64,000 bases of DNA from an uncultured delta proteobacterium (GTDB taxonomy: Bacteria; Desulfobacterota; Binatia; UBA9968), in the NCBI GenBank assembly GCA_963847445.1, contig CAWJZV010000046.1:320001-384000 (forward strand), read 5' to 3'. Below are positions 1-64,000 of this stretch, piece by piece. A model generated the notes under the pieces. It saw only the letters and a list, made by a program, of their open reading frames with translations, searched no databases and was not told the DNA's origin. The position numbers were made by a program, and so were the translations under genes. Positions within the stretch are counted from its first letter, which is position 1. The number at the start of each line of letters is the position of its first letter.

Positions 1-588
1 CTTTACACCATGTTGGCGTTGGATCAGCTAGGCTTGGACCCGGCGCGCGACAATATCCGTCTGTTGGTGGTTGGCGATCAGAACGTTCTCAATCGCGCGC
101 TGGAAACCGGAACCATCGACGCCTTGGTTCTCAGCACTTCGGTCTTTAGCCGCGCTTTGAAGGAAAAGGGCTTTCCCACTCTCAGCGAGCTTAAATTGGT
201 GATTGCCGGCATGACAGTCGTTGTGAGAAAATCCTTGGTCCAGCAGCAACCGGGGGTGGTCGAAAATTTGCTCAAGGCACAAATCGAGGGCCTTGCGTTC
301 ACGCTCAGCCCGCGCCACAAAGCCACGGTCTTAGACACCATCAAGCGGCGCATCAAAGTCGCCAATCTCGACCTGGTCGAACAAGACTTTAAAGAAATCG
401 TTCAAGAGTTCGAACGCAAACCGTATCCTTCCCTCGATGGGCTGAATAATATTCAGCGCTTGCTGAAAGGTCAAAATCCCAAGCTGGCGCAACTCAAAGT
501 GGAAGATGCGATCGACGACCGGTTCGTTCGTAAGCTCGACGAGACTGGCTTCATCGACAAAATGTACGCGTCGTACGGTCTGAAGTAA
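1..588 (+). CDS. ABC transporter substrate-binding protein, NMT1/SsuA-like (5'-truncated by window edge)
   Basis: ORF 10..588; C-terminal DDRFVRKLDETGFIDKMY matches the tails of the other SsuA-like paralogs in the window. Confidence 0.8.
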   Translation, partial: LYTMLALDQLGLDPARDNIRLLVVGDQNVLNRALETGTIDALVLSTSVFSRALKEKGFPTLSELKLVIAGMTVVVRKSLVQQQPGVVENLLKAQIEGLAFTLSPRHKATVLDTIKRRIKVANLDLVEQDFKEIVQEFERKPYPSLDGLNNIQRLLKGQNPKLAQLKVEDAIDDRFVRKLDETGFIDKMYASYGLK

Positions 589-803
589 ACGCCATTGCGC
601 GAGTGCGATTGGAGTCAGCGAGCCGGCCGAGTTCCGATGCTGCAGATTGCTGCGCGCGGATTTTTTAAAGTGTTTGCTGAAAAATGTTTGCTGATAAGAG
701 TAAGGTGTAACGCATACAGGCGATTTTTCGCCGCGCTTTACATTGACTAAATCCGGCCACAGTGATAACCGGCAAGGATAATTGCTTGTAGTTTGGAAGG
801 CAC

Positions 804-1808
804 ATGTTTAAAGCCAAAAACTTTGTCGGCAACTCTCTCATAGTCATCTCGTTGTTTCTGATCCCTGAGGTTCGCGCGGCCGCGCGCCTCGAACCATTGA
901 CCGTCGCTTACTCCAATTTTACCGGCACCTATGCGCCGCTCTGGGTGGCCGTCGACGAGAACCTCGGCGCTAAATATGGTTTGGATTTGAAAGCGATCTA
1001 CGCCGGGCGGATTCGGCCGCAGCAGTTGCTCGCCACCGGCGAAGTGCCGATCGTGCTGGCCACCGCGACCGGGACGATTACCTCGCATATTCTCGGCGTG
1101 AAAGATCATGTGTTGGTGGCGACGATCACCAACAAAGTCGGCACGTCGATATTCGCCCGCGGCGATATCAAAAGCGTCGAAGATCTCAAAGGCAAGACCA
1201 TCGCCACCGGCCGGCCCGGGGCGTTCTTGGACGCGACCGTGCGCTACGTGCTGCGGAGCAAATTCAATCTGATGCCGGACCGCGATGTCAAACTGTTGCC
1301 CACCGGCGAGCCATCCCTCGGTTTGCAGGCCCTGGAGCGGGGAGTGGTCGAAGCGGCGGCGATGTCGAGCCCGCATATGTTTGTCGCGCGCAAAGCGGGA
1401 TTCAGGGAGTTGGCCAGCTTCGACAAGTTGGGCGTCGAATATCCTTACACCAGCGTGGTGGTGCTGCGTCAAACGGTGGTGAAGAGCCCGGACTTGATCG
1501 AGCGCTTCCTAAAGACCATCGTCGAGGGCATTCATGTCTTCAAAACCAACAAGGCGAAAACCATGGCGGCCTTTAAGCGCCACATGAAGGGCGCCGACGA
1601 TGAGATCCTCGAAGCAACCTACCAGCATAGCCGCGCGACTTTGGAAGATGCGCCCCATCCGACCCTCCAGTCGGTGAAAGTGGCGCTGGAAATGTTGGCG
1701 TTGCAATATCCGCAAGCCAAGCAGACCGACCCGAATCCCATCGTCGAACCACTGTTTATGAAGAAGATCGAAGACAGCGGCTTCATCCGGGCGCTGCAAA
1801 AGAAGTAA
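804..1808 (+). CDS. ABC transporter substrate-binding protein, NMT1/SsuA-like
   Basis: Intact 334-aa ORF with signal peptide, IKSVEDLKGKTIA motif and KKIEDSGFIRAL tail. Confidence 0.85.
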   Translation: MFKAKNFVGNSLIVISLFLIPEVRAAARLEPLTVAYSNFTGTYAPLWVAVDENLGAKYGLDLKAIYAGRIRPQQLLATGEVPIVLATATGTITSHILGVKDHVLVATITNKVGTSIFARGDIKSVEDLKGKTIATGRPGAFLDATVRYVLRSKFNLMPDRDVKLLPTGEPSLGLQALERGVVEAAAMSSPHMFVARKAGFRELASFDKLGVEYPYTSVVVLRQTVVKSPDLIERFLKTIVEGIHVFKTNKAKTMAAFKRHMKGADDEILEATYQHSRATLEDAPHPTLQSVKVALEMLALQYPQAKQTDPNPIVEPLFMKKIEDSGFIRALQKK

Positions 1809-1813
1809 ACGCC

Positions 1814-2692
1814 ATGGCCGACAGCGACGAGATTCTCTATCACAAGCAGCGCCAGGGCGTGCTGATCACGCTCAACCGGCCGGCGGCGATGAACGCGGCG
1901 ACCCGGCCGATGTTGCACAAGCTCGGCGCGGCGCTCGACGATGCCGTCGCCGATGCGCAAGTGCGCGCCATCGTCCTCACCGGCTCGGGCCGGGGATTTT
2001 CCACCGGCATGGACCAGGGCGGCGGCGCGGCGCACCGGCGCGACATGGACTGGCCCTACGGTGTGCGCGCCGGCGAGAGCGCGGCGGACTTCATCGACAA
2101 CTACCGCGGCCATGAAGCGATCTTCATGCGCATCTTCGAGTGCCCAAAACCGGTCATCGGCGCGATCAACGGCTGGGCCATGGGCGTGGGCTCGTGGATG
2201 TCGCTGTTCACCCACATCACCATCGCGTCCGAACAGGCGGTGTTCGCCCAGCCGGAAGTGCGCCATGGCTCCAATACGGGATTCATCTGGACCTTGCTCG
2301 CCGGCTTCAAAGACGGTCTGCGCTACTCGCTCACCGGCGACCACATCGACGCCCAGGAAGCGCTGCGCATCGGCTTGGTCAATCAAGTGGTGCCCGCCGA
2401 CCGGCTGCTCGACGAGTGCTTCGCCATCGTCGAGCGCATCGCCCTGGTGCCGCCGGAGACCGTCAAGCTCAATCTGCAACTGGCGACCATGGGCATGCAG
2501 ATGATGGGCTTCAAAGACGCCTGGACGATGGATGGGCAACTGTCGGCGGCGGCGCATACGCTGCTACGCGAGGAGCTGCGCCGGCCGCTCGATGAAAAAA
2601 GAAAGGCCGAAGGAACCAAAGCTTATTTGCAGATGCGCGATGGGCCGTTTCAACCGGAACCGTTTGGGCCGCGCGCCAAGCGGCGCGATTAA
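1814..2692 (+). CDS. Enoyl-CoA hydratase/isomerase (crotonase) family protein
   Basis: ITLNRPAAMNA, GRGFSTGMD, PKPVIGAINGWAMG and FAQPEVRHG motifs. Confidence 0.9.
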   Translation: MADSDEILYHKQRQGVLITLNRPAAMNAATRPMLHKLGAALDDAVADAQVRAIVLTGSGRGFSTGMDQGGGAAHRRDMDWPYGVRAGESAADFIDNYRGHEAIFMRIFECPKPVIGAINGWAMGVGSWMSLFTHITIASEQAVFAQPEVRHGSNTGFIWTLLAGFKDGLRYSLTGDHIDAQEALRIGLVNQVVPADRLLDECFAIVERIALVPPETVKLNLQLATMGMQMMGFKDAWTMDGQLSAAAHTLLREELRRPLDEKRKAEGTKAYLQMRDGPFQPEPFGPRAKRRD

Positions 2693-2703
2693 GCGCGCCG
2701 CTG

Positions 2704-2808
2704 GTTCAAAACGTTCAATTCGTTCAAATCGTTCAAAATGTCGGAGGAGCAGGCTCCGATAACCTCCGAGACGACTTGAACGATTTGAACTTTTTGAACG
2801 GCTTGAAC
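2704..2808. repeat. Inverted-repeat element of 9-bp GTTCAAnnn units (4+4)
   Basis: gttcaaaac gttcaattc gttcaaatc gttcaaaat, then inner hairpin tcggagg..cctccga, then gacttgaac gatttgaac tttttgaac ggcttgaac. Confidence 0.9.
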
Positions 2809-2833
2809 TCCGGGGAGATTGAAAGAAAGAATT

Positions 2834-3703
2834 GTGACCAACTTCGAAACGATTCTATTCGAGAAACAGCGCCGCGGCGTGTTGATCACGCTCAACCGGC
2901 CGGCGCTGCGCAATGCGCTTAACCGAGCAGATGAAAGACGAGTTGCGGGCGGCGTTGGAGTTGGCGCGCGACGATGAAGCGATTCGTGCCGTGGTGCTCA
3001 CCGGCGCCGGTGGGCTGTTTTCCAGCGGCGACGATATGAACGAGTCGCTAGTCGGGTAAGCCGGCGTGGCCCTATGGTATTGCCGAAGGCAGCGCGTTGG
3101 TGGATGTTTATAATCGGCTGCGCGACCGGGCGCGGCAGGAAAAGATCGACGAGCAGCTCTATCGCTGGCAGTTTCCCAAGCCGATCATCGCCGCGGTGAG
3201 CGGTTGGTGTCTCGGTTCGGCGTCTTGGCTGGCGTTGTCGTCTCATCTGACGATCGCCGCGGATGATGCCGTCTTCGGCCAACCCCAGGTGCGCCATAGC
3301 GATGGCACGGACTTTATCTGGACGGTGCTGGGAAAGTTCAAGAACGCTTTGCGCTACGGCCTCACCGGCGATAGTGTCGACGCCAAGGAAGCGCTGCGCC
3401 TGCGCCTGGTCAACAAAGTCGTGGCGAAAGATCGGCTGCTCGACGAATGCTTCCGGCTGGTCGAGCGCATCGCTCTGGTGCCGCCGGACACCGTGAAGAT
3501 CAATTTGCAAAAGGCGACTTCCGGTTACGAGATGATGGGTCTCGGCAAGGCCTGGTCGCTCAATGCCGAACTGTCGGCGCTGGCGCAGTTGTCGCGCCGG
3601 GAAGAATTTTATCAACCGTTGGAAGCGGCGCGCGAGCAGGGCGGGTGGAAGGCGTTCTTTGCAACTGCGGGATGCGCCGTTTACAGCGATCGAAAAGAAA
3701 TAA
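2834..3703 (+). CDS. Second crotonase-family paralog (frameshifted, probably sequencing indels)
   Basis: GTG start; KQRRGVLITLNRP, FPKPIIAAVSGWCLG and ERIALVPPDTVKINLQ; ends RDAPFTAIEKK* in a shifted frame; clear paralog of 1814-2692. Confidence 0.85.
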
Positions 3704-3715
3704 GATTCAGGATTC

Positions 3716-3755
3716 GTTCAAGCCGTTCAAATAGTTCAAAACGTTCAAATCGTTT
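3716..3755 (+). repeat. Solo arm of GTTCAAnnn 9-mer family
   Basis: gttcaagcc gttcaaata gttcaaaac gttcaaatc gttt. Confidence 0.85.
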
Positions 3756-3778
3756 CGGATTGGGAAAGGAGAGACGTG

Positions 3779-4811
3779 ATGGGATACTCGAAGTTTCGTT
3801 GCCTGCTGGCCGTTACTGCTGTCGCTCATCTCGTTTGTGACATGACTGCGGGGCGCAGGCGACCGACCCGAAGATCGTCGAGGCGGCGAAGAAGGAAGGC
3901 GGCGAGATCGAGGCTTACGTCACGCTGCGCACCGATACGGCGCAATATATTTGGAAGATGTTCGAGGCCAAATATCCGTTTCGTGAAAGTGAAGCAGTAC
4001 AAGGCCGACAGCGACAAGATGCTCCAACGCTTGGCCACGGAGTATCGCGCCAAGAAGTATCTCGTCGATGTGCTCAACTTTGGCGGCGGCTTTCATACTC
4101 AAGTGTTGATCGAGCACGGCATCGCCGGCGCGTACCTGTCGCCGGAGACGAAATACTTTGCGCCGGCGTTCAAAGAGAAGAGCGGTCTGTGGACGACGCT
4201 CTATTACAACCCGTTGACGATCGTCTACAACACCAAAGCTGCTGGCGCCCAACGAACGGCCCAAAGACTGGTTCGATCTTTTGCATCCGCGCTTCAAGGG
4301 CCGCTTGGCCATCGAGCAGGAGCAGGTCACTTGGTACGCCGGCATGTTGAAGCGCTACGGCGTGGAAAAGGGCAAACAATTCATGCAGGGCTTGGCCAAG
4401 CATGATCCGCGTCCCGAGCAGTCGTCGCGCGGTAATGCGCTGCTTGCCGCCGGTGAGTTTGCCGCTTACATCGGCCGCGGCCATGTCGCGGAGATGTTCA
4501 AAAAAAAGGGCGCGCCGGTGGACTGGATCAAGAATCCCGATCCGTTGGTCGTCCAGCCGGCGACGGTGCAGATCGCCAAGCATGCGCCCCATCCGAACTC
4601 GGCCAAGCTGTTGATCGACTTCATGTTGTCCGAGCAAGTTGCCGAACTATTGGCCAAAGAGCAGCGCTTGCCGGGGCGCAGCAACGCCGCCGGGCTCGAT
4701 CCGGCGTTCAAGGAGATCAACGCCGAAAAAATCCTGCCTCTATCGATCGAAGAGGTGCAGGCGAACTTTCGAAAATATTTGGAAGAGTATAGAACATATT
4801 TCGGCAAGTAA
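3779..4811 (+). CDS. Extracellular solute-binding protein, iron/AfuA-like (frameshifted)
   Basis: Pieces across ORFs 3776 and 4281: VEAAKKEG, IVYNTK, DLLHPRFKG, KKGAPVDW, APHPNSAKLLIDFMLS. Confidence 0.8.
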
Positions 4812-4826
4812 CCGAGCGGGTGGACA

Positions 4827-5212
4827 ATGGCAAAGGCAACGGATAGAGCGAAAACCGGTAGTGTGACGATCGCCACGGTGCGCCGGCGCGAGGAAGCGCG
4901 CCAGGTAGCGACGCGGCTGGAAGCGGCGGGTATCGAGTGGGCCATCGTCGAAGAACGGCTGACGGTTCCAGCCAGCGGCGGCCGGTACCGCCCCGGCGGC
5001 ATCAAAGTGCAGGTCGACCGCAGCGACGCCAAACGGGCCATCGAGCTGTTGCGCGAACAGCATGCCGACCGCGCCTGCGCCGGAGAATCGCTCGTTCCGT
5101 GTGGGCGCCAAGCGTCAGGTGCAGGCCGACGGATGGTGGCGCACGGCTCTGGAAGCGGGCGTCAATTCTTGCCTTGGCGACTTTATTGGCGATAGGATTT
5201 TTTCTGGATTAA
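4827..5212 (+). CDS. DUF2007-like small protein with C-terminal membrane anchor (frameshifted)
   Basis: EARQVATRLEAAGIE...GGIKVQVDRSDAKRAIELL pattern; hydrophobic tail ILALATLLAIGFFLD in the shifted frame. Confidence 0.6.
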
Positions 5213-5236
5213 AATTATTTAGAAATGAGAAACTAA

Positions 5237-6277
5237 ATGCTCGATGGCAAACTGCGTATCGCTCCGACCTGTTATCATGTGCTGCATCAAGTGCCGGTGA
5301 TGACCGCCCATGAATTGAACTTTTTCTACGACGAGGGGCTCAAGACCGCCGACGGTTCTCTCGGCTACGAAATTCTCACCGACTCGATGGTGCCGTTCGG
5401 CTTGGAAAAGCTCGGCATCTCCCAGGCGATGAAGGAAAAGTCGGTGGATATCGCCCTCGACGTCCAGTCGCGCACGGTATTTTATCAGCGCGCCCGGGGG
5501 GCGGATCTCTATGTTATCTCCGGCTGGCGTAATCAGCACACCAACGTCTGGGTCGCGCCGCCGCATATTAAGTCCCTCAAAGAATTGAAGGGCAAGCGGG
5601 TCGGCATCAGCGATTTCAACAGCATTCGCCACTGGGCGATTCAGATTCAACTCAAAAAGGCCGGTCTCGATTTGGAGAAGGACATCGAGTGGGTGCGCAT
5701 CGGCGTCAACTCGCGGCTGCATCTGGACGCGATCCGCAGCGGCAAGGTCGAGTGCGCCCCGGTGCCGCCCTGGTACGCCAAGGAGTTGCAGGCCGAGGGG
5801 TGTAACGCGCTGGTGTCGCCGGCGGATCAGTATCCCGACGGACGGCCGGAGCGCATCATCGCCGCCACCGGACGGATTCTCGAAGAGCGCCCCGACTTGG
5901 TGAAGGGGTTTCTCAAGGCGATGATCCGTTCCTACTGGTTCGTGCGCGACATGCCGAAGAACTACGAGTATATTTCCAACCTGGAAAAGCGCTTGCGCTT
6001 GCGCAGCCCCGATCCCGAAGAACGTATCGTCAAACATTTGCGCTCGGCGCAGGACTTGGAAGCGATGCCGTTCCCGTTGGACGGTCGCGCCACCGGCTTT
6101 GAAGATATGCTCAAGGAAGAGGAGCGGCTCGGTGAGCTGAACTACGATGTCCCGGCGATCAGCGATGTGGTCGCCCAGGACTTATGCGACGAGGCGTTTC
6201 GCGAGCTGCGGGCGCGCAAGGATTTGGATGAAGAGTTCCAGCGCTTAAAGGTGATTGAAAAACGCTGGGGGTATTAG
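5237..6277 (+). CDS. NMT1/SsuA-fold protein lacking a signal peptide
   Basis: Intact 346 aa; IKSLKELKGKRVGIS motif; N-terminus MLDGKLRIAPTCYH has no hydrophobic leader. Confidence 0.75.
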   Translation: MLDGKLRIAPTCYHVLHQVPVMTAHELNFFYDEGLKTADGSLGYEILTDSMVPFGLEKLGISQAMKEKSVDIALDVQSRTVFYQRARGADLYVISGWRNQHTNVWVAPPHIKSLKELKGKRVGISDFNSIRHWAIQIQLKKAGLDLEKDIEWVRIGVNSRLHLDAIRSGKVECAPVPPWYAKELQAEGCNALVSPADQYPDGRPERIIAATGRILEERPDLVKGFLKAMIRSYWFVRDMPKNYEYISNLEKRLRLRSPDPEERIVKHLRSAQDLEAMPFPLDGRATGFEDMLKEEERLGELNYDVPAISDVVAQDLCDEAFRELRARKDLDEEFQRLKVIEKRWGY

Positions 6278-6291
6278 CGGCTTGCGCGCCA

Positions 6292-6331
6292 GTTCAAATC
6301 GTTCAAGCCGTTCAAAACGTTCAAATCGTTT
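6292..6331 (+). repeat. Solo arm of GTTCAAnnn 9-mer family
   Basis: gttcaaatc gttcaagcc gttcaaaac gttcaaatc gttt. Confidence 0.85.
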
Positions 6332-6376
6332 TGGATGGTCTTCGTGCCGCGACTGGTAGACGAGAGTGAGAGTCTA

Positions 6377-7425
6377 ATGAGAACAACGAAATCATCGATA
6401 CTTTCAAATCTATCGGTTTTATTTCTGTGCGGTGGACTGCTGGCGAGTTCAACCGTTCACGCGCAGAACGCGAAGACTTTCTTCGACGGTAAAACATCAC
6501 GTTCCTGGTCGGCTCGTCGGCCGGCGGCGGCACGGATGTGACGGCGCGGTTGATCGCGCGCCATATCGAACGCCACTTGCCGGGCAAGCCGCGCATCGAT
6601 GTCGCCAACAAACCGGGGGCGGGCGGCATGATCGCGGCCAATGAGCTCTACAATTTGAAGAAGCCCGACGGTCTGAGCATCAGCACGCTCAACACCGGCG
6701 CGCTGTTCGCGACGGCCACCGCTAACGAAGCGATCAAGTTCGATCTGCAAAAGTTTCTCTGGGTCGGCCAGGCGTTCGACGACGCTCAGGTGCTGTATCT
6801 CAAGACTTCGACGCCCTACACCAGCTTCGATTTGATCAAAAAGGCTAACCGCGAAGGCAAGCAGCCCAAGATGGGCGCTCAGGCTCTCGATCACACCAGC
6901 AATGTCGTGGTCAAGATCGCCGAGCAGATTTTCGGCTTGGACTTCACGGTGATTCCCGGTTATCCCGGCACGCCGCAGATTCTTCTCGACATCGAGCGCG
7001 GCGCTCTCGATGGCCGCGCCCAGGGCATCGGCTCCTTGATGTCGACCCGGCGCGAGTGGATCAAAAACGGCTACATTAAAATTTTGGCGACCTCGAAAAG
7101 ACGCCGCGACCCGCGCATCCCGGAGGTCGCCTCCATGGAAGAGATCGCGCCGGCGGGCAGCAAAGGGCTGCTCAACGCGCTATACGCCGGACAAAATCTC
7201 GCCCGTTCGGTGGTCTTGCCGCCGGGCGTGCCGGCGGACCGGGTGAAAATCTGGCGCGATGCCTTCGCCGCCATGACCAAAGACGAGGCCTTCAACAAAG
7301 AGGCTGAGAAACTCGGCCTCGAAGTCGAATTGATCCGCGGCGAAGAGATGAATCGCGACATCGAAGCCACGCTGCGCGATAAGCGCTTGATGGATCTCTA
7401 TCGCATGATCTCCTCGGCGAAATAA
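6377..7425 (+). CDS. Tripartite tricarboxylate transporter substrate-binding protein (Bug/TctC family; one frameshift)
   Basis: Signal peptide, FFDGKT, GSSAGGGTDVTARLIARH, NKPGAGG, KPDGL, GYPGT and ERGALDG. Confidence 0.85.
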
Positions 7426-7427
7426 AG

Positions 7428-7505
7428 AAAGGCAAAAGGAAAAAGTAAGAAGTAAAAACTGATAGATCGATCGAATTTTGCCTTTTTACTTTTACCTTTT
7501 GAATT
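7428..7505. repeat. Empty inverted-repeat element of 7-bp AAAAGTA/AAAGGCA units
   Basis: aaaggcaaaaggaaaaagtaagaagtaaaaa - 15 nt - aattttgcctttttacttttaccttttgaatt; reverse complement of right arm matches 49589-49611 at 21/23 nt. Confidence 0.85.
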
Positions 7506-7508
7506 GAT

Positions 7509-8947
7509 TTGACTTCTCTCGCCATTCTCATCGATTTCGGCAGCACGTTTACCAAAGTCAGCGCGGTGGATCTGGCCAGCGCCCAGCTGCTCGGGCGCAG
7601 CCAATCGCCGTCGACGGTGCTCACCGATGTGCGCGAGGGATTGTTGCGCGCGTTGGTTTCCCTGCACGAGCGCCATCGTCTTTTCGATGAAACGCCGCAA
7701 GATTTATCGATTCTCAACGATAAATTCGTTTTGGCGTCGAGCAGCGCCGCCGGCGGCTTGCGCATCGTCGTCGTCGGCAACGTTCCCGGTTTGACCGTCG
7801 AAGCGGCGAACCAGGCGGCGCTCGGTGCCGGCGCCAAAGTCGTGGGCGCGACGGCGTTCAAGTTGAACCCGAGCCAAGCTTGCCGATCTCGAACTGCTGC
7901 GCCCCGACATGATTTTGCTGACCGGCGGCGTCGACGGCGGCGACGCGGCGACGATTCTCCACAATGCGGCTCTGCTAGCGCAGTCGTCGCTGGCGGTGCC
8001 GATCGTGGTCGCCGGCAATCGCCTGGCGGCGGAGGTCGTCGCGGATTTATTGCGGCGCGGCGGCAAGGAAGTGGCTCTGTGTCGCCAACGTCATGCCCCA
8101 CGCCGGCAAGCTCGACGTCGAGCCGGCGCGCGAGGCGATCCGGCAAATCTTCATGGCGCGTATCACCCAAGCCAAGGGGCTCGACGGCTTGGCGGGGATC
8201 GTGCCGGTGGTGTTGCCGACGCCGATGGCGGTGCTGGAAGGAGTGCGCCTCGGCGCCGAAGGCGCGGCGGCTGAAGCTGGTTGGGGCGATATGCTGGTGG
8301 TGGATGTTGGCGGGGCGACCACCGATGTTCACTCCATCGGCTACGGTCATGCCGGCGGCGAGAACGTGATCGTTCAAAGCATGGCCGAAGCTTATGCCAA
8401 GCGCACCGTCGAAGGCGACTTGGGCATCCGATATAACGCCGGCACGATTTTCGAACGAGTCGGTGCAGCAACGTTACTGGAGGATTTACAGCGCGACTTC
8501 GGCCACATCGCGGTGACCGGCGCGATGCTGCGCGGCTACGTCGAACAAATCGGCCATGACACCAGCACTCTGCCGCAAGCCGACTGGCATGGCGCCGCGG
8601 ATGCAGTGCTGGCCCGCGCCGCGGTGGATATCGCGATTGCGCGCCATGTCGGCCGGCGCGAACGGATCGTCGCCCGCGAAGGCGAGGCGTGGCTGCATTA
8701 CGGCAAAGACATGCGCGACACGCACACGCTGATCGGCACCGGCGGCGTGTTTGTCCATAACCCGAGCGCGGCCTTCATTCTCGCCCAGCGCGAGCAATCG
8801 GATGACCGCGTGCAGGCGCTGCGGCCGCGCCAACCAAGAATTTATTTGGACAGGTCTTATCTGCTCTATGCCGTGGGTTTGCTTGCCCAGGAGTATCCGT
8901 CGGTGGGGCTGCGGCTCTTTCAGCAGCATATGCAACAGATCGGTTGA
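7509..8947 (+). CDS. glmL: Glutamate mutase L (GlmL/MutL-type) accessory/reactivase protein (frameshifted)
   Basis: IDFGSTFTK, SSSAAGGLR, AALGAGAKV, ILLTGGVDGGD, PTPMAVL, VDVGGATTDVHS, KRTVEGDLG and IGTGGVF. Confidence 0.85.
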
Positions 8948-9026
8948 GCGGCTTTCGGTTTCCGTGCGCTTGATGTCTCGCCAGGGGATCGTAGAAACCT
9001 CTCTCGTTCGGACAATGTCAATGTTC

Positions 9027-9136
9027 GTCATGCCGGCGCAGGCCGGCATCCAGACCCATCATCCACCTGGATACCGTTTTTCAACGGTATGACGGACGCT
9101 GTCCGTCACCTGGATTCCCGCGTGCGCGAGAATGAC
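9027..9136. repeat. GTCAT...ATCC / GGAT...ATGAC REP-like hairpin cluster
   Basis: gtcatgccggcgcaggccggcatcc, ggataccgtttttcaacggtatgac and ggattcccgcgtgcgcgagaatgac; first two recur inverted at 57593-57670. Confidence 0.8.
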
Positions 9137-9199
9137 GGAAATAGCAATCTCATTACGTTCGGTAAACGCAGAACCAGATGGCTTCGAGCCAACGGTTGT

Positions 9200-10076
9200 T
9201 TACTTGATCTTCGCGGCGATCTCGGCGAGCCGATCCATCTGGTCTAAATCTTCGGCGCAGGGGCGCAGGATGAATTCGTCGACGCCCATGTCGGCTTGGC
9301 GCTTGATCGCCGTGCGCACGGCTTCATCGGAGGCTGGCAGAGTGCGCAGTCGTTTGGCGGCGAGCTCGGGGTTGTAGCCGTAATTGTGATTTATGTAGTG
9401 ATTCGCGTGATCCTGGGCGTTCGGGGCCGAGGGCGAAATAGCTGGCGCCGACCCAGCGCGGCCGGCCTTGGCGCTTATGCTCTTGCCACGCTTGTAAAAT
9501 ATTTTGCCAAGTCTTGAGCAGCGCTTCCGGCTCGCCGCCGCCGGGGGCCATGTAGCCGTCGCCCCATTTGGCGATGCGTTGGACGATCGCCGGCACATAG
9601 CCGCCGATGAGCAGCTCCGGTCCGCCAGTGCGTACCGCCGGCGGACCGATGGCGCCGGTGTCGGCGGATAACTCCGCGCCGGACCAAAGTTTGCGCAGCA
9701 GTTCGTATTGTCTCTCTGAGCTGCGGCCGCGCCGGTGAAAGTCCGTGGCGCTGGCGAGATAATCGTTTTTGCGCACGCCGATGCCGACGCCAAGTATCAA
9801 TCGACCGCCGGAGAGGGTGTCGATGGTCGCGGCTTGGCGCGCTAACAAAGTTGTCTCGCGCGTCGGACCGATGACCACGCTGGTCATCAGGCCGATGCGT
9901 TTGGTCGCGCCGGCCGCCATGGCCAGCACGGCGAGCGGCTCCAGCGCCTGTGAGACGACGCGATCGGTCACCGCCACACTGGAGAATGGCCCGGCGTCGG
10001 CGCGGCGGATCCATTCCAACATCATCTCGCCCGACGCCGAGGTGACTCGGCTGGGTAGTCCTAAAGCGATACGCAT
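9200..10076 (-). CDS. LLM class (luciferase-like) flavin-dependent oxidoreductase (one frameshift)
   Basis: LAMAAGATKRIGLMTSV, LARQAATIDTLSGGRLILGVGIG and LLIGG...RIAKWGDG; C-terminal ADMGVDEFIL. Confidence 0.9.
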
Positions 10077-10093
10077 AAAATCTCCGTAAAGGT

Positions 10094-10260
10094 TTCACCA
10101 CGAAGGTCCGAAGTTCGCTGACGACTCACCGCAGAGACACCGAGGCCGCAGCGTAAAGAGTTTCTGATGAAGATATTTTCGAACTCTGTGAACTCAGGCC
10201 CTGCGATGAAATCCCAACTTCGTGTGCTGCGGCTCTGCCGCGCTGGGAACTCGTGGTGAA
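10094..10260. repeat. Nested inverted-repeat element (CACCACGAAG arms enclosing a CACCGCAGAG element)
   Basis: Outer ttcaccacga/tcgtggtgaa perfect 10-bp IR; inner tcaccgcagagacaccgag (10126) ... ctctgtgaactcaggccctgcgatga (10209). Confidence 0.7.
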
Positions 10261-10429
10261 TAATTATCCTCACCAAACTTCCAAGGATTCCCACCAACGT
10301 GACAAGTTATCCAGCTCAGTCACGTTAAGTCAAACTATTTCGACCGGCGATTTTAGCAATCTCCGCCGGCCATGCTATTCTGGAATTTGTGAACTCACTG
10401 CGCCATTCGATCCTTCCTAGGCCGGCTCG

Positions 10430-12252
10430 ATGAAAAGTCTCGCACAGCAGTTCAACGAGCTGCGCTATTCGTTCGTGCACACGCCGCAAGCGATTCGCTT
10501 TGTTTGGCGCAGCAATCATTGGGGCATCCTCGGTCTGGCTGTGCTGACGCTGGCCGGCGCGTTGTTGCCGGCGGCGCAGGCTTGGGTCGGCAAGCTGATC
10601 GTCGACGGCGTGGTGGCGGCGATCCAGCATGGCCAGGAGCATGAACAGGCGAAGTCGGTTTTTTACTATCTGGTCGTTGAACTGCGTACTGATCCTGTTC
10701 AGCACTGGGGTGATCCAGGCGCGCCGGCTGATTCAGCAGCTCACCCAACTCAAGCTCGCCAACCAGATTCGCGGTGAAATCATCGGCAAGGCGCTGACCC
10801 TGGACTTGGCGTTTTTCGAGCACCCGGAGTATTACGACAAGCTGCAAAACGCCCGGCGCGAGGGCGGTTACAAACCGGTGGAGCTGATCAACGATACCTT
10901 TCAGATCGTCCAAAATGCCATCACGCTGGCGTCCTTCGCGGTGTTGCTCTTGCGTTTCAGTCCGTGGCTGGTGGCGATTCTGGTTGTGACCAGCATCCCG
11001 GCGTTCATCGCCGAGACGCGCTTCTCGGGGCAAGGCTTTCGCCTGTTGACCCGGCGCGCACCCGAGAGCCGGCAGATCAACTATCTGTCCCGGCTGTTGA
11101 CCGAAGACTCCTCGGCCAAGGAGATCAAGCTTTTCAATTTGGGCGGCACGTTGCTGACCCGCTACATGACCCTGTTCGAGAAGTTTTTTCGCGAGGATAA
11201 GGCGCTCGCTTGCCGGCGCGCCATCGCCGGATTCAGCCTCGGCTTGATTGCGACGCTGGGCTTCTACGGCTCCTACGCCTGGATCGTCTGGCACACGGTG
11301 CAGAGCAGGATCTCGCTCGGCGATATGACGCTCTATCTGGCGATCTTTCGCCAGGGCCAGACGACCTTTCAATCGATTCTCTACGCTGTCAGCAGTATTT
11401 ACGAGAACAATCTGTTCATGTCGAATTTCTTCGAGTTTCTCGGCATGACGCCGCAATTGGCGATCGCCGCCCAGCCCAAAGTATTGCCGGCGACGCTGCG
11501 CGGCGGCATCGAGTTTCGCGATGTCGGTTTTCGTTATCCGGACAATGACGCAATGGGCGCTGCGCGGCGTCAATCTGATCATCCGGCCAGGCGAGAAGAT
11601 CGCGCTGGTCGGCCACAACGGCGCCGGCAAGACGACCCTGATCAAGCTCTTGAGCCGGCTCTACGATCCCACCGAGGGCTCGATCTTGATCGACGGCATC
11701 GATCTGCGCGAAGTCGATCCGCTCGCCTTGCGCCAGAAAATCGGCGTGATCTTCCAGGACTTCGTGCGCTATCACGTGCCGGTGAAGGAAAACATCGGCT
11801 TCGGCCAGATCGACGCGGTGGCGGATCTGGACCGGATCATCGAGTCGGCGCGCAAGAGCGGCGCCGATACGATCATCGACGGCTTGCCGGAAAGTTATGA
11901 CACCATGCTCGGCCGCTGGTTTCACGGCGGCCACGAGCTTTCCTTCGGCCAGTGGCAGAAGATCGCTTTGGCGCGGGCGTTCATGCGCGACGCCGAGATT
12001 CTCGTGCTCGACGAACCGACGGCATCGGTGGACGCCCAATCCGAGTACGAGATCTTTCGCCACTTTCAGGAGTTGACGGCGGGGAAGATGGCGATCCTGA
12101 TCTCCCATCGCTTTTCGACGGTGCGCATGGCCGATCGCATCGCGGTCATCGAAGGCGGCGCGATCAGCGAGATCGGCAGCCATCAAGAGCTGGTCGATCG
12201 CAAAGGCACCTACGCCCATTTGTTCAGCCTGCAGGCGGAAGGCTATCGCTAG
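10430..12252 (+). CDS. ABC exporter, fused permease/ATP-binding protein (two frameshifts)
   Basis: TM domain followed by Walker A GHNGAGKTT, signature LSFGQWQKIALARA, Walker B ILVLDEPT and ISHRFST. Confidence 0.9.
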
Positions 12253-12271
12253 CGTCGTTTCTCGCGCTGCT

Positions 12272-12418
12272 GGCGCGGCAGAGCCGGAACTGAAAAGAAG
12301 AATGGCCGCAAAGAACGCAAAGGGCGCAAAAAAGTATCGGGGCGGGTGTGAAACCCGCACTCTTGGCTTTGGCGCATCGAGAAATTTGCCCAAACCAGAC
12401 GAATTATCACGGATAGTA
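12272..12418 (+). repeat. Dispersed ~140-bp composite repeat, copy 1
   Basis: gaaaagaagaatggccgcaaagaacgcaaagggcgcaaaaaag...gaaacccgc...tttggcgcatcgag...tttgcccaa...tatcacggatagta; inverted copy at 30753-30899. Confidence 0.9.
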
Positions 12419-12714
12419 CATACGTGGGGTCCCGTGCAAGGGGCGAGGCGCGCCTTGTCCCTGGGACTGATTCTTGTGCTGTTCGCCGTCGATATGCGAT
12501 TGTTGAGTCGCTTTAACATGCGGCTGCATAGGGATGGGCTTATCACCGGATTCACTGCGCATCGATATAGCGAAGGACGAGGTCGATCCCAAGAGCCGGC
12601 GCCGCGACGGCGTCAATTATCTCGACACCGATCAATGGCTGGCGAAGAAGCCGTGCTCAAAGTCGTCGACGACGCCTTGGCGGCGGCGGGAAAAAATAGC
12701 TCTAGAGGAGAAAT

Positions 12715-13477
12715 ATGAAACTGGCAACCTGGAACGTCAATTCCCTTAAAGTGCGTCTGCCCCATGTCTTGGAGTTTCTCGATCGGCACAAACCCGATGC
12801 GCTGTGCTTGCAGGAACTCAAGCTCGAAGATGCAAATTTTCCGCTGGCGGTTATCAACGCGGCGGGTTATCAGGCGGTGTACTCCGGCCAGAAGACCTAC
12901 AACGGCGTGGCGATACTGTCACCGACGGCTGCGGCTGACGTGAGCGCGGGTATCCCGGGCCTGGACGATCCGCAAAAGCGCGTGCTCGCAGCGACGGTGA
13001 ACGGCGTGCGCGTTGTCTGCGTGTACATCCCCAACGGCGAGGCGGTCGAATCTGACAAATACAAATACAAACTCGGCTGGCTGCAGGCGCTGATCACTGT
13101 GGTTGAAACAGGAATTGGCGGCCTATCCCAAGCTTGCGCTGTTGGGCGATTACAATGTCGCACCGGAGGACCGCGATGTTTACGATCCCAAGGCTTGGGC
13201 CGGCAAGGTGTTGTTTAGCGACCCGGAAAAAGCCGCGTTCAAAGATATGATCACCCTGGGGCTGACCGATAGTTTCCGCATGTTCGATCAAGCCGACAAG
13301 TCCTACAGCTGGTGGGACTACCGCATGAACGGCTTCAAGCGCAACCTAGGCCTGCGCATCGATCATATCCTGCTCTCAGCGGAACTGGCGAAGACGTGCA
13401 AGAGCTGCAGCATCGACATTGATTTCCGCGCCAAAGAGCGCCCTTCCGACCACGCGCCGGTGATCGTGGAGATTTAG
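12715..13477 (+). CDS. xth: Exodeoxyribonuclease III (one frameshift)
   Basis: [49 protein letters not shown] and PSDHAPV. Confidence 0.95.
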
Positions 13478-13488
13478 GATTCGGAATT

Positions 13489-14013
13489 TTAACCGCAAAG
13501 GACGCAAAGAACACAAAGTAAAATGACGGAACTAGAAATCAAAGCACTTATGTGATCGAGTTGTGCGGCAAACCGCGTACGACATTCACATATATCTTGG
13601 CACATGGTCACCTGGAGAAAGTTTATGAGAACGCTCTTGTCCATCGACTTCGGAAGGCTAGAATTAATGTGAATCAACAACATCCCCTCAGCGGTTGTCG
13701 ATGAAGATGGGACTTCTTGGGTGAGTATTTTGCGGATTTGTTGGTCGAAGATGTTTTGATCGTCGAGCTGAAAGGGCGCGAGTCACTGGCCGCTGAACAC
13801 GAAGCGTCAAGTTCTGGCGTATTTACGTCGGAGCTAAACTTGAACACGGCTTTACTTATCAATTTTGGTTCGCCAAAGTTCGAAATCCGAAAGTTTGCAC
13901 TGGTCAAAGCTCGCCGATGACATCAACTCATTACTAGAAAAGCTACGTTAGTCGAGTGTCGCTGACTTTCAGATCTGCCACATTTTTGCGTTCTTTGCGT
14001 TCTTTGCGGTTAA
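13489..14013. mobile_element. Candidate small element: 29-bp terminal inverted repeats of 9-bp CGCAAAGAA units around a GxxExxY gene
   Basis: Left ttaaccgcaaaggacgcaaagaacacaaa (13489-13517); right tttgcgttctttgcgttctttgcggttaa (13985-14013); 27/29 complementary; interior more AT-rich than flanks. Confidence 0.7.
13523..13920 (+). CDS. GxxExxY protein (PD-(D/E)xK nuclease superfamily); several frameshifts
   Basis: Reconstructed across frames: HGHLEKVYENALVHRLRKA, GEYFADLLVEDVLIVELK and LLINFGSPKFEIRK; may be a true pseudogene given the number of breaks. Confidence 0.85.
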
Positions 14014-14025
14014 CAATCCTTTTCT

Positions 14026-15147
14026 TCATTCGAAGTTATACATTCGCGCGCAGTTGTCCCAGAGCCATTTGCGTTTCATCTGTTCGGTGAAGGGTTGCTC
14101 CAGGAAGGTGTCGATGGCGTGGGGATATTTTACGTCTAGGTGCGGGTAGTCGGTGGAGAAGACCATGTTGTCTTCGAGGCCGTACTCGGGGATGTGTTTG
14201 GCGGTGACCTCGTCGCACTCCACGGCGCCGTAACAATTGCGCTGGAAGTATTCCAGCGGCGTCATCGTCAAATCCGGATATTCCGCCACGCCGGTGGTCT
14301 CGGCGTATTCGCCCATGCGCCACAGGAGCCAGGGCACCCAGGAACAGTTGCCTTCCAAGAACGCCACTTTCAGTTTGGGGAAGCGTTCCATGACGCCGCC
14401 GAAGATCATGTCGCCGCAGGCGAGCATATTCGCAAATGGAAAGCCGAAGGTGTTGAACATCGAGAAGGTCGAGCAGATGTGGAAGAACGCCGGCTGGGGC
14501 AGATAGACCCGGCCGGCTTCGTGGAAGCCCACCGGTAAATTCAACTTCTCGCACTCGGCCCAAAGCGGATCGTAGTAGGGGTCGCTCCATTTCTTGTTGT
14601 TGACATGATTGGGCCGGATAAAGATGCCGCGGAAACCGTATTCTTTCACGGTGCGGCGAATCTCTTCGATCGATCCGCTGATATCGTGCGGAGCGACCAT
14701 GGCGACGCCGAACATGCGCTTGGGGTCAGCCTGGGCGAAGTCGTGCAGCCAGTCGTTGTAAGCGCGGGCGATGGCGGTGGCGAAGTCGGGGTCGAGACCG
14801 TCGATGCCGAGTGCGGTGAGCGCCCGGGTTGGAAACAGAAAGGCGATATCCAGACCTTCTTTATCCATGGCTTGGAGTTGCGACACGCCGTCGAAGTTGC
14901 GTTTGCCGGCTTCGCCATATTTCTCATCGAAAAAGTCTTGACGGTATTTCGCCAGGGCGGGGTTTTCCGGCTGGCGCGGGATCGGCAGGACTTTGCCGTC
15001 GACCTCGATGCCGAGATCGCGGAAGGCGCGGTTCAATCCCTTGGGCGCGCGGTCGAGGTATTTTTTATCGATGTAGCGCTGCCATAGATCGGCGGGCTCG
15101 AAGACATGCATGTCGGAATCCATCGCTTTAAAACCGTTCTTGGCCAT
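14026..15147 (-). CDS. Amidohydrolase family 2 protein
   Basis: MDSDMHVFEP, RAYNDWL, YDPLWAECEKL, GVMERFPKLKVAFLE, FSTDYPH and DNCARMY. Confidence 0.9.
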   Translation of the reverse strand: MAKNGFKAMDSDMHVFEPADLWQRYIDKKYLDRAPKGLNRAFRDLGIEVDGKVLPIPRQPENPALAKYRQDFFDEKYGEAGKRNFDGVSQLQAMDKEGLDIAFLFPTRALTALGIDGLDPDFATAIARAYNDWLHDFAQADPKRMFGVAMVAPHDISGSIEEIRRTVKEYGFRGIFIRPNHVNNKKWSDPYYDPLWAECEKLNLPVGFHEAGRVYLPQPAFFHICSTFSMFNTFGFPFANMLACGDMIFGGVMERFPKLKVAFLEGNCSWVPWLLWRMGEYAETTGVAEYPDLTMTPLEYFQRNCYGAVECDEVTAKHIPEYGLEDNMVFSTDYPHLDVKYPHAIDTFLEQPFTEQMKRKWLWDNCARMYNFE

Positions 15148-15216
15148 TCTGTTTCTCCTTAAGTTAGATGGTGATTCAGGTTTGTTTGGACAGTGTGTTA
15201 GGTACGCGTGTTTGGT

Positions 15217-15294
15217 TCACCACGAAGGCACGAAGAGCACGAAGGTCGGAATAATATTTCCCAAACCTTCGCGTCCTTCGCGCCTTCGTGGTGA
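15217..15294. repeat. Empty inverted-repeat element of CACGAAG 8/9-bp units
   Basis: tcaccacgaaggcacgaagagcacgaaggt - 18 nt - accttcgcgtccttcgcgccttcgtggtga; outer 13 bp perfectly complementary. Confidence 0.9.
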
Positions 15295-15325
15295 GAAGTT
15301 CTTCACAGTAAACCTGGGAGTACGA

Positions 15326-16399
15326 TTATTGCACCGGCGATAAATACTTCAGCTCTTCCTTCATCTTGGGCGGCAGCGACAGCACTTCGTCAACCCACTT
15401 TTCGCATTCTTCGCCGGAGACGTAGTTGATGTCGAGTTTCAACTTAGCGGCTTGGGCGAGGAAATCGCCGTCGGCCAAGGTCGCCTTGAAGGCGCGCCGG
15501 AGGATTTCCAAGCGCTCTTTCGGCGTGTTGGGCGCAATAGTGAACGGGCGCGAGTATTCCATCTGCGCCATGTAGGCGCGATAGGCGCGCAGGTGATTCT
15601 CGTCTTTGATCGCCTCGCTGACGAGGGTCACGCCTTTCGCTTCAGCTTCGGGCACGCGGGCGTGCAGGATGAACGGAATCAAACGGTCGTCGCCTTTGCC
15701 GTCGAGCAAGTCCTTTTGCGTCGCCAAGATCGAGTCCCAGTTGGTGCAGTGGCCGTCGACCTCGCGGCGCTGCAAGGCGATCTTGATTTGCGCCGTGCCC
15801 TGGTAGCCCGATACCACGGCGAACTTGCTGCCGAGGGTTTTATTTAGCAAGAGCGGCATGTCGATGCTGTGCGAGCCCGGTCCAGTGCCGCCCATGCGCA
15901 GCGGTTTGGCCGATTTGACGATCTCGTCCATGGTCTTCGGCCCGGCGAAACCCATCACCAGGCATACCGGCACGCTCTTGCTCGGCGCGCCGAGCCAGCC
16001 GAACTTGCGCGCGTCGAACTTGACGTTGCGATCGCCCATCGCCTGATTGAAAACCAGCGCGCTGTTCCACATGCCGACGGTCAAGCCGTCCGGCTTGGCG
16101 TTATTGAAAATATAATTGGCCGCCACCAAGCTGCCGGCGCCGGTCATGTTGTCGGCCACGGTGGTCGGCCCGCCGGGTATATGTTTGCCGATGTAGCGCG
16201 CGATGGTGCGCGTGTAAGTATCGTAGCCGCCGCCGGCCGCCTGGCCGACGATGAAGCGAATGGTTTTGTCTTTGTAGAAATCTTGAGCGAGAGCCGGTTG
16301 AAGATTCGCCAGCAACAGCGACAGCCCGAGCGAACGCGCGACCAAAGCGCGGGAATTGGCCAGAAATTGGCTTTTCGAACCTAGCTGTCTGGATATCAC
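15326..16399 (-). CDS. Bug/TctC family substrate-binding protein
   Basis: QDFYKDKTIRFIVGQAAGGGYDTYTR, NMTGAGS, KPDGLT and SGYQGT. Confidence 0.9.
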   Translation of the reverse strand: MISRQLGSKSQFLANSRALVARSLGLSLLLANLQPALAQDFYKDKTIRFIVGQAAGGGYDTYTRTIARYIGKHIPGGPTTVADNMTGAGSLVAANYIFNNAKPDGLTVGMWNSALVFNQAMGDRNVKFDARKFGWLGAPSKSVPVCLVMGFAGPKTMDEIVKSAKPLRMGGTGPGSHSIDMPLLLNKTLGSKFAVVSGYQGTAQIKIALQRREVDGHCTNWDSILATQKDLLDGKGDDRLIPFILHARVPEAEAKGVTLVSEAIKDENHLRAYRAYMAQMEYSRPFTIAPNTPKERLEILRRAFKATLADGDFLAQAAKLKLDINYVSGEECEKWVDEVLSLPPKMKEELKYLSPVQ

Positions 16400-16640
16400 A
16401 AACGGCCTCCGTGGCTTATACCATGTCTCTCTTGTGGCGTCTTTGAAATAGTAATCAACAAATCGGCATGAAATTTCAATAGTTCACGTGGATTACCGCG
16501 TGCCCGTGAATGACGAAAAAGAAAAAGTTGACTTCAATTGCGGCGCATTCTTGTGGCACCGCCTGCCATAGTTTAGTCTAAAAGTAAGAGATTCTTCGCC
16601 TGCGGTTCTTGTGCAGTTGTCGCCAGCGGGAGGGTATACG

Positions 16641-17301
16641 ATGAAAACTCGACTAATTTTGTTTGCTGATTGCGGTATTTGCGCTGTTCTCTGTGGCGAC
16701 TACCGTGCATGCCACCATGCAGGACGATGTCGACCAGGCGTTATCGATTATCGAGCGTTTTGGCGAGATCCCGGAGACGGCGATTCCGCCGGCGGTCATG
16801 CGCGACGCCAAGGGTGTGGCGATCTTCGCCATGACCAAAGCCGGTTTCGTGGTCAGCGGCAGGGGCGGAACGGGAGTTGTCCTGGCGCGCACGCCGACGG
16901 GTTGGAGCGGTCCCTCGGCGATCGGTACAGGAGGCGTCGGAGTCGGCTTCCAAGCGGGGGTGCAGGTCACCGAGCACGTGATGATTCTCAACACTCCGGA
17001 GGCGATCAAGGCTTTCACACAAGGCACCAATTTTACACTCGGGGCCAATCTAAGCGTCGCGGTGGGTCCGGTCGGTCGTTCAGCCGAGGCCGGTGTCGCG
17101 CCAAAGGCCGCGATATACACTTACAGCCGCAGCCAAGGAATTTTTGCCGGAGTGTCCCTGGAGGGCACGGCGGTTGCCACCCGCTATGAAGCGAATGAGG
17201 AGTTTTACGGCAAGCCGGTCTATCCGGCCGATATTCTTGAGGGTAAGATTACGCCGCCGGCGAGTGCGCAGAAACTGTTGGATGCGCTGGCGAAATACTG
17301 A
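16641..17301 (+). CDS. Lipid-binding SYLF (Ysc84) domain protein (frameshift in signal peptide)
   Basis: AIPPAVMRDAKGVAI, KAGFVVSGRGGTGV, WSGP and YTYSRSQGIFAGVSLEG; RBS ggaggg before ATG 16641. Confidence 0.9.
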
Positions 17302-17360
17302 CTCCGCCGCTGATCCGAGTTGTCAGGGATAAGCCGGTTGCGGGATGGATCATTCGATGG

Positions 17361-17697
17361 CTCGGATATTTCTCCCGCAAAGGCGCAAAGGCGCTAAGTG
17401 ACGGGGCAAGGCCCGTCATCCGAACGGCAACGGAGGGATTAAGAGAGATTTCTCCCTTCGGTCGAAATGACATGATGCTCTTGTCTACGTGCTTTTGCTC
17501 TGCTTGGGCAAATTTCCCGGTGATCTAAAATGCTCGAACACGGGGATTGACTCCCGCCAAGGCGCAAAGTACGCCAATTTCGGAATCGTTGTCATTTCGA
17601 CCCTTGGGAACTTTCTCGATCCCTCGTGTCCCCTCGGGATGACGGGCATCGCCCGTCACCTTTGCGGCCTTGGCGACTTTGCGGGAGATATTCCGAG
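17361..17697. repeat. Long imperfect inverted repeat with ~110-bp composite arms
   Basis: 17361-17471 ctcgga..tctcccgcaaag..gtgacggg..gcccgtcatcc..gagggat..ggtcgaaatgac is mirrored by 17591-17697. Confidence 0.85.
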
Positions 17698-17762
17698 GTT
17701 CGGTTGCGACGCGGGCCGTGCTGCGCTGTCGTTTTGTTGCGAAGCTTGATACAAACGACGGC

Positions 17763-19058
17763 GTGCAAGCTTTGTCCGACTCTGAACCGCCCATCAAACC
17801 TGCGAAGTTTTTCTACGGCTGGACCATTGTCGCCGTCGGTTTTCTCGCGCATATCGCCTCCGCTTTTACGATTTCGAGCACGCTCAGTGTCTTTCTCAAA
17901 CCGTTGTCGAGCGATCTTGGCGTCTCGCGCGGTGTCTTTTCCCTGGTTCGCTCGGGCGAAGTTCTGATCGGCGCCGTGGCCGCGCCGCTCGTCGGCACGC
18001 TGCTGGATCGTCACGGTTGTCGTGGACTCATGGCCGCAGGCGGGGTTATCGCGGGGCTGGGCTTGCTGCTGCTCGGCCAGGTGCGGGATTTTTGGCAGTT
18101 TCTCTTGGTCCGCTGGCTGATTCTCAGTCCTGGCGACACGCTCATGGGGAACATGGTTGTGAACGTGACGATCTCGCGCTGGTTCATCCGCATGCGCGGC
18201 CGCGCCCTGGCGTTCGCGGGCATGGGCCACGGCCTGGCCAAAGTATTGATGCCGCTGTGCGCCGCGTCGCTGATCGCCTACGCTGGCTGGCGCGGCACCT
18301 GGGTGGTATTCGGCCTGTTAACCTTGACGTTGGTGGTCGGACCGTCGCTGCTGTTCATGCGGCGAAGTCCTGAGGACCTGGGTTTGCTTCCAGACGGAAA
18401 ATTGGCCGCCGACAATGACAGCGGCGGGGTGAAAGCGGATGGCAAGAATAAGAAATCCAATCGAGCTGCAACCGACGACGTCGAGTGGACGCGCGGCGAA
18501 GCGCTGCGCACGCCGGCTTTCTGGCTCATCGTCACGACTTTCGGCGTCGCCCATATCGGCGTCAGCGGGCTCAATCTGCACGTCTTCTCCTTCGTCAGCG
18601 ATCAAGGCCATCCGGCGACGGTCGCTGCCCTAGTCATGAGCACCATCGCGATCATGCAGTTCAGCACGCCGATCGTCTGGGGGTTGTGCGCCGAGCGCAT
18701 CAGCATCGGCCGGGTCATCATGGCCAAGTTCGTGATTCAAGCCGCCGGGATTTCCTTGGCTCTGTCTGACCCTGGGTTGGTTTCCCTCTATGCCGGGTTT
18801 TTTCTATATGGCATCGGCATGGGTGGAACGTCGATACTGGCCGAATTGATCTGGGCCAACTACTTTGGCCGCGTTTCCCTCGGCAAGATTCGCGGTTTAG
18901 GCTCCTTGGTCACCCACGGCTTCAGCGCCGGCGGCCCGCCGTTTTTCGGTTTTCTCTTCGACGCCACGCAAAGTTATATGCTGTCGTTCACTATCTTCGT
19001 CGGCCTGCTGATCGTTTCAGCGGTGCTGAGTTTGTTCCTTCGGCCGCCGACGAAGTAG
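17763..19058 (+). CDS. MFS transporter (OFA/MCT-like)
   Basis: FFYGWTIV, GTLLDRHG, SRWFIRMRGRALA, ALRTPAFWL and multiple TM helices; start uncertain because upstream ORF extension runs through repeat DNA. Confidence 0.9.
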   Translation: MQALSDSEPPIKPAKFFYGWTIVAVGFLAHIASAFTISSTLSVFLKPLSSDLGVSRGVFSLVRSGEVLIGAVAAPLVGTLLDRHGCRGLMAAGGVIAGLGLLLLGQVRDFWQFLLVRWLILSPGDTLMGNMVVNVTISRWFIRMRGRALAFAGMGHGLAKVLMPLCAASLIAYAGWRGTWVVFGLLTLTLVVGPSLLFMRRSPEDLGLLPDGKLAADNDSGGVKADGKNKKSNRAATDDVEWTRGEALRTPAFWLIVTTFGVAHIGVSGLNLHVFSFVSDQGHPATVAALVMSTIAIMQFSTPIVWGLCAERISIGRVIMAKFVIQAAGISLALSDPGLVSLYAGFFLYGIGMGGTSILAELIWANYFGRVSLGKIRGLGSLVTHGFSAGGPPFFGFLFDATQSYMLSFTIFVGLLIVSAVLSLFLRPPTK

Positions 19059-19096
19059 AGGTGTTGGCAAATACGAAGTTCGCTTTCCAGAAATCG

Positions 19097-19562
19097 TTAT
19101 TGGCGCAAATCGTCTTGTTGTAAAAGTCTGCGACCCTGCGCTTTGCAGACCCTTTCTCTTCGCGAACCGGTCGTAAATAAACCGAGCGCTACGAAAGCCG
19201 TACCTACAAGAAACGTCAACTTCAAGATAATCTCAACGCGATAAAGTAGCTCATCGATAGGAGTTGCTTCGATCCCATCATTGGAAAGCAATGTCAGGTA
19301 TGACTTTCCTAGGCGTCCCATAAAAAGTGTGTGAAAAATCTCGGCGATGGCAGGACCTGCTTTATTTGCACGGCTTAGAAATTTGATCAACATGATTACG
19401 TTGATTGATATTGCGCCGGCGAATCCGAAGATAGTGAGATTTACACCCCAAGTTTAACATTGTTTATTTTATGGCCTTTCCACAGGAAAAGGCTCTTAGC
19501 TCTTGTCGCCCCAGATGGGCGTAGACCGGTGTGATAGTTTGTTTGACCGGGGCAAGCGCCAT
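19097..19562 (-). CDS. AT-rich hypothetical membrane protein (frameshifted or degraded)
   Basis: 98-aa ORF 19097-19393 with TM segment; further hydrophobic coding upstream in other frames; low GC. Confidence 0.35.
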
Positions 19563-19673
19563 GGTCAATCCTACGCTTCTACTCGATTCTGTTAAATTCC
19601 GCCGTTTCCATATTGGTGGTCAAGAAAATTAGCGTCAAGTATTTTATTTTTGTCCTTCTGTATACTTAGTGCT

Positions 19674-20000
19674 TCACGCTACGCGTTTGCGGAGGGGTTG
19701 GACGGTAAGCTGCATTCCCATGGCGCGGAGCACAGCCCTCAGGCTTTTCAGTTCCGGATTGCCTTTCGACGAAAGCGTGCGGTAAAGGCTATTGACGTTC
19801 AACTCGGCATCTTGGGCGAGTTTCTGTACGCCGCCAAAAGCTTTGGACATACGGCGCAGCGCGAGCATTAATTCTGCTTGGTCGCCATCTTTGAGTATGG
19901 AGTTCAAATACTCAGCTGCGAAAACCGGGTCTTTGCGAAAACTTTCTATCGTTGCCTCTTCATGGCTGCGGGATATTGCTGATTTTGATTTTCGGCTCAT
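19674..20000 (-). CDS. Addiction module antidote (HigA-like HTH antitoxin)
   Basis: AEYLNSILKDGD...ALRRMSKAFGGVQKLAQDAELNVNSLYRTLSSKGNPELKSL; ATG overlaps toxin stop (ATGA). Confidence 0.9.
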   Translation of the reverse strand: MSRKSKSAISRSHEEATIESFRKDPVFAAEYLNSILKDGDQAELMLALRRMSKAFGGVQKLAQDAELNVNSLYRTLSSKGNPELKSLRAVLRAMGMQLTVQPLRKRVA

Positions 20001-20317
20001 GGCTTCCTCCGCTGGTAGTCGCGCCAATGCGAAACGGCTTGTTTTATGTCCGCCTCCTGCGTGCGTTTTGAGCCGCCACAAAGCAAAAGTACGACGGCCG
20101 TTCCCTCCCGGGCGTAATACACTCGGTAGCCAGGACCCAAGTCGATTTTCAATTCCCAGACCCCTGCCTGACAGAATCTGTGATCGCCAAAATTCCCGGC
20201 TTCTAACCGGTCAATTCGTCGCTGAACGACAACTCTCCCTTTCATATCTTTGAGATCGTCAAGCCACTGTTGATACGGGTCGTTACCCGAGGCAGTGAGA
20301 TAGTGACGTATTTCCAC
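19997..20317 (-). CDS. Addiction module killer (RelE/HigB-like toxin)
   Basis: RIDRLEAGNFGDHR, GVWELKIDLGPGYRVYY and LLLCGGSKRTQEADI. Confidence 0.92.
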   Translation of the reverse strand: MEIRHYLTASGNDPYQQWLDDLKDMKGRVVVQRRIDRLEAGNFGDHRFCQAGVWELKIDLGPGYRVYYAREGTAVVLLLCGGSKRTQEADIKQAVSHWRDYQRRKP

Positions 20318-20321
20318 TTGA

Positions 20322-20352
20322 GCAATTTTAGCTTATAAGCGAATAATTGCAA
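20322..20352 (-). promoter_or_regulatory. Sigma70-like promoter with overlapping palindromic operator for the TA operon; probably leaderless
   Basis: Minus strand TTGCAA-16-TAAAAT then 7 nt to the GTG; palindrome gcaatt..gcttataagc..aattgc. Confidence 0.6.
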
Positions 20353-20590
20353 GCCGAAAGCGTGGAGGAGTGAAACAGCGAGAAGTGCAGCTCCCATCTC
20401 AATTCATTTTTACCGGTCGTTTCCCTTCGTTACCAATCCCACCTGCTGCCGATTATCTCGAAGTCGTCCAATATTGGACAGACTGCCTTACCGAGTCAGC
20501 GTATAATTTTTATGTAGTCCGAAACGGCGGGTTCGCGAGGGAAAAGTTACTAATCGCGGCAATTGTTGACGGTTAGCGAAAGGCTGTTGC

Positions 20591-20866
20591 ATGTCCCAAT
20601 ACAAAGGTCATCCCATTTACGGGATTGGAGTCCGTGGCGCGGGGAAAGAATGGCATTGCCGGGGTTTGATATTTAGCTCCGAAGATAAGGTGACGGAGCT
20701 CAAAAAATTGGACTGCGCCGAATTAACTTTTAAGACAAGAAGCAAAGCCGAAGCGCACGCGCTCAAACTATGTGAAAAATGGATCGATCTGCAAAGCGGG
20801 GAAATCGAATCAAGCAGTCCTATCAAGTCGGTGCCCGTGAAAGATCGTACGCTCGCGATGGGGTGA
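20591..20866 (+). CDS. Hypothetical protein, 91 aa
   Basis: ORF with RBS-like aagg; globular alpha/beta-like composition; no family recognised. Confidence 0.55.
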   Translation: MSQYKGHPIYGIGVRGAGKEWHCRGLIFSSEDKVTELKKLDCAELTFKTRSKAEAHALKLCEKWIDLQSGEIESSSPIKSVPVKDRTLAMG

Positions 20867-20927
20867 TATCCAATCGGCCGCCTTGAGTTTATTTCTCGAC
20901 CTGTCATACCCGCTTCTCCGCCACCCC

Positions 20928-20952
20928 AGGGCGTATAGCAATACGCCCCTAC
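20928..20952 (-). repeat. GTAG-type REP hairpin
   Basis: Minus strand gtaggggcgtattgctatacgccct. Confidence 0.7.
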
Positions 20953-21092
20953 GTCGGACTGCCCTCAAGATTCGTTGCATTCATCGCGGTAACCCTCCGC
21001 TTGTGATTCTCTTCTGGTTGCGCGACTCGCCCCCGATTGACAGTAGCGCATCATAAAGTATAGCTAAATTCGTGACCGAATAAGGAGATGAC

Positions 21093-22079
21093 ATGAAAAC
21101 TAGGTCGTTCGTTATTGTTTTGCTATTGCTGGGCGTTGGGACGTTGACTGAGCGGTGTTTTGCCAAGGATCGGCTGGTTATCGGTTACACGGCGATCACC
21201 GGTATCAAAGCCGGGCTTTGGGTCGCGGAAGACGCGGGGATTTTCGACAAGCATAATATTCAGGCTGAGCTGCTGTTGGTCACTTCGGCATCGAAAATGG
21301 TGCAAGCCATGCTCGGCGGCGATGTGCCGTTCGCGGCGGCGGGCGGCAATGCGGCTGTCGATGCCAATCTCGCCGGCGCGGATATGGTCATGCTCGGCGT
21401 ACTGGCCAAAGTCCCGGCGTTTTACATCATGGCGCTGCCGGAGATTAAAACTATCGAAGACTTGCGCGGCAAGCCGGTGGGGGTGACGCGCTTCGGTTCG
21501 TCCACCGACTTCACCATGCGCTATCTTCTGCGCAAGCATGGCCTGAATCCCGACCGCGATGTGACGATGATCCAGGCGGGCGATTTGAACGCGGCGGCGG
21601 CGATGCTCAAGACCAAGGCGATCTATGCGGCGCCGTTCTCAAGCCCGGCCAATCTACGGGCGCAGGAGGCCGGTGCCCGCTCGCTGCTCAACATGGGCAC
21701 CGCCGGCGTCTATTTCCCGCACGATGCTTTGATGGCCCGCCGGGCGTTTATCAATGGCAATGAAGATTTCGTCCGCCGGGCGACCCGGGCCTATTCGGAA
21801 GGGGTGCATCGCTTGTTCACCGATCCGGCCGCGGGGAAGCGCGCGGTACGGAAGTACGCGCGCACCAGCGATGCGAAAATCGTCGATGCGGTCTATCAAT
21901 ACGCCATCGATTACATCGAAAAGATTCCTTACAACTCGCGCGAGGCGGTGCAGGAAGTTTTGAATCAAGCGGCGGTGCGCAATCCCAAGGCGAAGGAAGC
22001 CAAGCCGGAAAGTTTCTACGACGACAAGTATGTCCGCGAGTTGGATAGTCAAGGGTTTTATAAACAACTGTGGAAATGA
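21093..22079 (+). CDS. ABC transporter substrate-binding protein, NMT1/SsuA-like
   Basis: RBS aggag; signal peptide; IKTIEDLRGKPVGVTRFGSSTD; RELDSQGFYKQLWK. Confidence 0.9.
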   Translation: MKTRSFVIVLLLLGVGTLTERCFAKDRLVIGYTAITGIKAGLWVAEDAGIFDKHNIQAELLLVTSASKMVQAMLGGDVPFAAAGGNAAVDANLAGADMVMLGVLAKVPAFYIMALPEIKTIEDLRGKPVGVTRFGSSTDFTMRYLLRKHGLNPDRDVTMIQAGDLNAAAAMLKTKAIYAAPFSSPANLRAQEAGARSLLNMGTAGVYFPHDALMARRAFINGNEDFVRRATRAYSEGVHRLFTDPAAGKRAVRKYARTSDAKIVDAVYQYAIDYIEKIPYNSREAVQEVLNQAAVRNPKAKEAKPESFYDDKYVRELDSQGFYKQLWK

Positions 22080-22081
22080 AC

Positions 22082-22131
22082 TGGAGCGATGGAGTGTTGG
22101 AGTAATGGAGGATTGAGGATCGAGGATGGAT
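22082..22131 (+). repeat. Solo arm: 8-bp TGGAGTnn units joined to 7-bp TCGAGGA units
   Basis: tggagcga tggagtgt tggagtaa tggagga ttgagga tcgagga tggat. Confidence 0.8.
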
Positions 22132-22180
22132 TTGCGAAATTGGCGGCGCGAACGTCGATAATCGCCATGGAGGATAGATT

Positions 22181-23697
22181 ATGAAACGGCTGTTATTGGG
22201 ATTGCTGCTTCTGACCGTTTGTACTGGTGGCCACGCTGCGCCATTCCGGCGCGGCGGAGACGCGCATCTCCATCGGCGTGACCGAGACCATGGACACTTT
22301 CAATCCTTACGCCGACAGCGTTTCTTTGATGTATAGCGTCTGGTGCCAGGTGCTGGGCTGTCTCGGTACCTATGATTTCGACAAGGGGCAGCATGTCGGC
22401 TTGGTGCTGGAGCGCTGGGAAGTCAAGGATCCCAACAACTGGTTGTTCCATGTGCGCAAGGGGCTCAAGTTTCATAACGGCACGCCGGTGACCGCCCATG
22501 ACATCGTCCACTCCATGGGCCGGACGCGCAAGGACCCGCAGAGCAAGCAGACCCAGAACATTGCGGCGGTGGCGAGCGAGAAGGCGCTCAACGACTACAC
22601 CGTTCAAGTCACGACGAAAATTCCGACGGCGCCGTTGCTCGATTATCTCTTCGACCGGATCATCGTCACCAGCAAGGATCTCTACGACAAGCATGGCGCG
22701 GAAGTGGCCGACAAGCAGTATCCCTTCGGCGCCGGACCGTACAAATTTCGCGAGTTGATCCCCGGACAGCGTCTGGTGATCGGCAAAGACAAATCCCATC
22801 CGATGTGGAAACAGTATCCGCAGGCGCCCGATGAAATCGTTTTTCGCATCATGCGCGAACCGGAGCAGCGGGTGACGGCGCTGCTGAACAACGAAATCCA
22901 GATCGCCCAGTTCGTGCCGCCGCATCTGCGCGAGCGGGTCGAGCGCAGCGCCAATCACAAGATCGTTAAATTTCACACCGCTGAGCTGATGTTCCTGGCG
23001 ATGATGCCGAAGGTCAAGCCTTGGGATAACAAGCTAGTGCGCCAAGCGGTGGCCTACGCCATCGACCGGGATACGATCATCAAGACGATTTTGCGCGGCG
23101 AAGCGTCGCGCCTCGACGGGCCCGATTGGCGAAGGCCAATATGGCTACGATCCTAATCTCAAGCCGAAGTACACTTACAATCCGGAGAAGGCCAAAGAGT
23201 TGTTGAAACAAGCCGGCTATCCCAACGGCGTCGACGTCGAGCTGCAAACTCCGGTGGGTCGCTACACGCTGGACAAGCAATTGAGCGAAGCGATGATCCC
23301 CATGCTCAACGCCGCAGGTTTCCGCGCCAAGCTGGCGACGCCCGAGTGGGCGACCTTGTGGGCCAATGTGCAAGTGGGCAAGGTGCCGTTTTACTACATG
23401 GGCCGGGGCGGTGTCGTCGACCCCAGCGCGGCGTTGGCGCAGTACTTCGAAACCGGCGGCTCGCCGCGCATCGGCTACTCGAATCCCAAGGTCGACGAGT
23501 TGTTGAAGCAGGAACGGCAAACCTTCGACCCGGCCAAACGCAAGAAAGCCTTGGCCGAGGCGATGAGCGTCATCACCGACGAAGCACCGGCGCATTTCCT
23601 CTGGCGCCATCAGTTGCTCTTCGGCATGGCGAAAAACGTCGACTACCGGCCGCTGCCGAGCGAGCGGATCTTCGGCTGGAATATGAAGGTGAAGTGA
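22181..23697 (+). CDS. ABC transporter substrate-binding protein family 5 (peptide/nickel; frameshifted)
   Basis: RKGLKFHNGTPVTAHD, GAGPYKF, VRQAVAYAIDR, AKELLKQAGYPNG and YSNPKVDELL. Confidence 0.9.
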
Positions 23698-23708
23698 GAG
23701 GGGAAGAA

Positions 23709-23825
23709 TGGAGTGATGGAGTAGTGGAGTAGTGGAGTGTTGGGTGGGCCGAGGATCGAGGATGGATGATGGTAGTGGCGGTCGGGTCGCGGTCTTTTCC
23801 ATTACTCCAACACTCCAGTACTCCA
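23709..23825. repeat. Inverted-repeat element of 8-bp TGGAGTnn units with an internal 7-mer arm
   Basis: tggagtga tggagtag tggagtag tggagtgt ... cgaggatcgaggatggatgatgg ... ccattactccaacactccagtactcca. Confidence 0.9.
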
Positions 23826-23889
23826 ATTTGCTCCATGACCATGTCGCAGTCTAATTGCGCATACTTTCGAGTAAGCAAAAGGATCATCG

Positions 23890-24528
23890 ATGTCTATTTT
23901 GAAGAGTCAGGTCGTGGCGAAAAACTCGGGCGCGGCGTTTGAAGTGTTGAAAGGGCAGCGGATACGGATCGCGGGGCGGAGTATTGTCGACTTCGTGGCG
24001 TTCAATCTGCGCGATTTGACCGAGCGTTTCGATCAGGCGCGGACCAAGACCAATCAGGTGAAGATCTTTATCAGCACCGGCGACGTTCTCTATTCGAAAA
24101 GAAACAATCCGATGATGACCATCGTTGCCGATACGTTTGCCGAAGGGCGCCATGACTTGCAGAAGGGCATGTGCAGCCGCAAGCGATTCGAGATGGTGGC
24201 CCAGGGGCAGTCGAAACGGGTGTTCGCCGAAGGCGTCGATATCAATCCCAAGACGGCGGAGGAGATTCCGACCCATGGTTGTTGGGAGAATTTGAGCGGG
24301 GCGGTGCAGCCGTGGAATATTACGCCGGACGATGTGCCGAGTCCGTTCAATATCTTTCAGTGCATGCGCATCGACCCCGACACCGGCGTGATGTACGACA
24401 CCATGATCCGGCCCAAGGATGAGGCCCATGTGGATTTTCGCGCCGAGATGGATTTGCTGGTGGCCGCCAGCGCTTGTCCGGAGTCGGGCCGCGGGCAGGC
24501 GATCCGGGTGGAGATTTACGACGAGTAA
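23890..24528 (+). CDS. Urea carboxylase-associated family protein (DUF1989)
   Basis: VDFVAFN, HDLQKGMCS, HGCWENL, PSPFNIF and FRAEMDLLVAASACP. Confidence 0.88.
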   Translation: MSILKSQVVAKNSGAAFEVLKGQRIRIAGRSIVDFVAFNLRDLTERFDQARTKTNQVKIFISTGDVLYSKRNNPMMTIVADTFAEGRHDLQKGMCSRKRFEMVAQGQSKRVFAEGVDINPKTAEEIPTHGCWENLSGAVQPWNITPDDVPSPFNIFQCMRIDPDTGVMYDTMIRPKDEAHVDFRAEMDLLVAASACPESGRGQAIRVEIYDE

Positions 24529-24538
24529 TCGGAGATTT

Positions 24539-24676
24539 GGCCGCAAAGAACGCAAAGTTCGCAAGTCACCACGAAGTGCACGAAGATCACGAAGGTGAGG
24601 ACTAATTGATTCCGAACTTCGTGTCCGTCGTGCCTTCGCGGTGACGAGGAATTTGCGTGATCAGAGCAATCTGGTG
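24539..24676. repeat. Composite of CGCAAAG arm and CACGAAG inverted element
   Basis: ggccgcaaagaacgcaaagttcgcaa + gtcaccacgaagtgcacgaagatcacgaag ... cttcgtgtccgtcgtgccttcgcggtgac. Confidence 0.85.
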
Positions 24677-24685
24677 AAAGGCAAT

Positions 24686-25862
24686 ATGGCAGGAACAACT
24701 TTTACTTTTAACAATCCCCATGTCGAGCGGGTGATCTCGGGGCAGGGCTCGTTGGGCAAGTTGGCGCGAGGAAGTCGAGCGGCTGGGCGGCACGCGGGCG
24801 CTGGTGTTGATCTCGCCGTCGGTGGCGAAGACCTTTCTCTTGGACAAGGTTAAAGCCGGGCTCGGCGGTAAATGCGTGGCGGTGTTCGATCAGGTGAAGC
24901 CGCATTCGCCGACGGAGTCGATCGAAAAGGCGGTGGAGCTGGCGCGGGGTGCGAAGATCGACATTCTGGTCAGCGTCGGCGGTGGCAGCGCCATCGACAC
25001 CGGCAAGGGCGTGGCGGCGCTGTTGGCCGAGGGCGGTGCGCTGCCGCGTTTCGGTGTGCGCTTCACGCCGCCGAACAAAAAAGAAGTGCCGCCCATGCCG
25101 GCGCCGAAAATCCCTCACATCGCGATTCCGACGACTCTCTCCGGCGGCGAGTACAGTTACTCCGCCGGCATCACCGAGGGCGGCAAGAAATTCATCGTCG
25201 CCGATCCCAAGCTGGCACCGAAGACGGTGCTGCTCGATCCCGAAGCGGCGGCGACCGCGCCCGGCCGTTTGCTGGCGGCGTCGGGCATGAATTCGCTGGC
25301 GCACTGCGTCGAAGCGGTTTATTCCACTGAGACCCAGCCGCTGACGGAGGCGTATTGTCTTACCGGTATCGGTTTGCTCGCGCGTTACCTGCCGCGGGCG
25401 GTGGCGGATTCATCGCTGATCTCGAAGCGCTCAGCCATGTCCAGGTGGCGGCGTGTTTGTCCGGCATGGGTGTTTACAGCGCCTGGACCGGCATCCATCA
25501 CGCCATCGTCCATGTCATCGGCGGGCGCTACAAAGCGCCGCACGCGGAAATTCACGCCTTGATGTTGCCCTACGGCATGCGCTGGAATTTGGATGTGGTC
25601 GCAGCGCCATTACCTGCGGATGGCGCGGGAGATCGGCATCGAAGCCGCGAACGAAAAGGAATTGGCCGCCGCCGTGCCGGAATACGTCTACGGCATGAAT
25701 CAAAAAATGGGCCTGCCGCTCAAGCTGCGCGATCTCGGCGTGCCGCGCGATGGCTTGAAGCAGTTGTCGGTGGATACGCTGGGCGATTACAGCATTCACA
25801 CCAATCCCAAACCGGTGCGCAACGCGGAACAGGTGCTCGAGGTGCTGGAAGCGGCGTGGTGA
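24686..25862 (+). CDS. Iron-containing alcohol dehydrogenase family (maleylacetate reductase-like; frameshifted)
   Basis: VSVGGGSAIDTGK, IAIPTTLSGGE, GMNSLAHCVEA, GIHHAIVH, PHAEIH and NPKPV. Confidence 0.88.
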
Positions 25863-25913
25863 GGTGAATGGATTTGTTTTTATCTCTCGCAAAGGCGCAG
25901 TACCGATGGTACG

Positions 25914-26024
25914 TCACGCCGGTGAAAACCGGCTCCGTCTTCGTTGCGAATTAGCGGCGGAAAATCCTGCATACCTGCCCTCGCCCGGATCAGGTACCGG
26001 GGCGATGCTCTAGCCGGTAAGACG
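25914..26024. repeat. Degenerate GTCAY-type REP-like element
   Basis: gtcacgccggtgaaaaccggc ... cccggatcaggtaccgggg ... ccggtaagacg. Confidence 0.45.
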
Positions 26025-26077
26025 AAGAGAGCTCCGCGATGCCAGCTAATCTGAATGTTCTGGGTATGCACCTCCAC

Positions 26078-27274
26078 ATGACTCCTCAAGAAGCGATCAA
26101 GATCGTCAATCAGTTCGCCAACGATGACGAGATCGACAGTCTGCTCGTCGACCTGCTCCGCGCGCCGTCGCCGCAGACGGAACTTCAGGAAGCCGATCCC
26201 AATCTGAAAAAGTTCGTCGCTGGCTTCGTTGCGCCGCGGTTGGAAATGCTGACCGGAAGCGCAGCGGCGCTCGACGGCATGGGCAATTTGTTGTGGCAGT
26301 CTGGTGCGAATACCGGCGAGCCGGGCTTGCTGCTCATGGGTTACGCCATGACGTTTCCGGCGGGCGGCATGAAAGAGCCGTTCTCGGGCGCGATCGTCGA
26401 CGGCGCGCCGTTCGGCATTGCCGGCAACTGTGCGATGGGCCGCGGCGCCTGCGAGCAGAAGGGCGCGTTGGCGGCGATGATGTATGCGGCGGCGATCGTC
26501 GCGCGATCCGCAGGTGAAAGCTGCGCGCGCCGTTGTATCTCGCCGTCAGTTTAGCCGGCGAGACTGGCCGTCATGATGCGGCTAAATTTATTCTTGAAAA
26601 TAATCGGATTACCGCTAAAGCCGGCATCGTCGGTTTGGGAACGGCCAATCGCATCTGCCTCGGCAACAAAGGCCGGATCGATGTCGAGATCACCGTGCGC
26701 GGGAAGTCAGCGCATAGCAGCATGCCCTGGGACGGCATCAACGCCGTCGACGGCGCGCGCAAAGTGTTGGAGCGTCTCGATCGACTGAATCTCGGTCGCT
26801 GAGCATCCAGGTCTGGGCAAAGCGACGTTGACGGTGACGCAGATCAAGAGCGCGCCGGATATCAGCCACACGGTTCCGGACACTTGCCGGATCACACTCG
26901 ACCGGCGGCTGCTGCCGGGTGACGATCCGGACGTCGCATTGCGTGACATTCAAGATGCCGTGGCGGATTTGCCGCCGTGGTCGGTCGAAGTCACACGCGG
27001 CGCGTTTATGTATCCGTCCGAGGTTGGCGCCGATTGTGCCGTTGCAGCAGCCGTGCGCCGCGCTAGTCGCGCATTGAAAGGACAAGACGGCGAAGTCTTT
27101 TATTCACCAGCGGCATTGGATGCTGGTTATCTCAATCAGCGCGGCATCGAGACGATCATGTTCGGGCCGGGCGATCTGCGCTTTGCCCACACCGATGAGG
27201 AAGTTGTGTCGTTGCAGGAAGTGCGCGACGCGGCACGGATTTATGCAGCGACGGCGTTGGAGTTGCTAGCGTAG
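26078..27274 (+). CDS. M20/ArgE/DapE family peptidase-deacylase (frameshifted)
   Basis: GRGACEQKG, GETG, RGKSAHSSMPWDGINAV, DRRLLPG, LDAGYL and FGPGDLRFAHTDEE. Confidence 0.85.
26973..27270 (+). repeat. Direct repeat copy 1 (3' ~300 bp of the M20 gene)
   Basis: Aligns base by base with 28197-28495, with mostly synonymous substitutions. Confidence 0.95.
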
Positions 27275-27342
27275 CTAATGTGATATCCGAGCAGGGGGAC
27301 TGCAATTAAGGGAAACTTTTAGGCATTGAGATCGATCATAAC

Positions 27343-27435
27343 GCCCAACGATGCGCTTGAGTGGTGGCGGTGGAGCGGCGCGACAAGGTGCCGCAAGCTC
27401 GCTCACGGTCGTCCGCTTTCAAGCGCTGGTTCGGT
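27343..27435 (-). mobile_element. Integron attC-like site
   Basis: Minus strand ACCGAAC cagcgcttga...tcaagcgcatc GTTGGGC; 93 bp imperfect palindrome with R' = GTTRRRY, just after the antitoxin stop. Confidence 0.75.
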
Positions 27436-27444
27436 CACAACAGC

Positions 27445-27803
27445 CTAAGCGACCTGGGCGAGTGCAACGAGGATCTCGATTGATTCAAACGGCACAGCAG
27501 ACCGTACCGATTTTCTTCGGAACGCTCCACCAGACCGAGCTCCAGCAAGCGCGACACGTCGGTGTGCACATTGGAATAGTTGCGCTCCGCCGCCTTGGCG
27601 AGTGCGTAGACAGTGCAAGGGCCGACGCGACGCAGCACATCTAGCAGGTCAAGCCGCGCGGGAGTGAGTTCAGCAAAAAGCGAACGCGCTGACTCAAAAC
27701 TCAAATGTAAATCGGGCGAGCGACCTTGCCCGGCACCGGCAATCTGCTGTGCAACAGACCGAAAAATTGAACCCTTGCGGGCTATCTCGATTATCGCCTT
27801 CAT
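27445..27803 (-). CDS. Putative antitoxin, winged HTH (HVO_A0114-like; frameshift near 3' end)
   Basis: LSFES...LTPARLDLL...VYALAKAAERNYSNVHTDVSRLLELGLVER; likely true end VPFESIEILVALAQVA*. Confidence 0.75.
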
Positions 27804-27806
27804 AAG

Positions 27807-28085
27807 TTACCTCCAGCCCTCGACATCGAACCTAAAGTCTTCGAGCAGTTGCTCTACTGTGGTGAAGACGTAGTCTTCCTCTCGCTCTCCAATATGCCGG
27901 TGGTCCCCCTTGCCGTGTTCGTTGTCGTACCGAATCCGGCTGGATCCGGCTGCGCCGTAGAACAAGCGGTACTTGTACCGGTGAGTACTCGGCGGCAGCG
28001 GTTCGGGTAGTTCCCAGATGACGATCTCAATAATCGAACCGTCGTCGCGGAATTCCTTAGCGTGGGCGAGGAGGACCGCTGGCAT
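27807..28085 (-). CDS. DUF6516/TumE-family putative toxin
   Basis: IEIVIWELPEP...HRYKYRLFYG...IRYDNEHGKGDHRH...FTTVEQLLEDF; small IR tattgc-6-gcaata just upstream (28087-28104). Confidence 0.8.
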   Translation of the reverse strand: MPAVLLAHAKEFRDDGSIIEIVIWELPEPLPPSTHRYKYRLFYGAAGSSRIRYDNEHGKGDHRHIGEREEDYVFTTVEQLLEDFRFDVEGWR

Positions 28086-28196
28086 GTATTGCACCGTAGC
28101 AATATACGTGTACCGCGTCTACTAGGAGCCCGACTACCAGTAGACGGATTAGCTTTTTTCCATATTAAAATCTGCAAGCGAGGCCGCAAATATGGT

Positions 28197-28495
28197 CGCC
28201 GTGGTCGGTAGAAGTCACACGCGGCGCGTTTATGTACCCGTCCGAGGTTGGCGCCGATTGTGCCGTTGCAGCGGCCGTGCGCCGCGCTAGTCGCGCATTG
28301 AAAGGGCAAGACGGCGAAGTCTTTTATTCACCAGCGGCGCTGGATGCGGGTTATCTCAATCAGCGCGGCATTGAGACGATTATGTTCCGACCGGGCGATC
28401 TGCGCTTTGCCCACACCGATGAGGAAGTTGTGTCGATGCAGGAAGTTCGCGACGCGGCGCGAGTCTATGCTGCGAGCAGCGCTTGAGGTGCTAGC
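28197..28495 (+). repeat. Direct repeat copy 2 (displaced 3' fragment of M20 gene)
   Basis: Begins cgccgtggtcggt; encodes YPSEVGADC...AHTDEEVV with no 5' part. Confidence 0.95.
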
Positions 28496-28499
28496 TAAG

Positions 28500-29565
28500 G
28501 TGAATACGGCATTGGCGAGGTTTATTCAAGTACATTCACGCCTGACGCTATCGGCTTCCTGATCGGCGCTGGACTTCGAGTGCTTGCCAGTTAAATCCGG
28601 CAACGGCAGATTATTGATCTAGCAACGCCTGAACGCTAAGGCCGTCGTATGGCCAGCAGAGTTAGATGTTGACTCGACCAATGTCTGAATGTGCTTAGCT
28701 GACACCAGCTCGGAGATTAGGCCATGATGTATCAACCTCGCGAAGTTGCACGAGTGTCGGTTCTTGATCCATTCCCAAGCGATCCTTGAGGAGCATTCCT
28801 TGCCACGCTTAAGAGAGGTCTGACCTTTAGGACCAGATGGGTGGGACGGGTATCCCGTGCATTCTGTGCTACTGACGTGAAGTGGTCGGATAGTGTGCGT
28901 GCGCTCTATGTCACGTCCCGCATCTCTGTTCACAGCTCTCAATGTGGTGCCATGCAGCGTAGGATACTGCGTGCGTGTTTGACATCAATTCGTCTGCAAA
29001 GTCGCGGGCTAAGGTAGGTCTGTTCTACCGGTCAAAGTACGTGAATATACGGTATCTGCAATGGCATTCATCACCTTGCCGCAGTCTTGTAGTCCGCGGA
29101 CCAGCAACAGGTGGCTCGTTTTTCGGATGCAGTCAAGAGCTTGTGCCGCAAGGACTCGCCCTCAATTTGCACGGTCCGCTGAACCCATACATAATTCTGA
29201 CGGGTTCAGATCTTCTTAAGGCGCTGAATGTGAGTGTCTGGACCAAAGATTCGGCTGTGCCGTGACTGTGCTTCGCATGCAAAGAGGATGGCGTACCGAA
29301 TATTCAGCGACGGTGGGGAATCCGGCTGCGAATGCAAGAAGGCCGATGATTTTGCTGCAGACAGTTGTCGATGTCGGGCAATAGTGCGACGAGAAGCTGA
29401 AGCTAGCTCTCTTAACGTCAACAACATGAAAACAAGGTAAGGCCGGAATCCGTACTTATCGCTCAGTTCTGGTAAACCAAGTCCTGCGCGGACTTCATCC
29501 AGTCGAGTGGATTAAATGGGTTTGCGCATTGGGCGAGGAACTTCGAATTGAAAACAACAATCTAA
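28500..29565 (+). pseudogene. Lower-GC degraded or unassignable coding region
   Basis: Composition differs from flanks; only short broken ORFs; no family recognised; strand is tentative. Confidence 0.25.
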
Positions 29566-29580
29566 CAATATCGCGACCTC

Positions 29581-29638
29581 ACCCCTTGTCGGTTGCCCTG
29601 CGCGAAGAGGGCCTAGGCGATGACAACTTGTTCCCTAC
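29581..29638. repeat. Degenerate GTAG-type REP doublet
   Basis: acccttgtcggttgccct-like arm followed by an arm ending ccctac. Confidence 0.45.
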
Positions 29639-29656
29639 AATTCACGCGTCAACATA

Positions 29657-30478
29657 CTACGCCGAGATTTCGAACGTCAGCAGTTGCCGCGCCGCCTTGT
29701 GATACGCTTCGGCGCAGGCGGCTTCGGTTTTTTCCGCTGGCGGGGCGACGATGCGGGCGCGGGCGGAGACTTTTAGCGGGCTGATGTCCCAGGGGTAGGG
29801 ATCGAAGATCACCGAGCCGGGGCCGTTGGGTTTGATCGTTAACGTTACGGTTTCGTCGCTGTCGTAGGAAACCCGCACGGGAGCGATTTTATATTCCTTG
29901 AATTCATTTTCGTTGGCGTAGCCGTCGCAGCAGAAGTAGAGCGACAACAAATCGAAGACTTGCAGCGCCATGTAGTTGTAGGCGAGCTCGTTCTCGAATC
30001 CCGGCTCCAATTCCATCAGTTTGCGCTTGATCTCGGCTTGCTGGCTCTCCATCTTGATTTTGGCGTCCTTGACCGCTGCGCTGCGCTCGCGCACGCGTCC
30101 CGCTGGTTCCGTTAAAATATTGTAGCGGTTGTGCCACAAGCCGGTGCGGTGCATGGAGACGATCAAAGCCGCGTAGGGATCTTGCGCGTGCAGCCATTCG
30201 ACGTTCTTCGAATACGCTTTGAGTTCCGTCGCTTCGAAGTTGGGCACCTCTTCGCGGTGCGCGTAGGGGCGGCCTTTGGCGACGTTCATCGGCGGGTTGC
30301 CTTCGAATTCGCGGTAGCCGCTGTCGTGATAGGTGGTCGCGAACACCATGGTGTCGTAGGGACGCAGTTTGGAGAAACGAGTGTTGCCCCAGTGGGCGGC
30401 GAACTGCGCCGCTAGTTCAGCGTGATCTTCTTGCAGGCTGACATACGAACGGCCGTCTTTGAGTTCTCGGATAACCAT
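29657..30478 (-). CDS. DUF3891 family protein
   Basis: RBS ggaggaa; QEDHAELAAQFAAHWGN, HDSGY, DPYAALIVSMH, LQVFDLLSLYFC and DPYPW. Confidence 0.8.
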   Translation of the reverse strand: MVIRELKDGRSYVSLQEDHAELAAQFAAHWGNTRFSKLRPYDTMVFATTYHDSGYREFEGNPPMNVAKGRPYAHREEVPNFEATELKAYSKNVEWLHAQDPYAALIVSMHRTGLWHNRYNILTEPAGRVRERSAAVKDAKIKMESQQAEIKRKLMELEPGFENELAYNYMALQVFDLLSLYFCCDGYANENEFKEYKIAPVRVSYDSDETVTLTIKPNGPGSVIFDPYPWDISPLKVSARARIVAPPAEKTEAACAEAYHKAARQLLTFEISA

Positions 30479-30752
30479 ATGCGTTCCTCCTCTGTGTTCC
30501 GATAGTGTAGGGGCGAGCAATTTTTCGACCCCAGAATTGGACCATGCCATAGTCGGCGTTGTGATTACAAATTCGATTTTTCCGATTACTGGGAAGATGT
30601 TTTCACCACGGGAACTCGCACGGTCTTTCGACGGCACTGAGTCATCGGCACAGGCCGGAAGGGCGAGCGGAAGTTCCAGAGACGGAGTTTCCTTCGAGAT
30701 CATCCTGCAGTATTTCGGGAGGAACGAAGCCGATTGGGCGAAGCCTTCCTGC

Positions 30753-30899
30753 TACTATCCGTGATACATTTGGCGCGGCTTGGGCAAAGCCTCTCGATGC
30801 GCCAAATCCGAGAGGGCGGGTTTCAACCCCGCCCCTACGACTCCCAATTCTTTTTTGCGCCCTTTGCGTTCTTTGCGGCCATTCTTCTTTTCGGTTGCG
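30753..30899 (-). repeat. Dispersed ~140-bp composite repeat, copy 2 (contains GTAG REP)
   Basis: Reverse complement matches 12289-12418; includes gtaggggcggggttgaaacccgccc. Confidence 0.9.
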
Positions 30900-30916
30900 T
30901 GGAACCACAAATTCAT

Positions 30917-31967
30917 TTACAGCGTTCTTGGCACTTCAACTTTCAATTCTGCTGCAAGCTCAGTGAGATTGGCCCAAGTGCCTGCTTCGACTTCGACGCC
31001 ATGCTGGCGATTGTGCGCTTCGCGTTTCTTGCCCGACTCTCCCGGCAAAAGGATTTCGCTAAATCCCGGCGCGCACTTCGTCGATTTTATGAATGCGATG
31101 AGCTCGTCGACTTTGTCGTAAAAGGTTTCTAATTCTTGAAATTCTTCGACGGCGATGGCCTGGAGAAACAGTCCGTTGACGCCGTGGCCGCGGTTGTCCC
31201 AGTATTGTTTGCCCAGGCCGTTGCCGGAAAGCAGGCCGCCGAGGACTTCGGTGATCAGCGCCAGGCCCGAACCTTTGTAGCCGCCGAAGGCCAGGAACAC
31301 GCCGCGCGGCGGGCCGCGGAAGGTTTTGAAATCGGTGGTCGGGTTGCCGTGGCCGTCGAGCATGACGCCTTCGGGGATTTTTTCTTTGTTGCGGATGCGT
31401 TTCTGAATCTCGCCCATGCTCATGGACGCGGTGGCGAAATCGAGAATGATCTGACGGCCGCCGCGCGCCGGAATGCCGAACGCCATCGGGTTGGTGCCGG
31501 TGATCGGCTGCATGCCGCCGTAGAGCGCGGTGACCGCCGAGCCGACGCTGGCGGCGGCGATGCCGATCATGCCGCGGTCGGTGGCCATCTCCATGTAGTC
31601 GGCGAGCCGTCCGGTGTGGCCGGCGCGGCGCAGGCAGACGATGCCGGCGCCATGGGTATTTGGCCTTCTCGATCGCCAGCTCCATGGCGAAGTGGGCGGC
31701 GACTTGACCGATGTAATGTTTGCCGTCGACCACCGCGGTGATCTTGCCTTCGCGCTCGATGGCCGGCTTGTCTTTGATCTGATAGGTGCCGTCTTTGATC
31801 CAATTCAAATAGGGATTGACGCGAATCACGCCGTGGCCGGCGTAGCCGCGCAGCTCGCCGCGCACCAGCAGTTCAGCGACCAGATCGGCGTCGTCTTTCG
31901 CCATGCCGCCGGTGGAAAGAAGTTGGTTGCAGAAGCTGAGAAGTTGTTGGTGATCGATTTTGGGCAC
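30917..31967 (-). CDS. Ldh_2 family oxidoreductase (malate/lactate/ureidoglycolate dehydrogenase type; one frameshift)
   Basis: ELRGYAGHGVIR, GHTGRL, GTNPMAFGIP, LDFATAS, FGGYKGSGL and ILLPGE. Confidence 0.9.
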
Positions 31968-32018
31968 TGGGTGTCCTGACTTCTAAGGAAAATGCGATTC
32001 CGAATATCGATTCGAAAG

Positions 32019-32087
32019 ACGCAAAGTTCGCAAAGGAAAGCAAAACGAGTTTTCCGAACTTGGCGTCTTTGTGCCTTTGCGATGAGA
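32019..32087. repeat. Empty inverted element of CGCAAAG family
   Basis: acgcaaagttcgcaaaggaaagcaaa ... cttggcgtctttgtgcctttgcgatgaga. Confidence 0.75.
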
Positions 32088-32108
32088 TAATCGATTTCGA
32101 TTCTTCGG

Positions 32109-32984
32109 TTATTCTTCTTCACCGGGAAATATTTCCCCAGCCATTCATGCACGATATTGGTCAGGCGCGGATTCTCTTCGTTGAAGGTGAAATGATCGAC
32201 GTCGGACAACAAGTGCAGCTCGGCCGGCTGCCGGGCTTTCTTGAACATCTCGATGGACTCGTAGGTCGGCGTCACCGAGTCGTTGGCGCTGTGGATGAGC
32301 AGGAGCGGCCGCGGTGAAATGTTGCCGACCTGATCGTCGGCGCGGAAGTCGTTCATGCTCTGGGCGGTCTCGGCGGGGAACTCCATGATCGAGCCGTGGC
32401 TCATGCGGTTGCGCAGCTTTTCCGGGATCGGCACGATGTCGTAGCGCGGCACCATGAGGGATTTGCCGGTCTGCTCGCGGTGGCGTTTGCCTTCTTCGAG
32501 CATGGCGGTGAACTTCGCCCACTTCTCCGGCGCCGGGATGCTGGCCGCGGAATTTTCTTTCGCCGTCGCCCCAGCCGCCGCAGGAGATCACCGCGGCGAC
32601 GCGCTTGTCGGCGCCGCCGGTGAATACCGCCACCGCGGCGCCGAAGCTGCTGCCGATGAGCGCGATGCGCGCGGGGTCGACCTCCGGCCGGGTCGCCAAG
32701 TACGAGATCGCGTTGCGCGTGTCGGCGACTTGATCGAGGCAGATGATCCGGCCCCGTTCGCCTTCGCTCTCGCCGCAGCCGCGGAAGTCGAGCCGCAGCG
32801 CGATGTAGCCCCATTGGCTCAGTTGCTTGGCGACGACTTTTTGGCCTTGGCCGTCCTTGTTGCCGCCAAAGCCATGCAGCGTGATGAACGCCGGCCGGCG
32901 CTCGCCGGTTTTGTAGTCGGCCGGGGTGTCGACGAGACCGGCGATTTTCAATCCGTCGGATTGAAACGAAACTTTTTCTTCCAT
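32109..32984 (-). CDS. Alpha/beta hydrolase (frameshifted)
   Basis: LHGFGG, DFRGCGESEG, nucleophile elbow GSSFG, PLLLIHSANDSV and VDHF. Confidence 0.88.
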
Positions 32985-32988
32985 TGGT

Positions 32989-33441
32989 CTAACTCCTCTT
33001 TTCTCGTCGCGGCAGCATCAAGCGGCAACGCCCGGTAAGTATCTGCTTGTCGTCTTGATTCATGCCAATTAGTTCGCACTCGATCCATGGATCGGTTGGA
33101 TCGGCGGATTTCTCGACGATCTTAGCGCCGAAGCGCATCAGATCGCCTTCGAAGGTCGAATAGGTCTGACGCACGGCGATTTTTCTGAGCCGGCCCTGGG
33201 GGCCGATCCAGTCGGTCAGCATGCGCATGAGCAGCGCCTGGCGGTAGGCGCCGCTGGCGATGAAGGTCTTGAGCCCATTGTGCTGGCGCACGTGATCGCG
33301 GTCGAAATGGAGTTGTTGCGAATTTTCCTGTAGGCCGGCCCAGCGCACCGTGTCGATGATGGTCAGCGGGCCATATTGGCGCTCCGGGATCGTGTCGCCG
33401 ATATGCACGTCTTCGAAACAGACGGGTTGGTGCAGTGCCAT
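32989..33441 (-). CDS. MaoC-family (hot-dog) dehydratase subunit
   Basis: FEDVHIGDTIP, VRWAG..N.QQLHFD and RMLTDWIG. Confidence 0.8.
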   Translation of the reverse strand: MALHQPVCFEDVHIGDTIPERQYGPLTIIDTVRWAGLQENSQQLHFDRDHVRQHNGLKTFIASGAYRQALLMRMLTDWIGPQGRLRKIAVRQTYSTFEGDLMRFGAKIVEKSADPTDPWIECELIGMNQDDKQILTGRCRLMLPRREKRS

Positions 33442-33446
33442 GGGTT

Positions 33447-34578
33447 TTATCCTCGGACCGCTCCCGCCGCGGCAAAGGATTGTTGATCGCTTGAAGAGTA
33501 GCCCAACTGCGAAAGAATCTCACGGTTGTGTTCGCCGAGCCGCGGCGCCGCTGCCATTTCGCTTTTGCGCATGGTGGCGATGGCGCCCTGGGGAAACGTG
33601 ATAGTGCCGAATTGCCGATGCTCGATGCGCCGCAAAAATCCGCGCGCGATAAGTTGCGGATCATCGATTAAATCTAAAGTCGTCGATACCGGCGAGGCGG
33701 GGAAGTGGCGTTTTTGCGCTTCCTGCACCAGTTCATTCTTGGCATGTTGGCTGGCCCACGAAAGCACCCGGTCGAGAATAAAGTCGCGTCGTTTGATTTG
33801 GTTTTCTTCTTCCGCCAGTGACGCATCGGCCGCGAGTTCGGGATCGTTCACCCACTCGACGAATTTGTTCCAACGTCCCGGTCGATGGATCTGGCTGATG
33901 ACCCAATGGCCGTCTTTACAGGGCAGGGCGCCGGAAATGGCGGTAATCGCGCCCTTGCTGCCGCGCCGCTCGGTGACAACGCCGGAGAAGCTGTATTCGA
34001 CCATCGCTTGCTCGGCGAAGCTTTCCAATGCTTCGCGCAGCGACACGGTAACGATCAACCCTTTGCCGGTTTTCTTGGCGCTGCGCAGCGCCGCCGCCGT
34101 GGCGACGGCGACATAGATGCCGGTTGCCAATGCCGCGATATCGCCGCCCAAGACCATGGGAGATTGATCCGGTTGGCCGGTCAATGACATCAATCCGGAG
34201 CGCGCCATGGCGCAGATGTCAGGTTCTTCGTCTTCGATCTTGCTGTAAACGAGCTTAGTATTGGCGGCAATCAGCGCTGCGTCTTCGATGGCGAGCGGCG
34301 TGTTGGCGATCAAAACGTCGGCCTGCGCGACCAGGCGCAAGAATATCTCCCGGCCCGCGCTGGAGTCGAGATCGAGCGCCAGGCTTTTCTTGCCGGCGTT
34401 GAGAAAATGGTGGTAGGCGCTGCTCTCGCCGTTATTGCCACCGCCGAGCAGAGGTTCTCGGTAGCGCAAGGAGTCCTCGATTATGCCATTCGACGCGGAT
34501 CACTTCATGGCCGCTTTCGACGAACAAGCGCGAGGCGTAGGCGCCGGAGAGATCGGTAACTTCGATGATCCGAGCCAT
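33447..34578 (-). CDS. CaiB/BaiF family III CoA transferase (frameshift near start)
   Basis: GAYASRL, FLNAGKKSLALDL, LVAQADV, SGLMSLTG and APRLGEHNREIL. Confidence 0.88.
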
Positions 34579-34579
34579 A

Positions 34580-35116
34580 TTATTCTTTCGCCGCACCGGC
34601 GAGTTTGGCTGCGGGAAAAAGCGCCATCGTGTGGCGCCGGCGCATGACGGTTTCGCCGCCGGAGTTCAGGATCTGTTCCTCTTGGGTAATATAGATGCCC
34701 AACCCGGCGCGGCCCTGGCGCGCGACAATATCGACCAGACAGCTCTGCGTCAAAAGTGGCTCGCCGGGGTAGACCGGTTGGAGCCATTCGGTTTCTGAGC
34801 CGGCGTTGCGGACGTTGGTGTAGTTCGCCGGCACCGGGATCTGGCGCCGTAGATCGGGCGCTTCCGCGCTCGAGCCATCGGGATTTTCCCTGATGCTGAA
34901 CGGCACCCAGCCGACCAAAGCTGGCGGCAGAATCCGCCCTTGGTAACCCGCGGCCTTGGCATAGTCGTCGTCGCACCAGAGCGGATTGCGATCGCCTGTG
35001 GCATCGACATAGCGGCGGACATCCGACAGCGTCATGACGATCAACGGAGTCGGCGCCGTGGCGCGGCCGATCCAGTTCAACATCTCTGTGGTGATCAAAT
35101 CGCTGCCATCGGCCAT
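34580..35116 (-). CDS. MaoC N-terminal / FAS1-like dehydratase subunit
   Basis: DVRRYVDATGDRNPLWCDDDYAK and NAGSETEWLQPVYPGE; own ATG overlapping the upstream stop (TGATG). Confidence 0.8.
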   Translation of the reverse strand: MADGSDLITTEMLNWIGRATAPTPLIVMTLSDVRRYVDATGDRNPLWCDDDYAKAAGYQGRILPPALVGWVPFSIRENPDGSSAEAPDLRRQIPVPANYTNVRNAGSETEWLQPVYPGEPLLTQSCLVDIVARQGRAGLGIYITQEEQILNSGGETVMRRRHTMALFPAAKLAGAAKE

Positions 35117-36335
35117 CAGGTAAGCGCTCCTTGGTTGTCGAGCGACTTGAATCTCGTCCTGGGCGAGGCCCAGCCAGTCGCGCAGAACCTCGTCGCTGTG
35201 CTGGCCGAGCGCAGGGGCGGGCGAGGGCGCAGGGAAAGAGCCGGTGGAAAATCGAAATGGTAACCCGGTGGTGAGCATGGTGCCGACACGCGGTTCCGCC
35301 ATTTGGCGAAAAATCGTCGCGCCATCCGGTTGGTCGAGCAAATCATTGATGCGCCGCACCCGTTCGGCGCGAATGGCGCCGGCCTTGAGGGTTTGCTCCA
35401 CTGCAAGGTTTGAAAGTGGTCCGGTCCACTTATTTAATTGCTCGTCGATCTCGTCGTGCCATTGCCGGCGGCCGGAAACTGTCGCGAAGCGCTCCTGCGC
35501 TGCCCAGCTATCTTTGCCGATGATCCGTCCGAGGGAGCGCCACTGGTCGTCAGTTCGCACGCTGACGGCGCACCAGTTGTCGGTGCCGGCGCAGCGATAA
35601 ACCCCCTGGGGCGCAAAGCGCGCCGAGCGGTTGCCCATGCGCGGCGGATTCCGGCCGGTAACGGCGCTGGCCAAGAGCAACGGCGCGATCATCGCAACGC
35701 TGCACTCGAACTGGCTCAGGTCGAGCCGGGTGCCGATGCCGCTCAGACCGCGTTCGTCGAGCGCCTGAACAATCGCGACGCAGGCGTGCAGTCCGCCGAT
35801 GTAATCATTCCAAGAATTCGAGATCGCCGTCGGCGGATCGCCTTCGGCGCCGGTGACGGTCATCAGGCCGCTGTAGCCCTGGAGATTCATGTTCATGCTC
35901 GTCCAGCCGCGTCTCGGGCCGTCATGGCCGTATCCTGACATGCTCACGGAGATGATCCCGTGATTGCGCGAACGCAGAGTCTCATAGCCGAGACCGAGCC
36001 GGTCCATCACCCCGGCGCTAAAATTCTCCACCACGACATCGGCCCGCGCCGCGAGTTCGACCGCGGTCTGTTGGCCGCTCGGGTGTTTCAGATCGATGGC
36101 GATGGAGCGCTTGTTGCGGTTGGTATTCAAATAAGAAGCGTGGCGGCCGTCTGTTGCCGATGTGAGCCGATGGCCAGGGATGATCCGGATGTTTGCTGCT
36201 TTCGACGCGCACGACATCCGCGCCGAGGTCGGCCAAGAGCCGGGTGCAGAAGGGCCCCGCCAGCACATGGGTAAAATCCAGGACGCGCACTCCGGCGAGC
36301 GGCGCGGCGTCGTTCGATGAGCTGCGATCGGTCAT
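35116..36335 (-). CDS. CaiB/BaiF family III CoA transferase (frameshifted)
   Basis: [50 protein letters not shown] and APALGQHS; ends LDNQGALT*. Confidence 0.9.
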
Positions 36336-36340
36336 TGAGT

Positions 36341-37301
36341 TTACCGAAGGTTGAGTTCCTTTTGTGCTTGCTGCAACAGCGCGCGGCTCGCCACTTGGGT
36401 CAAGGGAATCTCTTTCTTGAGATTGCCGCGATCCAATTCGTATTGAATCAAATCCTGCAGTGCCTGATCGGGCAGAGCGCCGTCGGCGCTGTAGCATGGC
36501 AGGTAATTTTCAAAGGCCGCGCGCGTGATGGCGAGGTCGAGCTTCAACCACTTGGCGGCGATGTTGATGGTTTCCTCGGGCTGCTCGCGAATGAAGCGCA
36601 GCGCTTCGATGCTGGCTTTGATCGTGCGCTTTACTTTGTCCGGCGCCGTTTTGAGCTGCTTGTCGGTGGTCACCATGGCGTTTTGCAATAGCGGCACGTG
36701 ATCGCGGCTCCAGAGCAGCACCTTGTAGCCGCGCTTGGCGCCGAAGATATCGGCGGGCGAGGAGACGAAGGCGGCGTCGACCTTGCCGCCATCCATGGCG
36801 GCGATGCGGGCGGTGTTGTCGCCGCCGGGGATGAGATTGATATCTTTACCGGGTTCCATGCCGTAACGGCGCAGCAGAGTTATCGAGGTCAAGTAGAGCT
36901 GGCTGCCGAAAGTGCTGATGCCGATGGTTTTGCCGCGCAGGTCGGTGAGCTTTTGCACGTTGGCTTTGACCAGGAGCAGATAGCCGAGCTTGTCCTGGGT
37001 GGTCATCACCAATTTGATCGGCAGTCCTTTGATGGCGCCGGCGATGCCCGGGCCGGTGCAGACCGCGAAGTCGAGATCGTCCGGAGAGCAGCGCATTGGT
37101 GGCGATGGCACAGGGCACCAGCACATGCTCGGATTGGATGCCGTGCTTGGCATAGAAGGCTTTTTTTTCAGCGATGATGGTTGGCAAAAAACCCAGCGAG
37201 ATGGCGGAAATGCCGATGCGGATTTTTTCTTGGGCGGCAACCTCGCGGTAACCGCACAAGCAGTAAAGCGAAATCAGCAGGAAAATTAATTGCCGTTTCA
37301 T
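36341..37301 (-). CDS. NMT1/SsuA-like substrate-binding protein (one frameshift)
   Basis: Signal peptide in ORF 36846-37301; [16 protein letters not shown]; [12 protein letters not shown]. Confidence 0.85.
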
Positions 37302-38311
37302 GGCTTCTCCAAACGCGCGAAAAATCCCTCTTGGTCGAGTTCCCGGATCAATGACGCGTCGACGAAATCGCCGACTTTCATCGATTCGAGCTTGGCGATG
37401 GTGCCGCGCAGATCTTCGATGCTCGCTTGCACCGAATCTTCCCGCGGCCAGGGCTTGGCCGGGATCGCGTCGAGCAGTTGGGCTCGATAGGTGAACTCCA
37501 AGAGCTTGGGATTGTTCGGCAGCCGCATGTACTTGCGGAATACTTGGTACGCCAGGTCGCGGTTCTTGCGGCCCAGCGCGATCGCTTCGCTATAGGCCAT
37601 GAAGAACGCCTTCAAGCGCGGCCGCAACTCTTTGATCACCTGCCGGGTGGTGTTGATTTCGCTGCCCGGCGCGGCCACGCCAAAGTCTTTGGGCTCGCCT
37701 AGGATCGTGAGTTTTTGCGCGCCGCTTTCCGTGACTTGAAAGACTTTGTCCGACTCGCCAATGGTGGCGTCGATCTTGCCTTGGAAAATCAGCTGAAGTC
37801 GTTTATCCGATTCGCTGACTCCGGTTGGAATCAGGCTCACGTCTTTGCCCGGCGTCAAGCCAATCTTGGCGAGAATCCGGCGCAGCAGAAAATCGGTGCC
37901 GGCGCCGATGCGGCTGCTGCCGACGATCTTGCCTTTGAGGTCGTCGGGCGATTTGATCGAAGCGAGCGCGACGAATTGATAGGGCAGGGCGCCGTTGGTG
38001 GCCACCGTGACGATGGGCGCGCCGCGGCCAGCGGCGGCGACCACGCCGGAACTCGAGTCGGTGGTCAGATGCACGTCGCCGGCGAGCAAGGCGGTCAGCG
38101 ATACGTTGCCGGCGGCGATGTTGACCAGCTTTACATCCAAGCCGTATTTCTCGTAGAGGCCGAGATCCTTGGCGATCCAAAACGGCGCGCGATTACCCGT
38201 CACCGAGCTGTAGGAAACGATCAACGGATCGAGCCGTTTTTCCTGCGTAGCGGCATGCTGTGCAAGCGCCGGTATAATCACGAAGATGACGGCAATCGTC
38301 CATCGCAGCAT
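37298..38311 (-). CDS. NMT1/SsuA-like substrate-binding protein
   Basis: Intact; IKSPDDLKGKIVGSSRIG; RELDQEGFF. Confidence 0.88.
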   Translation of the reverse strand: MLRWTIAVIFVIIPALAQHAATQEKRLDPLIVSYSSVTGNRAPFWIAKDLGLYEKYGLDVKLVNIAAGNVSLTALLAGDVHLTTDSSSGVVAAAGRGAPIVTVATNGALPYQFVALASIKSPDDLKGKIVGSSRIGAGTDFLLRRILAKIGLTPGKDVSLIPTGVSESDKRLQLIFQGKIDATIGESDKVFQVTESGAQKLTILGEPKDFGVAAPGSEINTTRQVIKELRPRLKAFFMAYSEAIALGRKNRDLAYQVFRKYMRLPNNPKLLEFTYRAQLLDAIPAKPWPREDSVQASIEDLRGTIAKLESMKVGDFVDASLIRELDQEGFFARLEKP

Positions 38312-38355
38312 CTAATCGTACCTCGCTGATTGGATTGAGTTCACGCTATGCTTGC

Positions 38356-39573
38356 TCATCCCCACGGACCGAGAAACGGCTCGCCGGCGTAGGCGTCGGA
38401 GTTCGCCTCCAAGGTTGCCGGCCAGTCGCTCATGGGTTTCGGCTGGCGCAGTTCTTTGGGGCGAGGTTTGCCGTCCCAGCCAATCTGTTCCATGGCGCAG
38501 TAAAGTTGGATTGTGTGGCCGTCGGGATCGCTGGCGTGGGCGGCGAGATCGATGCCGGGGTGAAGCTCGCTGGGAATCGCATCCATGACTTTCACGCCTT
38601 GGCCGCGTAGAAATGCCACGGCATCCTTGAGTTGGCGGTAATTGGCGAGCTGGAGGCCGAGGGCGGCGTTTTTGCTGTGGCCGCTCAGACCCAACGGCGC
38701 GCGCGCAGCGGTGGGAAAGAGCGCCAGCGAGTGATGTTCGGTATTGCAACGAAAGAACAGACAGCGATGGCCTTGCCAGATGACTTCCTCGGTCAGCGTA
38801 AAGCCCATGCGTTGGCGATAAAATTTTTCAGCCGCTGCCATATCGTCGGCGAACAGATACACCGGACCCAAGCGGACGATCTTGAAGGGGCGCGGCAGGA
38901 GGATGCCGTCGACATCGAAGCTCGCCGGAAGATTATCGACATGGCGGAAGCCGGTGGTCGGGTCGATGCCTTTGGCTTTGGCCTGCTCGACTTCGTCGAA
39001 CTCGGAGATTTGCGGCAGCTCGGGCGGCTTGTCGAAAGCGCGGTCGTACATGCTCTTGGGTTTGCTGTAACCGTCCCAGCCGATCTGTTCGATGCCGTAG
39101 TAAAGTTCGTTGCTGTGGCCGTCGGGATCGAGCAGGTAGGTGTGCCAGTTGGAGCCCGGCATGTCGCGGCCGGAGCGCTGCTGCTTGATGCCATGTTCGT
39201 TGAACCATTGGATCGCCATGCCGACTTCGCGCATGCTGCCGACCTGCCAGGTGATCTGATTGATCGTCACGCCCGGCGCTTCGGCGCGGCCCAGGGCATC
39301 GCGCACGCGCTTGGGAAAGAGCACCATGGCATGATGATCGCCGCCGTAGCGGGTAAAATAACCGTTGGGATCGCCCAGGCCGGCGACCTGTTCCGGGCTC
39401 TTGGCGCGGCGCGAGTAGTCCATGACATCGGAGACTTTGAAGCCCAACAGGTCGACGTAGAAACGCCGCCCTGCTTCCATGTTCGCCAGATTGAAACCGA
39501 AATGACCGAGCCGGCGAATCTTGAACGGCCGGTCGAGCACGACGCCGCCGACATTGAATTTTCCCTCTGCCAT
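38356..39573 (-). CDS. Two-domain VOC (glyoxalase/extradiol dioxygenase-like) protein
   Basis: Internal duplication RPFKIRRLGH / RPFKIVRLGP; DHHAM/EHHSL; DPDGH...YxxxEQIGWDG twice. Confidence 0.85.
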   Translation of the reverse strand: MAEGKFNVGGVVLDRPFKIRRLGHFGFNLANMEAGRRFYVDLLGFKVSDVMDYSRRAKSPEQVAGLGDPNGYFTRYGGDHHAMVLFPKRVRDALGRAEAPGVTINQITWQVGSMREVGMAIQWFNEHGIKQQRSGRDMPGSNWHTYLLDPDGHSNELYYGIEQIGWDGYSKPKSMYDRAFDKPPELPQISEFDEVEQAKAKGIDPTTGFRHVDNLPASFDVDGILLPRPFKIVRLGPVYLFADDMAAAEKFYRQRMGFTLTEEVIWQGHRCLFFRCNTEHHSLALFPTAARAPLGLSGHSKNAALGLQLANYRQLKDAVAFLRGQGVKVMDAIPSELHPGIDLAAHASDPDGHTIQLYCAMEQIGWDGKPRPKELRQPKPMSDWPATLEANSDAYAGEPFLGPWG

Positions 39574-39776
39574 GCGATGCCTCCCTGGAATGTCCGGCCC
39601 TCTCTATACAATCTTTCGTTGCCGCCTACAACGTGAATCGGCGCCAATGAGCCGACATGATGGGCGTTAGGCAAAATTCTAACTTGCAAGCGTCAAGGCG
39701 GTGGAATATCTATAGGATAGCGAAAGCAATATTCGACGATTTTTCACGACACTGCGGTTCCAACCAAGGAGGATTT

Positions 39777-40634
39777 ATGTCACTGCAAGAAATGCACAGC
39801 AACGGCAAGATTCAATGGCCCGGCGATGCCCGCATCGCGGTGCTGTTAAGCTTTGACTTTCAAGGCGGCGAAGATGTCCGACCCGACAAGAACGGCAAGA
39901 TCAACCATGAGGAGTATACCCAGGCTGAATATGGTCCCCAAACCGGCATCTATCGGATTCTGCGTATACTCGCAGCCCACGAAGTGAAGGCGACTTTTCT
40001 CACCTGCGGCGGGATCGCCGAACGCTATCCGGAAGCGGTGACGGCGATTGTCGCGGCCGGCCATGAAGTGGCGGGCCATGGCTATCATCACGAGGTGGCG
40101 CGCGATCTCACCAGAGACGAAGAGCGCGACGTCATGAAGCGCACCACCGACATGATTGTCAACCGGGCGCAGAAGCGGCCGGTGGGCTGGCGTTCCTGTA
40201 CCCAGAGTCCCAATAGCATCGAGCTCTTGATGGAGCAGGGCTACCTGTGGAACAGCAATTCGTTCTCTCACGATCTGCCGTTTGTCTGGCAGAACGGCAA
40301 GAAAAAGCTCGTCGAGCTGCCGCGCCAGCCCTTTGGCGACGGCCGCGCCTACGGCCATCGCGACTCAGGCAACCCCAACGATACCTTGGCGATCTGGAAA
40401 GGGATGTTCGACCAGTTCTACGAAGAGTCGAGTCTGGCGCCGACCTTTTGTCCGTTTCAGTTCCACCCGTATATATCGAGCCGCGCCGGCCGCGCCAAGA
40501 CCTTGTCCGATATCATCGGCCATATGAAGTCGCATAAAGGCGTGTGGTTTGCGACCGGCAGTGAGATCGCCCATTGGTGGCTGGAGAAGGGCTTCTCGGC
40601 GGAGGTGAACGCCAAGATTTCGAAAGTCGCGTAG
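39777..40634 (+). CDS. Polysaccharide deacetylase / PuuE-like metal hydrolase
   Basis: RBS aggagg; WPGDARIAVLLSFD, EYG..G.YRIL, GHEVAGHGYHH, FHPYIS.RAGR and VWFAT. Confidence 0.85.
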   Translation: MSLQEMHSNGKIQWPGDARIAVLLSFDFQGGEDVRPDKNGKINHEEYTQAEYGPQTGIYRILRILAAHEVKATFLTCGGIAERYPEAVTAIVAAGHEVAGHGYHHEVARDLTRDEERDVMKRTTDMIVNRAQKRPVGWRSCTQSPNSIELLMEQGYLWNSNSFSHDLPFVWQNGKKKLVELPRQPFGDGRAYGHRDSGNPNDTLAIWKGMFDQFYEESSLAPTFCPFQFHPYISSRAGRAKTLSDIIGHMKSHKGVWFATGSEIAHWWLEKGFSAEVNAKISKVA

Positions 40635-40656
40635 GGATTGGAGAATAAATGCTGGG

Positions 40657-40697
40657 TAGGGGCGGAACAGCATCATTACTCCGCCCCATACTCCACT
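40657..40697. repeat. REP-like hairpin between convergent genes
   Basis: gtaggggcggaa...tccgcccc with 8-mer remnants cattactcc and catactcca. Confidence 0.5.
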
Positions 40698-40698
40698 T

Positions 40699-41247
40699 TC
40701 ACCCTCTGAACCAGTAGCGGATTTTCTTGCGCAGTCCACGTCCCATCCGTTTCTTCAATTCGAACCAGAGCCGTAAAGACCAGTTGCGCGCCGACCAGGC
40801 GATCGATGTCGAAGTCGTGATCCACTGGTGGTTGAATTCAAAATTGGCTTTGAATTTTCTGATCTGCAGGGTTTTACCGAACTTGCGTTTAAAGATAGCT
40901 TTGACGCTGATGGCGTTGCGCGACTCGACGAATACGGTGATGGTCTCCACCGGCAGGAGGGCGCGGATGCGGCTGATCTTTTGCGTCAAACCAATCTCGT
41001 TGTTGGCGCTAACCTCGACGATGTTGCCGATGAGTTCCGGATCTTGCAGTTTGCGGTCGACGAGTTCCCGGCGCAGTTTGATTTCCTGCCCGTGGTCGAT
41101 GTCATAGCCAGCCAAGACCAAATAGGTCTTGTGCTTGGTGGTTTGCATCGACTTTTGCCACCAGTCGAGAGCGCGCTCCACGCATGACCGCGAGGCCTGC
41201 GACAACCGCTGTGGATCCAAGACGCCGTAGGGCATGGCGACGATCAC
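40699..41247 (-). CDS. Hypothetical protein, possibly divergent DUF218/YdcF-like; start uncertain
   Basis: LSQASRSCVERALDWW, LVLAG, VEVSANN and ITVFVESRN follow the DUF218 layout, but conserved residues are replaced. Confidence 0.5.
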   Translation of the reverse strand: MIVAMPYGVLDPQRLSQASRSCVERALDWWQKSMQTTKHKTYLVLAGYDIDHGQEIKLRRELVDRKLQDPELIGNIVEVSANNEIGLTQKISRIRALLPVETITVFVESRNAISVKAIFKRKFGKTLQIRKFKANFEFNHQWITTSTSIAWSARNWSLRLWFELKKRMGRGLRKKIRYWFRG

Positions 41248-41292
41248 GATAGCAATGGTGGGTTCTCCTTCACGCTCGGGCTAACGAAAAAA

Positions 41293-41367
41293 GGAGTAAT
41301 GGAGTGTTGGAGTACTGGAGTGATGGGGGAAGACCAACACTCCAATACTCCATTATTCCATCACTCC
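41293..41367. repeat. Empty inverted element of 8-bp TGGAGTnn units (4+4)
   Basis: ggagtaat ggagtgtt ggagtact ggagtgat gg - gggaaga - cc aacactcc aatactcc attattcc atcactcc. Confidence 0.92.
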
Positions 41368-41371
41368 CGTC

Positions 41372-41995
41372 CTATTCCTCGTAGATCATGACGTCGACCG
41401 GTTTACCGCCGACGGCGAGATCGGGACAGGCGCTCAGCGCTACCAGTAAATCCATCTCGGCGCGCAGATCCATATAGTTGCCTTCCGGCGGGCGCACTTG
41501 AGTATGTTCCATCTTGCCGGTTTTGCCGTCGATGATCATATGCTGGTTCAAGTTGAACGGGCTCGGTATATCTTCAGGAATGATGCCGTAGGATGCGACC
41601 GCTTTCGACAGGTTCTCATAGCAGCCGTGATCGGGGATTTCCTTGATATCGCGCGGGTAATATTCCGCCAGGCGATTTTCCTGCTGCGCCAGCTTGAAGC
41701 GGTAGCCGCTGCACATGCCTTTCTGTAAATCATGGGTGCCGACTCGGTTGCCGTCGTAGACGATCGTCATCATATGCTGGTTGTTGCGCCCCATGAGCTT
41801 GTCGCCGGTGCTGATGAACAGCTTCATGTTGTAAACCTTGGTGCGCGGCTGGTCGAAGCGTTCAATCAAGTTTTGCAATTTGAAGAAAACAAAATCCACG
41901 GTGGTGGTCGCCGTGATGCGAATCACCTGGCCTTGTTTCATTTCGGCGGCCCAGCCGGTGTTGTGCGGCACATGGTTTTGCAGGATGTTGTTCAT
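41372..41995 (-). CDS. Urea carboxylase-associated family protein (DUF1989), second paralog
   Basis: HDLQKGMCS, HGCYENL, PSPFN and LRAEMDLLVALSACP. Confidence 0.88.
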   Translation of the reverse strand: MNNILQNHVPHNTGWAAEMKQGQVIRITATTTVDFVFFKLQNLIERFDQPRTKVYNMKLFISTGDKLMGRNNQHMMTIVYDGNRVGTHDLQKGMCSGYRFKLAQQENRLAEYYPRDIKEIPDHGCYENLSKAVASYGIIPEDIPSPFNLNQHMIIDGKTGKMEHTQVRPPEGNYMDLRAEMDLLVALSACPDLAVGGKPVDVMIYEE

Positions 41996-42024
41996 CGCTA
42001 ACCTTCTCCTTTGCCGATGGGAAA

Positions 42025-43051
42025 TTAACGCGACTTGTAAAGCGCGTCGATAAAGCCGCTGCTGACCAGCTCGCGGATGAAGCGGGATTCGGCAAAACGC
42101 GCCGGCGTGGTGCCGGCCGGGATTGCGCGCGAGGCGGACAATTCTTCGAGAATGGTTTGTATGCCCGCGGCGGTGGCTTCGGGGGCGCGCTTAAAATACT
42201 TGCCGGCATAGATTTCGTAGATTTTCTCCGCCGCCGGCGTGGTCTTTTGCTTGGTATACTTTTCCAGCACCGCCAAGGCCGCCGCCTTGTCGGACTTAAA
42301 GCGGTGAATGCCCTCGACATAGGCTTTCATGAAGCGCGATACCAAGTCTGGCTGGCTCTTCAAAAACGCTTGGCGGGCGGCGAACGGGCCGAAGGGGTAG
42401 ACCAGGCCGGATGTGGAGACATCGGCCAAGCGCACGAAGCCCGAGGCTTCGGCGCTGATGGTTTCGGGACCGGTGGAGAGCACGCCGCTTTGCACCGAGC
42501 CGCCTTTGATCGCGGCGAAGATTTGCGGCCCCGAGCCGGTTTGAAAAATCGCCACGTCTTTGTCCGGCTGCAAATGCCATTTCTTGAGCAAATAGCGGGC
42601 GACGAAATCGGTGGTTGCGCCGATGCGGCTGACGCCGAGTTTGCTGCCTTTCAACTGTTCGGGGGTTTTGATGCGTCGGCACCGACCACAGTTCGAATGG
42701 CAAGGCGTCTATGGTCGCGCCGAGCAGCACTACATCCGAGCCTTGGAGATTGGCCGCCACCGTGGCGCCGCCGGCGGTAAACGAGATCGCCACGTCGCCG
42801 GCGATGAGCGCTTGCAACGACGGCGGTCCGCCGGCGATGTAAATGAACTCGGGCTCGATATTGTATTTCTTAAAGATGCCGGCTTCCTTGGTCAGCCAGA
42901 GCGGGCCGTAGACCACGGCGATCGACGTGTAGGCGATGCGCAACGCTTCCGCGCCCACCGGAGCGGCGCAGGCCAAACCTATCAGGGCCACGGCGATCCA
43001 GGTTCGCGCCGCGGCGAAACTTTGTCCGAGGGTTTTTTCAATTTGGCTCAT
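42025..43051 (-). CDS. NMT1/SsuA-like substrate-binding protein (frameshift)
   Basis: Signal peptide; LRIAYTS; LKGSKLGVSRIG; RELVSSGFIDALYK. Confidence 0.87.
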
Positions 43052-43259
43052 GGAAGATTTCTTTTACGAAATCTGTAGGTTAGATCGCTAGGTCTGTCAA
43101 GTTACGGTGCCATTAATCTCGCCGGGGGTGACCGCTAAGTCCGGGCAAGGGCTGGATAATTTCGTCATTATTCTCGTCCAGGTAAACCTTTGCCCAGGCG
43201 CGCCGTCCAACTCAGTAAGGCGCCTTAATCGAAGACATTTTGAGAAGGAGAATTGAGCA

Positions 43260-43687
43260 ATGAAAAAAGCAATCGTAATTGGTTTAGGTATATTGGTTCT
43301 CGGCAGCGCTGTCCCGGCGATGGCGCATGACTACCGACATTTCGACAGACGCGGCGATCGAATCGACGCGCGGCTGGATGCGTCAGAGGAGATCGGATCA
43401 ACAATCGGCTCGACACCAGGGGTAACAGGATCAACGAGCGGCTCGATGCTAAAGGCGAGCGGATCAACGACCGGCTCGACGCCTTGGCGGCAGAGGCACG
43501 GGCGGAAGGTAAAAATCGGCTGGCCGAGCATCTCGATCGTAAAGGCGATCGCATCGAAGCCGAACTGGACCGTCGCGGTGACAGGATTGAAAACCGTTAC
43601 GACCATCGTGGCGATCGCGCCGACCGCTGGTTCGACCACCGTGGCGACCGGATCAACAGCCGCTTCGATAATTGGCGGAATCTTTAA
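43260..43687 (+). CDS. Secreted protein with 11-residue repeats (frameshifted)
   Basis: RBS aaggag; signal peptide ending AMA; G(D/N/E)RI(N/E)xRLDxR units when the frames are joined. Confidence 0.7.
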
Positions 43688-43743
43688 CCGCTGGTGGGGT
43701 TGGGGCCGTAATTAAGCGGTCTAATAAATTGATAGAGTAGCAT

Positions 43744-43783
43744 AAGCCGCTTTCTCCGCCGGCAACGGAGGAAGCGGCTTTTT
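43744..43783 (+). terminator. Rho-independent terminator
   Basis: aagccgcttt ctccg - loop - cggag gaagcggctt followed by ttt. Confidence 0.7.
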
Positions 43784-43899
43784 ACATTTCTGTCAGTGAG
43801 GCAGGTTGTGCCATGCAGTCGCCCTCACTCCCTTTGACAGGTGCCCCATGACATGCGCACGGTCGGAGGCTCTTCGTCGCTGTCGGCATTGACAGCAAA

Positions 43900-45182
43900 T
43901 TAGCCGCGAAAATATTCTTTGAATCCCGTCACCATCAGATTCGCCAGTGCTTCATTGTAGCTTTCCACATGGCCGTAGTGGGTGAGATTCGGAACCATGA
44001 TCAGGCGCAGCGCGTCGGCGTAGGGTTTGAATCGCTTGAAGGCGTAGACTTCGCGGCGAAACTCCAAACCTTTCTCGCCGCCTTCGATCCAATGGCCTTT
44101 GTCGTATTCGCCGACGATGTGCAGCAGCTTTTTGCCGCGCAAGCGTTCGAGCTGCGACTGATAAGTGATAAACAGTTCGTCATCGGCCAACCCTGACATT
44201 TTCTTGATGTCCGGAAGCAGCACGTCGTGGGCGCTATGCTCGATGTCTTGCAGGAAAGGCTTGAACTGCGGCCGCCGGTGATTTTCCAGCTCGAACCATT
44301 TCTCGACGCTGCCCCAGGGTTGGTTCGGTCCAACGTAGCCGCTTTTGGCGTAGCCTTTGGGCGAGCGCCGGCTCAGATCGGTGAGATTGCGAAACGGCGC
44401 GGCGCGTTCTTCCGGCGATTTATCGGCGCAGGCGAGATCCCATTCTTTGCGCACCCATGCCGGCATGCCGGTGCCAAAGCCGAGGCCGCCGATGAGTTTG
44501 TTCTTGAGACCGTACTGCTCCATCAAGTAAAAATATTCGCCGCCGGTGGAGTGGCCCCACATGAAGATCGATTCTTGCAGGTTCTTCTCGACCAGCGCCT
44601 TGACCGCTTCGGTGCACATTCTAAACGTGTAGACGGCCAAGCGGTTGCGCAGTTCGGCATCGCTGGGAATCTGGCCAATGATAAATTCCGGCCGCCGTTC
44701 GGGAATCGGCGCCCAAGGCTTGGCGCTGTAGTGGCCGGGCAGGGAGATCGCCAGCACGGGAATGCCCAACGACGCGATATGTTGGGCGACGCCGACGCGC
44801 GCCTTCTTCGGGTCGGTTTGGCTCAAGATCGGGATAGGTCTTCGGGACCGTCGGGGGTGAAAATAAACTCATATTCATTGGCCGCGCCGCCGTGGATCAT
44901 CACCACGGCGGTGTCCGGGATCGATACTTTGGCCGGGGTAAACAACCGGCCATGAATATCCCAACGAAACAGCTCGCCGGGTTCTTCCGGATTGGCATAA
45001 CGCTCGATGGTTTCTTGAACTTCTTTCACACTGACGGCTGTGCGGGGAAAAGGATCGGGGAAGTTTCTGTAGTCGTCGAAGGACATGTAGTAGATGAAAT
45101 CATCTTTCAATCCGGCACCGGTTTTCAGCGCTGCGACCAGTTTGTTCATTGCTTCCATGGCATTTTGGGCATTTTGGCTCAT
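43900..45182 (-). CDS. Alpha/beta hydrolase-like protein (one frameshift)
   Basis: VMIHGG, SLPGH, GHSTGG elbow, VGEYD and THYGH. Confidence 0.7.
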
Positions 45183-45256
45183 GAGACTTTCTCCTACCGT
45201 CGGGAATAATTGTCTTACTGGTTATCTGTGCATGGAACCTCGATGTCAACCCGCGT

Positions 45257-45284
45257 TGGAGTAATGGAATATTGGAATGTTGGG
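45257..45284 (+). repeat. Solo arm of the 8-mer family
   Basis: tggagtaa tggaatat tggaatgt tggg. Confidence 0.7.
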
Positions 45285-45355
45285 CGCGACGCGCAGGGTT
45301 GATGCAGCGAGCGATTACAGTTAAACAACAGACACCACAATCAGGAGGCAGGCAG

Positions 45356-46456
45356 ATGGCAGAAGCAGTCAACCGTCCATCCTATCAATCGGTCGACAGC
45401 AAGGTCGAAATCATGGACACGCCGTACGATCGCTGGATCGCGTCTCAGGGGATCGATATCGTGCGCGGCTTTTTTGTCGAGGATCTATACACGACCCCGC
45501 TCAAATGGTGGGATCGCATCGGCGGCAACGGCGTCTGCATCATGCTCGACGGCGCCGGCTATATGGACGACGCTTATGTCATCGGCATCCCGCCGGGGAA
45601 GAGCCTCAACCCGCAACGCCATATTTACGAGGCGCTGGTCTATGTGCTCGCCGGCCGCGGCGCGACGACGGTGTGGCAGGACAATGGCGCCAAGCAGACT
45701 TTCGAGTGGCAAGCCGGCAGCTTGTTCGCCCTGCCGCTCAACGCCTGGTATCAGCATTTCAACGGCCAGGGCGATCAAGAGGCGCGGCTGTTGTCGGTGA
45801 CCACGGCGCCGCTGATTTTCAATTTGTTCCGCAGCGCCGACTTCGTCACCAACTGTCCCTATTCATTCACCGAGCGGTTCAAGGGCGAAGAAGGATTCTT
45901 CACCGGCGGCGGTAAGCTCTACAGCGACCGGGTGGTCGAGACCAACTTCGTCGCCGATGTCGTCAATATCGAGCCGGTGGAGTGGAGCGAGCGCGGCAAG
46001 GGCAACGCGACGATCTTTTTCGAAATGTCCGAGAGCATGATGGGTTCCCATGTCTCGCGCTTTCCCGTCGGTCTTTACAAAAAAGCCCATCGCCACGGCC
46101 CCGGCGCCCATGTCTTCATCCTCACCGGCAAGGGTTATTCGCTGCTTTGGCCCGAGGGCAAAGAGATGACCCGGGTGGACTGGAAGCCCGGATCGATCGT
46201 CGTGCCGCCGGAGGGCTGGTTCCACCAGCATTTCAATTCCGGCGCCGAGCCGTCGCGATACCTGGCGCTGAAGATTCTTAGCCGCAAGTACAAGCTGCAG
46301 CCCGGCAAGATCCAGTCCGACGTGCCGCTGGCCTATGGCGGCTGGCAGATCGAGTACGAGGACGAAGATCCGCTGATTCGCCAGATCTTCGACGAGGAGT
46401 GCGCCAAGTCGGGAGCCCAGGTGAGGATGCCGCCGGTTGCGCCCAAGGCCAATTGA
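45356..46456 (+). CDS. Bicupin protein (gentisate dioxygenase-like fold)
   Basis: RBS aggagg; QRHIYE...YQHFN and AHRHGPGAH...G.GYS...FHQHFN cupin motifs. Confidence 0.82.
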   Translation: MAEAVNRPSYQSVDSKVEIMDTPYDRWIASQGIDIVRGFFVEDLYTTPLKWWDRIGGNGVCIMLDGAGYMDDAYVIGIPPGKSLNPQRHIYEALVYVLAGRGATTVWQDNGAKQTFEWQAGSLFALPLNAWYQHFNGQGDQEARLLSVTTAPLIFNLFRSADFVTNCPYSFTERFKGEEGFFTGGGKLYSDRVVETNFVADVVNIEPVEWSERGKGNATIFFEMSESMMGSHVSRFPVGLYKKAHRHGPGAHVFILTGKGYSLLWPEGKEMTRVDWKPGSIVVPPEGWFHQHFNSGAEPSRYLALKILSRKYKLQPGKIQSDVPLAYGGWQIEYEDEDPLIRQIFDEECAKSGAQVRMPPVAPKAN

Positions 46457-46520
46457 CAAGCGTCAGGGCTCTTTCTTAATAATACCTACGTAGATTAGTT
46501 GCTTTCTTAAGGAGACACGC

Positions 46521-47351
46521 ATGCTGAAACCGATCGGAATGACCGAAGGACACTATGAATGCCGCTCGCTCGATGAGACGCTGCCGATTTTTACCGAGTT
46601 GCTGGCCGCCGAAGTGATCGAGCGCACCGACAAGCAGGCGGTGGTCAAACATCCCAACACCAAGTGGCGTCTGGTGATTCACGAAGGCGGACCGGACTCG
46701 AAGAATAAGCCGCACACCAATCACTACGGCTTTCGCGTCGGCAGCTCGAAGGAAATCCCGATCGCGCACCAATATATTTCCGACCACAAGGCGCAGTACA
46801 AGATCAAGAGCGTGACGCCGCCGCACGAAGCGCATTTCGCCTACTCGATCTATTTCAAAGAACCGGGCGGCAACGATTTGGAGCTGGAGTATTACAATCC
46901 GGCGGCGATCAAACAGGGCCGGCGCATCGCCGCGCCGCACTGGACCACGCCGCTGCCGGAAGAAAAATTTCCCGGCAGAGGCTATGTGCCCCAGGCGATG
47001 ACCCATGGCACGCTCAACTGCGACGACAAGGAAAAGAGCGATCAGTTTCTCGCCAACGTGCTCGGCCTCGATATCATCGGCGGCGGGCGCACGTCGACCT
47101 ATATCAGCGTGCCGAACATGGGGCCGTGGTACGTGGTGGTGCTGCCGACGACGCACCGCGACTATCTGTCCGAGGCCAACCGATTCACCCTGCAAGTCGC
47201 CAGCCCCGAAGAAGTCGAAGATGCGCACAAAGAATTCTCGAAAAACGGCAAGGAACTCGGCATCCACGATGTCCGCGAATTGCAAACCAATGGCCGCGCC
47301 CATTTTCTCCTGAGCGATATCAATAAGAACTGGTGGGAGATCACGTCGTAG
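46521..47351 (+). CDS. Two-domain VOC family protein
   Basis: RBS aggag; EGHYEC, NHYGFRV, YFKEPGGNDLE; THGTL...DINKNWWEI. Confidence 0.75.
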   Translation: MLKPIGMTEGHYECRSLDETLPIFTELLAAEVIERTDKQAVVKHPNTKWRLVIHEGGPDSKNKPHTNHYGFRVGSSKEIPIAHQYISDHKAQYKIKSVTPPHEAHFAYSIYFKEPGGNDLELEYYNPAAIKQGRRIAAPHWTTPLPEEKFPGRGYVPQAMTHGTLNCDDKEKSDQFLANVLGLDIIGGGRTSTYISVPNMGPWYVVVLPTTHRDYLSEANRFTLQVASPEEVEDAHKEFSKNGKELGIHDVRELQTNGRAHFLLSDINKNWWEITS

Positions 47352-47516
47352 ACTTTATTCGATTTTGAATTCAACGCCGTTAGCAGCGCTGCTGTTAGCG
47401 GCGTTGCTGTTTCTGGCGACCAGCCTGTCCGGCTGCGAAAATCCAAACATTCGACTGGTTTCCTTGACAGTCGTCTGCAATGACCGGATATAGGCCAATC
47501 AAACAAGGAGGTCTTT

Positions 47517-48563
47517 ATGTACAATGGTCCGGTGATCGATGCCGACGGGCATGTCTTGGAGAAAGAAAAATATATCCGCAAGTATCTCGAAAAGCCCTGG
47601 GACAAGCGCTCGACGGCGCTGCGCACGCGCGATCAACCCTGGGATGCCAATCTGTTCGATAGTTTCGAGATGGCGGTGCGCTGGGAAGACTTGTCGCCCA
47701 AGCAGCAGATCGACGAGTGGCATGCGGCGATGGATCGCGAGGGCATGGAGTACGCGATCTGTTTTCCCACCGGTTCGGGCAATGTCTCGAAGCTCCAAGA
47801 GTTGGACTTTGCCCTGGCCATCGCGCGCGCTTCCAACACGCAGTTCGCCAAGGAGTTCAACGCGCACTCGAACCGGGTCAGTTGCGTCGGCGTGCTGCCG
47901 CTGCGCGATCCGCAAAGCGGCGGCAGAGGAGCTGCGCCGCGGCGTGACCGAGCTGGGGTTGAAAGGGTTCGAGATTCTGCCGATGGGATTGCCGATGGCG
48001 CTCGGCAGCACATTTTACGATCCGGTCTATGCCGAGGCGGAGAAACTCGGCGCGGTCATCGGTATCCACGGTTCGCGCAGCAACTCCCATGAACTGGGGG
48101 CCGACAAGTTATCGACCTTTGCCGAAGTGCATTCGTACGCATTTACGGTCGGCCTGTTGCTGCAGTTTACTCATGTCGTCTGCCAGGGTGTGCCGATTCG
48201 TTTCCCCAATTTGAAATTGGCCTTCTTGGAGATCGGCGCCACCTGGCTGCCGTATTATTTGGACCGATTGGATGAGCACTGGGAAAAACGCGCCAAGCAG
48301 GAGATGCCGCTTGCTCAAAGAAAAACCCAGTGATGTCGTGCGCAAGTCGAAGATGTGGTTCAGCCTCGAATCCGGCGAGTCGCTGTTGCCGGAGGCGGTC
48401 AATTACCTCGGCGCCGAACATTTTCTTTACGCCTCGGACATTCCCCACTGGGACAATGAGTTCCCTGGCAATCTTACACGCGTTGCGCAATCATCCGCGC
48501 ATCAGCGACGCCGACAAAGAAAAGATTCTCTACAGCAATGCCAAACAGCTGTTCAACTTGTAA
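47517..48563 (+). CDS. Amidohydrolase family 2 protein (frameshifted)
   Basis: VIDADGHVLE, YDPVYAEAEKL, RFPNLKLAFLE, ASDIPHWD and NAKQLF. Confidence 0.9.
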
Positions 48564-48591
48564 CTGCCTTGCCGGTATCGAGGAGCCTGAG

Positions 48592-49587
48592 ATGAAGATT
48601 CGCGCAGTTCTAACCATTCTCTGGTTAATCGCCGGCGTGATTGTGCCTGTGGCCGCCAGGGCGGCGGATAAACTGGTGGCGCTGTACTCGGCCCACGCGG
48701 TGCCGTACTCGATGCCCTGGGTTGCCGAAGAGCTCGGGTTATTCAAGAAACAGGATATCGATTTCGACTTCGTCTATATTCCTTCATCTTCAACCGCTAC
48801 AGCGGCGATTCTCGGCGGCAATGTCGAAATCGGGCTCTTGGGCGGCGTCGGTATCGTCAATGCTTTCGTCAGTGGCGCGACCGACTTGGCTTTCATCGGC
48901 AGCATCAAGAACATCATGACGCAGAGCATTTTGGCCAAGCCGGAGATCACCCGGCTCGAACAGTTGCGCGGCAAGCGCATCGGCGTCACGCGCATTGGCA
49001 GCAACACCCATTATTTCACGGTCCAAGCGTTTCGCCGCGCGGGGATGAATACGGATAAGGACATCACGTTCATCCAGACCGGCGGCGAAGCGGAAACCGT
49101 CGGCGCGCTAATGTCAGGGCGGATCGATGCCGCGACGCTGTTGCCGCCGAGCGACGGCAGAGCGCTGGCGCTGGGCTTTCGCTATGTCGTGTTCGGCCCG
49201 GATATTGGAATTCCTTACGCCGCTTCGACCATCGCGACGCGGCGCTCGCTCATGGCCAAGCGCGGCCCGGCGATCGGTCGATTCATGCGCGCTATGGCCG
49301 AAGCCTCAAGAGCGATGCACCGCGATAAAGAATTGGTCTTCCGGGTGATGGAGAAAAAACTGCGGATCAAAGATCGCGCGGTGTTGGAAGCCAGTTACGC
49401 CATCGAAATGAAAGTCATGGAACCGCGGCTGGAAATGAAAGCGCCGGCGCTCCAGCCGATGATCGAAGAAGTCGCCCGCACCAATCCGCGCGCCAATGAG
49501 GTCAAGCCCCAGGAGATGATGGACCGGCGCTATTTGGCGGAGATGGAGAGCAGCGGATTCTTCAACCAGCTGTGGGGGAAAAACTAG
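48592..49587 (+). CDS. NMT1/SsuA-like substrate-binding protein
   Basis: RBS gaggag; signal peptide; LEQLRGKRIGVTRIGS; EMESSGFFNQLW. Confidence 0.88.
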   Translation: MKIRAVLTILWLIAGVIVPVAARAADKLVALYSAHAVPYSMPWVAEELGLFKKQDIDFDFVYIPSSSTATAAILGGNVEIGLLGGVGIVNAFVSGATDLAFIGSIKNIMTQSILAKPEITRLEQLRGKRIGVTRIGSNTHYFTVQAFRRAGMNTDKDITFIQTGGEAETVGALMSGRIDAATLLPPSDGRALALGFRYVVFGPDIGIPYAASTIATRRSLMAKRGPAIGRFMRAMAEASRAMHRDKELVFRVMEKKLRIKDRAVLEASYAIEMKVMEPRLEMKAPALQPMIEEVARTNPRANEVKPQEMMDRRYLAEMESSGFFNQLWGKN

Positions 49588-50080
49588 AAATTCAAAATGA
49601 AAAAGTAAAAATTAACAATTGAAACAGGAGCAAGAAATGCCGCGTATATCGACGCCGACCAAAATTACCGATAGAACGTTTGGCTTTGCAATTAACGTTG
49701 TTGAGATATGCCAAGTGCTCGATTTGCAGCCTGGGGTAAGGCGGACGTTGAGCCGGCAGTTGCTTCGCTCTGGCACCTCGGTTGGAGCCAACATCGAAGA
49801 AGCGCAAGCTGGTCAAAGCAAGGCTGATTTTATTAGCAAATGTTCGATCGCGTTGAAAGAATGCCGAGAGACGGCTTATTGGTTGCGGCTTTTGGATGCT
49901 TGCCGACTTTATCACGGTGAAATGCTCAACCCATTGCGCCGAGAAGCAGACGAACTTTGCCGTATTCTCGCTACGATTGTTCTCCGTGCAAAACAGACCA
50001 AGGTTAAGGTGTCATGATATTTTACACGGAATTCCTATTGCCGATCTTAATTTTGCCTTATTAATTTTTACTTTTTAATT
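49588..50080. mobile_element. Candidate small element: AT-rich 7-mer inverted arms around a four-helix-bundle gene
   Basis: Left aaattcaaaatgaaaaagtaaaaattaa; right ttaattttgccttattaatttttactttttaatt; 49600-49615 perfectly complements 50061-50076. Confidence 0.7.
49637..50017 (+). CDS. Four helix bundle protein (23S rRNA IVS protein / Avd-like family)
   Basis: RBS aggag; RTFGFAINVV, QLLRSGTSVGANIEEA, SKADFISK and ALKECRETAYWLRLL. Confidence 0.92.
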   Translation: MPRISTPTKITDRTFGFAINVVEICQVLDLQPGVRRTLSRQLLRSGTSVGANIEEAQAGQSKADFISKCSIALKECRETAYWLRLLDACRLYHGEMLNPLRREADELCRILATIVLRAKQTKVKVS

Positions 50081-51224
50081 ACCTCACGGGCAAATCGCTA
50101 TCTTTTAGGTTAAACCATTTCCGCGCATTCTCACCGAGCACATGACGCAGCTTGTCGTCGGTCATGCCGGGGATTTTTTTCACTTCTTTGACGGAGTCGG
50201 GGAATTCGGAATCCCAGTGGCGGTAGTCCGAGGCGTACATGCACCTGGGTGATGCCGATGTCGTCGAGCACGTAGGGCAGGATGGTTTCTTCCGGCTCGC
50301 AGGTAAAACTGACCTGGCCGCTGCGGATAATTTCCGAGGGTTTGCGCTTGAGCAGCGGCCATTGCGGCCGCAGCTTGTGATAGTGCTCGTCCATCCGTTC
50401 GGACCAGAAGGGCAGCCAACCGCAGGCGCCTTCCATAAACCCGACTTTCAGTTTGGGATAGCGGTCGAAGACGCCTTCGCCGATCATGTGCATGAGCGCG
50501 ATCATCAGCTCGAAGGGAAACGAGGTCATGTGCACGTAGCTGTATTTTTCCATGCGCTCGCTGCCGGCGCCCATGACGCCCCAGACGCCGTATTGGCCGT
50601 CATGTTCGGTTTGCGGATGGACCGACAGCGGGATGTTCATCTCCTGCGCCGCGGCGTATACCGGATCGAACATGCGGTGGCCGAGATTGATGCCGTAGAC
50701 ATTGGTCGGCAGCATGGCGCTGACGACCTGGCGGTGTTGCGCGATGTATTCCAATTCCTTCACCGCGGCTTGGGGATCTTGCACTGGAATCAGGCCGACG
50801 CCTTTGAGGCGCTTGGGATCGGGCGCGAGATATTCTTCAACCAGCCAGCGGTTGACCGCGTGGCAGACCAGCGCGGCCAGCGGTTTGTCCGCCATGCCGT
50901 TGACCGACAGTGCGATGGAGGTTCCGAAGATGACGGCGACGTCGATGCCCTCTTCGTCCATGTCCGGCAGCCGCTTCAATCGGGTCGGTCATGCCGGGAC
51001 GGCTTCTTTCGATGTGTGACGCGAAGACTTCGCCGCGATCCGGGCCGCCGCCCCAGCGCCGTCGCCCGCCCAGGCGGCCTTCGATCATTAGATGATTGTA
51101 GCCGGAGCTATCGGTGACGCGATTGGGCGCGAGATGGGCATACTCTTTGGGCATCCATTTCGCGAAGTTCGTTTTCCGGTTCGTGACAGTGACCGTCGGC
51201 ATCGATGACTAAATAATCTGCCAT
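50079..51224 (-). CDS. Amidohydrolase family 2 protein (frameshifted)
   Basis: VIDADGH, DMDEEGIDVAV, FDPVYAAA, GVFDRYPKLKVGFME, ASDYRHWD and ENARKWF. Confidence 0.88.
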
Positions 51225-51250
51225 AAAGATCTCCTTGTCGATAAAGCGAT

Positions 51251-52360
51251 TTAATCTTTACCTAGTCGGGTTGCGGCTGAATTGCAACTCGAAAGAATCG
51301 GCAGCGCGCTCTTCGTTCCGTCACTAGTAACGCGATTACGATTGCGGTGCGGTGACGGCGAATTCCGTTTCCCTGGCGCGGCAGGCCGAAGCCGCAACGG
51401 GCGGTGAGGTAACGATCGAATTCCTGATCGGTGTGAAACTTGAAGCGCACGGCGCCGGATTGATCCCACAGCTCTTTGGACGGCACTTCACATTGGCGAC
51501 AGCCGCTCGGGCTTGTCGCAATTCGGTGGCGGCATTCCAGCGCTGATCGTCGCTGTCGTGCCGAGCCGGGGATCGGCGCCGCGCGCGTCGGCGCGCACCA
51601 GCACGCCTTGCCCTTGGTAGGTCGACCGCCGGGTATTTGCGGCCCGTCGCGGTCCGGGCTAAGATCCACGGGCGACTCGGTCAATACGCCGCCGCGAATT
51701 TCCTTGGTGACGGCGTTAAACTCGAACTTCTTCGCCGGTGGGGAGAGTCACGATGTTATTGTCGCCGGCGTTGACGATGGCGGGCAAGTAACTGCGCGGA
51801 AAAAAATGCATCAAGCTGTGCATCAACTCGCTCAGGCGAAACACCCGGTCGCGCGACGCCACCCAGTCGGAAATCATCAGATGGATGTCCTGGCGCGCCC
51901 GGTCGTCGAAGCGAAATTGGAAATCACGGGTGAAAAATTGATTCTTGGTCGCATCGCGGCGCGGCGCGAGAATCGGGTTGCCGCCATGATTGGAAAATTC
52001 GAAGCCGACAATTTGACCTTGGCGCGTGCGGCGGTACTGCCAGCTATTGATGAGTTTCGAGTTTGCCGCGCGGGACGACAGCATCGTGCCGTAGTCGATG
52101 TTGCGCGACGCCAGGTCCTTGACCGGAGCGGCGATGAGCGACTCTGGTAAAGTGCGAGCGATCGGCGCTTTGCTGACGACTTCTTGGGGCTTTTCCTGCG
52201 GCTTGGCAGTTTCCACCGGCGCAGCGGGCGCCGGCGGCTGGTGAACTTCTTGACCCAGTTCCGGTGGCGGTTGGGGTTTCGGCAGCGGTGCCGGCGTTTG
52301 GCAGGCGCTGGCGAGCAGCGCTAGGGCGATGCTGACTACAAATATATGGAGCCTCTTCAT
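51251..52360 (-). CDS. Hypothetical lipoprotein with Pro-rich linker (frameshifted)
   Basis: MKRLHIFVVSIALALLASA-C lipobox; coding continues through ORFs 51716, 51262 and 51251. Confidence 0.6.
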
Positions 52361-52526
52361 AGCTAGTTGCGAGTTTAGCATTACCTACGCTGGGCTGCGA
52401 TGCTTTCGCCGGCGCTGCCGCAAACAAAAAGGCGGCGCTGCAGTCGCGGTTGTGACAACCTCGTAACGATTCGGAAGCTTCGGTTTGCGCGTGGCGCGAT
52501 GGCAGCGGTGCAGCTTGGACCAGCGC

Positions 52527-53199
52527 TCAAGGCATCGGCTTGATGGCTGCCAATTGGCTCTGCAGATTTCCCGCGGTTATGACAAAAGCTGGGGAGATCG
52601 ACAGCCCCGCTTGTTCCAGCGCTTCAGCGACCCAAGTATTGCAGGTGCGCAGCAAGCTAAAACTGCGGTTTGCCGGATAAAAGCGGCTGGAGGCGAACAA
52701 TCCCGGAGCTGCGCGCGCACGGCCAGATGATTGTTGGCGTAGGAAAGTTTCGTCGACATAATCGACCATGCGTTCGTAGGCGGTCGCGGCTCAAGCGCAG
52801 TTCCGTGATGGTTGCGCCGCGGTAGAAGTTCTCAACTGTATCTGTGAATCCGACTAGGTGAATGACGCTGCCACTGGACCACATGGCCGCCTTGATGGCG
52901 CCGAAAATTCCCGATTGCGGATCGGGAAAATAGTCTTTGTCGCCCCAGCTGAATTCAATAAATTGGGCCGCGGGAAAATCCGCCAGCTCCGGCATGGTTC
53001 TTTCCGCGAGGTCGCTTTTGCGCAGGACGATGGCGGCGTGCCAGGAGTTGTGAACGATGGAGACGGATTTACAAGTCGGTTCGCTATCCGTGCAAGCCCA
53101 CTGAGAGGCGGCTTCGGGGTAAGCGAGCCGATCTGCAAGGCAAAGCAGTATTGCCGCCAAGCCCAACGGTAACAGTCGTCGCCACCAGAGCATGGCCAC
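52527..53199 (-). CDS. DUF2459 family protein (one frameshift)
   Basis: VHNSWHAAIV, EFSWGDKDYF, AAMWSSGSVIHL and FYPA..FSLLRTCNTWVAEAL. Confidence 0.82.
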
Positions 53200-53264
53200 A
53201 GCTAGCCTCGGATGGCCCGCTCAATCAACCTCATGATTGCGCTGCCAGTGCGTCACGCCGTGCC

Positions 53265-54760
53265 TCAATCAGCCGGCCGCCGTCGTGCCATTCGCAAACT
53301 AAATCCCTCACGTTTGATATAGACTTGCTTTGAGTCCGGGCGCCGGCTCAACTGCTCGATCAGAGCGACCAGCGGCGTCGCCGTGCTGGGCATAATCTTT
53401 CGGCGCGCCGGCTGCTTTCAGCGCCGCCAAGGCTTCCGCGCCGGCAAAAAAGTTCAGCAGCTTGTCGTCGTCGCTGACGCTGTCGCCGCCAAATTTCATT
53501 CTGAATTCTGCCAAGCCGATGTCGGGGACTTTGACCTTGGCCAATTCCTTGGCGCGCGCGCTGTTCACTAAGCGATCGCTGCAGATTGGCGTCGATGGAC
53601 TCCGCTTCCTCTTCGCCCCAATGGCCCAAGGCGTACAGCAGCACCTCGTCGGTGACTTCCTGGTAGCGTTGCGCCGACCATGACGTTGATGGCGGCTTGG
53701 ACGCCGAAGAACTGCGAGTAGGGCGTCACCATGATCGGATAGCCGAACTCGGCACGGACGCGGGTGACTTCTTCGAGCACCGCCGGCAGCTGGTCGAGCT
53801 TGGCCAAATTAGCCAGCTGAAAACGAAAGTTGGAAATCATGCCGCCGGGCACCTGGTGCAAGCGGATGCAATGCGTCGTATGCCAACGGTCGCCCTATCG
53901 GCAGATTCTCCTGCTTCGCCACCATCATGAAATGGTCGCGCACGGGTTTGACGCATCTCCTCGTCGACCATGGTCTGATAGCCCAGCGCGCGGGCGTTCA
54001 TGGCGACGTTGAACAGCGATGGATTCGACGAACCGTCGGCGAGCGGCGGGATCGCCGTGTTGATCGAACGTGATGCCGAGCTGGATCGCTTCAAGGCAAC
54101 AAAGCGCGCCCAGACCGGTGTTGCAGTGGGTGTGAAACTCCACCGGTTTGCCGTTCGCTTCGCGCAGGATCAACGGCACCAGACGGCGCGTCGACTCCGG
54201 GCGTCAACAAACCGCCGGGATCTTTGAAGCAGATCCGTTCGACATCGAGCTTGGCCGCTTCGCGGGTGCGTTGGACAAAATATTCGTCGGTGTGCTTGGG
54301 CGAGATCGAATAAATAATATTCAAGATCGTCTTCAGGCCGACGCGCTTGGCGCCGTCGACCGCTTCGCGCCAATATTTCGGCGTGTTCGACGGATCGGAG
54401 GTGCGCAGTTCGCTGGATGCCGTTGGCGGCCAAGCGCTCCAGCCACAGATCGGTGATCGCCGGCGCGGTCAACTGAAACGCCAGCATGGAGCGGCTGCGA
54501 ATCGAGCGCAGCGGGGTTTTCCTGATCCGCTGCGCTAATAGGCGAATCCGTTCCCAGGGATCGTCGTGCAAATCGCGCACGCATTTCTTGTAAAACGCCG
54601 ATGACATGATCTCGATGGCTTCGAAGCCGGCGCGGTCGAGCCGCTCGGCGATCGGCAGCATCATGCCGGTGCGCATGTTGGACGCCCAAAGGCTCAACTG
54701 GCCGTCGCGCAGGGTGGTGTCGACGAAATAGACTTTGCCGCGGGGATTCGCTTGGGTCAT
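53265..54760 (-). CDS. Stand-alone carboxyltransferase domain, pyruvate carboxylase B / OadA-like (many frameshifts)
   Basis: VDTTLRDGQLSLWA, DPWERIR, FKDPGGLLTP, EFHTHC, HQVPGGMISN and GYPIMVTPYSQ; no biotinyl AMKM motif found. Confidence 0.82.
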
Positions 54761-54771
54761 GGCAGTGGGAT

Positions 54772-54854
54772 TGGAGTGATGGAGTAGTGGAGTGTTGGAG
54801 TAATGGGGTTTGGATGTTGTCAACACTCCATTACTCCAATACTCCATCACTCCA
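54772..54854. repeat. Empty inverted element of 8-bp TGGAGTnn units (4+4)
   Basis: tggagtga tggagtag tggagtgt tggagtaa tggg ... acactcca ttactcca atactcca tcactcca. Confidence 0.92.
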
Positions 54855-54870
54855 GATTTTTTCGGCAGGC

Positions 54871-55197
54871 TCAGTCCAGATTCACATAGAGCCTGGTCCA
54901 ATCGATCGGCGTCGCCGTGTGGCCCTGGCCGGTGGTGTCTTCGGCGAGGAAAACATCGCCGGGATAAAAAGTCATGCTGCTGCCGTCACCGAGCCCGATC
55001 TTCACACTGCCCGTTAGCGTCACCACCCAGCGGCGTCTGGGGGCGCGATGGAAATTGACGATATGGGGGGCGAAGTCGTCGCGAAACAGATGGCTGGTGG
55101 CCGGCTTGGTGTCATTGAAGTAGGTCGCCTTGGCACTGTCCAACTGTTCGAAGTGAGATTGGCCGTCGGCGCCGGCGTAGAGTCGATAGAATTGCAT
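54871..55197 (-). CDS. Small cupin-fold protein
   Basis: RBS ggagg; RLYAGADGQSHFE, FHRAPRRRWVVTLTG and GDVFLAEDTTGQGH. Confidence 0.8.
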   Translation of the reverse strand: MQFYRLYAGADGQSHFEQLDSAKATYFNDTKPATSHLFRDDFAPHIVNFHRAPRRRWVVTLTGSVKIGLGDGSSMTFYPGDVFLAEDTTGQGHTATPIDWTRLYVNLD

Positions 55198-55381
55198 CGC
55201 TAGCCTCCGCGGGGAATTTGCGCCATTTCTAGCATCAAATGGCGTTGGCTGCGCCAGCGCGGATAGTGGCAAACCTAAGTGAAGCGGGTGGCGAGTAATG
55301 CGAGTAATTGAATGTCAAAGGCTGGGTCCCGCGGCGACAACGGCACGATCGGCTCGCCGTTATCGCCGCAGGACGCGCGGA

Positions 55382-55488
55382 TCAAACGCGTGTGAATGAC
55401 TGGAAGATGCCCCAGATGCTGTACAAAACGGTCAGTGCCGAGAATGCCCCAAACAGCCAGTTTCATTCCAAATCGGAAAATCTGCCAT
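55382..55488 (-). CDS. Putative ~34-aa single-TM small protein (needs indel correction)
   Basis: Strong RBS gaggag before ATG 55488; joined frames give roughly MADFPIGMKLAVWGILGLTVLYSIWxIFQSFTRV*. Confidence 0.4.
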
Positions 55489-55599
55489 AAATTCTCTCCT
55501 CGAATAGTTGCGTTTCCAGCTGGTTGCCGAACGAGCAGGCAGCCGCAGTGGAACGGTTTATCAATGCTGTCGGAAAGCGAAACTCAGGAGAGAGTCGGT

Positions 55600-55909
55600 T
55601 TAGATCCGAAATGTCTGATTGAGTGTGACCATGGACGGTGAGTCGCAGCGATCGGCGTCTATTGGAGGTCCAGTGGGCCAGTCTCAGGATGGGTACGATG
55701 CAGGATGCCACCGAATCAAACCTCGGCGCGGCGGTGAACAGATTGCCGACACTGACGCCGTTGTCTTCGTCGACGATTTCGCTGGCGGTGGCGACAGGGT
55801 TGCTCCAAGGCGAGCTTGAGCCGGCGTCGCTCATGGCCGCGGCAATTCGCAAGGAGCTTGCCAAAAGCAGCGGCAGCAGCAGCGAGTAAATGATCAGCGA
55901 CTTGCGCAT
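55600..55909 (-). CDS. Hypothetical exported protein; end uncertain
   Basis: Signal peptide MRKSLIIYSLLLPLLLASSLRIAAA; a shifted frame ends LNQTFRI* at 55600, while the unshifted ORF runs to 55463. Confidence 0.4.
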
Positions 55910-55980
55910 GGCTTATGCTCTACTGTAGCAGGCAGCGGTGGCCATGGCAACCGCGCTGATGGATTGTACCCGCTCGCGCT

Positions 55981-57469
55981 CACAGCGGCGTCACGCTCGA
56001 CGGCGGCTTGCGGTGCTTGGTCGCCTGCTCGTAGGCGTAGGCGAACTTGATCATGTTGCCATCGTCGTAGGGGCGGCCGAGAAAGGTGATGCCGGCGGGC
56101 AGGTTGTCGCGGGTGAATCCCGCCGGCACCGACCACCGACGGCACGTAGACCAAAAACGTATTGATATGGGGCGCGCCTTTTTGATCGACGTAGGGCGGA
56201 TTGACGCCGTCCTTGATCAACGTGGGCTGATGCTCCACGGCTTTGTGCACGATGGCGTCGAGGCGGTGCTCGGCCATGACTTGCAAAAGGTTGGTCATCA
56301 GTTCTTCGCGCGCTTTCAAGTATTCGTAGTTCGCGTCGTTGGAGGGCGCGCGCGACCAGCGTTCGCGCGAGCCTTTGACGACCTTCTGAAAGTCCGGCGA
56401 CTGCATCGCTTCCTGGCGCGACGCGTAGGGCGGTTTGCCGCTGCGGCCGAAGTATTCTCTAAAGGATTCCTCATCGTCGGCGAAGCTGCCGGCGCGTTTA
56501 GCCAAGAGCGCTTTCAGATTCGGGATGACGATCGGATCGACGATCGACCGCGCCGGCGGCCTTGAGATCGTTCACGGCTTTGTCGAACACCTCGGTGATC
56601 TTGGCGAAATCTTCCGAGCCAGGCTCGGCGTCATAGCCCATGGACTCGCGCAGAATGCCGATGCGCGCGCCTTTGAGGCCGTTGTGGTCGAGAAACTTTG
56701 TAAAGCTCTCCGGCATCCGGCCGACGCCGCGCGCGGTCACCGGATCGTCGGGGTCGTAGCCGACCATGTTGTCGAGCAGCTTGGCCAGGTCGGTCACCGT
56801 GCGCGCCATCGGACCCAGCGAGCCGTTGACCGAAGGCCAGCCGGCGTAGACGCCGCCGCGGCTCACCAGACCGGCAGTCGGGCGCATGCCGGAAACGCAG
56901 TTCCACGTCGATGGCCGGCGGATCGACGCGAAGCCTTCCTGGCCGACGGCGACCGTGCAAAAGTTTGCCGATACGCTGGCGCCCGAGCCGCCCGACGAGC
57001 CGCCGGCGGTGCGTTCGAGATCGTAGGGATTTTTCGTCGAGCCGAATAACGAACCATGGGTGTCGCCGCCGCCGAGTTCGCCGAGGGTCGCTTTGCCGAT
57101 GATGATGGCGCCGGCTTTCTTTGAGCTGGGCGACGACGAAGGCATCGCGGCCGGGATAGTAGTCTTTGAACAGCAAGGAGCCCAAGGTCGTCGGCATCGG
57201 CGTCGCGTCGCCTTGGTCCTTCATGACGATCGGTATGCCGTGCAGCGGTCCCACCGGCCCGGCAGATTTGTAGAGCCGCGTCGAGACGGTCGGCTTCTGT
57301 GAGCGCGTCGGGATTGAGTGAAATGATCGCATTGATCGCCGGGCCTTTTTTATCATAGGCCGTCAATGCGATCGAGATACATTTGCACTAGTTGACGGCA
57401 GGTCAGCTCGCCGGATTTGTAGGCGGCGTGAACCTGGTCGATGGTGGTTTCGAGAATGTTGAAAGCCAT
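55981..57469 (-). CDS. Amidase signature family protein (frameshifted)
   Basis: GPLHGIPIVMKD, AGAIIIGK, TKNPYD, GGSSGGSG, ASIRRP, GPMARTVTD and AYAYEQAT. Confidence 0.9.
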
Positions 57470-57592
57470 GGCAAATCTCCCTTACGCTTAACTGCGAATA
57501 GCGATTTCATATGTCAGGGTCGAGTGAATGTCCAGTCGGTGATGGCAGTTTCAATCGCGGGTAAGACTCCAACGCGTGTGCCGGCCCTGTCG

Positions 57593-57670
57593 GTCATACC
57601 GTTGAAAGACGGTATCCATCTTCGTTGCCACCGCTTCCCCACACCCGGACGCCGACCTGCGCCGGCATGA
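57593..57670. repeat. GTCAT-type REP-like doublet (inverted copy of 9027-9093)
   Basis: gtcataccgttgaaagacggtatcc ... ggacgccgacctgcgccggcatga. Confidence 0.8.
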
Positions 57671-57971
57671 GTACGCCATGAGGGCGCTGCGTCAGCGCGG
57701 TGCAGGTCCGTGTCGGAGGAAAGTCACAACTCTGAAGGCGAAGGTATCTGAGTCGCCCCAGGGCGAGGTGGAGATCAACCGCAGGCGAACTGCCGGTCTG
57801 TAGGTGGAAGGACCGCATGTTGGTGGCGCTGGCTAACGACGTCCAAAGAGACGAGAGTTGTTTTGCTGCGCACGGATGGTTCACCATGATTGCAATCTGT
57901 GGACTGGCGCGCCAATCCCGATGAGGAAACCACCGAAAGGAGAGCCGCGTGCGGGAGAATCGCACGCACGG
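57671..57971 (+). ncRNA. ORF-less, 3'-truncated group II intron-like RNA remnant
   Basis: Domain V-like GAGCCGCGTGCG-GGAGAAT-CGCACGCACGG (57942-57971) with AGC triad and AC bulge; 5' GTACG (cf. GUGYG); domain I-like words gtgcaggtcc, aactctgaaggcgaag, ccggtctg. Confidence 0.6.
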
Positions 57972-58162
57972 CAAAAAACCTCGATGCCCGCGTGCGCGGC
58001 ATGACGGAACAAATTTTCGCCTGACGCCGCTCCTCGCCTTACTCTACCCTAAGCTTGGTCGTAGCATCGAAGGGGCGAGGGATTTCAACCATCCCCAAGA
58101 GGGATCCTAATTCGCTGGATGGCTCTTCGAGAACATAAAAATCTACACTGTGGCAATCAATC

Positions 58163-59611
58163 TTATCCTGCCGCTTCTAGTTTTTCGCGCAGGATTTCAT
58201 TGACCTTTTGCGGGTTGGCTTTGCCCTGGGTGGCTTTCATGATCTGGCCGACCAGAAAGCCGAAGACTTTGTCGTTACCCGCGCGGTATTGTTCGACTTG
58301 CTTGGCATTGGCCGCGAGCACTTGATCGACGGCGGCTTCGATACTCCCCAAGTCCGACACTTGTTCCAGACCCTTTTCACTGACGATCTGCTGCGGCGTT
58401 TTGCCGCCATCCAGCAGCGCTTCGAAGACGCTCTTGGCGATCTTACCGTTGATCTTGCCCTGATCGATCAGTTGCACCAGCTCGGCTAAATGCTGCGCCG
58501 GGATTGGCCAGTTCTCGATATAGAGCTGGTCGTCGAGCTTGCGCTCCTTGAGCACCCGGAACAGATCACCGACGATCCAGTTGCTCAGCGCCTTGGCGTT
58601 GCTGTGAGTTTTTACCGCGCTGTCGAAATAGTCGGCGACGTCCTTGCGGCTGGTGAGCAGCTCGGCGTCGTAGGGCTGCAGGCCGTAGGCGCTGACAAAA
58701 CGGTTCTTGCGCGCCGCCGGCAGTTCCGGCAGCTCGGCGCGGATCTCGTCGATCCAACTCTCGGGGATCACCAACGGCAGCAGATCGGGATCGGGGAAGT
58801 AGCGATAATCGTGCGCCGATTCTTTCGAACGCATGGAGCGGGTTTCCTCGCGATGTTCGTCCCACAGGCGGGTTTCTTGAACTAACGTGCCGCCGTCGCC
58901 CAGCGTCTCGCTCTGCCGTTGGATCTCATATTTCAGCGCCCGTTCGACGGCGCGGAAAGAATTCAGATTCTTGATTTCGATCTTGGTGCCCAAAGTTTCC
59001 GTGCCGGCGGGTCGGATGGAAACATTGGCGTCGCAGCGGAAACTGCCTTCTTCCATGTTGCCGTCGCAGACGCCCAGGTATTGGAGCGTCGCTCGCAGCG
59101 CGCGCAGATAAGCGCCGGCTTCTTCGGTGGTGCGCAGGTCGGGTTCGCTGACGATTTCCAACAGCGGCACGCCGGCACGATTCAAATCGACCAGACTCGA
59201 GTCGCCATGGGCGTCATGGATATTTTTGCCGGCGTCTTCTTCCATGTGAATGCGCGTCAGGCGCACCCTTTTGGTTGCGCCGTTCAACTCGAAATCGACA
59301 TGACCGTCGCGGCAAACCGGCAACTCGTACTGGCTGATCTGGTAGCCCTTGGGCAAGTCCGGATAAAAATAATTTTTCCGCGCGAGAATGCTCGATCGGG
59401 TTATTTGGCAATGGGTCGCCAGACCGGCTTTGATGGCGAACTCGACGACTTTTTTATTGAGCACCGGCAGCACGCCGGGAAAGCCGCAGCAGACTGGGCA
59501 GGTGTTGGCGTTGGGTTCGCGGCCGAACTGGGTCGAGCAGCCGCAGAAGATCTTTGACGCGGTGAGCAGCTGGGCATGGACTTCCAGGCCGATGACGGGC
59601 TCGTATTTCAT
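58163..59611 (-). CDS. gatB: Asp-tRNA(Asn)/Glu-tRNA(Gln) amidotransferase subunit B
   Basis: [55 protein letters not shown] and YRYFPDPDL. Confidence 0.98.
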
Positions 59612-59623
59612 GGGTTCAATCCG

Positions 59624-59668
59624 TCGAGGATCGAAGATCGACGATGGATGATGGCGATCCTCGATCAT
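59624..59668. repeat. 7-bp TCGAGGA unit element in the gatA-gatB spacer
   Basis: tcgagga tcgaaga tcgacga tggatga tggcga tcctcga tcat. Confidence 0.75.
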
Positions 59669-61132
59669 CTAGCCTCCATCCGCGGCTTTTTTAAGTGCCA
59701 CTCGGTCGCCTGTTCGTAGGCGTACGCGGTTCGCAATACGGTGGCTTCGTCGAAATGTTTGCCGACGATCTGCAATCCGATCGGCATGCCGTCGCCGTCA
59801 AAGCCGCAGGGCAGCGATAGCGCTGGCAGGCCCGCCAGATTGATCGAGATCGTGTAGATGTCGGACAGATACATTTGCAAGGGGTCATTGATCTTTTCGC
59901 CGATCTTGAATGCCGTGGTCGGCGCGGTCGGCGTGACGATCGCATCGCAACGTTTAAAGGTTGCGTCGAAATCTTGCTTGATCAGTGTGCGCACACGCTG
60001 GGCCTTTAGATAATAAGCGTCGTAATAACCCGCCGAAAGCACATAGGTGCCGAGCATGATGCGCCGCTTTACTTCCGAGCCGAAGCCTTCGTCGCGGCTA
60101 ATCATGTAGGTCTCGGTGAGGTCCTTGGCGTCGGCGCGGTGGCCGAAGCGCATGCCGTCGTAACGCGCCAGGTTTGAACTCGCCTCGGCGGTGGCGACGA
60201 CGTAATAGACGGCGACGGCGTATTCGGTGTGCGGTAGCGAGATCTCTTCGATCTTGGCGCCGTTCTTCTCCAGTTGGCGGATTGCCGCCCGGACTGATTG
60301 CTCAACCTCGGGCTGCATGCCGCTGACGAAGTATTCCTTGGGCACGCCGAGCCGCAGGCCTTTAACCTCGCCATTCAACGCAGTGCTATAATCGGGAACG
60401 GAGCGGTTCGACGAGGTGGAATCGGCAGGATCGTGGCCGGCGAGCGCTTGCAGCAGCAGCGCCGCATCGCGCACGTCTTTGGTGATCGGACCGACTTGGT
60501 CCATGGACGAGGCGAAGGCGATGATGCCGTAACGGCTGACCCGGCCGTAGGTCGGTTTCAAGCCGACCACGCCGCAGCAAGCGGCGGGTTGGCGGATCGA
60601 GCCGCCGGTGTCGGTGCCGACGGCGGCGATGCACTGGTCGGCGGCGACAGCGGCGGCCGAGCCGCCGGAGGAACCGCCGGGGATGCGTTCGAGATTCCAC
60701 GGATTGCGCGTCGGAAAAAATCCCGAGTTCTCCGCCGAGGAGCCCATGGCAAACTCGTCAAGATTGGTCTTGCCGACGATGACGGCGCCGGCGTCGCGCA
60801 GTTTTGCGATCGGTCGTGGCGTCGTAGGGCGGCATGAAGTCGCGCAAAATTTTCGACGCGCAGGTGGTGCGCAGCCCGCGGGTGAGAAAGTTATCTTTGA
60901 CCGCGATCGGTATGCCCAATAGCGGCGACGCTTGCGGCTCGCTGCGCAGACGCGCGTCGGCTTGCTGCGCCTGCTCGACGGCGCTCTCACGGTCCAAAGT
61001 GAGATAGGCGTGGACTTTGTCGTCGGTGGCGTCAATCCGTTGAAACACCGCGCCGGTGAGCTCGACGGCCGAGATCTCGCGGCGGCGCAGTTTCTCACTG
61101 GCATCGTGAAGTGTCAGCGCGGCAAGATTCAT
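59665..61132 (-). CDS. gatA: Amidotransferase subunit A (one frameshift, likely sequencing error)
   Basis: [46 protein letters not shown] and [22 protein letters not shown]. Confidence 0.97.
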
Positions 61133-61416
61133 TCGATGATTTTCGGAACCTTGAAGAAGGTTTCATCCCGATCCGGCGCGTTGGCCAGCAGCGCATCGGT
61201 GTTGGGCTGGTTCGTTACCTGGTCTTCGCGCAGGGCGGATAAATTGTCGATATCATGGTTAAACAACTCGACGTTTGCCGTGTCGAGCTCGTTGAGCTTG
61301 TCCATGTAGGCCAGTATATGATCGAGCTGCCCGGTGAATTCGCTTTCTTCCTCCGCGGTCAGGCGGAGGCGCGCCAGCATTGCCACCCGTTGCACCGATT
61401 CGCGGGTCAATTTCAT
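61129..61416 (-). CDS. gatC: Amidotransferase subunit C
   Basis: VAMLARL, LREDQV, LANAP and FFKVPKIIE; overlaps gatA start. Confidence 0.96.
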   Translation of the reverse strand: MKLTRESVQRVAMLARLRLTAEEESEFTGQLDHILAYMDKLNELDTANVELFNHDIDNLSALREDQVTNQPNTDALLANAPDRDETFFKVPKIIE

Positions 61417-61531
61417 GAAAATTTTTTACCATAGGGTGCTCGCCATTGCCACTCGGCTGGGCTCGTCATTGTTGGGGCTGTGCGCGAAAATTATTTGCAG
61501 TTACCGAGGGTTCGGGCTAAAACTGAAACCT

Positions 61532-62227
61532 ATGAACAGCTCCGAGTGTGACTTGGGTGTGAGCAATGGGTTGGGGTTTCGGCGATTCGAAGCTGACGCT
61601 TTGATGCATGGCTTCAATGCGGTGGCCGGCGTCGATGAAGTCGGCCGCGGGCCGCTCGCGGGTCCGGTGGTCGCGGCGGCGGTGATATTGCCCCACGGTT
61701 TCACTCATCCAGAGATCAAAGACTCGAAGCAGCTCAGCGCCAAACAGCGCGAGAAATTGGCGCCGATCATTCAACAGGCGGCCGTGAGTTGGGCGCTGGG
61801 TATTATCGACGTCGATGGCATTGACCGCTTGAATATTCTGCGCGCCAGCTTGACCGCCATGGCGCAAGCGCTGCAAGGTCTGACGTCTATGCCGGATTGT
61901 GTGCTCATCGACGGCAACCAGAAGATTCCGCTGGAGCTCTTCGCCGAGTTCGGTTCCATCGCGGCGCAGCCGCTGTACCAGCAGACCATCGTCAAGGGCG
62001 ATCAGTTTTGTCTGTCCATCGCCGCGGCGTCGATTGTCGCCAAAGTGGCGCGCGACCAGATAATGGTCGATTTCGACAAACAGTATCCCGACTATGGTTT
62101 TGCCGGCCACAAAGGGTATGGTAGCGCGGCGCATCTGGCGGCGCTGCAACGTTACGGTCCGACGCCGATCCATCGGCGCAGCTTCAAGCCGGTGCGCGAT
62201 TTGCTGGCAATCGCTCAGGAGGATTAA
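61532..62227 (+). CDS. rnhB: Ribonuclease HII
   Basis: AGVDEVGRGPLAGPVVAAAV, DSKQL, LIDGN, IAAASIVAKVARD, HKGYG and HRRSF; start approximate. Confidence 0.96.
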   Translation: MNSSECDLGVSNGLGFRRFEADALMHGFNAVAGVDEVGRGPLAGPVVAAAVILPHGFTHPEIKDSKQLSAKQREKLAPIIQQAAVSWALGIIDVDGIDRLNILRASLTAMAQALQGLTSMPDCVLIDGNQKIPLELFAEFGSIAAQPLYQQTIVKGDQFCLSIAAASIVAKVARDQIMVDFDKQYPDYGFAGHKGYGSAAHLAALQRYGPTPIHRRSFKPVRDLLAIAQED

Positions 62228-62254
62228 CTTGAGCGCTTTTCGGGTGCAGCAGCC

Positions 62255-63902
<1,648 letters not shown>

Positions 63903-64000
63903 GTTTCGCGATGCCAGTTTAATCGAGGCCCGTCAGTGAAGCGAGTTCGCTCATGAACTGCGAATTTGCTGAGCTGCTGCAATTGCCTTCTGGTACAGTG

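Follow-up and report, generated by a model that had tools for sequence, protein, structure and literature searches.

Inverted rows of short tandem units around two unrelated small genes, with gene-less relatives: a possible class of very small selfish cassettes

The window (the whole stretch of DNA analysed here, 64 kb) contains two unrelated small genes that share one architecture, each being bracketed by inverted arms of tandem 7-9-nt units and lying between convergent genes, as a sequence-only reading of this DNA had claimed (Table 1). The first, a GxxExxY gene, is placed between xth (+) and an amidohydrolase gene (-), and the second, a four-helix-bundle gene, between the genes of an NMT1-type binding protein (+) and of an amidohydrolase (-). 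Genes of both families are small, widespread in bacteria and still unexplained.

By an inverted-pair search, the arms of the GxxExxY cassette are 35 nt each, with a complementarity of 89% and 467 nt separating them, and three CGCAAAG/CACAAAG units per arm, with a period of 9, can be read off the window sequence. The matches of the gene to TIGR04256 and PF13366 come only from two separate pieces, each in its own frame; when the gene is read through, its score is 70.5 bits and it contains one TGA. Since several other genes of the window (xth, MutL-like, SBP_bac_5 and amidase) are split likewise, this break may have arisen in the assembly. Among 13 GxxExxY proteins of the genus, the catalytic residues D62, E72 and K74 do not vary, nor does the G..E..Y motif, and the fold, predicted with confidence (pLDDT 95.9), is of the PD-(D/E)xK type. 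The four-helix-bundle ORF matches the profiles TIGR02436 (92.7 bits) and PF05635 (E 7e-22), has PDB 2rld as a sequence relative, and probably starts at the ATG at 49637, which has AGGAG upstream. Its arms (23 nt, complementarity 91%; 71% for a wider 48-nt pair) have a period of 7 (0.77). Both genes had been called compositionally distinct; this is true of the GxxExxY gene (GC 0.506 at 13001-14000 versus 0.582 and 0.574 in the adjoining kilobases), whereas the four-helix-bundle cassette, at 0.546, is barely distinct from its surroundings.

Gene-less hairpins or solo arms of 7-9-nt tandem units, about a dozen in all, are also present in the window, where CGCAAAGNNCGCAAAG, with at most two mismatches, has 15 matches versus 1.58 expected (0/100 shuffles reach 15). 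The further unit families proposed earlier (GTTCAA, TGGAGT, GAGGAT and CACGAAG) are all found. All coordinates named for recurrent arms without a gene hold, but each of those at 12304, 24539 and 30851 marks a solo arm and not a hairpin, and the view that such copies are empty derivatives is weakened for several of them, which belong as solo arms to another composite repeat (the arms at 12304 and 30851 are part of a longer one); the pair at 17371/17667 encloses other repeats. At the 32018 site, G014 has a hairpin of CACGAAG units, G004 one of GTTCAA units, and G003 a composite of 435 nt. In line with the earlier statement, no transposase was recognised in the window (no match to transposase families at E<=1e-5 among 61 ORFs scanned); Rfam has no match in it either.

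Table 1. Cassettes, gene-less hairpins and solo arms in the window
Feature	Position	Strand	Remarks
Gene-less GTTCAA hairpin	2704..2808		Four 9-nt units per arm, 39-nt loop; conserved in G003 and G004
Solo array, four GTTCAA units, no nearby partner	3716..3759		
Gene-less hairpin, AAGGCAAAA/AAAAGTA-type units	~7426..7500 (approximate)		Begins directly after stop codon
Solo arm, three CGCAAAG units	12304..12331		Heads ~110-nt composite repeat reaching ~12400
GxxExxY cassette left arm	13483..13517		TTAACC, then three 9-nt units: CGCAAAGGA, CGCAAAGAA, CACAAAG
GxxExxY / PDDEXK_3 gene	13552..13920	+	Two frames here: 13552-13704 and 13717-13920
GxxExxY cassette right arm	13985..14019		CTTTGCG units, then GGTTAA
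Gene-less CACGAAG hairpin, 3+3 units	15217..15294		In G000 and G014; absent from G003 and G004
Period-8 CGCAAAG arm pair	17371..17688 (17371-17392, 17667-17688)		Encloses 274 nt of other repeats, including units 17553-17578
TGGAGT hairpin, GAGGAT units nested in loop	23725..23825		Absent from G004
Solo CGCAAAG arm (24539-24566) abutting CACGAAG hairpin (~24567-24643)	24539..24643		Hairpin absent from G003
Solo CGCAAAG arm	30848..30877		Inverted copy of 12304 arm, 43 nt identical
CGCAAAG-like hairpin	~32018..32082 (approximate)		
TGGAGT hairpin	41286..41358		In G000 and G003; absent from G004 and G014
Four-helix-bundle cassette left arm	49596..49618		AAAAAGT/AAAAATT-type 7-nt units; wider, weaker pairing 49582-49629
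Four-helix-bundle "23S IVS" gene (TIGR02436 / PF05635), intact	49619..50017	+	ORF, profile matches
Four-helix-bundle cassette right arm	50058..50080		Inverted-pair search
TGGAGT hairpin, four units per arm	54772..54854		Degraded in G004 and G014

The enrichment of arms around both families, anticipated from the window, is seen in this genome and beyond it. Arms are present at 10/14 genes of both families in this genome; in the genus, an inverted pair scoring at least 14 occurs at 31/40 four-helix-bundle loci and at 24/29 GxxExxY loci (29 of 49 listed matches were inspected), and in the phylum such a pair is found at 21/27 four-helix-bundle loci versus 0/27 shuffled flanks. Across phyla (Desulfobacterales, Pirellulales, Omnitrophota, Acidobacteriota, Verrucomicrobiota, Chloroflexota, Bacteroidota and other groups), inward arrays of CRYVRAG units, with at least two units upstream and at least two inverted units downstream, are found at 65/78 GxxExxY loci, and the units peak 20-60 nt from the gene. 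The proposed link between unit sequence and cargo is also borne out: such arrays occur at 23/28 GxxExxY loci of the genus versus 0/67 four-helix-bundle loci, and unit type follows the GxxExxY protein tree, with 11 label changes versus 17.1 in shuffles (0/200 shuffles as low), a test that overstates the association since the genomes of the genus are related and share labels.

Full cassettes measure ~430-540 bp and hold one gene of 115-135 codons between inverted rows of units. In GxxExxY cassettes, each side mostly consists of a T(T/C)(C/A)AC end followed by three 8-9-bp CRYRRAG-class units; in four-helix-bundle cassettes the units number three to seven, are mostly 7 bp long, and have a sequence that follows the protein clade. 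Homology between non-orthologous loci spans only ~455 nt, that is, gene plus arms: the two are inherited together.

The intergenic sites, which adjoin gene 3' ends, stay fixed, while the cassettes in them are gained, lost, inverted and swapped. The xth/amidohydrolase site, for which full, empty and absent alleles had been envisaged, indeed exists in full, internally deleted, hairpin-only and absent forms: G002 retains the arms and the 5' end of the gene within 178 nt, a plain hairpin is found in G008 and a different gene in G015, the cassette of G014 is inverted, and the match in G012 is inverted too. Between G000 and G003 the flanks of this site are 93-96% identical and the cassettes only 74%; between G003 and G009 the corresponding values are 78-86% and 84%. 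A kinase/regulator site (C27) holds a CACGAAG-type or a period-8 CGCAAAG-type cassette depending on the genome, and one arm of each type in G000, and the site at 305.1 kb of C46 has a GxxExxY cassette in seven genomes and a TGGAGT hairpin in G000. Gene-less hairpins, for their part, are present or absent between genomes whose identity over the aligned window is ~88-92%. Synteny across the genus holds for most gene-bearing loci (protein identity 60-90%), so movement must be rare, or be mostly replacement in place. The genome comparisons revealed neither a movement event nor a target-site duplication nor a clean boundary of insertion, and the metagenome contigs searched contained none of the excised junctions suggested by the sequence-only reading.

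Of 150 strict hairpins in the genome, 134 fall outside genes as crudely called, their median distance to the nearest 3' end of a gene being 14 nt, and they are depleted between divergent genes (11/134 versus 740/4368 gaps). The number of CACGAAG word pairs (CACGAAGNNCACGAAG) ranges from 4 to 481 per genome among 26 congeners (reversed-pattern controls, 0-1) and correlates with the number of GxxExxY genes (Spearman 0.71 in these 26 related genomes, a value overstated for the same reason as the tree test). The median is 250 in the nine genomes with a CACGAAG- or CACGGAG-armed gene versus 28 in the other 17. There are exceptions: in G000, strict CACGAAG hairpins number 40 and motif matches 232, yet no gene has two CACGAAG arms, and in G006, where a gene of this kind is present, the motif has only 30 matches. 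The CACGAAG hairpins contain an inner TTCGGA/TCCGAA stem that full cassettes do not have, and are thus no simple deletion products of these.

The idea that a long stem is what matters in the arms is weakened by our results. Unit number is 3+3 in 36/42 gene-bearing loci and in 40/40 gene-less hairpins. Unit cores are 95-98% alike between arms (identity 0.95 and 0.98), whereas spacers are not complementary (0.54 and 0.31, versus 0.45 and 0.44 in controls); because cores match and spacers do not, a plain stem does not explain the arms.

We think that the best explanation, to which we give a probability of about one half, is a class of selfish cassettes with non-autonomous derivatives. The window would then contain two complete examples of such very small cassettes, and about a dozen relatives that lack a gene. 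The mobile-element interpretation had already been put forward as autonomous/non-autonomous pairs; enrichment, cargo-specific units and the alleles speak for it, and against it no movement event was seen. The arms would act in cis as sites recognised by the protein that the cassette itself encodes, and not as a mere stem, resembling in this the multi-site terminal inverted repeats of transposons, and the copy numbers suggest that, in the manner of MITEs and REPINs, gene-less hairpins are amplified in trans as long as the genome has a cognate gene. The class would be alike in logic to RAYT/REPIN, and in build to ORF-bearing 23S rRNA intervening sequences. In the literature searched we found no description of such a cassette class; newly described here are the cargo-specific units, arms built as rows of sites, turnover at fixed sites, and a copy number that tracks gene number.

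As to mechanism, our preferred guess is that the PD-(D/E)xK protein would cleave at the arms, on duplex or extruded hairpin, and that host repair or recombination would follow, with the arms serving as homology. To our knowledge, a PD-(D/E)xK nuclease on its own has no strand-transfer chemistry, and we know of no catalytic activity of the four-helix-bundle protein. In addition, the arms abut the gene at its start and stop codons: in many cassettes 0-3 nt separate the last unit of the left arm from the ATG, and the right arm follows the stop codon at a distance of 2-15 nt, which should place both arms on the transcript of the gene. In the RNA they are predicted to pair, and paired arms would probably restrain translation or let RNase III excise the cassette from host transcripts, by analogy with 23S intervening sequences.

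It could be argued that this RNA stem is all that matters, by RNase III excision or translation shut-off, that the job of the proteins is unrelated, and that ordinary recombination and gene transfer account for the spread. There is a precedent in Coxiella, whose intervening sequence, according to PMC4990558, is 428 nt long, has a terminal stem of 28 bp, contains an S23p ORF and is cut by RNase III. Transcription of the arms with the gene fits this explanation, as do the predicted folds, in which the arms of both window cassettes pair. The fold of the GxxExxY cassette, which beats all 100 shuffles (z -4.06), fits it too. We nevertheless consider the explanation unlikely: complementarity is confined to the unit cores and leaves out the spacers, the unit sequence of GxxExxY arms is conserved across phyla, which a stem would not require, and the unit number fixed at three, the hairpin copy number that follows gene number, and the four-helix-bundle cassette, which folds no better than its shuffles (z -0.06), also speak against it.

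The selfish-cassette reading also has to be weighed against a homing variant, rather improbable in our opinion, in which GxxExxY is a small PD-(D/E)xK homing endonuclease that cuts gene-less or foreign arm pairs, the gene being copied in by repair with the ~30-bp arms as homology, and the hairpins spread by another, host-driven route. This would agree with the replacement of cassettes of different clades at one site, the chimeric arms at C27 in G000, the sites common to hairpins and cassettes, the conserved catalytic D..ExK residues, and the homing-endonuclease catalytic domain 3r3p among the weak fold matches of the GxxExxY model. However, it offers hairpins no way to multiply, leaves the four-helix-bundle cassettes, which have no nuclease, and the inner sequences peculiar to CACGAAG hairpins unexplained, and has no known cleavage site.

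Finally, we find it very improbable that the host keeps the hairpins for its own gene expression, as intergenic elements of a REP-like, terminator-like or quadruplex type, the two small genes being simply apt to be found in such spacers: their position near gene 3' ends, outside gene calls and seldom between divergent genes, the synteny of many loci, and the similarly placed heptamer repeats of Xanthomonas and Nostoc (read as quadruplex formers in PMC4692102) would fit, but a simple terminator scan, covering loops of 3-8 nt only, called none of the hairpins and gave no excess over shuffles, CACGAAG, GTTCAA and TGGAGT units are without G-tracts, unit class is strictly bound to cargo (0/67 versus 65/78 and 23/28), homology between unrelated loci takes in arms plus gene as one unit, copy number varies up to ~100-fold among congeners, and the 32018 site has four hairpin types in four genomes.

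Each of the two small genes of the window, the GxxExxY gene (TIGR04256/PF13366) and the four-helix-bundle gene (TIGR02436/PF05635), is bracketed by inverted arms made of short tandem units, as the sequence-only reading had claimed and as the complementarity of the two arm pairs confirms (see the table); we call such a unit, gene and arms together, a cassette. The arm of the GxxExxY cassette is built of TTAACC followed by three 9-nt units CGCAAAGnn, one of which is CACAAAG. In predicted RNA folds the arms pair in both cassettes; compared with 100 shuffles, the GxxExxY cassette folds better than all of them (z -4.06), and the A-rich four-helix-bundle cassette has a z of -0.06. The CGCAAAG dimer motif occurs 15 times in the window against 1.58 expected. 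The gene-less recurrences named in the same reading are all present, but those at 12304, 24539 and 30851 are solo arms and not hairpins. Its statement that the window carries no transposase also holds, as none of the 61 ORFs scanned matches a transposase family. Rfam gives no match in the window.

The four-helix-bundle gene is a clear member of its family (TIGR02436 92.7 bits, cut-off 24; PF05635 78.1 bits, cut-off 33.8), with a relative in the PDB (2rld, E 5e-21). The GxxExxY gene of the window (13552-13920) lies in two frames with an internal stop; its second fragment scores 39.5 bits with TIGR04256 (cut-off 35) and a read-through with one TGA 70.5 bits, while PF13366 gives 36.2 and 25.3 bits on the two pieces (cut-off 22). 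The xth, MutL-like, SBP_bac_5 and amidase genes (12715-13474, 7509-8944, 22227-23694 and 55894-57142) are split as well, each into two overlapping or adjacent ORFs, so that the frame break may be an artefact; such splits of conserved genes suggest indel errors of assembly and not pseudogenes.

Cassettes, hairpins and variant sites in the window, and the state of the xth/amidohydrolase junction (xth site), which holds the window's GxxExxY cassette, in congeneric genomes (G000 is the source genome, other G numbers are congeners)
Feature	Genome	Position in window	Description
GxxExxY cassette	G000	13483-14019	arms 35 nt, 89% complementary; between convergent genes
Four-helix-bundle cassette	G000	49596-50080	arms 23 nt, 91% complementary, A-rich 7-nt units; gene intact; between convergent genes
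Hairpin	G000	15217-15294	absent in G003 and G004
Hairpin	G000	23725-23825	absent in G004
Hairpin	G000	41286-41358	absent in G004 and G014
Variable site	G000	32018	four different structures in four genomes
xth site	G003, G007, G009		intact cassette, GGCC-CGCAAAG arms
xth site	G004		cassette related to that of the window; CACAAAG units in both arms
xth site	G014, G012		gene inverted
xth site	G002		178 nt; both arms and first ~60 nt of gene kept
xth site	G008		plain hairpin, 92 nt
xth site	G015		unrelated small gene

This architecture is by no means peculiar to the window. The source genome has 3 GxxExxY and 11 four-helix-bundle genes, and inverted tandem-unit arms stand at 10 of these 14, each pair with a unit sequence of its own. 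Over the genus, an inverted pair with a score of at least 14 is found at 24 of 29 GxxExxY loci (10-13 at three; none at two, one of them at a contig end) and, in the source genome and 25 congeners, at 31 of 40 four-helix-bundle loci (11-13 at five, none at four). One of the congeners, G005, is an unpublished genome that contributes four of the genus loci and one row of the genus tables, and no conclusion depends on it by itself. In a sample of the phylum, periodic arms occur at 21 of 27 four-helix-bundle loci and at none of 27 shuffled flanks. Both families are widespread, four-helix-bundle genes being present in 82 of 151 genomes of the phylum and GxxExxY relatives in at least 599 places from many phyla, two archaeal records among them. 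The cassettes also cluster: one congener has six four-helix-bundle matches in a stretch of 22 kb (G031:C13:1773819-1795873, C numbers denoting contigs), another has several four-helix-bundle genes and one GxxExxY gene in 83 kb (G015:C11:202362-285021), and in the source genome a GxxExxY and a four-helix-bundle cassette occupy successive junctions of a single kinase/regulator operon (G000:C27:90100-91700).

Gene-less copies are numerous. When a tandem-unit block is defined as a 5-mer present three times at a spacing of 7-11, the source genome has 1270 blocks and a shuffled genome 167; the blocks form 199 inverted pairs, 77 of them with a loop of 20-30 nt. Under a strict definition there are 150 hairpins (GTTCAA 65, CACGAAG 40, TGGAGT 33, CGCAAAG 5, CACAAAG 1, others 6), of which 134 are intergenic by crude gene calling; their median distance to a gene 3' end is 14 nt, and they are scarcer between divergent genes. 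Arm pairs with long spacers were considered as carriers of further cargo and rejected, as they enclose ordinary genes (a glyoxalase-like ORF, LexA, RNase H) or are neighbouring hairpins, and no third cargo family was found among them in this genome. That hairpins nest inside one another's loops was likewise dropped as a general rule, this being limited to a handful of cases. Other hairpins dispersed in the genome have no tandem units and form families of their own (CGTCATACCGGCGCAGGCCGGTATCCA, CCCCCTTTGAAAAAGGGGG, GGGCGATTCATGAATCGCCCCTAC; for instance C17:178962-179029, C4:66798-66881 and C2:86784-87437).

Inward arrays of CRYVRAG are present at 23 of the 28 genus GxxExxY loci tested and at none of 67 four-helix-bundle loci, and by eye nearly all GxxExxY arms of the genus are of this class, with a period of 8-9 (CACGAAG, CGCAAAG, CACAAAG, CACAGAG, CACGGAG, CGCAGAG, CACGAAA and AACAGAG). 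Four-helix-bundle arms have varied units, mostly of 7 nt (AGGCAAT, GGGTAAG, GTTCAA, ATTCCAA, GGTGATN, TCGTAAA and more). We extended the comparison to 80 GxxExxY loci collected with the genus profile, whose proteins are 53-71% identical to that profile and which represent Desulfobacterales, Pirellulales, Omnitrophota, Gammaproteobacteria, Acidobacteriota, Verrucomicrobiota, Chloroflexota, Bacteroidota, Chlamydiota and two archaeal records. Flanks of 200 nt exist for 78 of them, and at 65 of these 78 the gene is preceded by two or more forward units and followed by two or more inverted ones, with a concentration at a distance of 20-60 nt. Cassettes of this set are also found in named isolates, such as Stieleria tagensis (L087), Ramlibacter sp. 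Leaf400 (L147) and Horticoccus sp. (L153). On the tree of GxxExxY proteins the unit type changes 11 times, against a mean of 17.1 when labels are shuffled (none of 200 shuffles being as low), a difference that is inflated by orthologous loci. The proposal that the unit sequence is specific to the cargo protein is borne out.

The number of units is also fixed. Where at least three units could be parsed on both sides, the count was exactly three per arm in all 40 gene-less CACGAAG hairpins and at 36 of the 42 loci with a gene. Between the two arms, unit cores are 95% identical at gene-bearing loci and 98% in gene-less CACGAAG hairpins, while the spacers of 1-2 nt match at 54% and 31% of positions, the corresponding values for arms of different loci paired as controls being 45% and 44%. 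The spacers vary freely among copies, and the pattern is alike for left and right arms. A stem maintained for pairing alone should have paired spacers, and would have no need of one word common to groups from Planctomycetes to Acidobacteria; the arms thus look like rows of sites and not like a plain stem.

Many cassettes are so compact that only 0-3 nt separate the third unit from the ATG, and 2-15 nt the stop codon from the right arm; transcription of the gene thus includes the arms, and the second unit with its spacer (GAAGGA) may be read as occupying the position of a ribosome-binding site. A unit-like word also occurs inside the gene, where the codons of an invariant H-E-A (CAY GAR GC) spell a further copy of the arm unit CACGAAG, for example at 13795-13805 in the window and at loci L085-L164 of the GxxExxY set; within the 78 genes there are 112 forward and 20 reverse matches to the arm-unit motif. 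This is probably a coincidence of codons, but may hint at where the arms came from.

Comparison of orthologous sites shows that cassettes come, go and are exchanged at fixed places. At the xth site, flanks of the source genome and G003 are 93-96% identical and the cassettes only 74%, whereas between G003 and G009 the flanks are 78-86% and the cassettes 84% identical; cassette and flank similarity being at odds, the cassette has been exchanged at this fixed site. At a kinase/response regulator site (90.1 kb of contig C27), the cassette is of the CACGAAG type in G003 and G008 and of the period-8 CGCAAAG type in G007, G035, G031 and G015, the proteins of the latter four being about 43% identical to those of the CACGAAG type. 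The source genome is chimeric here, with a left arm of period-8 CGCAAAG and a right arm of CACGGAG/CACGAAG; in windowed identity the left 80 nt match the period-8 CGCAAAG type at 92% and the remainder is ambiguous, so that for this cassette we rely on its two arm types only. At 305.1 kb of contig C46, seven genomes have a GxxExxY cassette and the source genome a TGGAGT hairpin. Between non-orthologous loci, homology is confined to about 455 nt, that is, to the gene and both arms. The four-helix-bundle site (49577-50088) is occupied by the cassette in the source genome and G003, and by 1.7-3.2 kb of other DNA in G004 (contig C5) and G014 (contig C29), so this site differs by more than the cassette; by eye, the replacing DNA appears to include cytochrome c genes.

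Gene-less hairpins are polymorphic too, among genomes about 88-92% identical over the window. Two loci show gene-less copies beside a gene: at L080 (G007:C180) and L064 (G035:C646), two or three tandem gene-less hairpins of period-8 CGCAAAG lie directly upstream of a full cassette, and one copy at L064 retains the first ~25 nt of the GxxExxY gene. Most gene-bearing loci are syntenic within the genus; in the genome comparisons we recognised no insertion event or target-site duplication, filled and empty hairpin sites in relatives being too diverged for base-by-base alignment, and no direct repeats are visible beside the 40 CACGAAG hairpins. Logan contigs of public runs are uninformative on excision or circles: the best run covers 0.46 of the sampled words, contigs break at hairpins, and their joints there link arms of different copies. 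The 10-20-fold rise of contig depth in hairpin bins is due to hairpins being multi-copy repeats.

Counts of the word pair CACGAAGNNCACGAAG range from 4 to 481 per genome in 26 genomes of the genus (reversed-pattern controls, 0-1), with 232 in the source genome against 28 in its close relative G004. They correlate with GxxExxY gene number (Spearman 0.71, or 0.65 when taken per Mb), which is suggestive only, the genomes being related and some incomplete. Among the 29 of 49 listed GxxExxY matches whose arms were examined, genes armed with CACGAAG or CACGGAG occur in nine genomes; the median count is 250 for these nine and 28 for the remaining 17, and the five genomes with no GxxExxY match have counts of 4-36. 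There are exceptions: the source genome has many hairpins and no gene with two CACGAAG arms, and G006 has such a gene and few hairpins.

Thirteen GxxExxY proteins of the genus, the broken copy of the window not among them, share the invariant residues G19, E22, Y25, D62, E72, K74, H83, Q86 and Y90, which fits an active PD-(D/E)xK site; the first three form the G..E..Y motif, and D62, E72 and K74 are the D...ExK residues. The confidently predicted structure (pLDDT 95.9) has no match in the PDB by Foldseek at E<=0.001, the best rows, all above that value, being Cas4, lambda exonuclease and the archaeal junction resolvase Hjc, and no PDB sequence matched the GxxExxY profile at E<=1; as only generic PD-(D/E)xK folds are recovered, there is no specific mechanism to borrow. 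A survey of the PD-(D/E)xK superfamily gives PF13366, in its available text, as of "Unknown" function with "multiple transfers" (PMC3424549). The resemblance of the four-helix-bundle family to the DGR protein Avd, put forward in the sequence-only reading, agrees with PMC10053308, where PF05635 proteins resemble Avd in sequence and structure, and a member of the same family, S23p of Xanthomonas, is a pentameric ring or toroid according to a study cited in PMC4990558. In the literature searched we found no function for TIGR04256 or TIGR02436. The complex prediction for two GxxExxY copies scored 0.00 ("no answer") and is neutral as evidence.

We found no description of tandem-unit arms around either family, our coverage of the older IVS papers being incomplete. 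RAYT/REPIN systems have a gene flanked by inverted copies of a repeat that is also dispersed as gene-less hairpin doublets, a REP being a single palindrome, and the RAYT protein is an IS200/IS605-type Y1 (HUH) transposase. The cassettes share with them genes flanked by repeats that are also dispersed gene-less, repeats placed outside genes and near gene ends and, more suggestively than firmly, a copy number linked to the gene. They differ in that their proteins belong to PF13366 and PF05635 and not to the Y1 (HUH) class, that the repeats here consist of three to seven tandem units of 7-9 nt, and that one genome has several cassettes and unit families.

In build the cassettes are like the ORF-bearing intervening sequences (IVS) of 23S rRNA. 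Those of Coxiella measure 428-444 nt and have terminal inverted repeats with a stem of about 28 bp; IVS in general are described as sporadic and horizontally transferred, and are called selfish elements of unknown mobility (PMC4990558). The IVS of Coxiella, Leptospira, Brucella and Xanthomonas are likewise small, with a single ORF of PF05635 like that at 49619-50017 of the window, and their terminal inverted repeats close a stem with the ORF in the loop, as predicted here from the inverted arms and RNA folds. Unlike them, the window cassettes lie between protein-coding genes and not in helix 9, 25 or 45 of 23S rRNA; the single 23S match found in the source assembly (C45:180142-183148) contains no cassette, and none of the 14 genes is on that contig. 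Tandem-unit arms, a second and unrelated cargo (GxxExxY) and many gene-less copies also set the cassettes apart from the IVS.

MITEs, short non-coding elements with terminal inverted repeats that derive from parent transposons, are matched by the presence/absence polymorphism, by the internal-deletion derivative of G002 and by the large spread of copy number among congeners. There is, however, no transposase among the 61 window ORFs, no target-site duplication was seen, and a full element has only about 450 bp.

Bacterial heptamer tandem repeats include the cyanobacterial STRR beside the GGGNATC repeats. The latter, in Xanthomonas and Nostoc, form G-quadruplexes according to Rehm et al. 2015 (PMC4692102), are intergenic and within 50 bp of stop codons, with 70-75 convergent pairs per Xanthomonas genome, and the available text of that paper reports no tie to mobile elements or to any gene family. 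Tandem 7-nt units, a preferred small unit number, placement and inverted pairs are common to GGGNATC repeats and the present ones, but the units studied here are linked to two gene families and show turnover among related genomes. CACGAAG, CGCAAAG, GTTCAA, TGGAGT and AAAAGTA also contain no GGG tracts, and thus not the four or more tracts of at least three G that define a G-quadruplex. Intrinsic terminators are an unlikely explanation: CACGAAG stems have no T-run behind them, and a terminator scan of 12001-32000, for loops of 3-8 nt only, called none of the hairpins and gave 31 calls in total, which is within the range of shuffles (25.3, sd 6.0). As to a DGR, the Pfam scan of the 61 ORFs gives no reverse transcriptase, and the four-helix-bundle gene stands alone between its arms.

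The simplest account is then one of selfish cassettes whose arms would be recognition sites of their own protein and whose gene-less derivatives would depend on that protein, RAYT/REPIN-like in logic and like the ORF-bearing 23S IVS in build. The protein would bind the arm units and cut DNA, hairpins would be mobilised in trans, and pairing of the arms in RNA may limit expression or permit processing by RNase III. Several observations count against this account, namely the failure to see an insertion event or target duplication, the synteny of most gene-bearing loci in the genus, and an inner TTCGGA/TCCGAA stem in CACGAAG hairpins that full cassettes lack; we also know of no strand-transfer activity for either protein. 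The earlier proposal of autonomous and non-autonomous pairs is supported in its testable parts, its mechanism being hypothetical. We would place the cassette class outside any described kind of element, and it is from comparative patterns only that we infer its mobility. New here are the cross-phylum unit class of GxxExxY loci, absent at four-helix-bundle loci, the conserved cores with free spacers and the rule of three units per arm, as well as the exchange of cassettes at fixed sites and the link between hairpin and gene numbers.

A bolder reading of the selfish cassettes, to which we give a probability of roughly 0.35, is that a single undescribed class of autonomous mobile elements has two branches, the GxxExxY and the four-helix-bundle cassettes. 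In this class an oligomer of the protein would read a fixed row of units in each arm, and the element would move or be swapped by way of a hairpin or cruciform intermediate, which the PD-(D/E)xK protein would cut in the case of GxxExxY and which would be handled with host enzymes in that of the four-helix bundle. With about 430-460 bp, such elements would be among the smallest known, and their existence would explain the ORF-bearing 23S IVS, the excess of 7-9-nt tandem repeats near genes (STRR, GGGNATC) and the existence of two very widespread small "hypothetical" families. If both families are indeed cargo of a shared design whose arms are specific to the protein, the cassettes would make up a new selfish element class, its protein-DNA code being open to test (for GxxExxY, three CRYRRAG units per arm), and 23S IVS and the short-period intergenic repeats of many bacteria would have a common origin; annotation could then treat intergenic hairpins, hundreds of them per genome, as copies of an element and not as regulatory sites. 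More speculatively, compact fixed arms and a tiny nuclease may interest builders of sequence-specific DNA tools.

Some further features of the window deserve mention. A small ORF at 27807-28091 on the minus strand matches the TumE toxin family (PF20126, E 4e-17) and is presumably part of a toxin-antitoxin pair. The GC content, about 58% over the window, falls to 0.48-0.51 between 19000 and 21000 (about 0.58 elsewhere), where two ORFs without a Pfam match lie, at 19097-19390 and 19792-20250. Finally, a composite repeat of about 110 nt, made of a CGCAAAG solo arm, a GGGGCGGG..GAAACCCGCC hairpin and TTGGCGCATCGAG, has two inverted copies 18.5 kb apart (12290-12400 and 30790-30890) with 43 nt identical, and it is also found on contig C45 (G000:C45:29921-30974), in inverted copies on either side of an RNase H gene.
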